This document shows positions 1 to 58,346 of a stretch of DNA of 58,346 nt, piece after piece; position 1 is the stretch's first letter, and every line of letters begins with the position of its first letter. The notes below the pieces were generated by a model. That model made no database searches. It saw only the letters and a list, made by a program, of their open reading frames with translations, and was not told the DNA's origin. The translations under genes were made by a program, and so were the position numbers. The stretch comes from Candidatus Cloacimonadota bacterium (GTDB lineage: Bacteria; Cloacimonadota; Cloacimonadia; Cloacimonadales; TCS61): assembly GCA_018400535.1 (NCBI GenBank), contig JAGYMQ010000095.1:1-58346 (forward strand), written 5' to 3'.

Positions 1-63
1 TCCCTTCTCCCTTCTCCCTTCTCCCTTCTCCCTTCTCCCATCACCCATCACTCATCTCACTTC
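1..63. repeat. Heptamer tandem repeat (TCCCTTC x5, then degenerate TCCCATC/ACCCATC/ACTCATC/TCACTTC), truncated by the window edge
   Basis: 7-bp period read directly; the last unit overlaps the stop codon (57-59) of the upstream peptidase. Confidence 0.9.
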
Positions 64-2942
64 ACTAGCAACATCTTTCTGCTAGCGACAAGTTTTCCAT
101 CTACCTGCAATTGATAGAAATATACTCCGCTGCTGACGGGTTTATTGTTTTCATCTCGTCCGTTCCAGGTCTTTGTCATCTTGAGCTCTTCGACTCCGCT
201 CAGAGTGACAGGCAGAGTGCGAATGTTCTGTCCTTTCAAATTATAAATAATTATCTCCGTGCTCTCTGTGTTTTCCGTGGTGAGAGAAAACGAGATAGTC
301 GTTGAAGGGTTGAAGGGATTGGGAAAATTCTGGAATAGTTTATTTGCTTTTGGGATAATGAGTTGTGTAACTTTCGATCCTCCAATTTCAGCAAGTATCT
401 GATCAAAAAAGAGTGTTACGTCATTTTCCAAAAAGAAATAAAGTGGAAATCCAAACAGCGCAAAAGTGCCTTCTGGCTCAGATTTGACAGCACAATCTTC
501 TCCGATGTAGGAGCTGCCAGCAATTCCATCGAATTGATAAAAACCATTATTTGCATCAGGGAAAAGACAAACGTAGGGCAAAGTTCCACCGAAAGCAGGA
601 TTGAGCTTATCTGGGTCGAGAGAAAGTGCTGAATAATCTGATGAGCTGGCATTTGTGAATTCCCATTCGGAAACAAGTTGCGTTTGTCCAATATCAAGAA
701 AATCACTTTTGAAATCATCAGGAATCTCATTGGCTGTTTTCCAGCCTGAAATGATCAAATTTCCACCACTCACAAGGTAGCAGCCCAGATCATCGAGATC
801 ATCTTCCAATAACGGCTGATTCAGATCATCATCATGCCAGATAACAATTGAATAATGACGCAAATTATCCAAACCCGGTGCTCCTTCATCATTATAATCC
901 CACGCTGTGAAATCCGTATTTAAAACATTTTGGTAAAATTGATCTACCATAGCATCATCAGGATTGCCCTGCGTGCCGGGGCCATCTACTGTTTCATCGA
1001 CGACTAAAATTCCTTGATCAAGAGGAAATTCCAATGGTGTTGCTTGATAAATTTCAGAAAACATTGTGGAAAATTCATCGATCACTGCTTTAATTTTGTA
1101 GTAATATGTCGTTCCATTCTGCACATTTTCGTCCCAGTAAGAATTTTCTGTTATCAATTCTGAATTGATCTTGACAAAATCATCGTTTGGTTGATCAGAA
1201 CGATAAATATCATAGCCATCCACCCCAATCTCGGGAAGAAATTCATTCCAATAAACAACTACCATTTCATCGGCGGCATAAGCATTATTGATCTGGACAT
1301 TTTTGTGGGTCGATCCTCTTGATAGCACCCAGCTATCGGGATCAAATTCCAAGCTCTCAAAATTTATATCTGCAAGTGGAATAATAGATTGCATCTCTGA
1401 TCCCGAAGGAGCTGAAGAGACCAAAACAGAATCGTAATATGTTTCATAATTAATTTGAAGAGGAACAGGAAGTCCGATAAATTCTGCTGTGCCATTAGAA
1501 TTAGATTTAACGAAGGTCATTAATTCAGGATTGACAGGATCATTCTTGATGAGCCACGAAAATTCAAATTTTGGCGTTCCCGATTTGAAAATCCAATCTT
1601 CGAAAAAAGTTTGCAAATAATCATTTTGCGTAAGAGAATCACAAACCGCAACGAAATCATCTGTGATCACATTTCCATTATGGAATTTGTTGAAATATGT
1701 TTGCAAAATCTCGAAAAACGTATCATTGCCAACGATACGGCGTAACATATGCAGAACAGAAGCGGGTTTTTCGTAAGTGGCTGGAGTAAAAAAAGCACCA
1801 GCTGGAGGATCATAGACAACATAAGGTGTGTTTCCCGCCCAATTTTTATAATAATTCTGGATGGAGATGCGCGTATAATCCAACATTGCTTGATAATCCT
1901 GCCAATGTTCTGTATAAAGCGCTTCCGAATAAGTGGCAAAACCTTCCGAAAGCCAAATATCTTTCCAGGTCAAAGCGGTTAGACAATCGCCAAACCACTG
2001 ATGTGAAAGTTCATGAGCGATGATCGTTTCATAGGTATGATTTCCGGTGATCAAAGAATTGTTCAAGGTTGTCATTGTCTGATGTTCCATCGCGGCATAG
2101 GTTGCAAAACTGGTGACGGCATTTCCATATTTTTCGAAAGGATAATCGCCATAAAGATCAGAATATACCTGCATCATAAAAGGAAGATTGGAAAAATCTT
2201 CGGTTGCATTGGAAACCATTCCTGGTGGCACAAAATTTTGTATGGGAATATCGCCAAAATTATCATTCAATTCAACCAATTCCTGGCAAACCAGAGAAAC
2301 AAGATATGTCGCCATCGGATTTCCGCCTTCCCAGTGATGTGTTCGCGTTCCATTTCCATTATTCACAACATCTGTCAAAATTCCATTGCTGGCAACTTCC
2401 CAATCTTCGCGCACCGTGATATGAAGGTCGGTGACAGCTTTATCCCAGGGATGATCATAACAGGGCCACCAATAGCGAGAAGCATTCGGGTCTGAAATCG
2501 TGAAAACATGGTAATTGGAAAAAAACATACCCAATCCATCCCAAAGCGGATTTCCCTCGTAATCAACTATTAGCGAAAATACATCTCCAGCGTTAATATT
2601 TTGTAACTGGATCGTTATCTCATGATCATCATAAGTGAAATCTGCATTACTATTATTCAATAAAACGTTATTCACGGTCATCTGTTCCAATTCAAAAATG
2701 ATCTCGCTCAGCGTTTCTTCGGCAACGATCTGGGCAATAACTGTCCCCGAAATAAAATCATTTGCATTATCTATCTGCATTGAAATGTCATAATGTGTCA
2801 CATCAAAACCGTGTGCTGAATCGGCTCTTGTCAATTCGTAGTAATTCTCAGCAAAAGCTTGATTTGTTCTGGCGCAGCGTGGGACAGAAAATAGCAAGCT
2901 GAAGCTAAGTAAAAAGATAAGAAGCAGAAAATACTTTTTCAT
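57..2942 (-). CDS. Secreted M1-family zinc aminopeptidase with FN3-like domain and C-terminal FlgD-Ig/Por-secretion-type tail
   Basis: Signal peptide; AAMEH (GxMEN-like); HELSH..WLSEGFATY (HExxH-18-E); C-terminal NFPNPFNP...SGVYFY...RKMLLVK; GGAGG RBS. Confidence 0.9.
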   Translation of the reverse strand: MKKYFLLLIFLLSFSLLFSVPRCARTNQAFAENYYELTRADSAHGFDVTHYDISMQIDNANDFISGTVIAQIVAEETLSEIIFELEQMTVNNVLLNNSNADFTYDDHEITIQLQNINAGDVFSLIVDYEGNPLWDGLGMFFSNYHVFTISDPNASRYWWPCYDHPWDKAVTDLHITVREDWEVASNGILTDVVNNGNGTRTHHWEGGNPMATYLVSLVCQELVELNDNFGDIPIQNFVPPGMVSNATEDFSNLPFMMQVYSDLYGDYPFEKYGNAVTSFATYAAMEHQTMTTLNNSLITGNHTYETIIAHELSHQWFGDCLTALTWKDIWLSEGFATYSEALYTEHWQDYQAMLDYTRISIQNYYKNWAGNTPYVVYDPPAGAFFTPATYEKPASVLHMLRRIVGNDTFFEILQTYFNKFHNGNVITDDFVAVCDSLTQNDYLQTFFEDWIFKSGTPKFEFSWLIKNDPVNPELMTFVKSNSNGTAEFIGLPVPLQINYETYYDSVLVSSAPSGSEMQSIIPLADINFESLEFDPDSWVLSRGSTHKNVQINNAYAADEMVVVYWNEFLPEIGVDGYDIYRSDQPNDDFVKINSELITENSYWDENVQNGTTYYYKIKAVIDEFSTMFSEIYQATPLEFPLDQGILVVDETVDGPGTQGNPDDAMVDQFYQNVLNTDFTAWDYNDEGAPGLDNLRHYSIVIWHDDDLNQPLLEDDLDDLGCYLVSGGNLIISGWKTANEIPDDFKSDFLDIGQTQLVSEWEFTNASSSDYSALSLDPDKLNPAFGGTLPYVCLFPDANNGFYQFDGIAGSSYIGEDCAVKSEPEGTFALFGFPLYFFLENDVTLFFDQILAEIGGSKVTQLIIPKANKLFQNFPNPFNPSTTISFSLTTENTESTEIIIYNLKGQNIRTLPVTLSGVEELKMTKTWNGRDENNKPVSSGVYFYQLQVDGKLVASRKMLLVK
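188..210 (-). repeat. REP-like miniature element TGTCACTCTGAGCGGAGTCGAAG embedded in frame (encodes VTLSGVE)
   Basis: GC-rich island in an AT-rich gene; first 11 nt match the intergenic TGTCATTCTGA at 58264 at 10/11; resembles FCB-group REP-like elements from memory. Confidence 0.6.
255..281 (-). repeat. 9-bp triplet ACCACGGAA-AACACAGAG-AGCACGGAG embedded in frame (encodes TTENTESTE)
   Basis: Three imperfect 9-mers; similar layout to the intergenic 10-mer triplet at 7540-7569. Confidence 0.6.
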
Positions 2943-3026
2943 GATTCCTCCAAAAAATTAACGGAAATTTTTTTCGAGACAAAATATTTTAATGACTTTT
3001 CGGCAACTTATTTTTCCAAATTTTTC

Positions 3027-3070
3027 AAAAAGAAAAGACCTTTCAACCAGGGCAAGCTGAAAGGTCTCTT
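3027..3070 (-). terminator. Rho-independent terminator of the ECF/anti-sigma/PDZ operon
   Basis: 10-bp perfect stem AGACCTTTCA (3036-3045) / TGAAAGGTCT (3058-3067) followed by a T-rich tract on the minus strand. Confidence 0.85.
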
Positions 3071-3093
3071 GCTATTAGAAGGAGGAATGAGAA

Positions 3094-4368
3094 TCAGAAT
3101 TCTTCTTTTTTATCTTCAAAGATTTCGATTTCTATATCGACATCTTTCAATTCTTCTTTTATTTCCTGTAGTGAATTTTTCATATTGTTTATCTCGTCCA
3201 ATTTGAACTCCTTTATAATCCGTATATCGTCTAGATCATCTTTCATTGTATCAAGATCTTGCCAGTGTTTTTCAAGACCATCGATCATAACTTTCACTTC
3301 ACCATTTTCTAATTTTAAGCGCACATCATTTCTGCCTCTCACTTTTTCACCGATCCTGGTTGTGATATTTATAATCTCACCATTACGAGATATCTCCATA
3401 TTGATCGTATCTCCGATCTCTTTTTCTTGGATAATGTCACGCAGGATCACATCCTTTTTACCATTGATCGATAAAATTTCATCGCCCACCTGAAAACCCG
3501 CTTTTTCAGCTGGTGAATCGGCAAATACTTCTTTTACGGTCATCGTTTTAGTCGTCTTATTTTCTCCGTTCTTGTTTTCCTGTTTCTCTTCAATCTTCAA
3601 GCGCACACCGATCCATTTCTCATCATCATTTATATCATATTTGTAAAACAGGACATTGCCAGGCATGAAGTCGAGTGAAAAGGGAAATTCTTCGCTGTCA
3701 AAGAAGAAGTCATTGATCTTTTCTGTTTTGCCCAAAGTCAATTCGATCTCTTTTTCCTTTCCATTTCTAAAAATATTGAGAGTAACTTTTTCTTCAGGTT
3801 CATAATTTTCCAGCATTTTCTGGAGCTGTTCAGCAGTATAAAGTTTTTCATTTTGGAATTTCATCAGGAAATCACCTTTTTTTAATCCAGCTTTTTCTGC
3901 GGGAGAATCTTCACTGATCCTCGTTATCTTCAAGCCAAAATTTTCTTGATAATCTTCTCTATCTTCTTCTTCCAATTCTGTCAAAAAAATTCCAATGTAT
4001 GCTTTTTTTTCTCGGTGAAAAAGAGACGATTCCGCCAAAACAAGTTTGCATTTTTTCCTTTTTTGATCTCGCAAAAAATCAATCTTGATCTCGTCACCTG
4101 GTTGATAAAAAGAGAGCATCTTGTGAATTTGATCGATAGTGAATATCTTATCGTCATCAATTTCCAAAAGAATATCATCCTTTTCCAATCCAGCTTTTTC
4201 TGCTGGTGAATCTGCGATGACTTTGTTGACAACGACTCCATGCTTTAGTTCAGAATATTTTTCCGGTTCAAGCTCTCCTAAAATTAGTCCCATCCGCACA
4301 TTGTTCAAAGCAGATAGCGAAACAAAAATCATTATCAGAAAACACAAAAAAGTAATTGTTTTTCTCAT
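3094..4368 (-). CDS. Exported protein with three PDZ domains and no protease domain
   Basis: Signal peptide; three DSPAEKAG(L/F)..(D/G)D PDZ motifs, each preceded by a G(L/I/V) carboxylate loop; acidic coiled C-terminus. Confidence 0.85.
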   Translation of the reverse strand: MRKTITFLCFLIMIFVSLSALNNVRMGLILGELEPEKYSELKHGVVVNKVIADSPAEKAGLEKDDILLEIDDDKIFTIDQIHKMLSFYQPGDEIKIDFLRDQKRKKCKLVLAESSLFHREKKAYIGIFLTELEEEDREDYQENFGLKITRISEDSPAEKAGLKKGDFLMKFQNEKLYTAEQLQKMLENYEPEEKVTLNIFRNGKEKEIELTLGKTEKINDFFFDSEEFPFSLDFMPGNVLFYKYDINDDEKWIGVRLKIEEKQENKNGENKTTKTMTVKEVFADSPAEKAGFQVGDEILSINGKKDVILRDIIQEKEIGDTINMEISRNGEIINITTRIGEKVRGRNDVRLKLENGEVKVMIDGLEKHWQDLDTMKDDLDDIRIIKEFKLDEINNMKNSLQEIKEELKDVDIEIEIFEDKKEEF

Positions 4369-4379
4369 TTTTTTCTCCT

Positions 4380-4871
4380 TCAGAAACTCGCTTCGCGCGG
4401 TTTCTGTATTTTGTTTGATCTGTTGAATTCAGAAATGATCATAACAGCTTGCGAATCGGGCGAGATATATTTCCGAATTAGATAAGCTTTTTCTTCCTTA
4501 TATTTTTTGGGATCAATTCTTTTTTTGATATCTGGATTATGAATTGAAGTATAGAAAAAATTTTTGCTGAAATTTTCTGAAATATCATAGAAATCGCTAT
4601 TATAATCAACTTTTTCTATAGCTTCTTCTTTTTGTTGTGATTGGAAAGCAAATTGATTTATACTGGAAGTGATTCTGGGAAAAATGATACTGATGATGAG
4701 AAAAAATGCTAATATGCCAGCGAAAGTAACAGCATAGCGGAATTTTTTGCGATAATGCTGTTCGGGTGAATGATATCTGGCGATCAATTCATTACGTAGT
4801 TTTTCTTCAAAAGGATCATTTTCGATCTGTGGAATTTTCATCTCAAACAATTTTTTTTCAAGGTTTTTCAT
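4380..4871 (-). CDS. Putative single-pass membrane anti-sigma factor
   Basis: ATGA overlap with the ECF gene; short cytoplasmic N-terminus (FEEKLRNEL), one TM helix, periplasmic tail. Confidence 0.65.
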   Translation of the reverse strand: MKNLEKKLFEMKIPQIENDPFEEKLRNELIARYHSPEQHYRKKFRYAVTFAGILAFFLIISIIFPRITSSINQFAFQSQQKEEAIEKVDYNSDFYDISENFSKNFFYTSIHNPDIKKRIDPKKYKEEKAYLIRKYISPDSQAVMIISEFNRSNKIQKPREASF

Positions 4872-5413
4872 TTCATCTCCTTTTCGAGTTGAGAGCGGAT
4901 TTTTTTTAAAAGACGATGCATCCGCACTTTCACTGTGCCTTCTTTCTTTTTCAATATTTCGCCGATCTCTTGATAACTCATTTTCTCAAAAAATCGTAGC
5001 GAGATCAGATTTTGCTCGTCAGAAGATAGTTCACCCAATTTCCTTTTAAGATTGGAATAATCGATCTCGAAATCTTCGCCTTGCACTGTATTCCAATTCA
5101 ATTTCTGCTGGAGCTTTTGTTCGCGCTTACGTTCCCGAAAATATTGATTCATTTCGCTGAGAGCGATGCGATATAACCAAGCTGAAAAGCTGCTGCGTCG
5201 AGATGTAAAAAAACGAAATCTGGTCAGATTCTTCATTGCTTTGAAAAACACGTTAGAAACAATCTCATTACGCACGGCATCGTCTTGCACTCTATGAAAA
5301 ACAAAATTATTTATCTTCGGAAAATATTTTCGATACAAATAATCGAATTCTCCAAGATCTTTTTTTGCTTTTATTACTTTTTCTATTTCTCTGCTCAAAA
5401 TTTTCATCCTCAT
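4868..5413 (-). CDS. ECF-family RNA polymerase sigma factor
   Basis: Region 2 (FSAWLYRIA) and region 4 HTH (MSYQEIGEIL...GTVKVRMHR); 181 aa. Confidence 0.93.
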   Translation of the reverse strand: MRMKILSREIEKVIKAKKDLGEFDYLYRKYFPKINNFVFHRVQDDAVRNEIVSNVFFKAMKNLTRFRFFTSRRSSFSAWLYRIALSEMNQYFRERKREQKLQQKLNWNTVQGEDFEIDYSNLKRKLGELSSDEQNLISLRFFEKMSYQEIGEILKKKEGTVKVRMHRLLKKIRSQLEKEMK

Positions 5414-5425
5414 TTTCTATTTATG

Positions 5426-5452
5426 ATAACGTCCAAAAAAAAAATTGTTACA
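5426..5452 (-). promoter_or_regulatory. Probable autoregulatory ECF promoter TGTAAC-N15-CGTT
   Basis: Matches the AAC/CGT-type ECF promoter pattern, immediately upstream of the ECF gene. Confidence 0.65.
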
Positions 5453-5549
5453 TCTTTTTTGCAAACTTTAAAGAAAAATTTCTGGACAAGCAAAGCCACA
5501 AAAATCAGCTAAACAAAAAAATATCAGAACCCTAATTATGGAGATTTTT

Positions 5550-6785
5550 ATGAAGAAGTTTGTTGCGATCTTGATGCTGTTAATTATTTTCCAGACAGTT
5601 TTTTGTGAAAATTATAAACTGGAAGACCTTATCCGAATAGGCTTAGAAAATTCATATGATATGCAGAGTCAAAAAATTTATTTGCAGAATGCCAAAAGTG
5701 ATCTGCGCAGTAGCTATCTTGATCTTCTGCCTGGTTTCTCCGCTTCTTTTGGCAGTTCACGCAATTTCGATCAAACCAATGAATGGGAAAATAACGCATC
5801 ACTTTCTCTCAATAAAAGTTTTTTCTTGAATGAACCGAGTTATTACAATGTGCGCTTTTCTATTCTGGATATGAAAAATGCTGAAATTTCCGACCTTGAC
5901 CAGAAGAAACAGGTAGTCTATTCGATCTTTTCGGATTTTTTATCAATTTTGGAAGCACAGAAAAATCTCGAGATCCAAAAAAGCAATCTCAAGCTTCAGC
6001 AGCATATCCACAAACAGATCCAGATCCAATTTGAGAACGGCGAAAAATCCAAGCTTGATCTCAAACAAAGTGAAAATTCGCTGATCGATTATCAAATTGC
6101 GGTGAAAGATGCAGAAATTTCTCTTTCCAAAACACGTTCAGAACTTTTTCTCTTTCTCGATCATGAAGATCGGGGCTACATTTTTCAAGAACCAAATATC
6201 TCAGAATGGCAAATTCCTAAGTTCCGACTGAATCTCTCTCTGGAACAGCGAAAAAATGAAATTAAAAAAAGTGAGATCAATCTTTTCCAACAAAAAATGA
6301 ATTTTTTACCATCCCTTTCACTCAGCTATTCTTTATATCACAATGATCCTGATGATGTCTATGCTTTTGGTGATTATCAGCGAAGTTCCAATACGCTTGC
6401 TCTCAACGCCAGCTATGATATTTTTGATCTTCTTGATAAGAAAGAAAATTTGGGAAAAACACGTCGCAATTTGAAATTGCAAAAGCTTGCTTATGAGCTG
6501 GCAAAAAATGAATTAGAAAAAAACTGGCAGATCCTTGAGAAAGAATTGAAAAATTTAGAAAACACACGCGATCTTTACCAACAGAAGTTAAAATTGGCAG
6601 AAGAAAATCTTCAAATGGCTCAGCAACAGTATAATCTTGGCGTTATCAGTTTATTAGAATTAGATCGTATAAAATTGGATTATCAAAACTCGCAAATTTC
6701 CTATCTGAATCGTTATTATCAACTTTTGCGAAAGCAGGAAGAAATGCGTCTGCTCATTTCAGATAAAATTCTGGGTAAATGGTAA
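5550..6785 (+). CDS. TolC-family outer membrane efflux protein
   Basis: Signal peptide; two OEP repeats (LLPGFSAS / FLPSLSLS; FENGEKSKLDL / YNLGVISLLEL); start moved to ATG 5550 behind GGAG. Confidence 0.85.
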   Translation: MKKFVAILMLLIIFQTVFCENYKLEDLIRIGLENSYDMQSQKIYLQNAKSDLRSSYLDLLPGFSASFGSSRNFDQTNEWENNASLSLNKSFFLNEPSYYNVRFSILDMKNAEISDLDQKKQVVYSIFSDFLSILEAQKNLEIQKSNLKLQQHIHKQIQIQFENGEKSKLDLKQSENSLIDYQIAVKDAEISLSKTRSELFLFLDHEDRGYIFQEPNISEWQIPKFRLNLSLEQRKNEIKKSEINLFQQKMNFLPSLSLSYSLYHNDPDDVYAFGDYQRSSNTLALNASYDIFDLLDKKENLGKTRRNLKLQKLAYELAKNELEKNWQILEKELKNLENTRDLYQQKLKLAEENLQMAQQQYNLGVISLLELDRIKLDYQNSQISYLNRYYQLLRKQEEMRLLISDKILGKW

Positions 6786-7483
6786 AACAAAATATTCACC
6801 ACTTTTTAACTGAGATTGAAGCTGACCTTGTCCTTGATGCAGCAACGGGACGAGGCGAATTTATCAACTATATCAAACATTTCAAACATTTTGGAAAGAT
6901 CATTGCCATCGATATAGAAGCTAAAAGCAAAGAATATCTGGAAAAGAATTTCCCTGATCAAGAAGTAAAATTCATCAGAATGGATGCGCATTCCCTTGAT
7001 TTTCGTCCTGAATATTTCGATGCTGTCTGCCTCTCAAATTCTCTGCATCATCTGGATCAACCGCAGAAAATTCTACAAAATCTCTATCAAGTTCTGAAAA
7101 AAGATGGATATTTCATCGTGCAAGAAATGTATCGTGATGACTTGACTGAAGCACAAAACAGCCATGTTCTTCTGCATCATTGGAGTGCAAAATTAGACAG
7201 GCTGAAAGGAAAAACCCACAATGAAACATTTAAACGATCTGAAATAGTTGAGTTATTTTCCACCATAAATTTACAAAAACGAAATTTAATCGACCATACT
7301 TATCCACTGGAAAATCCAAAAGATGAAAAGTTACTCGCTCATTATACAAAAATGATCGAAAAAATGCAAATTAGAGCGGAAAATGATCATCCTTTAAAAC
7401 GAGAATTAGCTAAGATCAAAGCTCATATTTTGCAATATGGCTACGCTCCTGCGAACTCACTCTTTTTGATCGGTAGAAAATAG
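6779..7483 (+). CDS. Class I SAM-dependent methyltransferase
   Basis: VLDAATGRG motif I, AIDI, MDA, FDAV..NSLHH, LKKDG. Confidence 0.85.
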   Translation: MVKQNIHHFLTEIEADLVLDAATGRGEFINYIKHFKHFGKIIAIDIEAKSKEYLEKNFPDQEVKFIRMDAHSLDFRPEYFDAVCLSNSLHHLDQPQKILQNLYQVLKKDGYFIVQEMYRDDLTEAQNSHVLLHHWSAKLDRLKGKTHNETFKRSEIVELFSTINLQKRNLIDHTYPLENPKDEKLLAHYTKMIEKMQIRAENDHPLKRELAKIKAHILQYGYAPANSLFLIGRK

Positions 7484-7497
7484 TTTGGGAAATTTCG

Positions 7498-7602
7498 CGT
7501 AACTCGACATTCCAATTTCGAGAGTTCACCATAAAAGAAACCACGAATTAACGCGAATTAACACAAATTACATCACGTAACTCGACATTCCAATTTCGAG
7601 AG
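7498..7602. repeat. Two identical 27-bp palindromic direct repeats flanking a 10-mer triplet
   Basis: CGTAACTCGACATTCCAATTTCGAGAG at 7498-7524 and 7576-7602; ACCACGAATT-AACGCGAATT-AACACAAATT between them. Confidence 0.9.
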
Positions 7603-7615
7603 CTTCTTGAAATCC

Positions 7616-7670
7616 TAACCTTACGAATCCGGATCTGAATGAAATAGTGCAAGAAGGCTTCGCAAGGTTA
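7616..7670. repeat. Inverted repeat TAACCTTACGAA ... TTCGCAAGGTTA (REP-like pair)
   Basis: 11/12 complementary arms at 7616-7627 and 7659-7670. Confidence 0.7.
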
Positions 7671-7786
7671 CTTTTCAAAGCTTCACTCAAAAAAAAACCG
7701 ATGAGCATTCATTTCAAGAAAAGTGCGATCTGGTTTTTGTCAGATATTTTCCAAATTTTGGATCAAAAACAGATATTTCCAGAATT

Positions 7787-9037
7787 CTATATCTCTAATT
7801 GTTCTTTTAAAAATGGTAAAATTTCCTTAACTATTTTGCTATCGATCGAATTATGATCAGCCATTTCATTCATTATTCTTTTCACCGTTGCAAAAGACAA
7901 TCCATTGCGGTAGGGCCGATCTTCGATGAGAGCCTGAAAAATATCCAAGCAAGCCATCAAACGAGAATTGAAATCAAGTTCTTCTGCTACAAGTCGTTCG
8001 GGATAGCCTTTTCCATTCAGCTTTTCATGATGATTGGCACCCCATTCACGAATATTTTCGAAATGATCTATCTTCTTGAGAGCAAATTTCGTGTAATACG
8101 TATGAGTCCTGATTGAGTTTATTTCCTGGGTATTCAATTTTCCATTTTTTTCCAGGATCTCTGTGGGAATAGCTAATTTCCCCAGATCGTGTAAACTGGC
8201 AGCGATCAGAAATTTAGTTTTCTTGTCCTGAGAAAATCCATAAAAGTCTGCAGCTAATTTTGCTTTTTCCATCAGCCCGCTGGTATGTCTGGCGGTAAAT
8301 TTTGATTTGGAATCAACGATCTTAGAAAATGTTTTTGTAATGTCCAATATTTCTTGCCAGTTAAGAAGCAAATTATTCGGAACAAAGTATTCATCCAGAG
8401 CAAATTGAATTGCTTCATTTCTTAGATCCAGCCAGAATTTCAGCTGCAAACTTATCTTCAAAAAGGCATCAGTTAATTCTGCGGAATAACGTTTCTTCCT
8501 TTCTTTTTTGACAAATTCGATGATCAGATTCCTGCTATCTTTTCGTTCAAAATGAAAGATATTATCAATGAAATCTGCCAGAGAAATGATCTGCGCAAGC
8601 AAAGGAATATCATAGCCTTGCAATCCAAAAAAACCAGATCCATCAAAATTTTCATGGTGATATTTGATGATATTTTTATTTGAACTTTGGAAGGGAAAAT
8701 GTTCGACATTATCCTCACCAATTTGGCAATGTTCTTTGAAACTTTCGATCCTTTTCAGCTGTTTCATTTCCCGAGAGTCAAGCTCTGAAAAAAGCGTTTC
8801 TTCGCACAAACCATTATCGTGCATAATGGAATATGCGGCTAAATCACTTTTTTCTGATTCCGAAAGCTGCAATTCATAGGCCAAACGCAGAGCAATATAA
8901 GCCACACGGCGTGAGTGATTGACGCTAGCGCCCAGAACATCTTGCTCCACAAAATCAAGGGCAAATGATATAGATTTGAGAAAATGGTTTAAATCAAAAT
9001 TGATCTTTTCCATTTCTTTGTCGTTATTTTTCATCAT
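7787..9037 (-). CDS. Tandem HD-GYP domain phosphodiesterase
   Basis: N-domain HSRRV/MHDNG/HHENFDGSGFFG (degenerate); C-domain HTSG/LHDLGK/HHEKLNGKGYP. Confidence 0.88.
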   Translation of the reverse strand: MMKNNDKEMEKINFDLNHFLKSISFALDFVEQDVLGASVNHSRRVAYIALRLAYELQLSESEKSDLAAYSIMHDNGLCEETLFSELDSREMKQLKRIESFKEHCQIGEDNVEHFPFQSSNKNIIKYHHENFDGSGFFGLQGYDIPLLAQIISLADFIDNIFHFERKDSRNLIIEFVKKERKKRYSAELTDAFLKISLQLKFWLDLRNEAIQFALDEYFVPNNLLLNWQEILDITKTFSKIVDSKSKFTARHTSGLMEKAKLAADFYGFSQDKKTKFLIAASLHDLGKLAIPTEILEKNGKLNTQEINSIRTHTYYTKFALKKIDHFENIREWGANHHEKLNGKGYPERLVAEELDFNSRLMACLDIFQALIEDRPYRNGLSFATVKRIMNEMADHNSIDSKIVKEILPFLKEQLEI

Positions 9038-10644
9038 TTTAATAATAACATTTTTCTTGTTGTTTCTTTGCCATCTTGTTGTAATTTAATAATATAATTT
9101 CCGCTCGCAACAGCCTCTCCCCCATCATTTTGCCCATCCCAATATATTTCATATACTCCTTTTTTATAATAGGCATCGATAAGTTTTTTCACCTTTTTCC
9201 CTTGCATATTATAAATTGTCAGCTTGGTCTCGCCAGATTTTACCAGGTCAAGTTTGATGGTCGTATCGGGATTGAAAGGATTGGGATAATTACTGATCCT
9301 ATTTTTTTTCAGGATAATATTTTCATCGGCTATTACTGGAAATTTTTCCAGACTATTTGATAGGATAGGATCAGATTCGACACCGTTGGAATATACTGCT
9401 ACGACGGCAAACTGATAGACTTCCGGTGTCAATTGTGCCCACTGAGTATCGATGTAGAAAGTATCTGTAACGTTTTGAGCGATTAACTCCCAAAGAGAAG
9501 GCATTCCGTTATAAACTTCTAAAAAACGATAGATCCGATAATCTTGGAATTCTCGATCTTGCCCAGTATCAGGAGCTTCCCAAGTGATGATCGCTTCTGT
9601 TTCTTCATCATTTTGGATAGCAACGACATTCATAGGAGGAGAGGCGATCTCGATCAAGGTTATTGTTCCCAGATCAAGATCATCTAAACCTGCTTGTATC
9701 TCAGAAAAATAAGGTTCATAATTATCATAGGTTATTTCTATTTCATAATTTGTCTCAGCCAGCACTTCGGGAAAAATGAAATTGCCAAACATATCTGTCG
9801 TTGTCTGATAATTTTCATCTCCAGATAAATTCACATCACAACCTGCGATTCCGCTAGTCGGAGCATCGCTTCCCACGACACTTCCCGTGATCTGAATAGT
9901 CGGAATAATATCTGGAATGAAAGCAGCCCCGCCAGTAGAATGATGATCTGGATAAGGATTTGGAAATTCCACCCAACTTCCGCCAACTCCCTGAGAAATA
10001 TCATAGGCAAAATAGGGAATGCCATCATCACCACGTGTTGCCGTGAGATAAACTGTATTATTTCCAACAGCCAGACCTCTTCCCTGACCATTGCTTGCTG
10101 GGATCGTTCCCACCAGATGGATCATTTCTCCTGTATCGATATTGATCGAATGAAGCCCAGAAGTTCCATATTCTGTATATCCATAAAATAGATCATCTTC
10201 AGGATTATAGTCTAAACCAAAAAAGCGATAGCCAGTTCCTGTGTAAACATCCAGAACCAAAGTTGCCGTTCCGGTATCAGGATCGATGCTGTAAATACCT
10301 TTGGGATCAGCATAATTGGAATATCCATAGAGAGTTCCGCGACCAAAAGCTAAGGCACTCATATCTTCGCTAATAGTGCAGATTTGTTGAGGTGATGATG
10401 TGAGCGTGGCAGAATAGAGATGCGTGGTAAAAGCTCCTTCGATCAAATAGATGATACCGTCGGGAGTTGCAGCTGCACCACTAACTTCACAAGAATAAAG
10501 CGTTTCCCAGCTAATATTGGGAAATCCTTCCAGATCTGACGAATAGGTTGGAATGCCATCAGATTCCAAACCAACGAAGAGAACGCCAGCGTGAACGATT
10601 GAAACAAATATTAACAACAATGCTAAGATCATATTTTTTTTCAT
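9034..10644 (-). CDS. Secreted protein: beta-propeller-like N-terminus, carboxypeptidase-regulatory-like and FN3 domains, FlgD-Ig/Por-type tail
   Basis: Start at ATG 10644 behind GGAGG; signal peptide; repeated GIYSID/GLHSIN blades; NYPNPFNP...RKMLLLK. Confidence 0.8.
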   Translation of the reverse strand: MKKNMILALLLIFVSIVHAGVLFVGLESDGIPTYSSDLEGFPNISWETLYSCEVSGAAATPDGIIYLIEGAFTTHLYSATLTSSPQQICTISEDMSALAFGRGTLYGYSNYADPKGIYSIDPDTGTATLVLDVYTGTGYRFFGLDYNPEDDLFYGYTEYGTSGLHSINIDTGEMIHLVGTIPASNGQGRGLAVGNNTVYLTATRGDDGIPYFAYDISQGVGGSWVEFPNPYPDHHSTGGAAFIPDIIPTIQITGSVVGSDAPTSGIAGCDVNLSGDENYQTTTDMFGNFIFPEVLAETNYEIEITYDNYEPYFSEIQAGLDDLDLGTITLIEIASPPMNVVAIQNDEETEAIITWEAPDTGQDREFQDYRIYRFLEVYNGMPSLWELIAQNVTDTFYIDTQWAQLTPEVYQFAVVAVYSNGVESDPILSNSLEKFPVIADENIILKKNRISNYPNPFNPDTTIKLDLVKSGETKLTIYNMQGKKVKKLIDAYYKKGVYEIYWDGQNDGGEAVASGNYIIKLQQDGKETTRKMLLLK

Positions 10645-10776
10645 TTTTCCTCCAGCTATGAAACTAAATTTTTTTACTTTGATATTCAAGAGTTTTCTGA
10701 AAACTGACCAGAAATTAATGTCAATGTAAATTTTTTTTCACGTCTTTTTCCAAAATTGCTATCGACTTTAAAATGC

Positions 10777-10805
10777 TTGACGTAATTAGCTTTGATAAAA
10801 TTTTG
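10777..10805 (+). promoter_or_regulatory. Putative housekeeping promoter TTGACG-N18-TTTTG
   Basis: Same spacing recurs at 28237, 48511(-) and 49582. Confidence 0.5.
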
Positions 10806-10859
10806 CTCTCAACTAATTTATGTGTTAAATAAAAAAAAATAGAAGATTCGGAGGTTATT

Positions 10860-11993
10860 ATGAATCTTAACACAAAATTGCTCGGTAGTATATTGATAAT
10901 TTTTTTATCGCTGAATCTTTCAGCGAGTTGGCAAGACCTTGATGCTCAAGGAAAAAAGAATCTTCGTTCTGGAAATCTGCATTATAGCGGAAAGCGTTTT
11001 GAAAAGGCAAGGCCACTATATTTAAAGGTTTTGGAAAATAATCCACAACATCTGGAAGCGATGGAAAAATTAGCCTCTATCCATTTTGAAATTGATAAAG
11101 ATTATAAAAAAGCTTATGAATTATATCACAAGCTGGACAATTTGATCACTGAAGTGCAAACAAAATATGATTCTTTGCAAAAAGTTGATCAGGATCAGGC
11201 AAAAGATTATTATAAAGAAAACATTAGAAAATTTGATCTGGATGAAAAATTGGAAAATGCCAGAACATTCAAAGATTATTGTTGGACAAAATTATTCATC
11301 GAAGCTCAAAATATGGTGAATGAAGAAAATTATGAAGAGGCGATCAAAAAATTCAATTATGTTTATGAAATAGCTCCAGACAGCATTAAAACAATTCGTA
11401 TGCTTTCTTTCATTCACGATAAGATCGGAAATAAAAATAAATCTTTGGAATTTATGATCAAAGCAGCAGCAATGGATCCCGAAGATGACATCGCCCGCAC
11501 CCAAATAGCTAATGAATTTTTTCAAATGGAAGAATATCAAAAAGCAATAGAATGGTATCAGAAGGCATCTCGGATCAATCCACAAAATATTGATAATTAT
11601 CATAATTTGGCTGTTGTTTATTCACAAACAAAAAATGATTCCGGCGTGGTTGCCGCTTACAAGAACATTGTTGAGCAAGATCCAGATAACGTCGAATCCA
11701 TCGTATATCTCTCCAATTATTTAGCAAATATGGGAAATGTAACAGAATCTCTCAAATATCTGGAGATGGCGCATGAACTTGATCCTTCCAATGAAGAATA
11801 TCTGAAATTCCTCTGCTATCGCTCTTACCAAGAAAAGATCTATGAAAAGATCATTGATTATGGACAAGAATGGTTTGAGATCACTGAAGATAAGAAAAAG
11901 GAAGCAGCTCAATTTGTTTATCGCGCTGCACAGCAGGTCGGTAACAAAGAAATAGAAAAAGAATACGAACAGATTCTTAGAAAAATGAAATAA
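10860..11993 (+). CDS. Exported tetratricopeptide repeat protein
   Basis: Signal peptide; multiple TPR motifs (YQKAIEWYQKASRINP). Confidence 0.85.
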   Translation: MNLNTKLLGSILIIFLSLNLSASWQDLDAQGKKNLRSGNLHYSGKRFEKARPLYLKVLENNPQHLEAMEKLASIHFEIDKDYKKAYELYHKLDNLITEVQTKYDSLQKVDQDQAKDYYKENIRKFDLDEKLENARTFKDYCWTKLFIEAQNMVNEENYEEAIKKFNYVYEIAPDSIKTIRMLSFIHDKIGNKNKSLEFMIKAAAMDPEDDIARTQIANEFFQMEEYQKAIEWYQKASRINPQNIDNYHNLAVVYSQTKNDSGVVAAYKNIVEQDPDNVESIVYLSNYLANMGNVTESLKYLEMAHELDPSNEEYLKFLCYRSYQEKIYEKIIDYGQEWFEITEDKKKEAAQFVYRAAQQVGNKEIEKEYEQILRKMK

Positions 11994-12003
11994 TTTAAAT
12001 CGT

Positions 12004-12090
12004 GCGAAAGTGGTGGAACTGGTAGACGCGCTGGACTTAGAATCCAGTGGGAGCAATCCTGTAGGGGTTCAAATCCCCTCTTTCGCACCA
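12004..12090 (+). tRNA. tRNA-Leu (anticodon TAG)
   Basis: GCGAAAG/CTTTCGC acceptor stem, CTGGA-CTTAGAA-TCCAG anticodon arm, long variable arm, TTCAAAT T-loop, encoded CCA. Confidence 0.97.
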
Positions 12091-12110
12091 ATTTTTTTGA
12101 AGGAGAAAAC

Positions 12111-13391
12111 GTGAAAATTGAAATCAAAGAACTTACTTCTACATCCACAGAAATGACAATCATCGTGCCTGCCGAACAGGCAAAAAAAGATTATGATCTC
12201 ATTCTCAAGAAAATGAGTAAATTTGTTGTCATTCCAGGTTTTCGCAAAGGTAAAGCACCCCTTTCTATGATCGAGAGAAATTATAAAGACTATGCCCGAG
12301 AAGAATTTTTTGAAAAAAAATTATCTGAATATTATAATGATGCTTTAAAAGAAAAAGATGTTCATCCTATCAATGAAGCTAAACCAATTGATATTCAATG
12401 GCAAAAAGGAAACGAGCTGAAAGCAACTTTTTCTTTTGAAGTGATGCCAGAGATCAAGATCGAAAAATACAAAGATCTGGACATTACCTTCCAGCCGATA
12501 GAATTCCAAGATTCTATGATCGAAGAAACTATGGAAAAATATCAGTATGAACTGGCGAATTGGATCGATGCTGAAACAGCAGATACCGGCGATGAGATCA
12601 AAGCAAAATTCAAATTTCTGGATGAAGAAGGAAATGTATCCAAAACGGTGCAGCGTACTTTCTTTTTGGGAGATAATTCTTATTGTGATGAATTCAATAA
12701 AAAATTAGAAAAGGCAAAGCCCAAGGATGAGATAAAAACAATACTTTTCGATAAAGAACCAGAATCTGCTAATAATGAGCTGGGCAAAGATATCGTTGGT
12801 AGAGAATTCTTGATAGAAGTCGAAACTGTCAAAACAATGGATTTACCAGAAATCAATGATGAATTCGCCAAAGATTTGGAATATGATAACTTGGAAAAAT
12901 TGCAGAAAGATATCGAGCAACAAATACGTTCCAATATCGAAAAAACAAACAAGGAAAACAAAAAGAAAGCGATCTTTTCCAAATTGATCGCTGAAAATCC
13001 ATTTGATCTTCCTAAGACAATTATTGAAAATTATGCAAACCAAAAAGCAAAAGAAATAGCTCCCAAATATCAGATCAAGCCAGAAGAGATCATTCATTTA
13101 ATGAAAGAAAGCGCTGAAACTGACCTGAAAAATTTCTATGTCACTCAGGAATTGATCAAACAGCTGGCGATCAAAGTAGAAGATCAAGATCGAGAAGACG
13201 TCATCAAAGAAGCTGCAGCAAATCTGAAGATGGATATCGATGAATATAAAAAAATGTATCAATCACAAATCAATAACGAGAATTTCGATTATGCAGTTCA
13301 AGAAAAAAAATTATTTGATTTTTTGGAAAAAAACAATAACTTTGTAAAAGAAACTAAAAAAGATGAATCTGAAAAAGATGAGGAGAAATAG
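12111..13391 (+). CDS. tig: Trigger factor
   Basis: GFRKGKAP ribosome-binding signature; tRNA-Leu-tig-clpP-clpX synteny. Confidence 0.95.
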   Translation: MKIEIKELTSTSTEMTIIVPAEQAKKDYDLILKKMSKFVVIPGFRKGKAPLSMIERNYKDYAREEFFEKKLSEYYNDALKEKDVHPINEAKPIDIQWQKGNELKATFSFEVMPEIKIEKYKDLDITFQPIEFQDSMIEETMEKYQYELANWIDAETADTGDEIKAKFKFLDEEGNVSKTVQRTFFLGDNSYCDEFNKKLEKAKPKDEIKTILFDKEPESANNELGKDIVGREFLIEVETVKTMDLPEINDEFAKDLEYDNLEKLQKDIEQQIRSNIEKTNKENKKKAIFSKLIAENPFDLPKTIIENYANQKAKEIAPKYQIKPEEIIHLMKESAETDLKNFYVTQELIKQLAIKVEDQDREDVIKEAAANLKMDIDEYKKMYQSQINNENFDYAVQEKKLFDFLEKNNNFVKETKKDESEKDEEK

Positions 13392-13997
13392 ATGGCTTTT
13401 GTTCCAATTGTGGTCGAACAAGAAGGAAAACAAGAACGGGCCTATGATATTTATTCCCGCCTGTTAAAAGATCGAATAATATTTATCGGTGCACCGATCG
13501 ACGATAACCTATCCAACATTATCATCGCTCAGCTATTGCATCTCGAAGCAGACAATTCTGAAAAAGATATTTATATGTATATCAACACGCCAGGCGGAGC
13601 TGTGACTTCTGGACTGGCAATTTACGACACGATGCAATATATCCGCCCAGATGTGAGTACGATCTGTTTGGGACAAGCTTCAAGCATGGGAGCTTTTCTC
13701 CTGGCAGCCGGCGCTCCAGAAAAAAGATTTGCTCTTCCCAATAGTCGCATAATGATCCATCAGCCGATGGGAGGAGTTCAAGGTCAAGCTTCTGACATCG
13801 AGATTCAAGCAAAAGAAATTTTGAAATTGAAAAAACATTTGAACAGACTCTTGCATCACCACACAAAGCAGACAATGAAAAAGATCGAAAAAGATACCGA
13901 CAGAAATTTTTTCATGGATGCTAAAGAAGCGAAAGATTATGGAATTATTGACGAAGTTATCAAATCCAGAAAAGAATCATTGAAACAAACTGAATGA
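13392..13997 (+). CDS. clpP: ATP-dependent Clp protease proteolytic subunit
   Basis: [29 protein letters not shown]. Confidence 0.98.
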
Positions 13998-14007
13998 GGA
14001 GAAAAAT

Positions 14008-15255
14008 TTGAATCCAAATAAAGATTATCGATGTTCTTTTTGCGGAAGAAGTGAAAAAGAAACGCACTATTTGATCAAAGGGATCGATGGAAATATTTGT
14101 GATGAATGCGTGGAAATGTGTTCCAATATTATCGAATCTGATCATGAAAAAGAAGAATTGGACAATTTTGTTTTACCCACTCCGCAAGAGATCCATAAAC
14201 TATTAAATAACTATGTGATCGGACAGGAGCAGGCAAAAAAAATAATTTCTGTAGCTGTCTATAATCATTATAAGAGAATTTTCAAACAAGAACGGGATAA
14301 TGAGATCGAGATCGAAAAGAGCAATATTTTGATGATCGGTCCGACGGGATCAGGAAAAACACTGATAGCACAAACCCTGGCCAGAATTCTGAAAGTTCCG
14401 TTTGCCATCGCCGATGCCACAACTCTGACCGAAGCAGGATATGTGGGCGAAGATGTGGAAAATATTCTGGTTCGTCTCCTGCAAAGTGCAAATTATAATA
14501 TCGAAAAGGCCGAAAAAGGAATAATCTATATCGACGAATTGGATAAGATCGCTCGTAAATCTGAAACACCATCTATCACGCGGGACGTTTCAGGTGAGGG
14601 CGTGCAGCAAGCATTATTGAAAATTCTGGAAGGTGCAAAGGTGAATGTTCCTCCGAAAGGTGGCAGAAAACATCCACAGCAGGAATTTATTGAGATCGAT
14701 ACAAAAAATATTCTATTTATCACCGGTGGTGCTTTTTTTGGATTGGAAAGGATCATCCAAAAAAGATTGAGCAAGAAAACTATTGGTTTCGATGCTGATA
14801 TTTTCACGATCAAAGATCTGGGAATTGATTTTTTCAAAAAAACGATTCCCGATGATCTGGTGAAATACGGTTTGATCCCGGAGCTTGTCGGTAGAATTCC
14901 TGTGATCAGCTCTTTGCATGAACTTGATGAAAGTGCTTTGATCGAGATTTTAACAACGCCGAAAAACGCAATTTGCAAGCAATATCAGAAGCTTTTTGAA
15001 GTGGAAGGCGTAAAATTGAATTTTGGTCTAGATGCTCTCAAAGAGATTGCTCACACAGCGATCAATCAGAAGACAGGTGCTCGGGGATTACGCGCTATAA
15101 TGGAAAAATTTATGCTGGATATTATGTATCATATTCCAGATATGGATACGGTCAAAGAATGTATTATCACGAAAGAAGTAGTGGCAGGCGATAGCGAGCC
15201 GGAATATATATTTTTAGAAAATCAAACTTCCAAATCTAAACACAAAAGCGCATGA
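14008..15255 (+). CDS. clpX: ATP-dependent Clp protease ATP-binding subunit
   Basis: CSFC..C..C zinc finger, [22 protein letters not shown] loop; TTG start. Confidence 0.98.
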
Positions 15256-15274
15256 TCAGCGCATGATCATTTTT
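15251..15274 (+). terminator. Weak hairpin between converging clpX and response regulator genes
   Basis: ATGATCA-GCGCA-TGATCAT followed by T-run; formed by an 11-bp tandem duplication. Confidence 0.4.
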
Positions 15275-15635
15275 GAAATTCTTCTAGAATCTTATTAAGC
15301 TCAAATTCTACATAGGGTTTTGTGATATATGCGATTGGACGAGTTTTCATAGCATTCTCCCGCATAGAATTGCCTGAATAGGCAGTTATAAATATCACAG
15401 ATATATTCTCAAAATTGTCCTGGATCTTTTTTGCAAGTTCGATCCCATTCATCTGTCCTGCTAATTTGATATCAATGATAACCAGATCAGGATTTTTTCT
15501 TGCCAGAGAGTCATAAGCCTTCTCGGCAAATTTATTGATCTCAACTTCTTCAAATCCATAACTTTTTAAGGTCTGCTGAATATCATAGGCGATCAAATTT
15601 TCATCTTCCACGATCAATGCGCTTTTTTTTGTCAT
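15267..15635 (-). CDS. Stand-alone response regulator receiver protein
   Basis: LIVEDE, DLVIIDI, FITAY, YITKP. Confidence 0.92.
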   Translation of the reverse strand: MTKKSALIVEDENLIAYDIQQTLKSYGFEEVEINKFAEKAYDSLARKNPDLVIIDIKLAGQMNGIELAKKIQDNFENISVIFITAYSGNSMRENAMKTRPIAYITKPYVEFELNKILEEFQK

Positions 15636-15655
15636 TTTTTACCGTCCAAATATTT

Positions 15656-15841
15656 TTATTTAAATAACACTTTTTTGCTAAAACCAATCGAACAACTACA
15701 AATTTCAAGGAACTTATGGTCACAACTTTTACACTGAAAAAATTTACTACCGGGGAAAATTTTCATCCAGCTTTTCCTCGGTTTTCTTCTGACTGCAATA
15801 TCCATGCAATAGGGACAACCTCTGTGAAATACAACTTTCAT
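15656..15841 (-). CDS. Small zinc-ribbon protein (61 aa)
   Basis: CPYC...CKSC plus extra Cys; AAGGGGG RBS; co-oriented upstream of the receiver gene. Confidence 0.65.
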   Translation of the reverse strand: MKVVFHRGCPYCMDIAVRRKPRKSWMKIFPGSKFFQCKSCDHKFLEICSCSIGFSKKVLFK

Positions 15842-15985
15842 ATTTCCCCCTTGTTTATGTTCTTTTTTTTGAAATTCCAGATTAATTCGTCAAACACTTT
15901 TTCAATTTTTTTTTAAAAAATTTTATTTCCTTGACTTCTAAATAAAAAATTAGATTTTTTCCGAAAAAATTTATCGGAGTTTTAT

Positions 15986-18577
15986 ATGCTATACAAACCG
16001 AAAGAATTGGTTAATAAAAAAATGAATCTATTGATCGGAGTAGGAGTTTTTCTTTTTTCTTTGTTGATCTATTATCTCACCCTGGCAAGGTCTTTATCTT
16101 TTTGGGATGCCGGCGAATATATTACTTGTGGTAGCATTTTGGGAATTCCCCATCCACCTGGCAACCCCTTTTATATTTTATTAGGACGTTTTTTTGCCAT
16201 TTTCAGTTTCGGTATTCCTCACGCTCAGGTGATCAATTTTCTTTCTTCGCTTTTTTCTGCTTTAGCCATAATGTTCACCTATTTTTTCTCGGTGAAATTC
16301 GTCAGTATGTGGATCAAGCCAAAAGAAGAATACAAAGCTTTTTTAGTTGGCATCGGTGCAGCTGTTTATACCGCTTTTTCTTTCACCTTTTGGACTAATG
16401 CGATCGAGGCAGAAGTCTATTCAGGGCTTGCTTTCATTATCAATCTGATCGTCTGGTTGACCATGATCTGGCTGCAAAAATCAGAAAAATTGTCTCATCA
16501 AAATATCCTTTTACTGATAATTTACATTTTCTTCTTAGGTTTCGGCATTCATCAAACTTCGCTGCAAATCGCTCCAGCAGTTTTGTTTATAATAACCTAT
16601 CCAATGCTAAAAGATCATTTTAAGGAATCGAAATTTTGGGGAAAGATAGTTGGTTATTTAGTTGGAATAATCCTTATCTATGTAATTTTTAATCAGATCG
16701 GAGAAGAAGCACAGCTTCCAGCTCTGGCAAAATATATGTTCGCTCTTGCCTTCATTGCAATTCTTTATTATTATCTGCATGAACAAGTTTCCAACAAAGC
16801 CTGGATCCTTGCTCTTGTCTTCTTTGCCATTGGATTGAGCACACATATTTTCCTGCTGATCCGCTCGGAATTCCGTCCTTTCATCAATGAGGGACATCCT
16901 CACAATATTGAACTTTTCACCGATTACGTTCTCCGTCGTCAATATGGGCCTACCAGCATGTTCGAGCGTCGGGCCAGTTTCTTTTATCAGATGAAAGATC
17001 AATTTTTGACCTATTTCAGCTGGCAGTTTTTTCACGCAGAAACGATCGCCCGTTGGTTCAAAGCTCCGGTTCAATTTATCAATACGATCGGAAATTTTTT
17101 AGTATTATTTTTAGGAATAATCGGAGGATGGTTCCAATATAAAAAGAACAAACATTCTTTTGCTTACTTTTTTGCTTTTTTCTTTATGTCTTCTATCGCG
17201 ATGATTTACGTGATGAATCTATCTGATGCGGAAGTGCGCGTGAGAGATTATTTTTTCACAACTGCCTATAATTTTTGGACTTTTTGGATGGCTCTTGGTT
17301 CTCTGGCTCTAATAGAATTGATCAAACCAAAATTGCCCAAAATCATTCTCGCAATTTTTCTCATCGCCTTGCCTGTAGTAAATCTCGCTTCGCAATATTT
17401 CATCCATGACCGCTCGCGCGAGCTCATCGCTCTCGATTATGGACAAAATATTTTAAATAGTTTGGATGAAAACGCTATTGTCTTTACGAATGGTGATAAT
17501 GACACTTTTCCGGTCTGGTATGCGCAAGCTGTTTATGATCCTTTTGCCAAAGAACATATTCATCCAGCTCAAATTTCTGATACGATAAGCATAAACGTAA
17601 AAGATCAGCCGCTCATTCAACCTACAGAAACAACGAAAAAGATAATAAAAAAAGCGATGGATTACAAAAATGAGCAATGCAGTGGAATTCGCAAAGATGT
17701 GACTGTGGCGAATTTGAGCTTATTGAACACACCTTGGTATATCAAACAATTACGTGATCTTGAAGGAGTAGAATTCAATCTCGCAGAATCTCACATCGAT
17801 CTTTGTCAGGAAAATCCAAGTTCTGCCTTATATCCAAGACCAGTTAGAGATGATAAACAGCTGACGATCAAAGGTGCCACTCCTGCCGATGATTTTACCG
17901 TCACATTCAAAAAAGGTGAAGTCCTTTATGTGAAAGACCTTGCCGTGATCCAGATCATCAAAGATAATTATGGAAAACGACCGATCTATTTCGCTGTGAC
18001 AACGCCAGATGCAATCGGTTTTGAACAACATCTGCAAAATGAGGGAATGGTCGATCGTCTTGTTCCAACCAAAGGGAAAAATCAATTCAATATGCAGCGT
18101 CTGATCACCAATATCGATTCTGTCTATTCCTATCGCGGCATCAATGATGATTCCATTTATAAAGATAGAAATATGAAGCGGTTATTGAATAATTATGGAG
18201 CAGCTTTTATGCGTACTTCTCAATTCGCTCATTATCAAAAGGATTATGATATTGCAATCAAATATATGAAAAAAGCGCTGGATTTCATTGAAACAAAACA
18301 CAGATTTTATCCCAGCCTTTCCAAGCTTTATCTGGAAGCAAGCACATCTGATCTGGAAAATATCGATAAAACTTTCGAATATTTGAAACAAGCGGTTTAT
18401 TATGATAGAGATAATAGAAATTTGCTTTCTGCTGTTTATATGATTGCTGAAAAAACCGAAGAGATTGAACGTGGATTAGCTCTTTTGGAGATGATGGAAG
18501 GATATCAAGATTCGACGCTGATCGAAAATTTTAGGCGAAGATTGCTGAATCTCCAATCTACAAATGATGAAAACTGA
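15986..18577 (+). CDS. DUF2723 polytopic membrane protein (TMEM260-like GT-C glycosyltransferase) with C-terminal TPR
   Basis: SFWDAGEY, GIPHPPGNP, AIEAEVY, RVRDYFF, FTNGDNDTFPVWY, NLSLLNTPWY. Confidence 0.85.
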   Translation: MLYKPKELVNKKMNLLIGVGVFLFSLLIYYLTLARSLSFWDAGEYITCGSILGIPHPPGNPFYILLGRFFAIFSFGIPHAQVINFLSSLFSALAIMFTYFFSVKFVSMWIKPKEEYKAFLVGIGAAVYTAFSFTFWTNAIEAEVYSGLAFIINLIVWLTMIWLQKSEKLSHQNILLLIIYIFFLGFGIHQTSLQIAPAVLFIITYPMLKDHFKESKFWGKIVGYLVGIILIYVIFNQIGEEAQLPALAKYMFALAFIAILYYYLHEQVSNKAWILALVFFAIGLSTHIFLLIRSEFRPFINEGHPHNIELFTDYVLRRQYGPTSMFERRASFFYQMKDQFLTYFSWQFFHAETIARWFKAPVQFINTIGNFLVLFLGIIGGWFQYKKNKHSFAYFFAFFFMSSIAMIYVMNLSDAEVRVRDYFFTTAYNFWTFWMALGSLALIELIKPKLPKIILAIFLIALPVVNLASQYFIHDRSRELIALDYGQNILNSLDENAIVFTNGDNDTFPVWYAQAVYDPFAKEHIHPAQISDTISINVKDQPLIQPTETTKKIIKKAMDYKNEQCSGIRKDVTVANLSLLNTPWYIKQLRDLEGVEFNLAESHIDLCQENPSSALYPRPVRDDKQLTIKGATPADDFTVTFKKGEVLYVKDLAVIQIIKDNYGKRPIYFAVTTPDAIGFEQHLQNEGMVDRLVPTKGKNQFNMQRLITNIDSVYSYRGINDDSIYKDRNMKRLLNNYGAAFMRTSQFAHYQKDYDIAIKYMKKALDFIETKHRFYPSLSKLYLEASTSDLENIDKTFEYLKQAVYYDRDNRNLLSAVYMIAEKTEEIERGLALLEMMEGYQDSTLIENFRRRLLNLQSTNDEN

Positions 18578-21404
18578 AATTTTCATTAAAGGGGCGCAAG
18601 AGCATAATCTCAAAAATATCGACATTCGGATACCCCGAAACGAATTAACGGTGATAACCGGAGTTTCTGGATCAGGAAAATCTTCTCTTGCTTTTGATAC
18701 GCTTTATGCAGAAGGACAGCGGCGTTATGTCGAATCTCTCTCTTCTTATGCCCGTCAGTTTTTGGGTCAGATGGAAAAACCAAAAGTTGATTTCATCGAA
18801 GGTCTCTCGCCTGCTATTTCCATCGAACAAAAAGCAGCTAGCAAAAATCCACGCTCAACTGTCGGCACTGTCACTGAAATATACGACTATCTTCGAATTT
18901 TGTTTGCTCGTGTTGGAAAACAATATTGTTATTCTTGCGGAAAACCTGTCGGCTCGCAAACAATTGATCAATTAGTCGGTCACATTTTAAAAAATCCAGG
19001 AAAAACCCGCATCCAAATTCTGGCACCGATTGTGCAAAATCGTAAAGGTGAACACAAAGAAGAATTGAATGAAGCACGTGATGAAGGTTTCGTGCGCGTC
19101 AAGATCAATGGAAAAATGCGCGAACTCACAGAAAATATCCAACTCGATAAAAAAAGCAAACATACAATTGACATCATTGTGGATCGACTTGTTCTAAAAA
19201 AAGGGATACGTAGTCGATTGATCGATTCAGTGGAAACTGCGCTGCGCTTGACAAACGGTTTCATCAAGATCGATTTCGTCGATCAAAAAAAAGAAGAAAT
19301 ACTTTCCGAAGCAAATTTCTGTCCAGATTGCGGAATTGGTTATCCTGAACTTACACCACAACATTTTTCCTTTAATAGTCCGATCGGAATGTGTCCAACC
19401 TGCAACGGATTAGGTTCAAAAATGGAATTCGATCCTGATCTGATAGTTCCCAATAAATCGCTTTCTATTATGGAAGGTGCGGTCTTGAATTGGGGAGAAT
19501 TACAAAAAAAACAAAACAGCTGGCGCTTGCGGAAATTACGTGCTATCGCTAATGCTTATGATTTTTCATTGAAAACACCCTGGCAAGACCTCAAACCTCA
19601 AATCCAAAAACTGCTATTCTTTGGCTCGAAAAAAAAGAGAATCAAATTTGAATGGAATTCACTTAATGGTTCTGGCTCTTTTTATGCAACTTTTGACGGC
19701 ATCATTCCCACAATGAAACGAAGAATGAACGAAACAACCTCAGAAGCAATGCGACGCTATTATCTGCAATTCATCAGCAATAAACCCTGTCCTGCTTGCG
19801 GTGGAAAAAAATTGCGGAAAGAAAGTCTCGCCGTGAAAGTTAGCGGCAAAACGATCGACGAGATCACGTCTTTATCGATTTCAAATACTCTGAAATTTTT
19901 TGAAAATATTCAGTTAGAAGGAAACGATAGAATTATTGCTGAAGAAATCTTGAAAGAACTCAAGAGCCGTCTTAATTTCTTGATAAATGTCGGATTACAT
20001 TATTTGACTCTCGATCGCAAAGCACCGACACTTTCGGGTGGCGAAGCGCAAAGAATCCGACTGGCAAGTCAGATCGGAAGCAGTCTTGTCGGCGTGATGT
20101 ATATTCTCGATGAACCGAGCATCGGCTTGCATCAGCGTGATAATAGACGTCTGATCGATATGCTGAAATATTTACGTGATCTGGGAAATTCAGTTATTGT
20201 CGTGGAACACGATGAAGAGATGATTCGTTCAGCAGACAATATTCTGGATTTTGGACCTCACGCTGGGATTTATGGCGGTGAGATCGTTTTTCAAGGAAAC
20301 ATGCGCAAAATCGGTAAAGCAAAAAAATCGCTGACTGCACAATATCTCACAGGTAAATTGCAGATCGATTATCCTTCCAAAAGAAATCAACCTGACAGCA
20401 GAAAATTAAAAATAGTCGGCGCTTCCCAAAATAATCTAAAAAATATTGATGTGGAAATTCCTGTCGGACTTTTCACTTGCATCACTGGCGTTTCTGGTTC
20501 AGGAAAAAGCTCACTTTTAAATCAAATCATCTATCCAGCCATCGCTAATAAACTAAATCGCTCCAATCTCCTGATCGGGAAAGTAAACAGAATCGAAGGA
20601 TTTGAACATTTTAACCGCGTGATAAATATTGATCAACAACCGATCGGTAGAACTCCGCGTTCCAATCCAGCTACTTACACAAAACTTTTTGATCCTATCC
20701 GCCAACTTTTTGCCAAATTGCCTGCATCCAAATTGCGTGGCTATCAACCAGGCAGATTTTCTTTTAATGTGAAAGGCGGTCGCTGCGAAGCTTGTTCGGG
20801 TGCTGGTGTGAAGCAGATCGAAATGCATTTTCTACCTGACATTTTTGTTACCTGCGAAGAGTGTAATGGTGCGCGTTATAACAAAGAAACTCTGGCTGTG
20901 AAGTACAAGGGAAAATCAATAGCAGATGTGCTTGATATGGACGTTCAAGAAGCTTATCGATTTTTTGAAAATATTCCCAAGATCGCTAAAAAGCTGCAAA
21001 CATTGATCGAAGTTGGATTGGATTATATCAAACTGGGACAATCATCAACAACGCTATCTGGCGGAGAAGCTCAACGCATCAAACTTTCTCGTGAATTAAG
21101 CAAAACAAGCACTGGACAAACTCTTTATATTTTGGATGAACCTACGACCGGTCTTCATTTTCATGATATCAATAAATTGTTGAATGTTCTGCATAAATTC
21201 GTAAAAATGGGTAATACTGTCGTTGTAATCGAACATAATCTTGATATTATAAAAAATGCAGATCACATTATCGACTTGGGACCGGAAGGTGGAGAAGTAG
21301 GCGGCAGGATCATTGCCGAAGGAACTCCCGAAGAGATCGTTAAGATCAAAAAGTCTTATACTGGTCAGTTTTTACAAGATCATTTGAAAAAGGAGATAGA
21401 ATGA
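18564..21404 (+). CDS. uvrA: Excinuclease ABC subunit A
   Basis: Two GVSGSGKSS Walker A motifs, two LSGGEAQRI signatures, zinc fingers. Confidence 0.98.
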   Translation: MMKTEIFIKGAQEHNLKNIDIRIPRNELTVITGVSGSGKSSLAFDTLYAEGQRRYVESLSSYARQFLGQMEKPKVDFIEGLSPAISIEQKAASKNPRSTVGTVTEIYDYLRILFARVGKQYCYSCGKPVGSQTIDQLVGHILKNPGKTRIQILAPIVQNRKGEHKEELNEARDEGFVRVKINGKMRELTENIQLDKKSKHTIDIIVDRLVLKKGIRSRLIDSVETALRLTNGFIKIDFVDQKKEEILSEANFCPDCGIGYPELTPQHFSFNSPIGMCPTCNGLGSKMEFDPDLIVPNKSLSIMEGAVLNWGELQKKQNSWRLRKLRAIANAYDFSLKTPWQDLKPQIQKLLFFGSKKKRIKFEWNSLNGSGSFYATFDGIIPTMKRRMNETTSEAMRRYYLQFISNKPCPACGGKKLRKESLAVKVSGKTIDEITSLSISNTLKFFENIQLEGNDRIIAEEILKELKSRLNFLINVGLHYLTLDRKAPTLSGGEAQRIRLASQIGSSLVGVMYILDEPSIGLHQRDNRRLIDMLKYLRDLGNSVIVVEHDEEMIRSADNILDFGPHAGIYGGEIVFQGNMRKIGKAKKSLTAQYLTGKLQIDYPSKRNQPDSRKLKIVGASQNNLKNIDVEIPVGLFTCITGVSGSGKSSLLNQIIYPAIANKLNRSNLLIGKVNRIEGFEHFNRVINIDQQPIGRTPRSNPATYTKLFDPIRQLFAKLPASKLRGYQPGRFSFNVKGGRCEACSGAGVKQIEMHFLPDIFVTCEECNGARYNKETLAVKYKGKSIADVLDMDVQEAYRFFENIPKIAKKLQTLIEVGLDYIKLGQSSTTLSGGEAQRIKLSRELSKTSTGQTLYILDEPTTGLHFHDINKLLNVLHKFVKMGNTVVVIEHNLDIIKNADHIIDLGPEGGEVGGRIIAEGTPEEIVKIKKSYTGQFLQDHLKKEIE

Positions 21405-22192
21405 CTCTGGAAAAACAAATCGAACAAATTTATTCAAGCTCAGAATATCGCAGTAGTTATTTGGAAATTTTCAAGATATTTTTAGAAAAATTGGATTCAG
21501 GCGAGATTCGCGCAGCTGAAAAGATCAAAGGTGAATGGCAAATCAATGATTGGGTAAAAAAAGGTATCATTTTGGGATTTCGTTTTGGTAAGATCACGAA
21601 GATGGGAAATTTTATTGATAAAGATACTTTCCCACAAAAACAATTAACACCGCAAAAAAAGGTTCGACTTGTGCCAGGTGGATCTTCGATCCGTATTGGT
21701 TCTCATATCGGCAAAAACGTGATTTTGATGCCACCAATGTTTGTCAATGTGGGTGCTTTTATCGGAGAAAATTCGATGATCGATTCTCATGCTTTGGTCG
21801 GAACCTGTGCACAGATCGGAAAAAATGTTCACCTCAGCGCAGCATCTCAAATTGGCGGTGTTCTGGAGCCGATCGGCGCAAAACCTGTTATCATCGAAGA
21901 CGATGTTTTTATCGGCGGAAATTGTGGAATTTATGAAGGCGTTATCATCCAAAAAAAGGCAATCCTGGCAGCAGGCGTCATCATCACTGCTGGAACTCCA
22001 GTTTTCAATGCGGTCAAAAATGAATTCCTATCTCAAAAAAATGGGATCATCATTCCAGAAAATGCCGTTGTAGTGCCAGGAAGTCGTCCTTTGCAATCCA
22101 ATCCAAAATTTTCGGTCTATTGTCCGATCATCATCAAATATCGCGATGAAAAGACAGAGAGTTCAGTTGTGCTGGAAAATGCTTTGCGGTGA
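21401..22192 (+). CDS. dapD: Tetrahydrodipicolinate N-succinyltransferase
   Basis: WVKKGIILGFR, RLVPGG, hexapeptide repeats, IGGVLEP. Confidence 0.92.
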   Translation: MTLEKQIEQIYSSSEYRSSYLEIFKIFLEKLDSGEIRAAEKIKGEWQINDWVKKGIILGFRFGKITKMGNFIDKDTFPQKQLTPQKKVRLVPGGSSIRIGSHIGKNVILMPPMFVNVGAFIGENSMIDSHALVGTCAQIGKNVHLSAASQIGGVLEPIGAKPVIIEDDVFIGGNCGIYEGVIIQKKAILAAGVIITAGTPVFNAVKNEFLSQKNGIIIPENAVVVPGSRPLQSNPKFSVYCPIIIKYRDEKTESSVVLENALR

Positions 22193-22195
22193 GAT

Positions 22196-24265
22196 ATGAA
22201 GCGGATCTTCATTATTTTGTTATTAATGACAGCATCACTTTTTGCAGCTGAAAAGGAAATTGCAGAATTTCAAAAGAAACTAACAGAGATTGATAAAAAG
22301 GAACGAGCTTATTATCTCAATAAAATATCGATCGAATATCGTTCAATTGATCCTCAAAAAAGTATGGAATTTGCCGAAAAGGCTTTATTTAATGCGAAAT
22401 TATTCGACAACATTTTGGAAATGGGAAACGCTCATCACAATATCGGCGTTGCCTTTCATCATTTGGGAGATTATGAAAATGCGCTCATAAATTATGACCA
22501 GGCAATAAACTACCGCAACAGTGTCGGAGATAAAAAAGGACTGGCTAATAGTTTTTTTAATAAAGGTCTGATCGAAAAAAATCTGGGAAATCATCAATAT
22601 GCATTAAATTTTTTTAATCGTACTTTAACATTGCTACAAAATGGAGATAACAATCAATTATTGGCAAAAACCTACGAGAAGATATCGGATGTCTATCGAA
22701 ATCTTTCTAATTATGAAAAAGCTTTGGAATATGATCTCTCTGCTTTAAAATTGCACGAAGAAAGTGATAATGAAATCGGTATCGCCGATGCAATGATGAA
22801 TATCGGATCAATTTATTTCCAGCTTGAATCCTACGAAACGGCATTGCAATATTTCCAAAATTCCTTGAAGATCTGTCAAGAACTGGATCAAAAGAAAGGT
22901 ATCGCCAGCTCATTAAATGGATTAGGCACAATTTACGGCGTTCTGAAAAAATATGATAAAGCTTTAGAGCATTTTCAACAATCGCTGCGAATAAGGCGAG
23001 ATATCGAAGATAAAAAAGGAACTGCCGACGTTTTGAACAATCTGGGTTCGATCTATTGGGAAACGAATAAGTTAAATTCTGCGCTCAGATATTATAAACT
23101 TGCTCTAAATATTTATACTGAGATCAATGATAATTATCGGATCGCCAAAATTAATTATAACATTGGCAATGTTTATCTAAAACAAAAAACTTTTCCTACT
23201 GCCTACAATTATTTTCAAACGGCAAAAAAATTAGCCAAAACGATCAACGCAAGAGATATCCTGGCAGATATTTACCATTCTTTATCTGATTATTATTCCC
23301 AAAAAAAGGATTATCAAAATTCTTTTAATTATTATCAAAAATATGCAACTCTCAAAGACAGTATCTTGAACGAAACTAAAAGCGAACAAATTGCTGAAAT
23401 GCAAACCAAATATGAAACCGAAAAGAAAGAAAAGGAAATCCAGATACTCAAGAAAGATCAAACCATTCAGGAACTTCAGATAAAGCGGCAAACCTTGCAA
23501 AGAAACTCATTGATCGCAGTTTTACTTTCTTTGACAGTGCTGGCTTTCGTTATTTTCAATCGCTATAAATTTGAAAAAAAAGCTCATCAAAAACTGGAAG
23601 AAGCAAATAAACTGATCAAAAAAGAAAAGGAAACTTCGGATAAATTGCTGCTCAATATTCTTCCAGAAAGAGTGGCAAAAGAGCTAAAAGAAAAAGGAAA
23701 AACTACACCAGAATCCTATGATAACGTCACAATTCTCTTTTCCGATTTTGTCAATTTCACCAAAAAATCTTCACTGTTAGAACCAAATATTTTGATCAAT
23801 GAGCTTAATGATATTTTTACCGGTTTCGATGATATCATTGAAAAAAATCATTGCGAACGTATTAAAACGATCGGAGATGCCTATCTTGCCGTCTGCGGAT
23901 TACCAGAACCAAATCAAGATCATGCTGAAAATATTATGCGTTCTGCTCTCGAGATCATGCATTATCTCAAAAGAAGAAACTCGCGAACTAATAATAAATG
24001 GCAGATCAGGATCGGCATTCATTCTGGATCGGTCGTAGGTGGTGTGGTTGGTGTCAAAAAATATATTTTTGATATTTTTGGAGATGCTTTGAATACAGCA
24101 TCCAGAATGGAAAGCAATTCTGAAAAAATGAAGATCAACGTTTCGGAAACGACATATAATCTGCTTTCAGATAAATTTATCTTCATCAAAAGAAAACCCT
24201 GGCAAGTAAAAGGAAAAGGAAAAATGAATATGTATTTTGTAGATATCGATTCCTATGAAAATTAG
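22196..24265 (+). CDS. Membrane class III adenylate/guanylate cyclase with extracytoplasmic TPR sensor
   Basis: Signal peptide, many TPRs, TM helix, LLLNILP, LFSDFVNFT, KTIGDAY, FDIFGDALNTASRMES, VKGKG. Confidence 0.92.
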   Translation: MKRIFIILLLMTASLFAAEKEIAEFQKKLTEIDKKERAYYLNKISIEYRSIDPQKSMEFAEKALFNAKLFDNILEMGNAHHNIGVAFHHLGDYENALINYDQAINYRNSVGDKKGLANSFFNKGLIEKNLGNHQYALNFFNRTLTLLQNGDNNQLLAKTYEKISDVYRNLSNYEKALEYDLSALKLHEESDNEIGIADAMMNIGSIYFQLESYETALQYFQNSLKICQELDQKKGIASSLNGLGTIYGVLKKYDKALEHFQQSLRIRRDIEDKKGTADVLNNLGSIYWETNKLNSALRYYKLALNIYTEINDNYRIAKINYNIGNVYLKQKTFPTAYNYFQTAKKLAKTINARDILADIYHSLSDYYSQKKDYQNSFNYYQKYATLKDSILNETKSEQIAEMQTKYETEKKEKEIQILKKDQTIQELQIKRQTLQRNSLIAVLLSLTVLAFVIFNRYKFEKKAHQKLEEANKLIKKEKETSDKLLLNILPERVAKELKEKGKTTPESYDNVTILFSDFVNFTKKSSLLEPNILINELNDIFTGFDDIIEKNHCERIKTIGDAYLAVCGLPEPNQDHAENIMRSALEIMHYLKRRNSRTNNKWQIRIGIHSGSVVGGVVGVKKYIFDIFGDALNTASRMESNSEKMKINVSETTYNLLSDKFIFIKRKPWQVKGKGKMNMYFVDIDSYEN

Positions 24266-25361
24266 AAATCAGATTCAAAGATCAAAATTACGTCAGATCT
24301 TTGATAGTGCTCAGCCAGATTCCATTAATCTGGGTTTAGGTGAGATTCAATTCAAGACACCAATGCATTTTCGTGAGATAGCAAAGCAGATCATCGCTGA
24401 GGGAAAAATCTATTATACTCCAAATGCGGGGTTGCCAGAATTGCGAAAAAAAATCGCTAAACATTATCATACAGATTGGCAGAACGTCTGCGTCACGACC
24501 GGCGCAGAAGAAGCGATCTTTGCTGCCTTATTTACATATCTGGAGCCAGGCGCAGAAGTTCTGATCGCAAATCCTTCCTATCTTGCTTACAAAAACATCA
24601 TAAAAATGTTGGACGGAAAACCAAAAGAATTTGATCTTTCTGAAAAAAATAATTTTTGTTTGGATAGAAAATCTTTCATCAATTCGATCACCGACAAAAC
24701 TCAGATTTTGATACTCAATAATCCATCAAATCCTTTAGGAAAATCACTCAATTCAAGCGAAATTGAACTAATTTTTTCTATTTGTGAAAAACACGAAATC
24801 TTGATCATTGTTGATGAAGTCTATTTGGAATTATTTTTGACAGAACGCGAATCTTCACTACTATCTGCAAACACAATTGTCATTTCCAGTCTTTCCAAAT
24901 CTCATTCCATGTCTGGTTGGCGGATCGGCTGGTTGGTGGCTCAGGATAATAAATTGATCGATCCAATGACTAGTGTTCATCAATACATCTGCACTTGTGC
25001 TCCCTATCTTTCGCAAGAACTGGCAATCGCAGCATTTTCGGAAAAGGGAAAAATTGAAGGCGAATCCATTCGTCAGAAATTGATCAATAATCATAAATTC
25101 ACTATCCAATTCCTGAAGCAATATCTTCCTGAATTGATCGTGTTAGAATCCAGTTATGCTCCCTACTCTTTTATAAAAATTGAGTATGATGATCAAAAAT
25201 TCGTGCAAAAAGCTTTAGAAAATAAACTGATCTTGATGCCCGGTTCGATTTTTGGTTCAAACGGACAAAATTGGATCAGATTGAATTATGGCGTTCCTCA
25301 GTCTTTGTTAATTAATGGTCTAAAAATTTTCCAAAAAACAATAAAATCATTGACTGATTGA
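24255..25361 (+). CDS. PLP-dependent aminotransferase class I/II (possible DapC)
   Basis: NLGLGE, YTPNAG, NNPSNPLG, DEVY, SLSKSHSMSGWRIGW. Confidence 0.88.
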   Translation: MKIRNQIQRSKLRQIFDSAQPDSINLGLGEIQFKTPMHFREIAKQIIAEGKIYYTPNAGLPELRKKIAKHYHTDWQNVCVTTGAEEAIFAALFTYLEPGAEVLIANPSYLAYKNIIKMLDGKPKEFDLSEKNNFCLDRKSFINSITDKTQILILNNPSNPLGKSLNSSEIELIFSICEKHEILIIVDEVYLELFLTERESSLLSANTIVISSLSKSHSMSGWRIGWLVAQDNKLIDPMTSVHQYICTCAPYLSQELAIAAFSEKGKIEGESIRQKLINNHKFTIQFLKQYLPELIVLESSYAPYSFIKIEYDDQKFVQKALENKLILMPGSIFGSNGQNWIRLNYGVPQSLLINGLKIFQKTIKSLTD

Positions 25362-25401
25362 TCAAAAAAATTTAATTAAAAAATCGTAAGTTTGGAGTAT
25401 T

Positions 25402-26232
25402 ATGAAAAAGTTTGTAATTATTATCATCATTTTATTTTCTATTCTGGATATCGTGGCACAAGATAGCCCGCGGGATTCTATCCAAACAAACGAAGTTTAT
25501 GAAGAATATCTTACTCAAGTAAAAAACAAGACTTTGATCAACCGCTATTTTTTGATCACAATGATCGTTATTTTTGTTCTCAGCATTGTCATTTTACGTC
25601 AGATGGCAATTGCAATTAAAACTAATAAACAGCTGGCGAAAACCAATGAAAAATTGAACAAAGCAAATAAAAAGCTGAATCATTTATCACGAACAGACAC
25701 TTTGACTCAGATCTCGAATCGACGCGATCTTTATGAAAGAGTGGAATATGAGCAAAAACGATTTCAACGCAGTGGAAAAAATTTTGTGGTCATTATGTGC
25801 GATATTGATGATTTTAAAGAGATCAACGACAAATTTGGTCATGATGCCGGAGATCATATTCTAAAATCTTTGGCTCAATTGATCAAGATTTCTATCCGCG
25901 AACAAGATGCTTTCGGGCGCTGGGGTGGTGAAGAATTTCTTCTATTATTACCAGAAACGGATATCGAAGGTGGCGTCATTGTAGCTGAAAAGATCAGAAA
26001 AAATATTTCTGTTACTCCAATCAATTATTCTGAAGAGGAAATTCCAGTCACAATGACTTTTGGAGTAGCATTCTATAATGAACCGATGGAACTGGATGAA
26101 TGTATCAAGAAAGCAGATCAAGCGCTATATTTTGGTAAACAGAAGGGAAAAAATTGTGTTATAAAAGCACCTTATGATGACCAGCCATTGCTCTCGGATA
26201 TTGGTAAACATGCAAGGAAGAGTGATGAATAG
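25402..26232 (+). CDS. Membrane diguanylate cyclase (GGEEF)
   Basis: TDTLTQISNRR, DIDDFKEIND, REQD I-site, GRWGGEEF. Confidence 0.92.
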   Translation: MKKFVIIIIILFSILDIVAQDSPRDSIQTNEVYEEYLTQVKNKTLINRYFLITMIVIFVLSIVILRQMAIAIKTNKQLAKTNEKLNKANKKLNHLSRTDTLTQISNRRDLYERVEYEQKRFQRSGKNFVVIMCDIDDFKEINDKFGHDAGDHILKSLAQLIKISIREQDAFGRWGGEEFLLLLPETDIEGGVIVAEKIRKNISVTPINYSEEEIPVTMTFGVAFYNEPMELDECIKKADQALYFGKQKGKNCVIKAPYDDQPLLSDIGKHARKSDE

Positions 26233-27238
26233 AGTTGGATTTTTGTTAATAATTTTTTGGGTATTGTTATCCCATTCTTCTGCCCAAGATAAAATTATCT
26301 TTCCCAAAGATCACACCCTGGAAGACCAACTGGTTTACATTGATTCTGCTGAAATAGAATTGGATGACAAGATCAATTTTTTGGAAAATATTTTGATTAT
26401 GAAAGAAGAAGAAATTGAAAAATCACAGCTGTATCAAATCAAATATCAGCTGGCAAATTATTATTATCACAAACAAAATTTCCTCTTAGCTGTGAAATAT
26501 TTCAAAGAAAGTCTTTTGCTGAATTCGGAACTTTACCAATCCAAAATCGACCAACAGATCATAGAATTGCAGAAAAAAGATCAGCTTCAACAGGAGCAGA
26601 TCGAAACACAGATCGGAATCAGAAATTTCTTCGCAATTATTTTTGTGATTTTCGTCTTTATTGCCGGTTTCCTTTTTGTGAAATATTATCGAAAAAATCA
26701 GGAACATCAATATTTGCAATCACAACACAAAAAACTGCAAACTTTAGCGACCAAAGATCCTCTGACAAATTTAGCCAATCGGCGATCGATGAAAGAAAAA
26801 TTGCAATATGAAATTTATCGTTATCAAAGGAATAAAAAAGAATTCTCTGTAATCATTAGCGATATCGATCATTTCAAAAGATTTAACGATCAATTTGGTC
26901 ACGATTGCGGAGATTATGTTCTGGAAACATTATCTTTAATCATAACTCAAAAACTCCGCAAACAGGATATAATCGGTAGATGGGGTGGTGAAGAATTTTT
27001 GATCCTGTTACCAGAAACTTCAATTGATGGCGCATTTATCGTTGCTGAAAAGATCAGAAAAGAAATTATGAAATACAATTTTAAATATGAAGATAAATTG
27101 CTCTCGATCACGATGACCTTTGGCATTAGCACCTATAATTCTTTTATTGGATTGAAAAATTGCGTCAAACAAGCAGATATTGCTCTTTATAAAGGAAAAA
27201 ATAGTGGACGGAACTGCGTTATTGCCTATGAATCATAA
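26225..27238 (+). CDS. Membrane diguanylate cyclase (GGEEF) with remnant TPR
   Basis: DPLTNLANRR, RKQD I-site, GRWGGEEF; start moved to ATG 26225 (signal peptide). Confidence 0.9.
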   Translation: MNRVGFLLIIFWVLLSHSSAQDKIIFPKDHTLEDQLVYIDSAEIELDDKINFLENILIMKEEEIEKSQLYQIKYQLANYYYHKQNFLLAVKYFKESLLLNSELYQSKIDQQIIELQKKDQLQQEQIETQIGIRNFFAIIFVIFVFIAGFLFVKYYRKNQEHQYLQSQHKKLQTLATKDPLTNLANRRSMKEKLQYEIYRYQRNKKEFSVIISDIDHFKRFNDQFGHDCGDYVLETLSLIITQKLRKQDIIGRWGGEEFLILLPETSIDGAFIVAEKIRKEIMKYNFKYEDKLLSITMTFGISTYNSFIGLKNCVKQADIALYKGKNSGRNCVIAYES

Positions 27239-27267
27239 AACCAGGCAGAATGTTCCAAAAAACAATA

Positions 27268-27990
27268 TTAGCTAAATTTCCTGGCTTTGACCCAAAGAAA
27301 ACCTTCTTGTCCCGGTTCATAAGATAGATTTCCGCTGAAAAAAGGTTTGTAAAGATCATTTTCAGGACCTTTTTTTGTAACTCGATAAGATTGAACTTCC
27401 AATTTATTCAATAAATTCTCTTTGATCTTTTTCTCATTAAGTCGCTGCGGTTCAGAAGGTGATGCTGGTTCTTCCAGATTGAAACTGCCGATAAAGACAC
27501 CATCAGGTTTCATGATCCGTAATATCTCAGCACACATCAAAGAAAAATTGTCCACATGATCAATTGCATTTAGCGTGAATATCACATCCACAAATTCTGA
27601 AGGCAAGGGGATAACTTTTTCAGTTGATTTCAAATATATCATATCGTGTGATATAAGGTTTTCTGTAAATTCATCTGCATAACGATCTGCTAAAACTTCG
27701 ATGCCAATTCGCAAACTTGCAGATTTTGCCCAAACTAAACTGCCACGTGGTCCACAACCAAAATCAGCTACAATTTTTCCTTGCAAGAAATCAGCACTCG
27801 ATTCTTCGGCCATAGCCAACATCAGTTTTTGGTAATGAGAATTTGTGAATTTTCCCCGGTCAATTTCAAATTTTCTTCGCCAAAAAGACAAGGCAGCTAC
27901 GTCTTTTTCAAGGAATAGATTTTGAATTGGACGTAGAATATTTTTTATTCGCTTGGGCAACAGCGTCCGAATTCTGGATTTTTTTAACAT
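27268..27990 (-). CDS. Class I SAM-dependent methyltransferase
   Basis: VADFGCGPRG, VDVIFTLNAIDH, RIMKPDG; start uncertain (27990 ATG vs 28011 TTG). Confidence 0.8.
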   Translation of the reverse strand: MLKKSRIRTLLPKRIKNILRPIQNLFLEKDVAALSFWRRKFEIDRGKFTNSHYQKLMLAMAEESSADFLQGKIVADFGCGPRGSLVWAKSASLRIGIEVLADRYADEFTENLISHDMIYLKSTEKVIPLPSEFVDVIFTLNAIDHVDNFSLMCAEILRIMKPDGVFIGSFNLEEPASPSEPQRLNEKKIKENLLNKLEVQSYRVTKKGPENDLYKPFFSGNLSYEPGQEGFLWVKARKFS

Positions 27991-27994
27991 CGAT

Positions 27995-28087
27995 TCACCC
28001 ACAGAGATCAAGCAGATAGTAGATAAAAATATTTGTGTTACACTTTATTAAACATTTTACACGATTTCGATCCTGACAAATTTTCAT
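27995..28087 (-). CDS. Small Cys-rich ORF, 30 aa (MKICQDRNRVKCLIKCNTNIFIYYLLDLCG), not in the ORF track
   Basis: AAAGGAG RBS 8 nt upstream of ATG; stop lies 4 nt before the methyltransferase ATG. Confidence 0.45.
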   Translation of the reverse strand: MKICQDRNRVKCLIKCNTNIFIYYLLDLCG

Positions 28088-28236
28088 ATTATGTTCTCCT
28101 TTCGAATGAATTCAAGTAAGCTTCAAATAACGATTTTATAGGAAAAATGGCATTGATTTTGTCAAAGGTTTTTCTTTTCAATCTTCCAAAAATGTATTTT
28201 GTTCTTCTTGTAATTGATATTTTCAGTGTTTTATAA

Positions 28237-28265
28237 TTGACAATTTTTCAGCTTTTTAGCTTTTG
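28237..28265 (+). promoter_or_regulatory. Putative promoter TTGACA-N18-TTTTG
   Basis: Upstream of the mutase RBS; recurring spacing. Confidence 0.5.
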
Positions 28266-28290
28266 AAAAAAAAAGTTGCAGGAGAAAAAG

Positions 28291-29952
28291 ATGACAAAAA
28301 CTTTTGATGAACAAAAGAAATTATATCAGGAAGCTGTCGATAAAACAATTTCCCGCTTTCCTGAAAGAAAAAAGAAATTCGTCACCGGATCTGATAAAAA
28401 AGTAGAAAGAGTTTACACTCCAGAAAATTTGAATGATTATGATTATTCCCGCGATCTTGGCTTTCCAGGAATTTATCCTTACACGCGCGGAGTTCAACCC
28501 ACAATGTATCGTGGGAGATTTTGGACAATGCGCCAATATGCTGGTTTTGGAACTGCCAAAGAATCTAATGCACGCTATAAATTTTTATTGCAAAAAGGAC
28601 AGACTGGCTTGAGTATCGCATTTGATCTTCCCACTCAGATGGGCTATGACAGCGATCACATAATGAGCGAGGGCGAAGTGGGAAAAGTGGGCGTTGCGAT
28701 CGATTCGCTGGCTGATATGGAAATCCTATTCGATGGAATTCCGCTGGATAAAGTTTCCACTTCGATGACGATCAATGCTCCAGCTTCCGTTCTTCTGGCA
28801 ATGTATGTGGCAGTTGCAGAAAAGCAAGGTGTTTCCAAAGATAAATTGCGTGGAACTATCCAAAATGATATTTTGAAAGAATACATTGCCCGTGGAACTT
28901 ATATTTTCCCGCCGCAAGAATCGATGCGCATCATCACAGATATTTTTGAATATTGTTCTGCTGAAATTCCCCGTTGGAACACGATCTCAATTTCTGGCTA
29001 TCATATTCGCGAAGCTGGTTCGACAGCTGCTCAAGAAATTGCTTTCACAATCGCAGATGGCATTGCCTACGTGAAAGCAGCGATCGAAAGCGGATTGGAA
29101 ATAGATAAGTTTGCACCTCGACTATCATTCTTTTTCAATGCTCATAATGATCTTCTAGAAGAAGTTGCAAAATTCCGCTCAGCCAGATTGCTTTGGGCAA
29201 AGATCATGAAAGAAAAATTCGGAGCAAAAAATTCAAAATCGATGAAACTACGTTTCCACACGCAAACTGCCGGTTGCACTTTAACAGCTCAGCAACCAGA
29301 TAATAACATCGTGCGCGTTGCTATTCAAACTCTTGCTGCTGTGATGGGTGGAACACAAAGTCTTCATACAAATTCTCGCGACGAAGCACTGGCTCTTCCC
29401 ACCGAAGATTCTGTCCAGATCGCACTGCGCACACAGCAGATCGTTGCGCACGAAAGCGGCGTAGCAAATACTGTTGATCCTCTGGCAGGTTCCTATTTTG
29501 TAGAAAAATTGACTTCCGATATTGCAAAAGAAGCTCAAGAGATGATCGATAAAATCGAGAAAATGGGCGGAATGGTCAGCGCTATCGAAAAAGGATATGT
29601 TCAGCAACAGATTCAGAATGCAGCTTATGATTATCAAAAATCAATTGAGAATAATGAGCGTATCGTGGTTGGCGTGAACGAATTCAAAGCAGATGAAAAG
29701 ATAAAACCAGAGCTTTTGAAAGTTGATCCAAAAATTGGTGAAAATCAAAAGAAAAAATTACAAGAATTGAAGGCAAAACGAGATAACAAAACAGTTGAAA
29801 TAAAATTAGAAGCTATTCGTCACGCAGCAAAAAGCGATGAAAACTTGATGCCAAAAATTGTGGAAGCCGTAAAAGAATATGCCACTTTGGGAGAAATTTG
29901 CGGAATTCTGCGCGAAGAATTCGGTGAATATGAAGAGAATGTGATTTTATAA
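28291..29952 (+). CDS. mcmA: Methylmalonyl-CoA mutase, large (substrate-binding) subunit, split type
   Basis: [10 protein letters not shown] (Tyr), [12 protein letters not shown] (Arg), SGYHIREAG; no B12-binding DxH domain; start moved behind GGAG. Confidence 0.92.
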
Positions 29953-29978
29953 AATTTTACTTTTCAATGATGATAAAA

Positions 29979-31040
29979 CTATGAAAGCAGTTTTTGCAAA
30001 ATTCTCTCACTCGCTTTGCCATTTCCGTAAAGATCAATAGAATAATCATTTTTCTTCTCTTTTATTTCGCTGAAAGCAAATAAAATCTTTCTGGTATCGC
30101 TTCCCACAACGCTGTTAAAGCCGTGATCAACCAATTCGATCCATTCGGTCTCATCGCGCAGCGTGATGCATTGTTTTTGGAAGAAAAAGGCTTCTTTTTG
30201 CAAACCACCACTATCGGTCATCACCAGCTCACAATTTTGCAAAAGGTAGATCATTTCAAGATAACCAACAGGCGAGATCAATTTCAGATTGGAAATTTTT
30301 TTGATTTCCTGAGGTAAGATTTTCCTGGTCCTGGGATGCAATGGTAAAATGATCGTGATCTTTTCTGCTATTTTTTGAAAAGCATTAAAGATATTATTAA
30401 GCTTTTGTGGATCATCTGTATTTTCGGCACGATGGATCGTTGCTAAAACAAATTTTTCTGGAATTTCAAACTCAGGTTTACACGAAAATTTACTATAAAA
30501 TATCGCTGCATCCTGCATTACATCGCCGCTTTTAAAGATCTCTGTTAGGTGATCACTACCTATTCCCTCATTTTGCAAATTCCTTACAGCAGAATCGGTG
30601 GGACAAAACAGCAGATCACTGATCTTATCGGTAAGGATCCGATTAATCTCTTCCGGCATTCTGCGATTGAAAGAACGTAATCCCGCTTCCACATGAGCAA
30701 CTTTGATATGCAGCTTTTTAGCAGCAAGAGCTCCTGCCAGGGTGGAATTCGTATCACCATAAACTACAACCCAATCCGGTCTTTCGGAAAGCAGAACTTT
30801 TTCGATCTTTTTCAACATTCTTGCCGTCATCGCACCATGAGAAAGACTGTTCACTTCCAGATTATAATCGGGTTCAGGAATTTTCATCTGCTGGAAAAAG
30901 ATCTCGCTCATATTAGCATCGAAATGCTGCCCGGTGTGAACGATCTTTTCTTCAATCTCCGGATATTTGGCAATTTCACGACTTACCGCCGCAGCTTTTA
31001 TGAACTGCGGGCGTGCGCCGATAATGTGAGTGATTAGCAT
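29979..31040 (-). CDS. wecB: Non-hydrolysing UDP-N-acetylglucosamine 2-epimerase (WecB/WbpI-like)
   Basis: GARPQFIK, HTGQH, YGDTNST, HVEAGLRS, MPEEINR, TDSGGLQKEA. Confidence 0.9.
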   Translation of the reverse strand: MLITHIIGARPQFIKAAAVSREIAKYPEIEEKIVHTGQHFDANMSEIFFQQMKIPEPDYNLEVNSLSHGAMTARMLKKIEKVLLSERPDWVVVYGDTNSTLAGALAAKKLHIKVAHVEAGLRSFNRRMPEEINRILTDKISDLLFCPTDSAVRNLQNEGIGSDHLTEIFKSGDVMQDAAIFYSKFSCKPEFEIPEKFVLATIHRAENTDDPQKLNNIFNAFQKIAEKITIILPLHPRTRKILPQEIKKISNLKLISPVGYLEMIYLLQNCELVMTDSGGLQKEAFFFQKQCITLRDETEWIELVDHGFNSVVGSDTRKILFAFSEIKEKKNDYSIDLYGNGKASERILQKLLS

Positions 31041-31048
31041 TTTTGCTC

Positions 31049-31765
31049 CTACTTTTTTACCAATTCTTGTAACGTTATAACTTCAAATTTATTATAATAT
31101 ATCCATTGCATAATTTCTCTAAACTCATCTGGTGGACAATTGCTTCCAAAGCCTTCGTCATCATGATATATTTTGTGAAAGCCCAATATAACCGCATATT
31201 CATTATTCTCAACAGCTCGAATTATTCTGGAGAAGATGATTTCTGGCGTAAATGAACTATCATAAGAAAAATATCCCAAATTCGTTCTGTCTATCGGGTA
31301 AAATTGCGGGATATCAATACTGCTGCGGATATTGTCATAATATTTTAAAATGATCGCTAAATGTTCTCCATTAGCAGCTCCAGAAGGTAAAGCAAATGAT
31401 TTTGGATTAAGATTATGTTCTTGCAAATTCAACAGATCTTGATGGATCTCAGATTCAACTTCCAGAAGAGAATAATCGGGCAAAAATGGATGGTTCACCG
31501 TATGACCTCCAATTTCCCAGTTATGTTGATTTGCCATTTCTTCGATCTGCTGCCAATTGCATTTTCCTTCCATTCCGATTTTACCACTATTGATAAAACT
31601 CGTAACTGGAAATCCAAATTCTTGTAATATTGCTAATGCGTGCGAGTATTGACTTTCATAAGCATCGTCGAACGTAATGACGATGTAAGGCTTTTGCTCA
31701 GTGAAAATAGTCGGTGAGCTGCAACCAATCATAATTACAAAAAACAGACTAAATATTTTTTTCAT
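31049..31765 (-). CDS. Lipoprotein polysaccharide deacetylase (CE4/NodB)
   Basis: Start at 31765 gives a lipobox MIG-C; ITFDD, EIGGHTVNH, FALPSG, ILGFH. Confidence 0.82.
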   Translation of the reverse strand: MKKIFSLFFVIMIGCSSPTIFTEQKPYIVITFDDAYESQYSHALAILQEFGFPVTSFINSGKIGMEGKCNWQQIEEMANQHNWEIGGHTVNHPFLPDYSLLEVESEIHQDLLNLQEHNLNPKSFALPSGAANGEHLAIILKYYDNIRSSIDIPQFYPIDRTNLGYFSYDSSFTPEIIFSRIIRAVENNEYAVILGFHKIYHDDEGFGSNCPPDEFREIMQWIYYNKFEVITLQELVKK

Positions 31766-32780
31766 AGGAAAAATTGACCTGCAAGCCGATTTCATAATAA
31801 TTATCATCAAAATCTGGTGTAAATAAACTGGCATTAATTCCCATCATAAAATGCTTTGAGAAAGGATAGAGATGCAAAAAGGAATATTCGATATTCAGAT
31901 AATCGCTAGAAAATTCTTCAATTTTGTTATAGCGATAAAAAAAGTAATTTTCCAACGATGCGAGCTTGAACTTCAAAAAGCTTTGGGACTGAGAATTCTG
32001 TTTTTGCGAAAGCTCAAAACTTTCTAAAAATAAATTTGAACCAAATTCAAAATATTGGATAGGCCGAACTATGATCTCCCACAAAGTTTTGATCTTATCA
32101 CCCTTTTCACGATTTGGCAGATATTGATAAACAAAACTCTGATAAAAAGTAAGATATGGAATTTCGAATTTTGTTTCTATTCCAAAAGAATGATTTTTTG
32201 TATTGTATTCTTCGTTTCTCCCCACGAATAAATAATAGATTTTTGCCTTTAAATTTTTATGTTTCCAATTTAATTCCAGATTTCCGATCAAATAGTGGAA
32301 ACTGTTGCCAGCGAGTAAGCCTTTGACAGCATATTTTTTCTTATGGAAAATAATTTCTCCGCCATTGAACTGATAATTCTCGATCACGCCCAGATCGTAA
32401 AACCGATCCTTCACTTGCAAAGCGTAGATTTGCGATTCTGCTCCATATTTTAAATCATCATATTTTGCAGAAAAGATGAAATCGGAAATTTCATAACTGA
32501 CACCCAGCCTGTTCAATAAAATTTCTCTCGCATAGAATTTGTCATTATAAGTAAGATCAAACCAAAATTTGCTATTCTGTCTCAGACGATATTTCCAACC
32601 AGCAAAAAAGACATTTCTATCAAAATAATTCGTAGTTTTGTATTCACGGTCGGGAAAGTGATCGAAACCAATAAACGAATTCAGTTGGAAATAGAAATTA
32701 TCCCGATCAAACATTTCCAGAGCAAAGGATTTTGTCAGAATAAAGAAAAATATTAGGAATAGGATTCTATTTCTTTTCAA
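31749..32780 (-). CDS. Putative outer-membrane beta-barrel protein
   Basis: TTG start behind GGAG gives a signal peptide; alternating aromatic strands; C-terminal GLQVNFSY. Confidence 0.6.
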   Translation of the reverse strand: MKRNRILFLIFFFILTKSFALEMFDRDNFYFQLNSFIGFDHFPDREYKTTNYFDRNVFFAGWKYRLRQNSKFWFDLTYNDKFYAREILLNRLGVSYEISDFIFSAKYDDLKYGAESQIYALQVKDRFYDLGVIENYQFNGGEIIFHKKKYAVKGLLAGNSFHYLIGNLELNWKHKNLKAKIYYLFVGRNEEYNTKNHSFGIETKFEIPYLTFYQSFVYQYLPNREKGDKIKTLWEIIVRPIQYFEFGSNLFLESFELSQKQNSQSQSFLKFKLASLENYFFYRYNKIEEFSSDYLNIEYSFLHLYPFSKHFMMGINASLFTPDFDDNYYEIGLQVNFSYEKNI

Positions 32781-33993
32781 CGAGAATCTCCAAAATTGAT
32801 AAAAGTTGCGTGGCAAGTTTGTTACGATTAAAATTTTTTGACACGAATTTTCTGCCATTATTTTGATACTTTTCCATCTGCTCTGGATTATTTTTTAGAA
32901 CAAGAATTTTTTCGGTCAGATCCTCTGCACTATCCGGTTCAAAACTAATTCCAGCTTCTGCTTCCTGCAAAATTTCTTTTGCTTCTCCTTTCACACCTAA
33001 AAGAATCGGTAAACTTGCCGACATATAATCAAATAACTTGGATGGGATCGTAGTTTCAAAGACTTTTATATTACGTAATGGAATAACACCACAATCCGCT
33101 ATGGAAAAGTATTTATTCACTTCTACTTTAGGAATTTCTCCCACAAAATGTACATTATTAATTTTTTCTCTTTTTTTATGATCAAGAAGTTTCTGCTTTT
33201 CTGGTCCTGATCCAAGAAATAGAAAGCCAATTTTTTCCATTTCCAGTTTTTTAGCAGCTTGCAGAATTGTTTTCAAATTTTGCGCAAGTCCTAAGTTTCC
33301 AGCATAGACAACCAAAAAATTATAACTTTTTTTATATTTGGATAATAATTCAGGCTGCGGGTTAATCTTCTGATAACTAAGATCGCTGCCATTGCGGATA
33401 ACTTTTATCTTTTCCTTTGGAATTCCCTTTTTAATTATCCTTTGTTTGAATCTTTGTGTTACAGCAATTATCAAATTGGAATTGTTATAAAGCGCTTTTT
33501 CCAGTTTATGACTGAAATGGATTATTTTTGGATTATTCAATTCACCCATCTCGATAGCTGCATCAGGCCAAAGGTCTCGCACTTCGAAAACAAATTTAAT
33601 ATTGGGGTATATCTTTTTCAGCCACAAACCAATTTTTCCCACAAATAATGGTGGTGAAGTCACGTAAACTAGATCAAAATTTTTCCAGTTGAAAACCGTA
33701 TGAAGCGTTCCCAATAGCATAAATGAGCCATAAAAGAACAAACGCGTGATACTTGATTTTTTGGGATTAGTATAAACCCAAACTCTGTGAATGTGGAAAT
33801 TCTCCATTTTTTCTTTGATAAATAATTTTCTTTTATAATCTTCAAAAATTATACCGCGTGGATGATTCGGCATTTCTGTAAGAACAGTGACATCGTGCCC
33901 ATTTTCCGCAAAATTACGTACATTCGCCAGCGCTCGGTTTGTAGTTGCTCCAATTTCTGGATAAAAATACTGGGTGATGTAAAGGATTTTCAT
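32767..33993 (-). CDS. GT4 glycosyltransferase, WbuB-like
   Basis: TQYFYPE, PNHPRG, TSPP, EVRDLWPD, YAGNLG, PSKLFDYM. Confidence 0.9.
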   Translation of the reverse strand: MKILYITQYFYPEIGATTNRALANVRNFAENGHDVTVLTEMPNHPRGIIFEDYKRKLFIKEKMENFHIHRVWVYTNPKKSSITRLFFYGSFMLLGTLHTVFNWKNFDLVYVTSPPLFVGKIGLWLKKIYPNIKFVFEVRDLWPDAAIEMGELNNPKIIHFSHKLEKALYNNSNLIIAVTQRFKQRIIKKGIPKEKIKVIRNGSDLSYQKINPQPELLSKYKKSYNFLVVYAGNLGLAQNLKTILQAAKKLEMEKIGFLFLGSGPEKQKLLDHKKREKINNVHFVGEIPKVEVNKYFSIADCGVIPLRNIKVFETTIPSKLFDYMSASLPILLGVKGEAKEILQEAEAGISFEPDSAEDLTEKILVLKNNPEQMEKYQNNGRKFVSKNFNRNKLATQLLSILEILVEKK

Positions 33994-33995
33994 CC

Positions 33996-35393
33996 TCAGG
34001 TTTTCCTCAAGATTTTAATCAATTTAATTTCAAAAGGTTGCAATTCGATAATTTTTTCATTTTTAGTATTGCCAATTTTTTGGTTGATCAACTGATATTC
34101 TCCATCAAGATAGACTTCAAAAAGGTCTAATGTATTATTAACATTGACTTTGAGTGGAAAAGATATTTCATTTTTAGAAGTATTTGAGATTATTAGAAAT
34201 ATAGTGTTTTTGTAGTCATAAGCGGTATAATCCACATCCCACAGAAGCTTACCAAAATGATCATTTTTGTCATCATTAATTTTTAAAACGTCATTATCAA
34301 TCAAATCAGGATAGTGGTAACCTTCCAAAATAGCTTTCTGAAAATCACTTTTACGAAATTCCCAAATTATTCGTTTTAGATTTTGGTAGGATGTTTTATT
34401 TATGCGATAATGACAATAAATATTAATGCCTTTTGCACCGCAAACAATGCTATCGTAAAACATAAAACGATGTTCTTTGTAAGTCGGATAGCGCGCTGTC
34501 GTTGAGCCTAATTTGATGTTTTTATGATAAGCCTGCAGAGTAACGCCATATTTTTTCTCTGAATAATGCTCTCTATTATAATCTAAAATATATTTTTTGC
34601 CGACCACGGCGTTGAAATGAAATTCCGAAAGGCGATAAAATTCTGGCATAAATTCTTCCAGATCAGTGTATATATCAGATTTTTTATGTAATGGATAGAT
34701 TTGCGGAGTGAGAATATCTACAAAATTGATCAAATAGGGATAGCGTTTTACGTAATCTCCCACAATACAAGCAGATAATTTTAGCTTATCAGATTTTTCC
34801 TGAAGAACATCATAAGCCTGCTTGGTGTTCGCATAATTCCAATTATCTTTTTGGACATCATCATTAAAATACCAGTGTACACGATCATTATCAATATATT
34901 TTTGGAAATGAACAGGAAAAACATTCAGCGGAATTATCTCCGAATCATAAATGTCATAAGTTCTTAAGAAAAACTCCAGCGGGAAATCATTGATAATCCT
35001 CTCAGCATTTTTGTTATGAACATAGTTATGCGGTTTCAGATAAAAAACAATTCCTGTAGCAACCTTATCATTATATAATTGAGAAACACGATTATACGGA
35101 TCTTTCACTTCAAATTCATCATAAGCCAATTCCAGTTGTGGAGCATAAGGTGGCCAATAGGTTTTAGCAAAATTTTCACCTTTTTGAGAAGAACCTTCAT
35201 ACCAATTTATCATGAAATATTTTTCGCCGTGACGAGTAAATTCGGAATTGGATTTACTGATAATAACAGGAGTATCTTCCAAGAGAAAAGAGGCGCGTAG
35301 AGAATCCAAATCTAACGATAACAATAAAAATATTATTAACGATATAAAATTTTTAAAACTAATCAAACTTGATAAATTCATTGATTTTTTCAT
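33996..35393 (-). CDS. Hypothetical exported protein, possible TIM-barrel glycoside hydrolase
   Basis: N-terminal hydrophobic segment; DILTPQIYP, LQAY...YPT..E.RFM.Y.SIV.GAKGI pattern; beta-rich tail LQPFEIKLI; start uncertain. Confidence 0.5.
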   Translation of the reverse strand: MKKSMNLSSLISFKNFISLIIFLLLSLDLDSLRASFLLEDTPVIISKSNSEFTRHGEKYFMINWYEGSSQKGENFAKTYWPPYAPQLELAYDEFEVKDPYNRVSQLYNDKVATGIVFYLKPHNYVHNKNAERIINDFPLEFFLRTYDIYDSEIIPLNVFPVHFQKYIDNDRVHWYFNDDVQKDNWNYANTKQAYDVLQEKSDKLKLSACIVGDYVKRYPYLINFVDILTPQIYPLHKKSDIYTDLEEFMPEFYRLSEFHFNAVVGKKYILDYNREHYSEKKYGVTLQAYHKNIKLGSTTARYPTYKEHRFMFYDSIVCGAKGINIYCHYRINKTSYQNLKRIIWEFRKSDFQKAILEGYHYPDLIDNDVLKINDDKNDHFGKLLWDVDYTAYDYKNTIFLIISNTSKNEISFPLKVNVNNTLDLFEVYLDGEYQLINQKIGNTKNEKIIELQPFEIKLIKILRKT

Positions 35394-36381
35394 AAACTTC
35401 CATTACTGATAATTGTTTCAAACATTTAATATTACAATCTTTTTCCGGATATAAGCATGGCTGACAGGATAAATTCTTTTTAATAATATGCACCTTGTTA
35501 GAATAGGGAGCTGTTTTTCTTTCATCACCTGGACCAAAGATCGTGAAAATTTCTGTATCAAAGGCAGATGCAATGTGGCCTAACCCTGAATCAGAATTGA
35601 GAAAAAAATCAGCTTTTTTAATTATTGCTGCAATGTTCTCTAAAGGTTCATTTTTGACTATAAGTGAATTCGTTTTCCGAGCTATTCTTTCTGATTCTTT
35701 TAATTCATCAGGACCAGCTGCTATTATTATCTTGTTCTTAGGATGATCAGCTTTTATTCTCTTTATTAAATTGATGAATTTTTCATTTTCCCATCTACGA
35801 TGTTTACCTTTTGAACTAGTTCCCACATGAACTACCATTTTTCTAAAATCAATTAGATTGTTTTTCTCAATAAAATCTTCAGCAAAGAGTTCAGCTTCCT
35901 GAGATAAGTTCAGAGATATCTTTATCTCTTTCAAATAGTATTTTTTTTTCGTAACCAAACTCCATAAATTCATATTTACTTTTACGCGATGTAACGAACG
36001 TTCAAATTTATTTTGTTTTGTATATAATATTGGGATTTCTTTTTTTAAATATTCTCCAACTCGTTCTTTCGCTCCAACGAGATAGGAAAAAAAAGCAAGC
36101 TTGATCGGCTTGCTTGCAAAGCTGATCGAAGTTACGATAGAAACATCATATCTTTTTCTTCTCAAACTTTGGATTATCTTAAAAAGATTCCTTATCTCAT
36201 AATTTGAATAAAATATTTTATTAATGAAATGAGGGTTTGTTATAGGAAATTTTGCAGCAGAATTAGTATAAAACAGATCAATCTTTGCATTTGGAAAATC
36301 ATGATAAACTTGGTTTAACATCGGCAATGCCATGATCATATCACCCATCCCAAAAGTATGAATGATCAATATTTTTTTCAT
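35359..36381 (-). CDS. GT9 (heptosyltransferase-like) glycosyltransferase
   Basis: GMGDMIMALP, RRW, NSDSGLGHIA, IFGP, CQPC. Confidence 0.88.
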   Translation of the reverse strand: MKKILIIHTFGMGDMIMALPMLNQVYHDFPNAKIDLFYTNSAAKFPITNPHFINKIFYSNYEIRNLFKIIQSLRRKRYDVSIVTSISFASKPIKLAFFSYLVGAKERVGEYLKKEIPILYTKQNKFERSLHRVKVNMNLWSLVTKKKYYLKEIKISLNLSQEAELFAEDFIEKNNLIDFRKMVVHVGTSSKGKHRRWENEKFINLIKRIKADHPKNKIIIAAGPDELKESERIARKTNSLIVKNEPLENIAAIIKKADFFLNSDSGLGHIASAFDTEIFTIFGPGDERKTAPYSNKVHIIKKNLSCQPCLYPEKDCNIKCLKQLSVMEVYEKINEFIKFD

Positions 36382-37325
36382 TTTATTCTACTCCATATTT
36401 TCATGACTAAGGCTTTTATTCGAAAAAAAGCATTCTTTTGATAATTTTGCCATTTATTTGCATAGTCATTAAAAATTTTTTTCCCTGTTAATTCATGCAA
36501 AATCTTTAACTGCTTTATATGAAGGTTATGATAAAAATAACTAGCGATAAAATTATGTTCTGACCACAGATCATACCAACTCCAAAAACCAATATCCCAT
36601 TTTTTTAGATTTTCACTCAAATTTTGAATATGAAGCTGAAACAATTCTTCATATTTATCATCGACCTGCATAAGATCATATATTGACCAGATTGCAGATA
36701 TATACCCATTTAGGACAGATGAAGGTTTAGTAGTTGTGTATTCTTCCAGACAGATAAAATCTTTTTGGTTAGAAAAAACACCGCCCTTATCAATCGAAAC
36801 TCCAAAAGATAATGATGCCTTACGAGCACTTTCCAAATATTGTTCTTTCTGGGTTTCAAGATAAGCACGAGTGAGTGCAGAAATCCCAAACGCTTGCCCT
36901 AATGCTGATGACCAATTTCCATACAAACCAAAAAGGCGAACTGGAAATTTATTAATCCAAACACCATTACATTGCTTATATGTTTTTTGGTTCTTTACTA
37001 ACCAATTACAATGTGATAAAAATTCTTTCATCCATCTTTCGGAAACTGATTTTATAAACACTTCATAAGCACCCAATGCATATTGACCAATTTCTATTGC
37101 ATTATAATAATACTTATCGTCTTCACCTCTATATAAGATAATATCATTGATATCTTTTGCTCCACTAAACCAAGTTGCTTTCTTCGAAATATCCCAGAAA
37201 TAATTGTTCCCATTATATTTATTCATAGTAATTGGATAATCAATATGCCAATAATCTTCATTTCTAAAACCAAAGTACATTAGAATTGTTTTAAAGTTTC
37301 TAGCTGATTTATCTGCTCTTATCAT
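36378..37325 (-). CDS. D-glucuronyl C5-epimerase family protein (C5-epim_C)
   Basis: IGQYALG, WSSALGQ...S.L.RAY, LEEY...VLNG, WYDL, YH.LH..QL; the three Tyr-bearing active-site motifs of GLCE are present. Confidence 0.85.
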   Translation of the reverse strand: MIRADKSARNFKTILMYFGFRNEDYWHIDYPITMNKYNGNNYFWDISKKATWFSGAKDINDIILYRGEDDKYYYNAIEIGQYALGAYEVFIKSVSERWMKEFLSHCNWLVKNQKTYKQCNGVWINKFPVRLFGLYGNWSSALGQAFGISALTRAYLETQKEQYLESARKASLSFGVSIDKGGVFSNQKDFICLEEYTTTKPSSVLNGYISAIWSIYDLMQVDDKYEELFQLHIQNLSENLKKWDIGFWSWYDLWSEHNFIASYFYHNLHIKQLKILHELTGKKIFNDYANKWQNYQKNAFFRIKALVMKIWSRIK

Positions 37326-37326
37326 T

Positions 37327-38601
37327 TTAAGATTCCAAAGAATATATTATATTTGACAAACTTTTTGTTAAAATAATTTGATTATATTTATTGATTTCAT
37401 TATAATTAATATTTTTTTCAAAATCTTCTTTTTTTATTTTTACAAGTTGATTTATTGTATGCGAAATGTCCTCTAATGAATCATTTTCACAGACCAGTCC
37501 TAATTTAGCTTTTTTTAATAAGATAGACACTTCTGACATTTCTGTATTTATTGATATGATAGGTTTTTTAAATTGAGCATATTCAAAAATTTTAATAGAA
37601 ATGGTATCAATAATTTTTCGGGGAAAGTAAAAATGTAAAAAGGCATCAGCTTCACTTTCTAAATTTATTAACAAATCTCTTTTAATAAAACCTTGAATTT
37701 TAACAAAATCTATATTATTTTCCTCAATCCATTTTTTAGTTTCCTTGTTAACGCTTCCACAAACAATAAGTTCAATTTTAACATTTTTTTTGTCTTCTAA
37801 AAAATTTTTAACACCTAATAAAACATTTTTAGGGTTATAAGCTATATCATTGATGTTAAATTTTCCAGCATATAATATTTTAAAGATATCCCCATTGTTA
37901 AATTTTAAACTAATATTTTTGTAATCATTAGGATCAAAACCATTATAAATTACTTTAGAATTAACAAAATCATATCTTGCTTTGATATCATTTATTATTG
38001 TTGAAGTTGTCGAAATCAAATAATCAATATTATTTAGCACAAATTTTTCCATCCACTTATTATTAATCTTTCTTATTCTACTTTGATTATTTTGATATGA
38101 ATCATTTAACCATGAATCCCTATAATCTACAATAACTTTTACGTTTGTAATTTTTTTTAGAATAACTCCTAAAATAAATAATGAGAATGGAGCTCCAGTT
38201 ATTACAATAGTTTTTGTTTCAAATTTTCTTATTACTTTGACAATTTTCCAAAACCATCTTATACACCATGTAATTTGGATATCGGGTGAAAAAAAAATAT
38301 CTTTGATAATTTTTAATACTCTTGATAAAATAAATTTGTTATTTGAAGTAACTTTATAAAACTTTGAAGAATTTTGCCTTTCCTGGGAATCCTTAAAAAA
38401 GCTCTTTAACCTGATGATTTCAGCTTCTTCTGGGATTTCATCAAATAATTTTTCGTTCCAATGATGCCTACCTTGATCTGCAGTTACAACAATTGGCTTT
38501 AATTTATATTTTGGTAGATATTTAATAAACCGCATTGCTCTAAATGTTCCGGTAACATTATATGGAACATAGCTGAATGTTATAAAAAGAATTTTTTTCA
38601 T
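37327..38601 (-). CDS. GT4-like glycosyltransferase
   Basis: R...F.KYL, W, ITGAPFS, VDYRDSW, NGFD, YAG, KIFEY. Confidence 0.82.
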   Translation of the reverse strand: MKKILFITFSYVPYNVTGTFRAMRFIKYLPKYKLKPIVVTADQGRHHWNEKLFDEIPEEAEIIRLKSFFKDSQERQNSSKFYKVTSNNKFILSRVLKIIKDIFFSPDIQITWCIRWFWKIVKVIRKFETKTIVITGAPFSLFILGVILKKITNVKVIVDYRDSWLNDSYQNNQSRIRKINNKWMEKFVLNNIDYLISTTSTIINDIKARYDFVNSKVIYNGFDPNDYKNISLKFNNGDIFKILYAGKFNINDIAYNPKNVLLGVKNFLEDKKNVKIELIVCGSVNKETKKWIEENNIDFVKIQGFIKRDLLINLESEADAFLHFYFPRKIIDTISIKIFEYAQFKKPIISINTEMSEVSILLKKAKLGLVCENDSLEDISHTINQLVKIKKEDFEKNINYNEINKYNQIILTKSLSNIIYSLES

Positions 38602-39726
38602 TTAATATACAAGTTCATATTTTGGTTTCCAGTTACTAAATTTCTCTTTATCAGGTTTTAGGTTTTCGTCATAGAAGTCAAATCCAAACAAGTTAACTAT
38701 ATTTAGGATATTTTTAATTTCTTTTTCCGATAATCTTTTTTTCCAGGTAGCTAATTTATTGCCTCCTTGAATTACGTTAGAGTCATTTTTGGTAGTAGAA
38801 CTCGGGATTTGCAATACTTTTTCAATTTTTTTTGTTGATATATCCATATTTAACAAATTAAATATTTTCTTCAATTCGCTTACACCATCTATCACTAAAT
38901 CTTCATAAGTAACACAGAACCATGGATAAGGTTTTTTTGCTGAAAGAGGATGAAGCATGTCTAACGACCATGTAAAAGCCAGATGCTTTTCTGGAGTATC
39001 TATTTCTATAAGAATTCTTTTAATCCACTGATTTTTTTTCAATATAGCTTTATTCACAACTGGGAACTTAATATTATTTTCTTCTTTAGCATCATCCCAT
39101 CGCCCATGAAAAAGCTGCGAGGCTACAACTGCGCAGGGATGTCTGACTAATAGAATATAAAGTGCAATTTCAAAATTTTTGGTTAAATATCTTAGTAATC
39201 TATGAGATCTAACTGTTTTAATAACTAGATGTTTCTTATTCTTAATTTTATCAGTGATGAAATTTAAGTATTCAAATTTCTTTAAAACTAGTTTAATTGA
39301 ATCTACTATTAAATTTAAATTTTCTTTTGTGGAAAGATTCGCGTATTTTAATGGAATATAATACAAATTTGGAACCTGACCTGTCAAAATTTCATAAAAA
39401 AAAGATTCGAATTTTTGTTCTTTCATTTGGGGATTTATAAATTGCCTCGAATTAAAATTCAGTTTAGTCAATTGTGCATTAGCGTTACCATTGAAACATA
39501 ATGGTTCCCAAACTCCTAAAGATTCATCAATAAGTTCTAATAATGTTTCAAAAAGCCAAGTAGAGCCACCACGAGGTACTGCTGATATAAAAATTGTGTT
39601 ACCTATATCATAATTTCTAGCATATTTTTTCCCCAATTTCTTAAGCTGATAAGATTTTAATCTTGATAAGAAATTCTTATTCAGTTTACGTTTAATATCA
39701 TACTTATCATAATTGAAATTATCCAT
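38602..39726 (-). CDS. PAPS-dependent sulfotransferase
   Basis: 5'-PSB loop PRGGSTWL, EP, 3'-PB RHPCAVVAS, YEDLV. Confidence 0.85.
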   Translation of the reverse strand: MDNFNYDKYDIKRKLNKNFLSRLKSYQLKKLGKKYARNYDIGNTIFISAVPRGGSTWLFETLLELIDESLGVWEPLCFNGNANAQLTKLNFNSRQFINPQMKEQKFESFFYEILTGQVPNLYYIPLKYANLSTKENLNLIVDSIKLVLKKFEYLNFITDKIKNKKHLVIKTVRSHRLLRYLTKNFEIALYILLVRHPCAVVASQLFHGRWDDAKEENNIKFPVVNKAILKKNQWIKRILIEIDTPEKHLAFTWSLDMLHPLSAKKPYPWFCVTYEDLVIDGVSELKKIFNLLNMDISTKKIEKVLQIPSSTTKNDSNVIQGGNKLATWKKRLSEKEIKNILNIVNLFGFDFYDENLKPDKEKFSNWKPKYELVY

Positions 39727-39747
39727 TATGAATTACCTTTAACATAT

Positions 39748-40932
39748 TTATTTTAGAATTCCTTCATACAAATCTATCAATTCTGACTCTTTATTTTTAT
39801 ATTTACTTTGAACAGAAAAAATAGAGTTAGATTTTATCCTATTATAAAGTATCATATTTTGGAACAAGTTAACAATATTCATATAAATACCTACTGATTT
39901 TTTTGTTTCAACTAAAATTCCATTTTTATTATTCTCGATGATTTGCGAAGGACCTTGAGTTCTGGTGGCGATCGATGGTACACCACATGCCATTGCTTCA
40001 ACTAAAGCCAATCCGAAAGCTTCATTTAAAGATGGTAATACAAAAACATCTGCAGCTCTGTAATAATCTGCCAGCTTATTTTGAGGAAGGTGATCAACAA
40101 GCTTAACTTTATTTTCAATTTCATATTCTTTTATCAGTTTTAAATAGGTTTTTTTTAATGCTCCTTTACCAACCAAAATAAGTAAACTATTCGGAAATTC
40201 TTTCTTAATTCTTCTCATTGCTTGAAGCAAATATTTATGCCCTTTGTCTGTAATGAAATTTCCCACTGATAAAATAATTTTCAAATCACTTGGAAGTTGC
40301 AAATTTCTTCTTGCTTCATTTTTAGGGCCAGCGTGAAACAATTCATGATTATAACTATTTTCTATCATAACCACATTAGCTTCAGGAAAAACGCTTTGGA
40401 AATGCAAGGTGAATTTATGTGAAACACAAACAATCTTTTTTGCCTTTTGTACTGTCTTTTTTATGAGAACGCGTTCTTTTTCCCTATATACATTACCCCT
40501 TGTAAGCTCATGATCTTTAGGATAAAGTCGATAAAAATCGAACCCATGTGACGATATTAAATAAGGAATTTTCAGTTCTTCTGCAAGATACATAGCAGCT
40601 GTTCCTGTTGGAAAAAGGGTATGAGCATGTATGAGATCAAATTTTTGATTTCTAATTAGTTTTTGAATTTTTTTTGAAATTTGAATTGGATAAAATTCTG
40701 ATAACATATTTTGAGGTAATCCATAATAAAATATTTTTTTTTGCCTTTCAGCAGGAATTTCCGAACTTAATCGGGGATTTTTAAAATTTTGGCGATAGGC
40801 TGATTTCCTCAAATATAAATATAAATTTATCGGAAAAATAGTAAAAGAATCAACATTATATTTACTTAATTTACAAATCTGGTTGTGAATAAATGAATTA
40901 GAATAATATGGAGAAATGTATAAAACTTTCAT
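39748..40932 (-). CDS. GT4 glycosyltransferase (TuaC-like)
   Basis: DLIHAH, HGFD, KGH, PSLNEAFGLALVEAMACG. Confidence 0.9.
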   Translation of the reverse strand: MKVLYISPYYSNSFIHNQICKLSKYNVDSFTIFPINLYLYLRKSAYRQNFKNPRLSSEIPAERQKKIFYYGLPQNMLSEFYPIQISKKIQKLIRNQKFDLIHAHTLFPTGTAAMYLAEELKIPYLISSHGFDFYRLYPKDHELTRGNVYREKERVLIKKTVQKAKKIVCVSHKFTLHFQSVFPEANVVMIENSYNHELFHAGPKNEARRNLQLPSDLKIILSVGNFITDKGHKYLLQAMRRIKKEFPNSLLILVGKGALKKTYLKLIKEYEIENKVKLVDHLPQNKLADYYRAADVFVLPSLNEAFGLALVEAMACGVPSIATRTQGPSQIIENNKNGILVETKKSVGIYMNIVNLFQNMILYNRIKSNSIFSVQSKYKNKESELIDLYEGILK

Positions 40933-40984
40933 TTTATCACCATACTTGTTGAAATGTTCGTTGAATTTTTCACATTGATATCTT

Positions 40985-42190
40985 CTAACATATTCTATAC
41001 ATACCTCTTAGAATTGGTAACGTGAACACATTTCCCTTTGATGAATATCTACGATTATCTGGTGTAATAACAATTTCAGAATTCTCGATCTGTAATGATA
41101 TTTCATCGGCATTATATGGTATATTATCAAAATGGAACTTGTTATTTTTCTGATTCAATATCATTTTTTCTGAAATATTTTTATACATATATATCTCAGA
41201 AATTGTAGCATTCCATACATGTTTTTTTTCCAAATAATATAATATTTTAGTTAAACTTTTATTATCAGTAAAAATATTTGGTTCTTGTAATGATATGTGA
41301 TTTCTAGAAGGTGACATATGTTCAAAAATATTAATAATTTTGTTATTATTTAGTAAATAATCAATTTCTTTATAGAATCTATTTTCATAGTGAGTTTTAA
41401 GAAGTTTGATTACTTTCGATTTAAAGTTCTTTTTTTTCAAAATTATCGGGTTAAAAAGATTGCCTTGAAGTGTTGTTGGTATATCATAAATAGAATTTTT
41501 CCCAAATTTCTTTATTGAATAGTTGTCAGATTTAGACTCAATAGGACCATGAATGTATCTGTTATATACATTTTTTTTTAAAGCTCTGTTTTTATGAAAA
41601 TTAGCATATCTAGACCACCATTCAAATCCAGATTCTTCAATACTCTGATCACTGAATTCATTGGAAGCATAACCAGGATATTTCCCACCCTTTGGATACT
41701 CACCAATAACCTCTTTCATAATTTCTTTTCCATAGGAAATTCTATCTTTTGCTTCTTGCAGAGAAGTGAAGGTCTGCCATTCTTGGATATAATCATACCT
41801 TTCTTTGCCAGCAATACCATGATCTGTTCCATGATATGCTATTTCAAAACGAGGATTATTATGTATATTTCTAAAAAAATCTATAGTAGCTGCATCCGAA
41901 TTCAACATCTTGGAAATCATTGGTATATCAGAGTTATTGACTAATCCAGATCTTATACCAACTGGCACAAAGAATGTAACTTTAACATCGGGGAAGGGTT
42001 TTAGTAATTTGTTTATCAAATAATAAAATGCAGAATTCTTTCTATTCTTTGCATATCCCCAATCTTCTTCAGGTTCAATTTTACCATTTTTATTACGATC
42101 AACCCACACATTTGCAAGATCATCAATTCCCATTACAACTGGAGAAATAGCCCCATATTTCCATTTACAAATCTTTACTCTATTTCTCAT
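40985..42190 (-). CDS. CE4-like polysaccharide deacetylase (DUF2334-like)
   Basis: MGIDD, VTFFV, FEIAYHGTDH, KYPGY. Confidence 0.7.
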   Translation of the reverse strand: MRNRVKICKWKYGAISPVVMGIDDLANVWVDRNKNGKIEPEEDWGYAKNRKNSAFYYLINKLLKPFPDVKVTFFVPVGIRSGLVNNSDIPMISKMLNSDAATIDFFRNIHNNPRFEIAYHGTDHGIAGKERYDYIQEWQTFTSLQEAKDRISYGKEIMKEVIGEYPKGGKYPGYASNEFSDQSIEESGFEWWSRYANFHKNRALKKNVYNRYIHGPIESKSDNYSIKKFGKNSIYDIPTTLQGNLFNPIILKKKNFKSKVIKLLKTHYENRFYKEIDYLLNNNKIINIFEHMSPSRNHISLQEPNIFTDNKSLTKILYYLEKKHVWNATISEIYMYKNISEKMILNQKNNKFHFDNIPYNADEISLQIENSEIVITPDNRRYSSKGNVFTLPILRGMYRIC

Positions 42191-44165
42191 ATTTTTTTAT
42201 CCATATTTTTCTTATTTTTTTCACTATAACAATTCTAGAATATTTTTTAAAATTTGTTTTTTTAATACTTCTAATTGCTTTAAAATTATTTCTAGCAATT
42301 GCTATTTGTATATTTTTAATATTCTTTTCTAAACATAATTCGATTCTTTTTTGCATTACCACTTTATGCAATCCCTTTTTTCGGTATTCAGGAATAGTAA
42401 AAGCATCAAATAGAAAAGCTGTACCCTCTTTAACTCTATGATAATAATATTGAAATGTCTTTATATTTCCACTAAATACAATCCAAGCTAAATATACAAT
42501 TTTATCGTTTTCTTTATCAATAACAGCTAAGGGAGTATAAGACGTTGGATTCTTCAATCTAGGCAAAATATTCTTTTTATAATGATTACTTAATCTATAT
42601 TTTGAAAACTCTTTTAATTCTTTTGCATCCTCTAAATTTACTCTTCTCAAAGTATACTTAGCATCCAAGGAAATAGAATCTAATCTATCAAAATCATATA
42701 GTTTATAAATGTATCCTATCGACACAAATTTATAAAATATTTTGCTAATTTCATTTACAATAGCTTTCTCATAATTTTTATCGATAAGCAATAAGCGCCA
42801 ATTTGAATATAAATATACAGAAAAAAGAATTATCTTAGCCCAAAAAATAATATGTGATCCAAATGTTGTTTTTTCAATTAGTAAACCTATAAAATAAAAA
42901 ATTGAAGCATTTAAGACTAATAATAACCATAAGTTATAACTATAATTTACAAAAAAGTCTTTTTGTAATCTATTAATATTTAAGATCGCTTTCAAGATAA
43001 AAGCTACAATTGTTGCTATAGCTGCACCAATTATTCCAAACAATTTAATTAAAATAAAATTCAATAAAATATTAACAATAGCAGAAATTGTTGTATATTT
43101 TGGTAATACTTTTGTATTTTTTGTAATGTGAAAACCTGTGCCTGTAAATGCGCTTACACCAAAGGCAATATAAGCAATTCCTAAAGGAAATATCAAATAA
43201 ATCGCTCCCATATATTCAGGTTTTGCAAATAACATTAATACATAATCAATGAAATATGATATTGGTAAAATGAAGATAACAGACATTAAGATAAAAGTTG
43301 TTATCATAAAATTTAATCTATTTTTTACTAAGGGAATATCTTTGAGATTACTATATGCAAATGGAGACCAAGCCTTAGTTAACGGTTGAACCAGAAGTAA
43401 AGCGATAATCAAAGAAAACTTGTATGCAAATGCATAGATTCCTAGTTGTTCTTTGCCAAGCATAAATTTGATAAAAATATGATCAGATGAATTTAAAATC
43501 CAAAAAGAGAGAGCAGAAGGTATTAAATACACAGAAAAATTAAGAAACTTTTTTATTATTACGAAATTAAAATTGAATGCAAGATGTTTTAACCTTTTCA
43601 AAAAAACGAAATATACTATTAGTATAATTAAACCACTCGCAATCTGGCCATAGAAAACACTAATAATTCCTAGTTTTAGTATTACAACAAAAAAAATAAT
43701 AAAGCTTAGTTGAAGAATGGACTGAAGTATCTGTAATATAATAAACTTAAGTGCTTTTTTCTCTATTCTTAAGATTGATGAATTTAATTTTGTAAAGAAA
43801 AGAATAAATTGAGATGCGTATAAGACAAAATAAATCGTAGTATCTTTACTCTGGTTGAAGAATATAAGCTTGAAAAATAAAAAAAGAATAATTCCTAACA
43901 ATAGATTAAATATCAAAGAAAACCAATATGCCGATTGTATTATTCGTAATTTATTGGAATCATCATATTCATAATAGAAACGCACCAAAGCATCTGTAAT
44001 TTTTAGCCCCAGCACCCATGAAAGAATCATTCCCATAACCTGATAATAAGATAATTGACCAAAATCTTCTAAGCTGAAATTGGAGATATAAAGAGGGATT
44101 AACAAGAAATTTATACTTTTTAAAATGATAGTTCCTACTGAATAAATGACAGCTTGTTTTTTCAT
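42180..44165 (-). CDS. wzx: Wzx flippase fused to a C-terminal GNAT acetyltransferase
   Basis: Many TM helices with LIPLY/D.FI/LGIY/FGIIGAAIAT; soluble tail with FT.PEYRKKGL and N.KA motifs. Confidence 0.82.
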   Translation of the reverse strand: MKKQAVIYSVGTIILKSINFLLIPLYISNFSLEDFGQLSYYQVMGMILSWVLGLKITDALVRFYYEYDDSNKLRIIQSAYWFSLIFNLLLGIILFLFFKLIFFNQSKDTTIYFVLYASQFILFFTKLNSSILRIEKKALKFIILQILQSILQLSFIIFFVVILKLGIISVFYGQIASGLIILIVYFVFLKRLKHLAFNFNFVIIKKFLNFSVYLIPSALSFWILNSSDHIFIKFMLGKEQLGIYAFAYKFSLIIALLLVQPLTKAWSPFAYSNLKDIPLVKNRLNFMITTFILMSVIFILPISYFIDYVLMLFAKPEYMGAIYLIFPLGIAYIAFGVSAFTGTGFHITKNTKVLPKYTTISAIVNILLNFILIKLFGIIGAAIATIVAFILKAILNINRLQKDFFVNYSYNLWLLLVLNASIFYFIGLLIEKTTFGSHIIFWAKIILFSVYLYSNWRLLLIDKNYEKAIVNEISKIFYKFVSIGYIYKLYDFDRLDSISLDAKYTLRRVNLEDAKELKEFSKYRLSNHYKKNILPRLKNPTSYTPLAVIDKENDKIVYLAWIVFSGNIKTFQYYYHRVKEGTAFLFDAFTIPEYRKKGLHKVVMQKRIELCLEKNIKNIQIAIARNNFKAIRSIKKTNFKKYSRIVIVKKIRKIWIKKYEK

Positions 44166-44168
44166 TTA

Positions 44169-45260
44169 TTAAAAAATTCCCCAAAAAACTTTTTTAAGTA
44201 AATATATTTTTTTTAAGAATAATATTCTTTTGCAAATTACTGATTTACTATTTGGAAAATTTAATGAATATAATGGAATAAAGTCTCTTGTCCAAGTAAA
44301 TTTCCATTTATATCCTCCTGACCCCCAAAAATAGTTAATATTGTTTTGAGAACAATACTCCAAAACATGAGCCATTCTAATTTTATTTAAACGAAATTTG
44401 TAAAAGTCAGGATCGTAACCGGTATTCCAAGAAACTAAAGAATTTTTTTTTCTGAAAGCAATATTATATGATATAATTTTTTTATTAACTTCTAATCCAA
44501 ATATAAATATATTTTTTTTTGAACGTGGAAAAAGATCCTTAAAAAATTCCTTGATATCATCATCTAAAAAAAGATTTTTTCTATTGTTTCTACCAAATTT
44601 CTTTTCCAAAATTTTTTGCTTTTTAGTATATAGGCTTATGATTTCCTTAAATAAATCTAGAGTAATGCTTTCATTGTTATATACTTTAAATTTGTAGTCA
44701 TATTTTTCTAATTTATTTTTCAAATTGTTAATATTTTTTGGAAGAATAGTTCTAAAATAAGATTGATTATTCAATTTAGGTTCTGGAAAATATGGCATTT
44801 CATTTTTAAACTCTAAGTATTCATTATATTCATGTGATTTTAAGTATTGAAATAAATCAGTCCGAGAATCTATATTTGCAAGAAAAAGGGTATCCCATCT
44901 TTCGGATTTGTTTTGTATTACTTTTAGTATTTCCTTAACAATTGTTTTCTTTTTAGTATTATCTGCATTTATTACAAAATTTAGAGTATCTCCAAATCCT
45001 AAAAATCTCAATTGATTATATTTAATAAATTTTCTATTAAAATATTTTATATACAAAGGGGCAATTCCAACTATTTCATTTTGTTGATATATTAAAATAA
45101 TGAATAGCGCATCATTTTTACTTTTATTGTGTTTCCACCATAAATAATTATAATCAAAAGAAGAAAAGAAAGAACAATCAGTATCCTTTTGATACAAATT
45201 ATTCCATACCTCCATCAGATCCATAAAATCAGAATCGATTGTAATAACTTTACTCTTCAT
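44169..45260 (-). CDS. GNAT acetyltransferase, BcsL/CelD (Acetyltransf_6) type
   Basis: WNNL...FFSSFDY..LWW, VGIAPL, GYDPDF, YKWKFTW. Confidence 0.78.
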   Translation of the reverse strand: MKSKVITIDSDFMDLMEVWNNLYQKDTDCSFFSSFDYNYLWWKHNKSKNDALFIILIYQQNEIVGIAPLYIKYFNRKFIKYNQLRFLGFGDTLNFVINADNTKKKTIVKEILKVIQNKSERWDTLFLANIDSRTDLFQYLKSHEYNEYLEFKNEMPYFPEPKLNNQSYFRTILPKNINNLKNKLEKYDYKFKVYNNESITLDLFKEIISLYTKKQKILEKKFGRNNRKNLFLDDDIKEFFKDLFPRSKKNIFIFGLEVNKKIISYNIAFRKKNSLVSWNTGYDPDFYKFRLNKIRMAHVLEYCSQNNINYFWGSGGYKWKFTWTRDFIPLYSLNFPNSKSVICKRILFLKKIYLLKKVFWGIF

Positions 45261-45267
45261 ACAATCA

Positions 45268-46542
45268 TTAATCCCTAAATTTTTTTATCAATCCCAAGTT
45301 CACCCAAAATAATAAAGCAACCGAGAATTGTGCAATAAAAATATCTGTAATACCTGCGAATAATAGACAGATAAAACCAATATTAGCAAATTGAACTAAT
45401 TGAGCATATTTTTTATTATTACTTCCCCTTTTAATATTCCTATATAAATTTCGAAGTATCAAATTAAAATAACCAAATGTTCCGAAAATCCCCGTAGCTA
45501 CAAATATATGAAAAAAAAGATTATGTGGATGAATCACCCAAAGATATTCATTTAAGTTATTTTTATAAAAATTATAAAAACCATCAAAACCAATACCTGT
45601 TAACCAGTTTTTTGAAATAATTATAATTGAATTATACCAAGCCAGATATCTTAACATCATTGAACTATCTACTATATTAGAAATTTTTAGTCTATCCTTA
45701 AAACTACTTGGTAGAAAAAAAATTAATAAAATTCCTAGAACGAAAGAAAGAAACAATAATTTCCAATCCCGTTTAATGAATATAATAATTAATAAAATAC
45801 CAAATCCAAAAGCTAACAAAGCCATCCTTGTATAAGTGAAGATACTACCCATCAAGATTAATAATGTAGTAAGTAAATAGAAATACTTTTCAATATTTTT
45901 TTTTGTGTAAAAAAAAAATCCTAAACTAATGAAAAAGAGAAAAATATAGAACCCATTTATTGTCATTGCCGTAACCCAGAGAGACCCAATTCTTTCATTT
46001 GGATTATTTAAAGCAATTATAATCCCAATAATTCCTACTAAAGACGCAATCAATACTTCTATTTTAAAAATTATAACAATTTGTTTCCTTTTGATTGATA
46101 AAAAACCAATAAGAACATATAGACTTATTGGTATAATAAAAGTCTGCAAACTCTTCGATATTCCCATCATCAAAGAAGAAGAATTGAAAAAACCAAAAAA
46201 ACTACCGATAGCGATACAAACCAATGAAATATAATCTATATTCTCATATTTCTTAATTTGTAAAATAAATATTAAAAGAAAGATAAATACTATGCTCCAA
46301 TAAACATATATATTTGGTTTTAAAAAAAATAGTGAAAAAATTATCAGAAAAGAATAGAGTTTAAAATCATAAATTGTAAAATATAGAATAAACATCGTAG
46401 CGATAAGAAAAAGCTTAATAAATAAAGAAAACTCAAACCCATTTAGAATAAGAGTTTCAGAGATAGGTAGAATTACTAATGCTAATAATAAACTAAATAA
46501 AAAGATTATTATTTTTTTTTTATCATCCAAACAAACTTTCAT
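45268..46542 (-). CDS. Wzy polymerase / O-antigen ligase family protein
   Basis: Polytopic; TYTR, R...W, GIG..GF, HPHNLF; next to wzz. Confidence 0.82.
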   Translation of the reverse strand: MKVCLDDKKKIIIFLFSLLLALVILPISETLILNGFEFSLFIKLFLIATMFILYFTIYDFKLYSFLIIFSLFFLKPNIYVYWSIVFIFLLIFILQIKKYENIDYISLVCIAIGSFFGFFNSSSLMMGISKSLQTFIIPISLYVLIGFLSIKRKQIVIIFKIEVLIASLVGIIGIIIALNNPNERIGSLWVTAMTINGFYIFLFFISLGFFFYTKKNIEKYFYLLTTLLILMGSIFTYTRMALLAFGFGILLIIIFIKRDWKLLFLSFVLGILLIFFLPSSFKDRLKISNIVDSSMMLRYLAWYNSIIIISKNWLTGIGFDGFYNFYKNNLNEYLWVIHPHNLFFHIFVATGIFGTFGYFNLILRNLYRNIKRGSNNKKYAQLVQFANIGFICLLFAGITDIFIAQFSVALLFWVNLGLIKKFRD

Positions 46543-47683
46543 ATAATAACTTTATCTTATCTTTTTTGGTTGAAAGAACTTTATTAATAATAATAAGAAA
46601 ACAACTAAAAACAAATGCTAGTGTAAAAGATAGTATACACATGAATCCTCTTTTTGGCCAGGTTCTTAGACCAGAAGGAATTGCCGAATCAATTATATTA
46701 ATAGTTTGTGTATCACGCAATTCTTGAAGCTTTGCTATCTCGTATTGAGGATAAACTGTTTCATATACTTTCTTCAAAATCTCCAATTTTGTCATTAACA
46801 ATGTGTATTTTTGAGATAAATTAGGAATACTATCAAGTGGTATTTGATAATTAATAATAGAATTCTTGCCAGTTTCAATTTTCTTTATTTGTTTTATCAA
46901 TTCATCGGTTTTTAATTCATACATTTTGCTTTGATTTGAATCTGTTTTTAAATATGATTTAGATAATTGTAACTTGATATCTTCTTCCATATATTGTGAA
47001 ACTAATTCTGTATAAGAATTTAACATTGGAGGCAATTGACTTTCTAATTCCAAAACATTATATTTCTGCTGAAATTCTTTGAGCTCTTCTGTATATTTAA
47101 CTAATTGGTCGTTTATCTCGCTTATCCTTTTTTCCAGAAATTGTCTTTCTTCTTTCCCTTTTGTCATTCTAACATTTTGTAAATAATCTTCCAATTCTCT
47201 GACTAAATAATTTGCAATATCAGCCGAAAGTTCTCTATTCTTTGTAATAATACTGATGGAAAATATCCCCGTCTCTTGATCTAATTCAACAGATAAAATT
47301 TCTTCCCTAAAGGTTTTTAAGGTTGTTTCTCGGACATAATAAGGATCTTCGTGCTCAATTTCAAAATAATCAATAAGATCAAATTTATCTATAACAGGTT
47401 CTAAAAAAGTTCTACTTTTAATTACGTCTATCAATTCACTCTGTTCTTGAGAACCACCTAATAATGAAGATATATCACCACTCATTATTGAACTGAACAT
47501 TCCAATTTCCGAATTATTTGATATTGTAGGTTTAAAAGTTGCTGTCGATGTCCATTTTTCCGGCACCACCAAGCTATATATCACCGCTGCAATACTCACG
47601 ATCAAAGTCGTGATAATTATAAATTTTTTATGTTTCGCCAATATGATCAATATATCCAGAATATCTATTTCATTCTTTTCCAT
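46523..47683 (-). CDS. wzz: Wzz/GumC-like chain-length determinant
   Basis: EIDILD.., two TM helices, coiled coil, IID.A.P...WPKR; start moved to ATG 47683 behind GAGG. Confidence 0.85.
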   Translation of the reverse strand: MEKNEIDILDILIILAKHKKFIIITTLIVSIAAVIYSLVVPEKWTSTATFKPTISNNSEIGMFSSIMSGDISSLLGGSQEQSELIDVIKSRTFLEPVIDKFDLIDYFEIEHEDPYYVRETTLKTFREEILSVELDQETGIFSISIITKNRELSADIANYLVRELEDYLQNVRMTKGKEERQFLEKRISEINDQLVKYTEELKEFQQKYNVLELESQLPPMLNSYTELVSQYMEEDIKLQLSKSYLKTDSNQSKMYELKTDELIKQIKKIETGKNSIINYQIPLDSIPNLSQKYTLLMTKLEILKKVYETVYPQYEIAKLQELRDTQTINIIDSAIPSGLRTWPKRGFMCILSFTLAFVFSCFLIIINKVLSTKKDKIKLLYESLFG

Positions 47684-47691
47684 AGCGTTCC

Positions 47692-48453
47692 TCAATTTAT
47701 TTCTATCCCGATCGGGCAATGATCACTGCCCATAATACTTTGTTTAATAAATGCGTCCTTCACTTTCGGCATAAACCCTTTATTCACAAAAAAATAATCG
47801 ATGCGCCAGCCGATATTTCTGCGACGTGCACCGAAACGGTAAGTCCACCAGGAATATTGCTCCGGTTCTTGATTGTATTCCCGAAAAGTATCAATCCAGT
47901 CATTTTCCACCAATTTATCCAGCCAGGCACGTTCGATCGGTAGGAACCCTGAAGTATCTTCATTATCTTTGGGATTTGCCAGGTCGATCTCTTTATGCGC
48001 TGTGTTGTAATCTCCGCAAACGACCACGTTTTTTCCTTCCTCACGCAATTTCTGCATCAGTTCGAACATCTTATCATAATAATTCAATTTATATTGCAAG
48101 CGTTCTTCATTCATTTTCCCATTTGGAAAATAGCAATTTATAAGCACAAAATCCTTATAATGCAAAATAAGTAATCTGCCTTCTTTATCGTAAGCCGGAT
48201 CTCCGATGGAGAATTCAACTTTTTCCGGTTCCAATTTAGAAAATACCGTTACTCCCGAATAACCTTTTTTCTCGGCAAAGTTCCAGTATTGGTGGTATTG
48301 AGTTTGATCTTTAATTTCTTGTGGTATCTGTTCTTCTTGCAGTTTAGTTTCCTGTATTGCCAGAATATCGGGATCTTCTTTACCCAAAAAATCCAGAAAA
48401 TTCTTTCGCACTACAGCACGCAAACCATTCACGTTCCAAGAATATATTTTCAA
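47692..48453 (-). CDS. xth: Exodeoxyribonuclease III
   Basis: SWNVNG, QETK, GDYN, WRIDY, SDHCP. Confidence 0.96.
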   Translation of the reverse strand: MKIYSWNVNGLRAVVRKNFLDFLGKEDPDILAIQETKLQEEQIPQEIKDQTQYHQYWNFAEKKGYSGVTVFSKLEPEKVEFSIGDPAYDKEGRLLILHYKDFVLINCYFPNGKMNEERLQYKLNYYDKMFELMQKLREEGKNVVVCGDYNTAHKEIDLANPKDNEDTSGFLPIERAWLDKLVENDWIDTFREYNQEPEQYSWWTYRFGARRRNIGWRIDYFFVNKGFMPKVKDAFIKQSIMGSDHCPIGIEIN

Positions 48454-48482
48454 GAAAATCTCCTTAACAAACTTTTTTGAAT

Positions 48483-48511
48483 CAAAAAAGTTTTAGATAA
48501 TACAACGTCAA
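48483..48511 (-). promoter_or_regulatory. Putative promoter TTGACG-N18-TTTTG for the xth-wzz-polysaccharide operon
   Basis: Recurring spacing; lies in the nth-xth gap. Confidence 0.5.
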
Positions 48512-48536
48512 ACAATTTTTTTGGGCAGAAATTTCA

Positions 48537-49208
48537 TTAATGTGTGAAATTGTTTTTTTCATATTTTGTCTGGACGCCAACTCGCTGGCATTCTTCGAAA
48601 ATCGGGCACGTTGAACATTTTGGATTGCGCGGCGTGCAATGATTTTGTCCAAAAGCAACCAGGTAGGAATTGAAGTTTTGCCAGTATTTTAACGGTAATT
48701 TTTCTCGAAGAGCTTTTTCTGTTTCGAAAGGATTTTTTGTTTTTACCAAACCTAAACGGTTAGAAATACGATGCACATGAATATCAACGCACATGGCTGG
48801 CTTTCGGAAAGCTATCGTGCGCACGAGATTTGCTGTTTTTCTCCCTACTCCAGGCAATTTTAAAAGCTCATCGATCTCATCTGGGACTTTTCCAGCAAAT
48901 TCATTTTCCAAAACTATCGGCAAATCTTTCAAATATTTTGCCTTATTGCGAAAAAAACCTGCTGGGAAGATCAAACTTTCGATTTCAACCAAACTCAATT
49001 TTGCCAGATCGTCAGCATTGTTAATCTTAGAAAATAGCTTTGCTACAACTTTTGCCGTTGTTTCATCTTTGGTGCGCGCACTCAGGATCGTAGCTACCAG
49101 AACCTTGAAGGGATCTTTCGTTTGCGCTTCGATCAAATCAACGATGGGCGCTTTATATTGCTGGAAAAGTTCTCCAAGTCTATTGTATATTTTATCGATA
49201 TTTATCAT
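48537..49208 (-). CDS. nth: Endonuclease III
   Basis: HhH LPGVGRKTAN, VDIHVHR, C-x6-C-x2-C-x5-C iron-sulfur motif. Confidence 0.95.
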   Translation of the reverse strand: MINIDKIYNRLGELFQQYKAPIVDLIEAQTKDPFKVLVATILSARTKDETTAKVVAKLFSKINNADDLAKLSLVEIESLIFPAGFFRNKAKYLKDLPIVLENEFAGKVPDEIDELLKLPGVGRKTANLVRTIAFRKPAMCVDIHVHRISNRLGLVKTKNPFETEKALREKLPLKYWQNFNSYLVAFGQNHCTPRNPKCSTCPIFEECQRVGVQTKYEKNNFTH

Positions 49209-49227
49209 ATTTTCCTTTATAAAAAAA

Positions 49228-49305
49228 TGGTCGGGATGAATGGATTTGAACCATCGACCTTTCGCCCCCCAGACGAACGCGCTAACCGGGCTGCGCTACA
49301 TCCCG
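49228..49305 (-). tRNA. tRNA-Pro (anticodon GGG)
   Basis: CGGGATG/CATCCCG acceptor stem, TTCGT-CTGGGGG-GCGAA anticodon arm, TTCAAAT T-loop, CCA. Confidence 0.95.
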
Positions 49306-49357
49306 ACGGTGTGCGACAATTTCTTCATGCCAAAAATAATGACAAGGATTTTTTTTC

Positions 49358-49546
49358 TTCGACTTCCGAATGTGGATAGCTCTTCGGAATGTTGAATATA
49401 TCAGCAAATTTATTCGCACTCAATCTTCGAACTGAATAAATTTCTCAAGATTTATTCTAAATCCGGAGTAGGATTTCTCTGCACCTGAGAATTTGCTAAA
49501 ATGTATTACAACCTGTTCCTTCGTGTTCAGATCATTATCTGATCTA
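49358..49546. repeat. Cluster of inverted repeats between the divergent tRNA-Pro and ABC-F promoters
   Basis: Stems at 49358-49396, 49406-49443 (10-bp perfect), 49459-49476, 49403/49497 and 49530-49546. Confidence 0.6.
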
Positions 49547-49581
49547 TCTTCCATCTAAAGTTTCATTTTTGAAGGGAATAA

Positions 49582-49610
49582 TTGACACACACGCTTCAAT
49601 TTTTTTTTTG
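49582..49610 (+). promoter_or_regulatory. Putative promoter TTGACA-N18-TTTTG
   Basis: Directly upstream of the ABC-F RBS (GAGG). Confidence 0.5.
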
Positions 49611-49624
49611 ATTTTGAGGTTAAA

Positions 49625-51514
49625 ATGAGCATTGTTAGTTTATCAAAAGTTTCCCACAGTTTTGGGATCAAAGAGATTTTCCGTGAAATTGATTTTTCGC
49701 TGGAACACAACAGTCGTATTGGTCTGGTCGGTAAAAATGGCAGCGGCAAAACAACGCTCTTCAATCTCATAATCGGAAATTTGAAACCAGAAGAAGGAAA
49801 AGTTTACCTTTCCCAAAAAGCTCATATTTCCTATTTAACTCAAGAACCAAATTTAGAAGAAAAAAGAACGCTTTATGCTTGTGTTCTTGCTTCTCGACAA
49901 GATTTTATCAAATTGGAAAATAAATTGCGGAAGGCTGAGCAAGAACTCGCTGAACAGAAAATAACTTTAGAAGAATTTTCCAGGATCCAACAACAGTTTG
50001 AATTGATCGATGGTTATGATTTTCGCACAAAAATGAAGCTGATCCTGACTTCTCTTAATTTTCCTGAAAACGTTTGGCAAAGAGAGATCAAAAATTTTAG
50101 CGGTGGCGAGAAAACGCGAATCCAACTTGCAAAAATTTTACTCCAACCTTTTGATCTGTTACTTTTGGATGAACCGACAAACCATCTGGATATTGAGATG
50201 ATCTTCTGGCTGGAAAATTATTTAAAAAACAAAGAAAAACCTTATTTGATCATTTCTCACGATAGAGCTTTTTTGGATAGAACTGTTGATAAGATCGTGG
50301 AGATCCGCAATTGTAAATTGGAATTTTATTCTGGAAACTACAGCTTTTATCTACAGGAAAAAGAAAAGAGACAGGAGCTTCAACGCAAGCAATTTAAACA
50401 GCAACAGAAAAAGATAAAAAAAATAAGAGAACAGATCGAACAATATCGGATCTGGGGACGAGCGCGAGACAGCGAAAAAATGTTCAAACGCGCCAAAGAA
50501 TTGGAAAAAAGATTAGAAAAGATCGAACCGATCGAAAATCCACAAAAAGAAAAAAATATCAATCTCGATTTTCAGATGCGTGACCGCAGCGGGAATGACG
50601 TCTTTCGTCTGGAAAAAATGAAATTTGGATTTCCAGAAAAAACGCTGGCAGAAAATGTGAATCTAAATATTTTCTATCAGGATAGAATTGCTATTTTGGG
50701 AAAGAATGGCTGTGGTAAAACCACTTTTTTGCAGCTTCTAAAAGCAGAACAAAAACCGCTTTCTGGAATTGCTAAGAAAGGTGCCAGTTTAGAGATCGGA
50801 TACTACGATCAGATGCATTTGCAGCTCGATGAAGATTTGACAGTGAAAGAGACGATCTGGCAATTAGTACCTTTGGAATCAAATTTTCACGTCCTTTCTT
50901 ATCTGGCAAAATTTGGATTTCGAGAAGATGACGTGGAACGGCAAGTAAAAAGCTTAAGTGGCGGTGAAAAAGCCCGTCTCTATCTGGCAAAGCTCATTCA
51001 TTCCCAACCAAATTTCCTGATCCTCGACGAGCCAACCAATCACCTTGATCTTGATATGATCGAGAGTTTGGAACAATCGCTTTTGAAATTTACAGGAACA
51101 ATCGTTTTCGTTTCTCATGATAGATATTTCATTGAAAAAATAGCGAATAGAAAATGGATCTTTCGCCAGAAAACGATCGAAGAAACAGAGAAAAAATTAG
51201 ATCAATTATTTTTCCAGAAAAAAACAGTTAAGAAAAATCCTGATAACCGAATTTTCAGGCAAAGAGAAAAAACAATCAATCCGCTATTGATCGCTGAGAT
51301 AGAGACAAAGATCGAAAGAAAACAAATCACACTTTCCCAAAAAAGTGAAAAATTATCTATCTTGGAAATGAATTTCTCCAAACCAGAATTCTATGAAAAC
51401 CAAAATAAATTAAAAAATTTAGCTGAGCAAATAAAGAATTTGAAAAATGAAGTTAAAACTGCTGCGAATCAGCTTGATGAAATGGAAGAAGAATATCTAA
51501 AAATGGTGGAGTAG
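49625..51514 (+). CDS. ABC-F family ATP-binding protein
   Basis: Two NBDs (GKNGSGKT/GKNGCGKT, SGGEK, LDEPTNHLD, SHDR), no TM helices, C-terminal coiled coil. Confidence 0.93.
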   Translation: MSIVSLSKVSHSFGIKEIFREIDFSLEHNSRIGLVGKNGSGKTTLFNLIIGNLKPEEGKVYLSQKAHISYLTQEPNLEEKRTLYACVLASRQDFIKLENKLRKAEQELAEQKITLEEFSRIQQQFELIDGYDFRTKMKLILTSLNFPENVWQREIKNFSGGEKTRIQLAKILLQPFDLLLLDEPTNHLDIEMIFWLENYLKNKEKPYLIISHDRAFLDRTVDKIVEIRNCKLEFYSGNYSFYLQEKEKRQELQRKQFKQQQKKIKKIREQIEQYRIWGRARDSEKMFKRAKELEKRLEKIEPIENPQKEKNINLDFQMRDRSGNDVFRLEKMKFGFPEKTLAENVNLNIFYQDRIAILGKNGCGKTTFLQLLKAEQKPLSGIAKKGASLEIGYYDQMHLQLDEDLTVKETIWQLVPLESNFHVLSYLAKFGFREDDVERQVKSLSGGEKARLYLAKLIHSQPNFLILDEPTNHLDLDMIESLEQSLLKFTGTIVFVSHDRYFIEKIANRKWIFRQKTIEETEKKLDQLFFQKKTVKKNPDNRIFRQREKTINPLLIAEIETKIERKQITLSQKSEKLSILEMNFSKPEFYENQNKLKNLAEQIKNLKNEVKTAANQLDEMEEEYLKMVE

Positions 51515-51635
51515 TGAACTGTTTAAGAAAACTATTTTACAAAAAATTTAGTCTAAAAGAACTTCAAAAAAAATATCTATCTAAAAAAATGAGAACATTA
51601 AAAATTTACAGATCACATTCAAATTAATCTGATCA

Positions 51636-52646
51636 ATGACCGACCAACTAATCAACCAATCAACTAGTTATCCACTCAAAATAGGTTTCACTACTTCTTT
51701 CCCGGTCGAGATCATCTTCGCTGCTGGTCACATCCCAATCGATCTGAACAATATTTTCATCACAGGAAATGCGCAGAAATTTGTGGAGATCGCAGAATAC
51801 AAAGGTTTTCCGCGCAATATCTGCAGCTGGATAAAAGGAATGTTCGGCGTAGCACTGGAAACCGATATCGATGCAGTCATCGGCATCGTGGAAGGAGATT
51901 GTTCAAACACACATTCTCTGATGGAAACTCTGGAGGATGAAAAGATTAAGGTCATTCCTTTTTCCTTCAATTTTGGCAGGAATCGCGAAAAATTGGAGAA
52001 AGAGATCAAGGAATTGGAAAAGCGTTTCGCAGTCTCTCATCAAGCAGTTTTGAAAACAAAAAATATGTTAGATAAGATTCGTCGAAAATTGATCATTTTA
52101 GATGAAATAACTTATCGTGAAAATAAAATCACCGGCTTGGAGAATCATCTCTGGCTGGTCAATTCTTCCGATTTTGAAGGCAACCCGAAAAAATTCGAAA
52201 AACGATTGGATAAATTTTTATCAGAGGCAAAATCGCGAAAACCGATCAAGACAGAATTTCGTTTGGGATTTCTCGGCGTCCCTCCCATCATAACTGACCT
52301 TTATGATTTTTTGTTGGAACAAAATGCCAATGTTGTTTTCAATGAAATTCAGCGTCAATTTTCGATGCCCTATCTGGAAAAAGACATTGTTACACAATAT
52401 CTTCGTTATACTTATCCCTATTCTGTAAATCATCGTTTGCAGGATATTCTGGTGGAGATCAAAAAGCGAAAACTCGACGCAGTGCTAAGCTATACACAAT
52501 CTTTTTGCCATCGTCAGATAGACAATATTTTATTGAAAAAGTACATTGATCTACCCATCTTAACGATCGAAGGTGATCAACCGGGAAAACTTGACGCCAG
52601 AACGAAATTGCGGATCGAAAGTTTTCTGGATATGTTGCGCTATTAA
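51636..52646 (+). CDS. 2-hydroxyacyl-CoA dehydratase subunit D/HgdB-like Fe-S protein
   Basis: PVEIIFAAG, GFPRNICSWIKG, GDCSNT, QSFCHR, TRxE-type C-terminus (TKLRIESF). Confidence 0.8.
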   Translation: MTDQLINQSTSYPLKIGFTTSFPVEIIFAAGHIPIDLNNIFITGNAQKFVEIAEYKGFPRNICSWIKGMFGVALETDIDAVIGIVEGDCSNTHSLMETLEDEKIKVIPFSFNFGRNREKLEKEIKELEKRFAVSHQAVLKTKNMLDKIRRKLIILDEITYRENKITGLENHLWLVNSSDFEGNPKKFEKRLDKFLSEAKSRKPIKTEFRLGFLGVPPIITDLYDFLLEQNANVVFNEIQRQFSMPYLEKDIVTQYLRYTYPYSVNHRLQDILVEIKKRKLDAVLSYTQSFCHRQIDNILLKKYIDLPILTIEGDQPGKLDARTKLRIESFLDMLRY

Positions 52647-52660
52647 ACAAGGAGCAAAAT

Positions 52661-54040
52661 ATGAAAATGCCCATTAAAAAAGCAATTGATGAATTAGCCA
52701 GAAAAAATGACATTACTGATTTTAAAATATTTAAGAATGCTGTGAGAGAAAAAACCGAAACAGTCATTAATGATAAAAGACTTACTAACGAGATCATCAA
52801 AGCATTCTCAAAAGAACAGGAGATCATTCGATCAGCTTGGAATCACGATGAATTGATATATCGAGCTCAAATTGCCGAAAAGGCAAAGATCAATATCAAA
52901 ATTAATGAAGAAGAAAGAAAAGAACGAAAATTATATATCGGGCACAGATTGATACCTTTCCTCAAACCAAAACTTTTCAATTCAAAAAACATCATTTTTA
53001 CTAATAAGAATGATAATCTTATCCCAATAAAAACAGATGTAAAATCAACTGACAACGCGATGGAATATTTCTTGTTTTTTGATGCTTCCGTCATTGATCC
53101 ATATTTTGAAGATAATCAAAATTTTAAACTAAATTATCTTGATATTTCTCAATTCCAGCAAAATATCCTAAATTTTCAAGTAACAGTTTTGGATTATCAA
53201 AAAAACAAGTTCCAGATCGAACCATTAACGAAAGAATATTTTATCCAAAATCATTTTTTGATTGAGAAGAGAAACAGCGATCTACTGGCGGGTGTGAATA
53301 AAATAGTTAATAAAATATCAGAATTTATCTCTGTCGATAATACTTTATTGTCTGCTTATTATCATTTTGGTCAGAAGATCATTTCAAATCCAGGATCTCC
53401 CTTTGCCCAGATCTTCAATAAACAAAATAAACTATCACTGCAGATGGGTTTAGATTACACATATTTTTTTTCCAAACAAAAAATCATAGAACATATTTCG
53501 GCAGAAATTGAATTTGGAAAAGCAAAAAAAATGAATGGAATTTTAAGGGAATTAGGATTATCATTTAGTCCTGATTTCCTGTATCTGCTAATGCTTGAGC
53601 AATATCATGAAGAATCCGAGATCGACGATGATTTCATTCTAAATGTTTTGATGGAAGCACCTTATCGCATACATAATAAATTACAGAAAAAGAATCTTGA
53701 AAAAGCTTATGAAAAATTACGAAACAAAGTCATCAAAGAATCAGATTTTTTCCAGTTTGATACTTTCACTTTGAATTACATAAATCTGTTGCTTCATCTG
53801 GAAACTAATATCATAGGATTATTACGCAAATTCGATGAAAATCCTACGATCGAAAATGATACTAAAATGGAAATGATTATACCCTTTTTTGAAGCAGATA
53901 AACTTATCAATTTTATGATCGAAAATTTTGTAAAAGTTAAAATGGTTGAACCTCAAGAATTGAAAGATTTGCAGGCTCTGTATTCAGATTTATCGCCTAC
54001 AATTGATAGCGTCCTGGAATTTTTAGATAGTAACAAATGA
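52661..54040 (+). CDS. Hypothetical protein (459 aa)
   Basis: Long ORF with AAGGAG RBS, in operon; no recognised motif. Confidence 0.75.
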   Translation: MKMPIKKAIDELARKNDITDFKIFKNAVREKTETVINDKRLTNEIIKAFSKEQEIIRSAWNHDELIYRAQIAEKAKINIKINEEERKERKLYIGHRLIPFLKPKLFNSKNIIFTNKNDNLIPIKTDVKSTDNAMEYFLFFDASVIDPYFEDNQNFKLNYLDISQFQQNILNFQVTVLDYQKNKFQIEPLTKEYFIQNHFLIEKRNSDLLAGVNKIVNKISEFISVDNTLLSAYYHFGQKIISNPGSPFAQIFNKQNKLSLQMGLDYTYFFSKQKIIEHISAEIEFGKAKKMNGILRELGLSFSPDFLYLLMLEQYHEESEIDDDFILNVLMEAPYRIHNKLQKKNLEKAYEKLRNKVIKESDFFQFDTFTLNYINLLLHLETNIIGLLRKFDENPTIENDTKMEMIIPFFEADKLINFMIENFVKVKMVEPQELKDLQALYSDLSPTIDSVLEFLDSNK

Positions 54041-54486
54041 AAAAGAATAAGTTAGTTATCCGCCAACCACAAACACCAAAAGAATTTGAACAATATTATC
54101 ATTTGCGCTGGAAAATTTTGCGAGAACCCTGGCAACAACCTTCTGGTAGTGAAAAAGATAAGAAAGAAAATGAAGCGATCCATCTCACAGCTTTTTTGGA
54201 TGGAAAATTGATCGGCTGCGGGCGCGGACATTTGCTGTCCGATACAAAAGCACAGATCCGCTATATGGCAGTGGATAATGCATTTCGCCAGCAAGGAATT
54301 GGAACAAAATTATTACAAGAATTGGAAAAGGAATTAGCAAAAAAAAATGCGCAAGAAATCATTCTGCAAGCGCGAAAAAAAGCAATACATTTTTATCAGA
54401 AACACGGCTATACAATTTTCCAGAAGGGAGATTTTTTATTTGGTGAAATTGAACACTTTTGGTTGAAAAAATATCTGGAGAAATAA
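54037..54486 (+). CDS. GNAT acetyltransferase (YiiD/ElaA-like)
   Basis: LRWKILREP, QIRYMAV...RQQGIG, FYQKHGY. Confidence 0.88.
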   Translation: MKKNKLVIRQPQTPKEFEQYYHLRWKILREPWQQPSGSEKDKKENEAIHLTAFLDGKLIGCGRGHLLSDTKAQIRYMAVDNAFRQQGIGTKLLQELEKELAKKNAQEIILQARKKAIHFYQKHGYTIFQKGDFLFGEIEHFWLKKYLEK

Positions 54487-55529
54487 TGAAAGTCAATGGC
54501 AAAAATTATCGCACAGTTTGGATGAATAATAACTCTGTTTTTATGATTGAACAGAATTTGCTTCCCTTCCAATTTGAGATCTTTGAAGCAAAAACTTATT
54601 TACAAACGGCAAAAGCGATCAAAGAAATGTTGGTGCGAGGAGCGGGAGCACTCGGGACAGCGGCTGGCTTTGCTATGGCACAAGCTTTTTTGCAAGCACC
54701 CAAAACAAAATTCTGGAAATTTATCCAAAAAGCAAAAAAAGAAATCGAAGCAACTCGTCCCACAGCTCAAAATCTTTTTTATGCCACTAACAAAGTTTTT
54801 CAAGATGCAAAAGAAGCACAAGATCCAGTCGGGACAGCGATCAAATCTGCGCAGGAAATTGCTGATAAAGATGCAGAAGATTCACGCAGAATAGGAGAAT
54901 TTGGCAATGATCTCATCAAAAATGGATATCGAATTTTGACGCACTGCAATGCTGGTTGGCTGGCATTCACCGATTTCGGCACAGCGCTCTCCCCCATTTA
55001 TCTGGCTCATCGCACAGGAAAGAAAATCTTTGTTTGGGCAGATGAAACACGTCCCCGTTCGCAGGGGGCACGATTGACAGCCTGGGAATTGGGCAATGAA
55101 AATATTCCGCACAAGATAATTCCCGATAATGCAGCAGCGCATTTAATGCAAAATGGTGAAATTGATATGATCATCGTGGGCGCAGATCGCATCGCAGCAA
55201 ATGGCGATGTGGCAAATAAGATCGGAACTTTGGAAAAAGCGATCTGTGCGCAAGTATTTGATATTCCCTTTTATATAGCAGCACCAACTTCCACCATTGA
55301 TCTTGCTTGCTCAAGAGGAAAAAACATTCCCATTGAAGAACGTGATCCAGAAGAAATTCTTTTCCAAACTGGAATAGATGAATTGGGGAAAGAACAAAAG
55401 ATCCTCGTCTGTTCTCCAAATTCAGAAGCTTATAATCCCGCTTTTGACGTTACTCCTGCCAAATTCATTTCTGGAATTATCACGGAAAAAGGAATAAAAA
55501 TCCCAGATAAGGAAAATTGGTATGAATAA
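54486..55529 (+). CDS. mtnA: Methylthioribose-1-phosphate / 5-deoxyribose-1-phosphate isomerase
   Basis: VRGA, RPTA.NL, LTHCNAG, DETRP..QGARLTAWEL, GADRI, NKIGT, NPAFDVTP; start moved to the TAATG overlap. Confidence 0.93.
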   Translation: MKVNGKNYRTVWMNNNSVFMIEQNLLPFQFEIFEAKTYLQTAKAIKEMLVRGAGALGTAAGFAMAQAFLQAPKTKFWKFIQKAKKEIEATRPTAQNLFYATNKVFQDAKEAQDPVGTAIKSAQEIADKDAEDSRRIGEFGNDLIKNGYRILTHCNAGWLAFTDFGTALSPIYLAHRTGKKIFVWADETRPRSQGARLTAWELGNENIPHKIIPDNAAAHLMQNGEIDMIIVGADRIAANGDVANKIGTLEKAICAQVFDIPFYIAAPTSTIDLACSRGKNIPIEERDPEEILFQTGIDELGKEQKILVCSPNSEAYNPAFDVTPAKFISGIITEKGIKIPDKENWYE

Positions 55530-56118
55530 AAAATCTATTTATCAAGGCGTGAAATTCCAAACAAAATTTCTGAAAAAAATTGCTTTAGAACATCCCAAGA
55601 TTTCTGAACTGAAAAAATGGTGCAAGATATTCCACGCAAAAGATTTAGCACCTCCCTATCCCAATGGCTCTTTTGGAAATCTCAGCTTTCGCACCAAAGA
55701 AAATGCCTTCATAATTACCGGTTCTCGCATCGGATTAAAAAATGATCTGCAAAATGATAGTTTCGTGCAAATCCAAAAATGCGATCTTCATCAAAAAATC
55801 ATTTACGTTATCGGCATTAGAAAGCCATCTTCCGAAACAATGCTACATGCAGAGATCTATCGCCATAGAAAAGATGTTAATGCTATTTTTCACGGACATT
55901 GTCATGAACTATTAGAAAAATGCTCAAAGCTAAAAATTCCAGAAACAAGCGAAGAAAAACCTTATGGCACAATTGAATTGGTAAAAAGCGTTCTGACAAT
56001 TTTGAAAAAAAATAAAATGATCATGATGAAAAATCACGGTTTCATTGCGCTTGGAAAAACTATGCAGGAAACAGGAAATATTGTCTTACATTTTTTAACA
56101 AAAGCAAAAAATATTTGA
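55522..56118 (+). CDS. Class II aldolase/adducin family protein
   Basis: GNLSFR, KPSSE..LH, HGH, PYGT.EL, NHG zinc ligands. Confidence 0.85.
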   Translation: MNKKSIYQGVKFQTKFLKKIALEHPKISELKKWCKIFHAKDLAPPYPNGSFGNLSFRTKENAFIITGSRIGLKNDLQNDSFVQIQKCDLHQKIIYVIGIRKPSSETMLHAEIYRHRKDVNAIFHGHCHELLEKCSKLKIPETSEEKPYGTIELVKSVLTILKKNKMIMMKNHGFIALGKTMQETGNIVLHFLTKAKNI

Positions 56119-56127
56119 GGAAATACT

Positions 56128-57435
56128 ATGCAAAAAATTGATCTCTTGATAAAAAATGGATTAGTTTTGGATTTTGAACAAAAAACTGAGGTAAAAGACG
56201 TTGCAATTGATGATGGGAAAATAATCGCTGTCGGAAAAGATCTGAAAAACTATGATCCTCTAAAAGTGATCGAAGCGCAAAACAAAATTGTGGTTCCTGG
56301 TTTTGCAAATACACATACTCATGCGGGAATGAGCTATTTCAAAGGATTGGCGGATGATCTGCCGTTGATGAAATGGCTCACAAAATTTATTTGGCCGACA
56401 GAAAAAGCTTTTCTTTCGCCGAAATTCGTTTATGATGCAGCTTTGATAGGATGTGCTGAAATGGTGAAAAATGGAATTACGATTTTCAACGATATGTATT
56501 TTTTTGGAGAACAAACCGCCAAAGCAGCTGAGAAAGTAGGCATTCGCGCCATTCTTGGAGAAGGCGTTTTGGATGCTCCAGTCGCAAATTACCAAAAAGC
56601 AGACGAAATATTTTCCTACATAAAAAAAATGAATGAGAAATTCAAAGAACATGAGCTCATTGATTTTGCGATCGCACCCCACGCAATTTATACCTGTGGA
56701 AAAGAGAATTTAATCAAAGCAAAAGATCTGGCAGAAAAACTTGATCTTCTTCTACACATCCATCTTTCTGAAACACGACAAGAAGTGGAAGATTGCATCA
56801 AAAAACATGGAATGCGTCCAGCCCAGTATCTGAATTCGTTCGGTTTCTTCGAGGGAAAAGTCATAGCTGCGCATGCAATCTGGTTGGATGAAAAAGAACA
56901 GGAAATACTGGCAAATAACGATGTTTCTATTGCCATCAATACTAGCAGCAATCTCAAATTGGCTTCGGGCTTTGATTCTTTCAAAAGCTATATCGATCAC
57001 AATGTCAATCTGAGCATCGCCACCGATAGTGTAGCCAGTAATAATAATCTGAGCATAATCGAAGAAATGAGTCTTACGGCAAAATTACAAAAAGTTTTGA
57101 ATGATGATCCAACCGTCCTTCCAGCAAAACAGATGGTGAAGATCGCTACTTTGGATGGAGCGAAAGCACTTGATAAATCAGCCTATCTTGGTTCGATTCA
57201 AATCGGCAAAAAAGCTGATCTGATTTTGGTAGATATAGATAATATCGAATCACAGCCACTGTATGATCCCTTTTCCCATCTCGTCTATTCGCTATCTTCC
57301 GAGCAGATCAAAGATGTCATCATCAATGGAAAGATGATTATGGAAAACAGGAAACTCTTAAATGTGGATGAAAATGAATTGATCGAGAAAGCAAGATATT
57401 ATCATGATAGAATAGAAAAATTTACCAGCAGCTGA
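56128..57435 (+). CDS. mtaD: 5'-methylthioadenosine/S-adenosylhomocysteine (5'-deoxyadenosine) deaminase
   Basis: NTHTHA, APHAIYT, HIHLSET, AAHA, SNLKLASG, TDS.ASNN. Confidence 0.85.
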   Translation: MQKIDLLIKNGLVLDFEQKTEVKDVAIDDGKIIAVGKDLKNYDPLKVIEAQNKIVVPGFANTHTHAGMSYFKGLADDLPLMKWLTKFIWPTEKAFLSPKFVYDAALIGCAEMVKNGITIFNDMYFFGEQTAKAAEKVGIRAILGEGVLDAPVANYQKADEIFSYIKKMNEKFKEHELIDFAIAPHAIYTCGKENLIKAKDLAEKLDLLLHIHLSETRQEVEDCIKKHGMRPAQYLNSFGFFEGKVIAAHAIWLDEKEQEILANNDVSIAINTSSNLKLASGFDSFKSYIDHNVNLSIATDSVASNNNLSIIEEMSLTAKLQKVLNDDPTVLPAKQMVKIATLDGAKALDKSAYLGSIQIGKKADLILVDIDNIESQPLYDPFSHLVYSLSSEQIKDVIINGKMIMENRKLLNVDENELIEKARYYHDRIEKFTSS

Positions 57436-57525
57436 AAATATTTGAAATCGGATTTTTTCTGATCTGCATAATACACAAAAAATCAGCAATATAGATTTTT
57501 GTAATTTATTGGATTCATAGACAAT

Positions 57526-58173
57526 TCAAAGATTTCGAATAGACATTACAGCGATCCCGATCAATCTTGAGTTTTCTAAATTGTTTTGATCCAACAAGAT
57601 TGGAGAATAGTCTTTATTATAGGGTTGTAATAATACTTTTTTTTCATCTGGAAAAGTATTCACTTTTTTCAGCGTGATCTCGCCATCGACTCGCACCACA
57701 CTGACTCTTTTTTCTGCTTGATCCCAGTTTTCCGTTTGTTTCACAATGATCACATCACCATTTGAGATCAAAGGTTCCATGCTATCACCACTGGCATAAA
57801 AAGCAAAGAAGTTATCCAGATCACCTTGAAGTGAATTATTGTTCACCAAAATATGATCTATTGGTTCTGCCGCTTCGATCTCTTGAGGTGAACCACAGCT
57901 AACCGCCGCAATAACTGGAAGATAATAGTATTCCTGATCACTAATCTTTTTCGTCTGACGAGTGGGAAACATCGGTCCTTCGCCAGTCAAAAGCCAATTC
58001 AAATTGACATTAAAATGCAAAATTATCTTGTTCAAAAAATCATAACTGGGATTTGTTTTGTTATTGATATAGCGATTGATCACGACGTTAGAAATTCCCA
58101 TTTCCTTTGCCAATCCAGTCTGTGTCATCTCAAATTTTTTCAGGATCAAATCTAATCTTTCACCAAAATTCAT
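57526..58173 (-). CDS. XRE-HTH plus S24 peptidase repressor (LexA/CI-like)
   Basis: N-terminal HTH with NLNWLLTGEG; Cys-Gly cleavage site (VSCG), GDSM serine, TLKK lysine; start behind GGAGG. Confidence 0.9.
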   Translation of the reverse strand: MNFGERLDLILKKFEMTQTGLAKEMGISNVVINRYINNKTNPSYDFLNKIILHFNVNLNWLLTGEGPMFPTRQTKKISDQEYYYLPVIAAVSCGSPQEIEAAEPIDHILVNNNSLQGDLDNFFAFYASGDSMEPLISNGDVIIVKQTENWDQAEKRVSVVRVDGEITLKKVNTFPDEKKVLLQPYNKDYSPILLDQNNLENSRLIGIAVMSIRNL

Positions 58174-58226
58174 TTTATCCTCCAATAATTTCAAGCTGAA
58201 AGAGTTCTACATAATTACACTTTTTC

Positions 58227-58306
58227 TTGTCTTTCTGACGTATCTTGCACTATTTCTCATTTTTGTCATTCTGACGTATCTTCCACTATTTCTCTGGAAG
58301 AATCTC
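58227..58306. repeat. 32-bp direct repeat pair (2 mismatches, 36-bp period) upstream of the repressor
   Basis: TTGTCWTTCTGACGTATCTTSCACTATTTCTC at 58227-58258 and 58263-58294; second copy extends into a TCTTCCA/TGGAAGA hairpin. Confidence 0.85.
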
Positions 58307-58346
58307 TTGGAATTCTTTCAGCTTCACTTCTCTGTTTTCAAACAAG

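Follow-up and report, generated by a model that had tools for sequence, protein, structure and literature searches.

A Wzx/Wzy-type locus of a Cloacimonadota bacterium that probably yields a sulfated polymer with a C5-epimerized hexuronic acid

The characterized members of the PF06662 epimerase family, animal GLCE and RED65_08024 of Bermanella, are described as acting on glycan-bound GlcA (PMC4432689, PMC12624080), and among the diverse bacterial members one is reported to have been assayed (PMC4432689). In Escherichia coli O112ab, the O antigen contains L-IdoA, and its gene cluster includes a candidate epimerase gene encoding a 323-aa PF06662 protein (Raedts 2011, PMC3068255). In this strain and in Shigella boydii type 15, a PF06662 protein of ~320 aa is encoded among glycosyltransferases in a Wzx/Wzy-type cluster, and the occurrence of the family is described as type-specific and patchy (PMC3068255). 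Both features recur in the locus described here.

The locus lies within a window of 58,346 nucleotides, the whole stretch of DNA that was analyzed, and comprises 15 tightly packed genes, all on the minus strand (29979-47719), with intergenic gaps of -92 to +52 bp and a GC content of 28.3% as compared to 37.1% for the genome. We interpret it as an O-antigen-type (Wzx/Wzy/Wzz) heteropolysaccharide locus of an uncultured member of the Cloacimonadota, represented by a MAG, which on balance is likely to yield a sulfated polymer carrying a C5-epimerized hexuronic acid. The first-pass annotation had described a co-oriented, Wzy-dependent cluster with a C5-epimerase, a sulfotransferase, three GT4 glycosyltransferases, two GNAT domains, wzx, wzy, and wzz, and profile searches recovered all of these in place. 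The Wzz/PCP-type chain-length determinant (398-aa ORF, 46523-47719; PF02706, 60.6 bits) probably begins with the Met at 47683 and shows two transmembrane segments in the TM scan, while its TIGR01010 score (61.9 bits) is under the cut-off. The membrane protein with a Wzy_C domain (45268-46542; PF04932, 69.6 bits; 12 hydrophobic segments) is taken as the putative Wzy polymerase, the domain being common to polymerases and WaaL-type ligases. The Wzx flippase (42180-44165; PF01943, 70.9 bits; PF13440, 50.4 bits) shows 12 transmembrane segments in the TM scan and is fused to a C-terminal GNAT domain (PF00583, 26 bits; residues ~550-636). The other GNAT domain belongs to a cytoplasmic Acetyltransf_6 (FemAB/CelD-like) acyl- or aminoacyltransferase (44169-45260; PF13480, 50.6 bits). 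No priming transferase and no Wza are encoded in the window; both are present in a second polysaccharide locus on contig C28.

The three GT4 enzymes are a 394-aa protein (39748-40932; PF00534, 146.9 bits), whose top NCBIfam row, TuaC, scored 139.6 bits and under the cut-off; a 424-aa GT4-type protein (37327-38601; PF00534, 38.2 bits; PF13439, 38.4 bits); and a 408-aa WcaI-like protein (32767-33993; PF00534, 82.4 bits; NF007640, 164.8 bits, under the cut-off). They are accompanied by a 340-aa GT9 enzyme of the heptosyltransferase family (35359-36381; PF01075, 98.5 bits; TIGR02195, 106.2 bits, under the cut-off). Two exported proteins have no assigned family. The first (465 aa, 33996-35393) has an N-terminal signal anchor, had no match in Pfam, NCBIfam, or PDB sequence searches, and has homologs in 7 of the 232 phylum genomes; an Atlas lead to a GH42-N-like cluster indicates that it is possibly a glycoside-hydrolase-like TIM barrel. 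The second (369-aa ORF, 31749-32858), which gave no family match in Pfam and NCBIfam searches, has a hydrophobic N-terminal segment and probably starts later than annotated; to judge by Atlas leads (spirochaete OMP-like clusters, Msp, Porin_O_P), it is possibly an outer-membrane beta-barrel. The CE4 polysaccharide deacetylase (31049-31834; PF01522, 69.4 bits; motifs TFDD and HTVNH) gave weak PgaB/IcaB/HfsH rows in the NCBIfam search and is a probable lipoprotein, with a predicted start at Met24 (~31765) and a signal ending in VIMIGC. Eight base pairs downstream, and part of the same block, lies wecB (29979-31040), encoding a non-hydrolyzing UDP-GlcNAc 2-epimerase (PF02350, 376.3 bits; TIGR00236, 337.7 bits against a cut-off of 210), whose product is UDP-ManNAc. 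The GT9 gene, the two exported proteins, and the membership of wecB in the block are additions to the first-pass annotation.

Part of this arrangement is conserved in L017, a locus of another Cloacimonadota MAG, in which the block of GT4, epimerase, GT9, 465-aa protein, and WcaI-like GT4 is syntenic at 39 to 53% identity (46% for GT9, 39% for the 465-aa protein, and 53% for the WcaI-like enzyme, which is also 39% identical to its counterpart in L023). The 424-aa GT4 travels with the epimerase, as full-length homologs adjoin it in L017 (45%), L104 (25.5%), and L103 (23.5%). PF06662 was found in 95 of the 232 phylum genomes, and an epimerase adjoins a sulfotransferase only rarely, in 3 of these 95 and in one metagenome locus. 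Besides the present locus, both enzymes are encoded in the glycan loci L023, L103, and L104, of which L023 encodes an epimerase with Val at the position of the first catalytic Tyr.

The epimerase itself (315 aa, 36378-37325), the only PF06662 copy in the genome, has a family score of 139.5 bits (cut-off 23.3) and is equivalent to the catalytic barrel at the C terminus of animal GLCE. As annotated, its EEY, YDL, and YH motifs are intact (E194-E195-Y196, Y251-D252-L253, and Y265-H266), and their three tyrosines align with Y468, Y528, and Y546 of zebrafish Glce (4pw2, E 1.3e-20; 6hzz, E 8e-20). Across 30 homologs, Y251 and Y265 are invariant, and E194, E195, and Y196 are at least 90% conserved; among named relatives, the closest that was found comes from Aeromonas dhakensis (42% identity). 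The TM and signal scan detected no signal peptide or transmembrane segment on the epimerase, the sulfotransferase, the 401-aa deacetylase, or the Acetyltransf_6 protein. Because they lack signal peptides, the epimerase and the sulfotransferase probably work in the cytoplasm, ahead of repeat-unit flipping.

The substrate of the epimerase is most likely GlcA, which would be converted to L-IdoA on a lipid-linked glycan. The first-pass annotation had noted that ugd is absent from the window, which is the case; a TuaD-like UDP-glucose dehydrogenase (531 bits against a TuaD equivalog cut-off of 700) is encoded elsewhere in the genome, at a contig edge. There is, nevertheless, an appreciable minority chance that the enzyme either acts on a UDP-sugar before transfer or inverts a uronate other than GlcA (ManNAcA to L-GulNAcA, or GalA/GalNAcA to L-altruronate). 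Because wecB is the sole precursor gene in the cluster, ManNAcA is a live alternative substrate, and a WecC-like dehydrogenase is encoded on contig C68. In L023, too, WecB is found with the epimerase and the sulfotransferase. Also in favor of this alternative are the soluble, predicted cytoplasmic nature of the enzyme, the diversity of the bacterial family, with its single assayed member (PMC4432689), and the UDP-L-IdoA route that a review proposes, as a hypothesis, for E. coli O112ab (PMC7685785). Against this stand the TuaD-like enzyme, the use of glycan-bound GlcA by GLCE and RED65_08024 (PMC4432689, PMC12624080), and the presence of L-IdoA in the one bacterial O antigen that has been tied to a short PF06662 gene (PMC3068255).

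The 374-aa protein annotated as a PAPS-dependent sulfotransferase (38602-39726) matched both PF00685 (35.5 bits) and PF13469 (34 bits) above their cut-offs. It carries the 5'-phosphosulfate loop PRGGSTW and the 3'-phosphate motif RHPCAVVASQ, both invariant across 30 homologs (131 were found) and contributing to 22 invariant columns (including R52, G54, T56, W57, R195, H196, P197, and S203). Its AF2 model (pLDDT 83.7) has the PAPS-sulfotransferase fold, and the nearest Foldseek matches, which include 8w5z (TPST, 5.2e-6) and 4gox, are TPST, cytosolic SULTs, and olefin-synthase sulfotransferases; among the matches listed, there was no NDST or HS O-sulfotransferase. PAPS-synthesis genes are absent from the window, as also noted earlier, and a search of the genome located them on contig C121, in an operon of a DASS sulfate symporter, a 626-aa Sat-CysC PAPS synthase, and a PAP-phosphatase-like PHP protein, whose top NCBIfam row was a 3',5'-bisphosphate phosphatase (201 bits against a cut-off of 400); L103 also carries a PHP homolog (33.6% identity). 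The genome has candidate genes for both UDP-uronate and PAPS supply, the lack of which the first-pass annotation had named as grounds for refuting its reading. No sulfite reductase (NIR_SIR match) was found in the 95.7%-complete genome, and the PAPS_reduct match reached only 27 bits. Within the phylum, APS kinase is present in 24 of 232 genomes; Sulfotransfer_3 matches occur in 24 genomes, 19 of which also carry APS kinase.

The sulfotransferase subfamily is absent from 230 of the 232 phylum genomes and from the syntenic L017 locus and is thus a recent add-on. This, together with the position of the gene where the GC content of the island is lowest, a second sulfotransferase elsewhere in the genome for which the PAPS might actually be made, and the activity of the nearest solved structures among the matches listed on peptides and small molecules, might suggest that the polymer is not sulfated and that the enzyme is a passenger that either lacks expression or serves another acceptor (lipid, small molecule, or protein). 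We consider this unlikely, as the gene is tightly packed between two GT4 genes (21 bp after the previous one and 0 bp before the next), all subfamily-invariant residues are kept, and a dedicated PAPS synthase and a PAP-phosphatase-like gene are found without sulfite reductase. Furthermore, the immediate neighbors of the subfamily in 76 metagenome loci (n = 130) are mostly glycan-synthesis genes, including 34 glycosyltransferases, 4 Wzx, and 2 Wzy_C.

The first-pass annotation had counted two CE4 deacetylases. This holds for the lipoprotein, while the 401-aa protein (40985-42190) falls short of a Pfam match (E 0.055; 13.9 bits) and is a CE4/Agd3/NDST-deacetylase-like metal-dependent de-N-acetylase by fold and motifs. 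Its AF2 model (pLDDT 93.5), which includes a C-terminal beta-sandwich, matched 4dwe (1.3e-9), 3rxz, ArnD (8t0j, 5.3e-8), Agd3 (6nwz, 5.6e-7), and NDST1 (8cd0, 1.3e-4), and D23, D24, H120, H124, E290, and H291 are conserved residues. The search for homologs found 128. The deacetylase gene overlaps the Wzx-GNAT gene, and its homolog in L075 overlaps an Acetyltransf_6 gene whose product is 24% identical (E 1e-10) to the one encoded here. This translational coupling to acyltransferase genes in both loci suggests that the cytoplasmic deacetylase serves N-acyl exchange rather than N-sulfation.

The earlier description of a heparan-sulfate-like tool kit is borne out insofar as the locus has members of all three enzyme superfamilies that modify heparan sulfate and the deacetylase has an NDST1-like fold, with the D-D/H-x3-H/H set kept (PMC10864358); it does not extend to the glycosyltransferases, the assembly route, or the type of sulfotransferase. 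The glycosaminoglycan mimic proposed on this basis, in which GlcNAc would be de-N-acetylated and then N-sulfated by NDST logic beside GlcA-to-IdoA conversion, could also draw on a PIG-L gene overlapping the sulfotransferase gene in L104, on ST2 followed by a deacetylase homolog in L075, and on CE4 or YdjC genes directly adjoining the sulfotransferase in 4 of 76 loci, but it is very improbable given GT4 and GT9 enzymes in place of a GT2/GT45 or GT47/GT64 heparosan-type synthase, a sulfotransferase that is TPST/SULT-like by the Foldseek matches listed, a deacetylase whose gene overlaps point to re-acylation, and no obvious enrichment of deacetylases among sulfotransferase neighbors (4 of 130). 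Wzy, moreover, polymerizes multi-sugar repeat units. Thus, the locus probably uses relatives of the animal heparan-sulfate enzymes without building a heparan-like chain.

Building on the genes and their motifs, the folds and predicted topology, the genes for precursors and PAPS, and the synteny, we infer for the proposed sulfated, hexuronate-containing O-antigen-type pathway its substrates, sequence of reactions, and product as follows. Undecaprenyl phosphate would be primed by a phosphoglycosyltransferase encoded outside the cluster, and the three GT4 and one GT9 enzymes would assemble a multi-sugar repeat unit on the cytoplasmic side of the membrane. The unit would include a residue derived from ManNAc through WecB, together with a uronic acid for which dehydrogenases encoded at other places in the genome (Ugd-like or WecC-like) would provide. 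The signal-less PF06662 enzyme would invert the uronate at C5, and the signal-less sulfotransferase would add sulfate from PAPS made by the Sat-CysC/PHP-phosphatase/sulfate-symporter operon. The cytoplasmic CE4-like enzyme would remove an N-acetyl group, and the freed amine would be re-acylated by the FemAB-like and GNAT acyltransferases. The finished unit would then be flipped by Wzx-GNAT, polymerized by Wzy, and brought to its chain length by Wzz, while deacetylation outside the cytoplasm may fall to the CE4 lipoprotein.

Compared with the animal heparan-sulfate enzymes, the cluster has an epimerase truly homologous to the catalytic domain of GLCE (E 1e-20, with the tyrosine triad), although lacking the N-terminal domains, shares PAPS as the sulfate donor, and encodes a deacetylase resembling the (beta/alpha)7 Asp-His-His fold of NDST1 (PMC10864358). 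In contrast, the animal enzymes work in the Golgi lumen once the chain has been polymerized, their substrate being a polymer of GlcA-GlcNAc disaccharides; here, a heparosan-type synthase is absent and the sulfotransferase is not of the HS type by fold ranking. The assayed epimerase of Bermanella marisrubri is reported to have 448 aa as compared to 315 aa here (PMC4432689, PMC3068255). Sulfotransferase genes inside polysaccharide clusters, paired with or dependent on dedicated PAPS-synthesis genes and subject to strain-specific gain and loss, are described for the synechan xss cluster of Synechocystis (PMC8205485) and the CPS/O-antigen locus of Vibrio sp. KMM 8419 (PMC11641403); neither is known from these accounts to include a uronyl C5-epimerase, and for the Vibrio capsule an ABC-transporter route is described (PMC11641403). 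The account of the E. coli O112ab and S. boydii type 15 clusters, which belong to another phylum, likewise reports no set of sulfotransferase, cytoplasmic deacetylase, and acyltransferases (PMC3068255). Last, the N-glycan pathway of Hbt. salinarum is archaeal, uses dolichol phosphate, and transfers its product onto protein without polymerization, and its Agl32 is described as having no detectable homology to GLCE or PF06662; yet, with Agl32 and Agl30/Agl31, it follows the order proposed here, in which a lipid-linked glycan at the cytoplasmic face undergoes GlcA-to-IdoA conversion and PAPS-dependent sulfation and is then flipped (PMC12624080).

The 15 open reading frames (ORFs) between 29979 and 47719 all lie on the minus strand, with intergenic gaps of -92 to +52 bp, and form a block flanked by housekeeping genes (xth and nth on one side and methylmalonyl-CoA mutase on the other, as identified with Pfam and NCBIfam). 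The GC content amounts to 28.3% across 31049-47683 and to 26.5% across 36378-47683, as compared to a genome average of 37.1% and approximately 36% in the flanks; such low GC is a common mark of variable surface-glycan islands. The block encodes, in descending coordinates, the chain-length regulator Wzz (46523-47719, PF02706), a Wzy_C protein (45268-46542, PF04932), an Acetyltransf_6 protein (44169-45260, Pfam), the flippase Wzx with a fused C-terminal GNAT (42180-44165, PF01943/PF13440), and a 401-amino acid protein (40985-42190) left without assignment by the Pfam and NCBIfam scan. These are followed by a GT4 glycosyltransferase (39748-40932), a sulfotransferase (38602-39726, PF00685 and PF13469), another GT4 (37327-38601), a PF06662 epimerase (36378-37325, Pfam), a GT9 (35359-36381), a 465-amino acid exported protein (33996-35393), a WcaI-like GT4 (32767-33993), a 369-amino acid exported protein (31749-32858), a CE4 deacetylase (31049-31834, PF01522), and WecB (29979-31040). 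The glycosyltransferases and WecB were assigned with Pfam and NCBIfam, while both exported proteins obtained no match in either scan. Because this gene order contains every gene named in the first-pass annotation, that list was right, although it had left out the GT9, WecB, and the two exported proteins.

The locus thus holds the trio of the Wzx/Wzy pathway, flippase, polymerase, and chain-length regulator; the Wzy_C domain fits a polymerase as well as a ligase, and the protein may be either. The flippase gene is a single 661-amino acid ORF that ends in a GNAT acetyltransferase domain. A Pfam scan detected neither an initiating phosphoglycosyltransferase nor OPX/Wza in the window. Such an absence is common among O-antigen loci that depend on a distant initiating enzyme, and elsewhere in the same metagenome-assembled genome (MAG; 146 contigs, 2.62 Mb, 95.7% complete) Bac_transf genes are present on contigs C28 and C77 and Wza on C28. 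A second polysaccharide locus, at approximately 4200-21800 of C28, encodes Wza (Poly_export/SLBB), WecG/TagA, and a small Bac_transf priming enzyme, together with a Wzy_C protein, a CE4, several GT4 and GT2 enzymes, a STAS protein, and phosphomannose isomerase. This locus may provide the priming and export functions absent from the cluster. Upstream of the cluster, the window (15986-18577 and 22196-27238) encodes an 863-amino acid TMEM260-like protein O-mannosyltransferase homolog, a TPR-adenylate/guanylate cyclase, and two GGDEF diguanylate cyclases, which are possible regulators of surface-polymer production.

The epimerase (315 amino acids) matched the C5-epim_C model PF06662 with 139.5 bits against a gathering score of 23.3, which bears out the family membership proposed earlier. 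In phmmer searches, it aligned to the C-terminal barrel of zebrafish Glce (4pw2, E = 1.3e-20) and human GLCE (6hzz, E = 8e-20), with the alignment limited to residues 98-298 versus chain residues 369-579. Y196 (in LEEY), Y251 (WYDL), and Y265 (FYH) align to zebrafish Y468, Y528, and Y546, and E194-E195 precede Y196; we take these zebrafish tyrosines and the preceding glutamate to be the catalytic residues. An alignment of 30 homologs shows no variation at Y251 and Y265 and a conservation of at least 90% for E194, E195, and Y196. The N-terminal membrane anchor and β-domains that precede the barrel in animal GLCE are absent from the 315-amino acid protein, and a topology scan found neither a signal peptide nor a transmembrane segment. 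Conversion of GlcA to IdoA on a glycan is its putative reaction. It is the only PF06662 protein of the genome; its 74 homologs range from 173 to 488 amino acids and include proteins from Aeromonas dhakensis (42% identity), Ignavibacterium, Ignavibacteriales, and Candidatus Thiodiazotropha. Entries of a 2011 catalog place short bacterial PF06662 genes within O-antigen clusters, among them a 323-amino acid gene product of Escherichia coli O112ab, which has L-IdoA in its O antigen (PMC3068255).

Cloacimonadota carry PF06662 with unusual frequency: 95 of the 232 species genomes of this phylum have it (41%), as compared to 13 of 301 (4%) in a genome sample of another phylum, that of a Prolixibacteraceae MAG. 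None of the four other genomes in the genus of the window's genome carries it. A search for related loci with the epimerase sequence alone found none, and one with a 10-sequence epimerase alignment retrieved two genome loci. A syntenic locus in another Cloacimonadota MAG of the same order shares a block of GT4 (45% identity), epimerase (53%), GT9 (46%), a 467-amino acid protein (39%), and WcaI-like GT4 (53%), which lies among Wzz, Wzy, and Wzx genes; sulfotransferase, 401-amino acid deacetylase, and GNAT genes are absent from that locus. The 465-amino acid exported protein had three homologs in a word-indexed search, an Atlas lead to a GH42-N-like cluster, and no useful match among PDB chains by sequence. 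Its gene need not accompany that of the epimerase: the two are adjacent in two of the seven phylum genomes that carry a homolog of the 465-amino acid protein.

The sulfotransferase (374 amino acids) scored above the cutoffs of both models, PF00685 (35.5 bits, cutoff 22) and PF13469 (34 bits, cutoff 27), in agreement with the earlier assignment. Its two PAPS-binding motifs, PRGGSTW and RHPCAVVASQ, are invariant across 30 homologs. By sequence, it had no match among PDB chains at E up to 1. Its AF2 model (pLDDT 83.7) matched TPST and SULT structures with a Foldseek probability of 1.00; the closest among the matches listed (TPST1/2, SULTs, 4gox, 4gbm, and 3rnl) were tyrosylprotein sulfotransferases, cytosolic SULTs, and the olefin-synthase and curacin sulfotransferase domains. 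The matches listed included no heparan-sulfate sulfotransferase (NDST domain, HS2ST, HS3ST, or HS6ST). A second sulfotransferase of the genome (254 amino acids, PF13469 59 bits), at the edge of contig C75 (100-3650), neighbors a TagF-like CDP-glycerol glycerophosphotransferase, a nucleotidyltransferase, and a CDP-alcohol phosphatidyltransferase, a set that may serve a second sulfated glycopolymer or lipid.

We found the supply of both precursors outside the window. Contig C121 carries three adjacent minus-strand genes (4067-8760) for a DASS/CitMHS anion symporter with TrkA_C domains, a 626-amino acid ATP-sulfurylase/APS-kinase fusion, and a PHP protein, whose best NCBIfam match is 3',5'-nucleoside bisphosphate phosphatase (201 bits, below the cutoff of 400). 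This trio looks like a dedicated sulfation-supply operon. Because NIR_SIR sulfite reductase was not found in the 95.7% complete genome and PAPS_reduct gave only a 27-bit match, PAPS probably serves sulfation and not sulfur assimilation. Of the 232 species genomes, APS kinase is present in 24, Sulfotransfer_3 in 24, and both in 19, by plain counts that include related and hence nonindependent genomes; the five with Sulfotransfer_3 but without APS kinase are 64 to 89% complete. In Cloacimonadota, PAPS synthesis follows sulfotransferases and not sulfur assimilation. Three NDP-sugar dehydrogenases could provide UDP-uronate, of which one is a TuaD-like UDP-glucose dehydrogenase (531 bits) with its gene at a contig edge and another is WecC-like; the Ugd and PHP assignments are probable ones, at scores below the equivalog cutoffs. 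The first-pass annotation had seen no ugd or PAPS-synthesis genes in the window, and a genome without UDP-uronate or PAPS supply would have refuted its proposal; since the TuaD-like dehydrogenase and the C121 PAPS synthase are present, the proposal does not fail on this point. The WecC-like UDP-ManNAc dehydrogenase (C68, 36880-41094; L021:7775-9634) adjoins an orphan UpxY/NusG-family antiterminator between ahcY and hflK, and no polysaccharide locus surrounds it.

Proximity of the two activities is rare. Sulfotransfer_3 lies within 3 kb of PF06662 in 3 of the 95 PF06662-positive genomes, the window's own, G170, and G231, in counts that cover the sulfotransferase model PF13469 alone in fragmented assemblies. 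G170 encodes a PHP protein, GT4, epimerase, GT4, sulfotransferase, and Wzx in one locus, and its PHP protein (L103:5718-6560) shares 33.6% identity with its counterpart next to the C121 PAPS synthase. In G231, the locus comprises a weak PF06662 protein, GT4, a PIG-L deacetylase overlapping the sulfotransferase, and WbqC. The epimerase-adjoining GT4 of both genomes is a full-length homolog of 37327-38601. The sulfotransferase subfamily itself is limited in the phylum (n = 232) to the window's genome and one 26-bit match. Among 80 metagenome loci with this subfamily (32 of at least 8 kb), one, L023, also encodes an epimerase, with valine in place of the first catalytic tyrosine, together with a WcaI-like GT4 (39% identity), Wzy, and WecB. 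The 130 immediate neighbors of the sulfotransferase in 76 of these loci, one neighbor being the query itself through an overlapping ORF call, include 34 glycosyltransferases (21 GT4-type, 11 GT2, and 2 other), 4 Wzx, 2 Wzy_C, 2 APS kinases, 5 further sulfotransferases, 3 CE4, and 1 YdjC. We rejected as biosynthetic co-occurrence a PF06662 and a sulfotransferase gene 8.5 kb apart in a genome of the other-phylum sample (G260), where 1000- and 447-amino acid ORFs and no homologs of the cluster's proteins intervene. This locus (G260:C1:455000-474999), which has no homolog of the cluster's glycosyltransferases between the two genes, may serve utilization rather than biosynthesis.

One of the two CE4 deacetylases claimed earlier stands as such: 31049-31834 matched PF01522 with 69.4 bits (cutoff 23.1) and has the motifs TFDD and HTVNH. 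Because it carries a lipoprotein-like signal (...VIMIGC), it should act outside the cytoplasm. Its gene follows that of the 369-amino acid exported protein (31749-32858), whose language-model neighbors are outer-membrane porin-like proteins, a lead toward an outer-membrane barrel; the pair is reminiscent of PgaA/PgaB, here in a terminal position within a Wzx/Wzy locus. The other claimed deacetylase, 40985-42190, falls below the PF01522 cutoff (13.9 bits, E = 0.055) and had nothing useful among PDB chains by sequence. Its AF2 model (pLDDT 93.5) matched in Foldseek the polysaccharide deacetylases 4dwe (1.3e-9) and 3rxz, as well as the lipid-linked-sugar deformylase ArnD (8t0j, 5.3e-8), Agd3 (5.6e-7), PelA, and human NDST1 (8cd0, 1.3e-4), and D23, D24, H120, H124, E290, and H291 are conserved among its 128 relatives. 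The modeled fold thus assigns it to the CE4-type deacetylase superfamily, outside PF01522. The NDST1 deacetylase domain has been described as a homolog of Agd3, with a (β/α)7 barrel that carries an Asp-His-His triad (PMC10864358). The topology scan found no signal peptide in the 401-amino acid protein.

The gene of this protein overlaps the Wzx-GNAT gene by 11 bp, and in the metagenome locus L075 its homolog (399 bits to the profile) overlaps an Acetyltransf_6 gene whose product is 24% identical (E = 1e-10) to that of the window. Because of these overlaps, we read the deacetylase and acyltransferase as an N-acyl exchange module, with N-sulfation of the freed amine as the alternative. The latter would amount to heparan-sulfate logic on a lipid-linked unit: the NDST-deacetylase-like enzyme would free a glucosamine amine, the sulfotransferase would N-sulfate it, and the GLCE homolog would make the neighboring IdoA, a scheme that we consider very improbable. 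If true, it would give the first natural bacterial polymer with GlcNS-IdoA-type motifs, as well as an enzyme for each of the three steps that is soluble, cytoplasmic, and suited to expression in prokaryotes. Adjacency of deacetylase and sulfotransferase was rejected as a general signature of N-sulfation, being found for only 4 of the 130 immediate neighbors. A second, nonhomologous pairing of this type is seen on contig C31 of G231 (L104:4110-5734), where a PIG-L/LmbE-family de-N-acetylase gene overlaps the sulfotransferase gene start by 16 nt and the pair adjoins the GT4 and the weak PF06662 protein. L075 (6330-20710) unites a UDP-sugar dehydrogenase, APS kinase, two sulfotransferases, GT4, Wzx, and the 401-amino acid homolog with Acetyltransf_6 in one cluster, which also encodes a Heparinase II/III-N/alginate-lyase-like protein; in such a biosynthetic sulfated-uronate locus, a lyase-fold protein could, we presume, be a dermatan-epimerase-like enzyme.

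Because PAPS is cytoplasmic and the epimerase, sulfotransferase, 401-amino acid deacetylase, and Acetyltransf_6 protein lack export signals, we propose that these four enzymes would modify the repeat unit while it is linked to undecaprenyl diphosphate, ahead of the flip by Wzx; alternatively, the epimerase would act on a UDP-sugar. We infer both the substrates and the product of the cluster. Sulfated polysaccharides and O antigens that contain L-iduronate have each been described from bacteria, in rare cases. In searches of open-access papers, we found no description of a bacterial locus, Wzx/Wzy or other, that combines a GLCE-family epimerase with a sulfotransferase. O antigens with PF06662 genes (PMC3068255) and sulfated capsules or exopolysaccharides with in-cluster sulfotransferases (PMC8205485; PMC11641403) have been reported, and a 2015 review states that sulfation had not yet been observed in prokaryotic GAG-like polymers (PMC4432689). 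Work on microbial heparin production describes a search for soluble cytoplasmic bacterial epimerases, deacetylases, and sulfotransferases (PMC13353177, PMC12834895); the enzymes of this cluster may be restricted to their own repeat unit.

The proposed likeness to heparan-sulfate maturation holds for the three enzyme superfamilies common to both, with the cluster's version probably acting before polymerization. It does not extend to the chain or the sulfotransferase: the heparosan-type synthase that defines the heparan-sulfate pathway is missing from the cluster, and the sulfotransferase, by the fold matches listed, is not of the heparan-sulfate type. GlcA-GlcNAc copolymerases of the KfiA/KfiC, PmHS, or EXT type belong to GT2/GT45 or GT47/GT64, and none was found, the four glycosyltransferases matching GT4 and GT9 models only. 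To our knowledge, the sole worked-out prokaryotic parallel for modification of the lipid-linked unit is Halobacterium salinarum. As described for that archaeon, Agl32 makes IdoA on a dolichol-phosphate-linked tetrasaccharide, which Agl30 and Agl31 then sulfate before the flip; unlike the PF06662 epimerase of the window, Agl32 is not a GLCE homolog (PMC12624080). If our model holds, sulfate and an epimerized uronate would be put together on a lipid-linked repeat unit, and the cluster would represent a bacterial parallel to the archaeal Agl pathway and a convergent, prepolymerization version of heparan-sulfate maturation.
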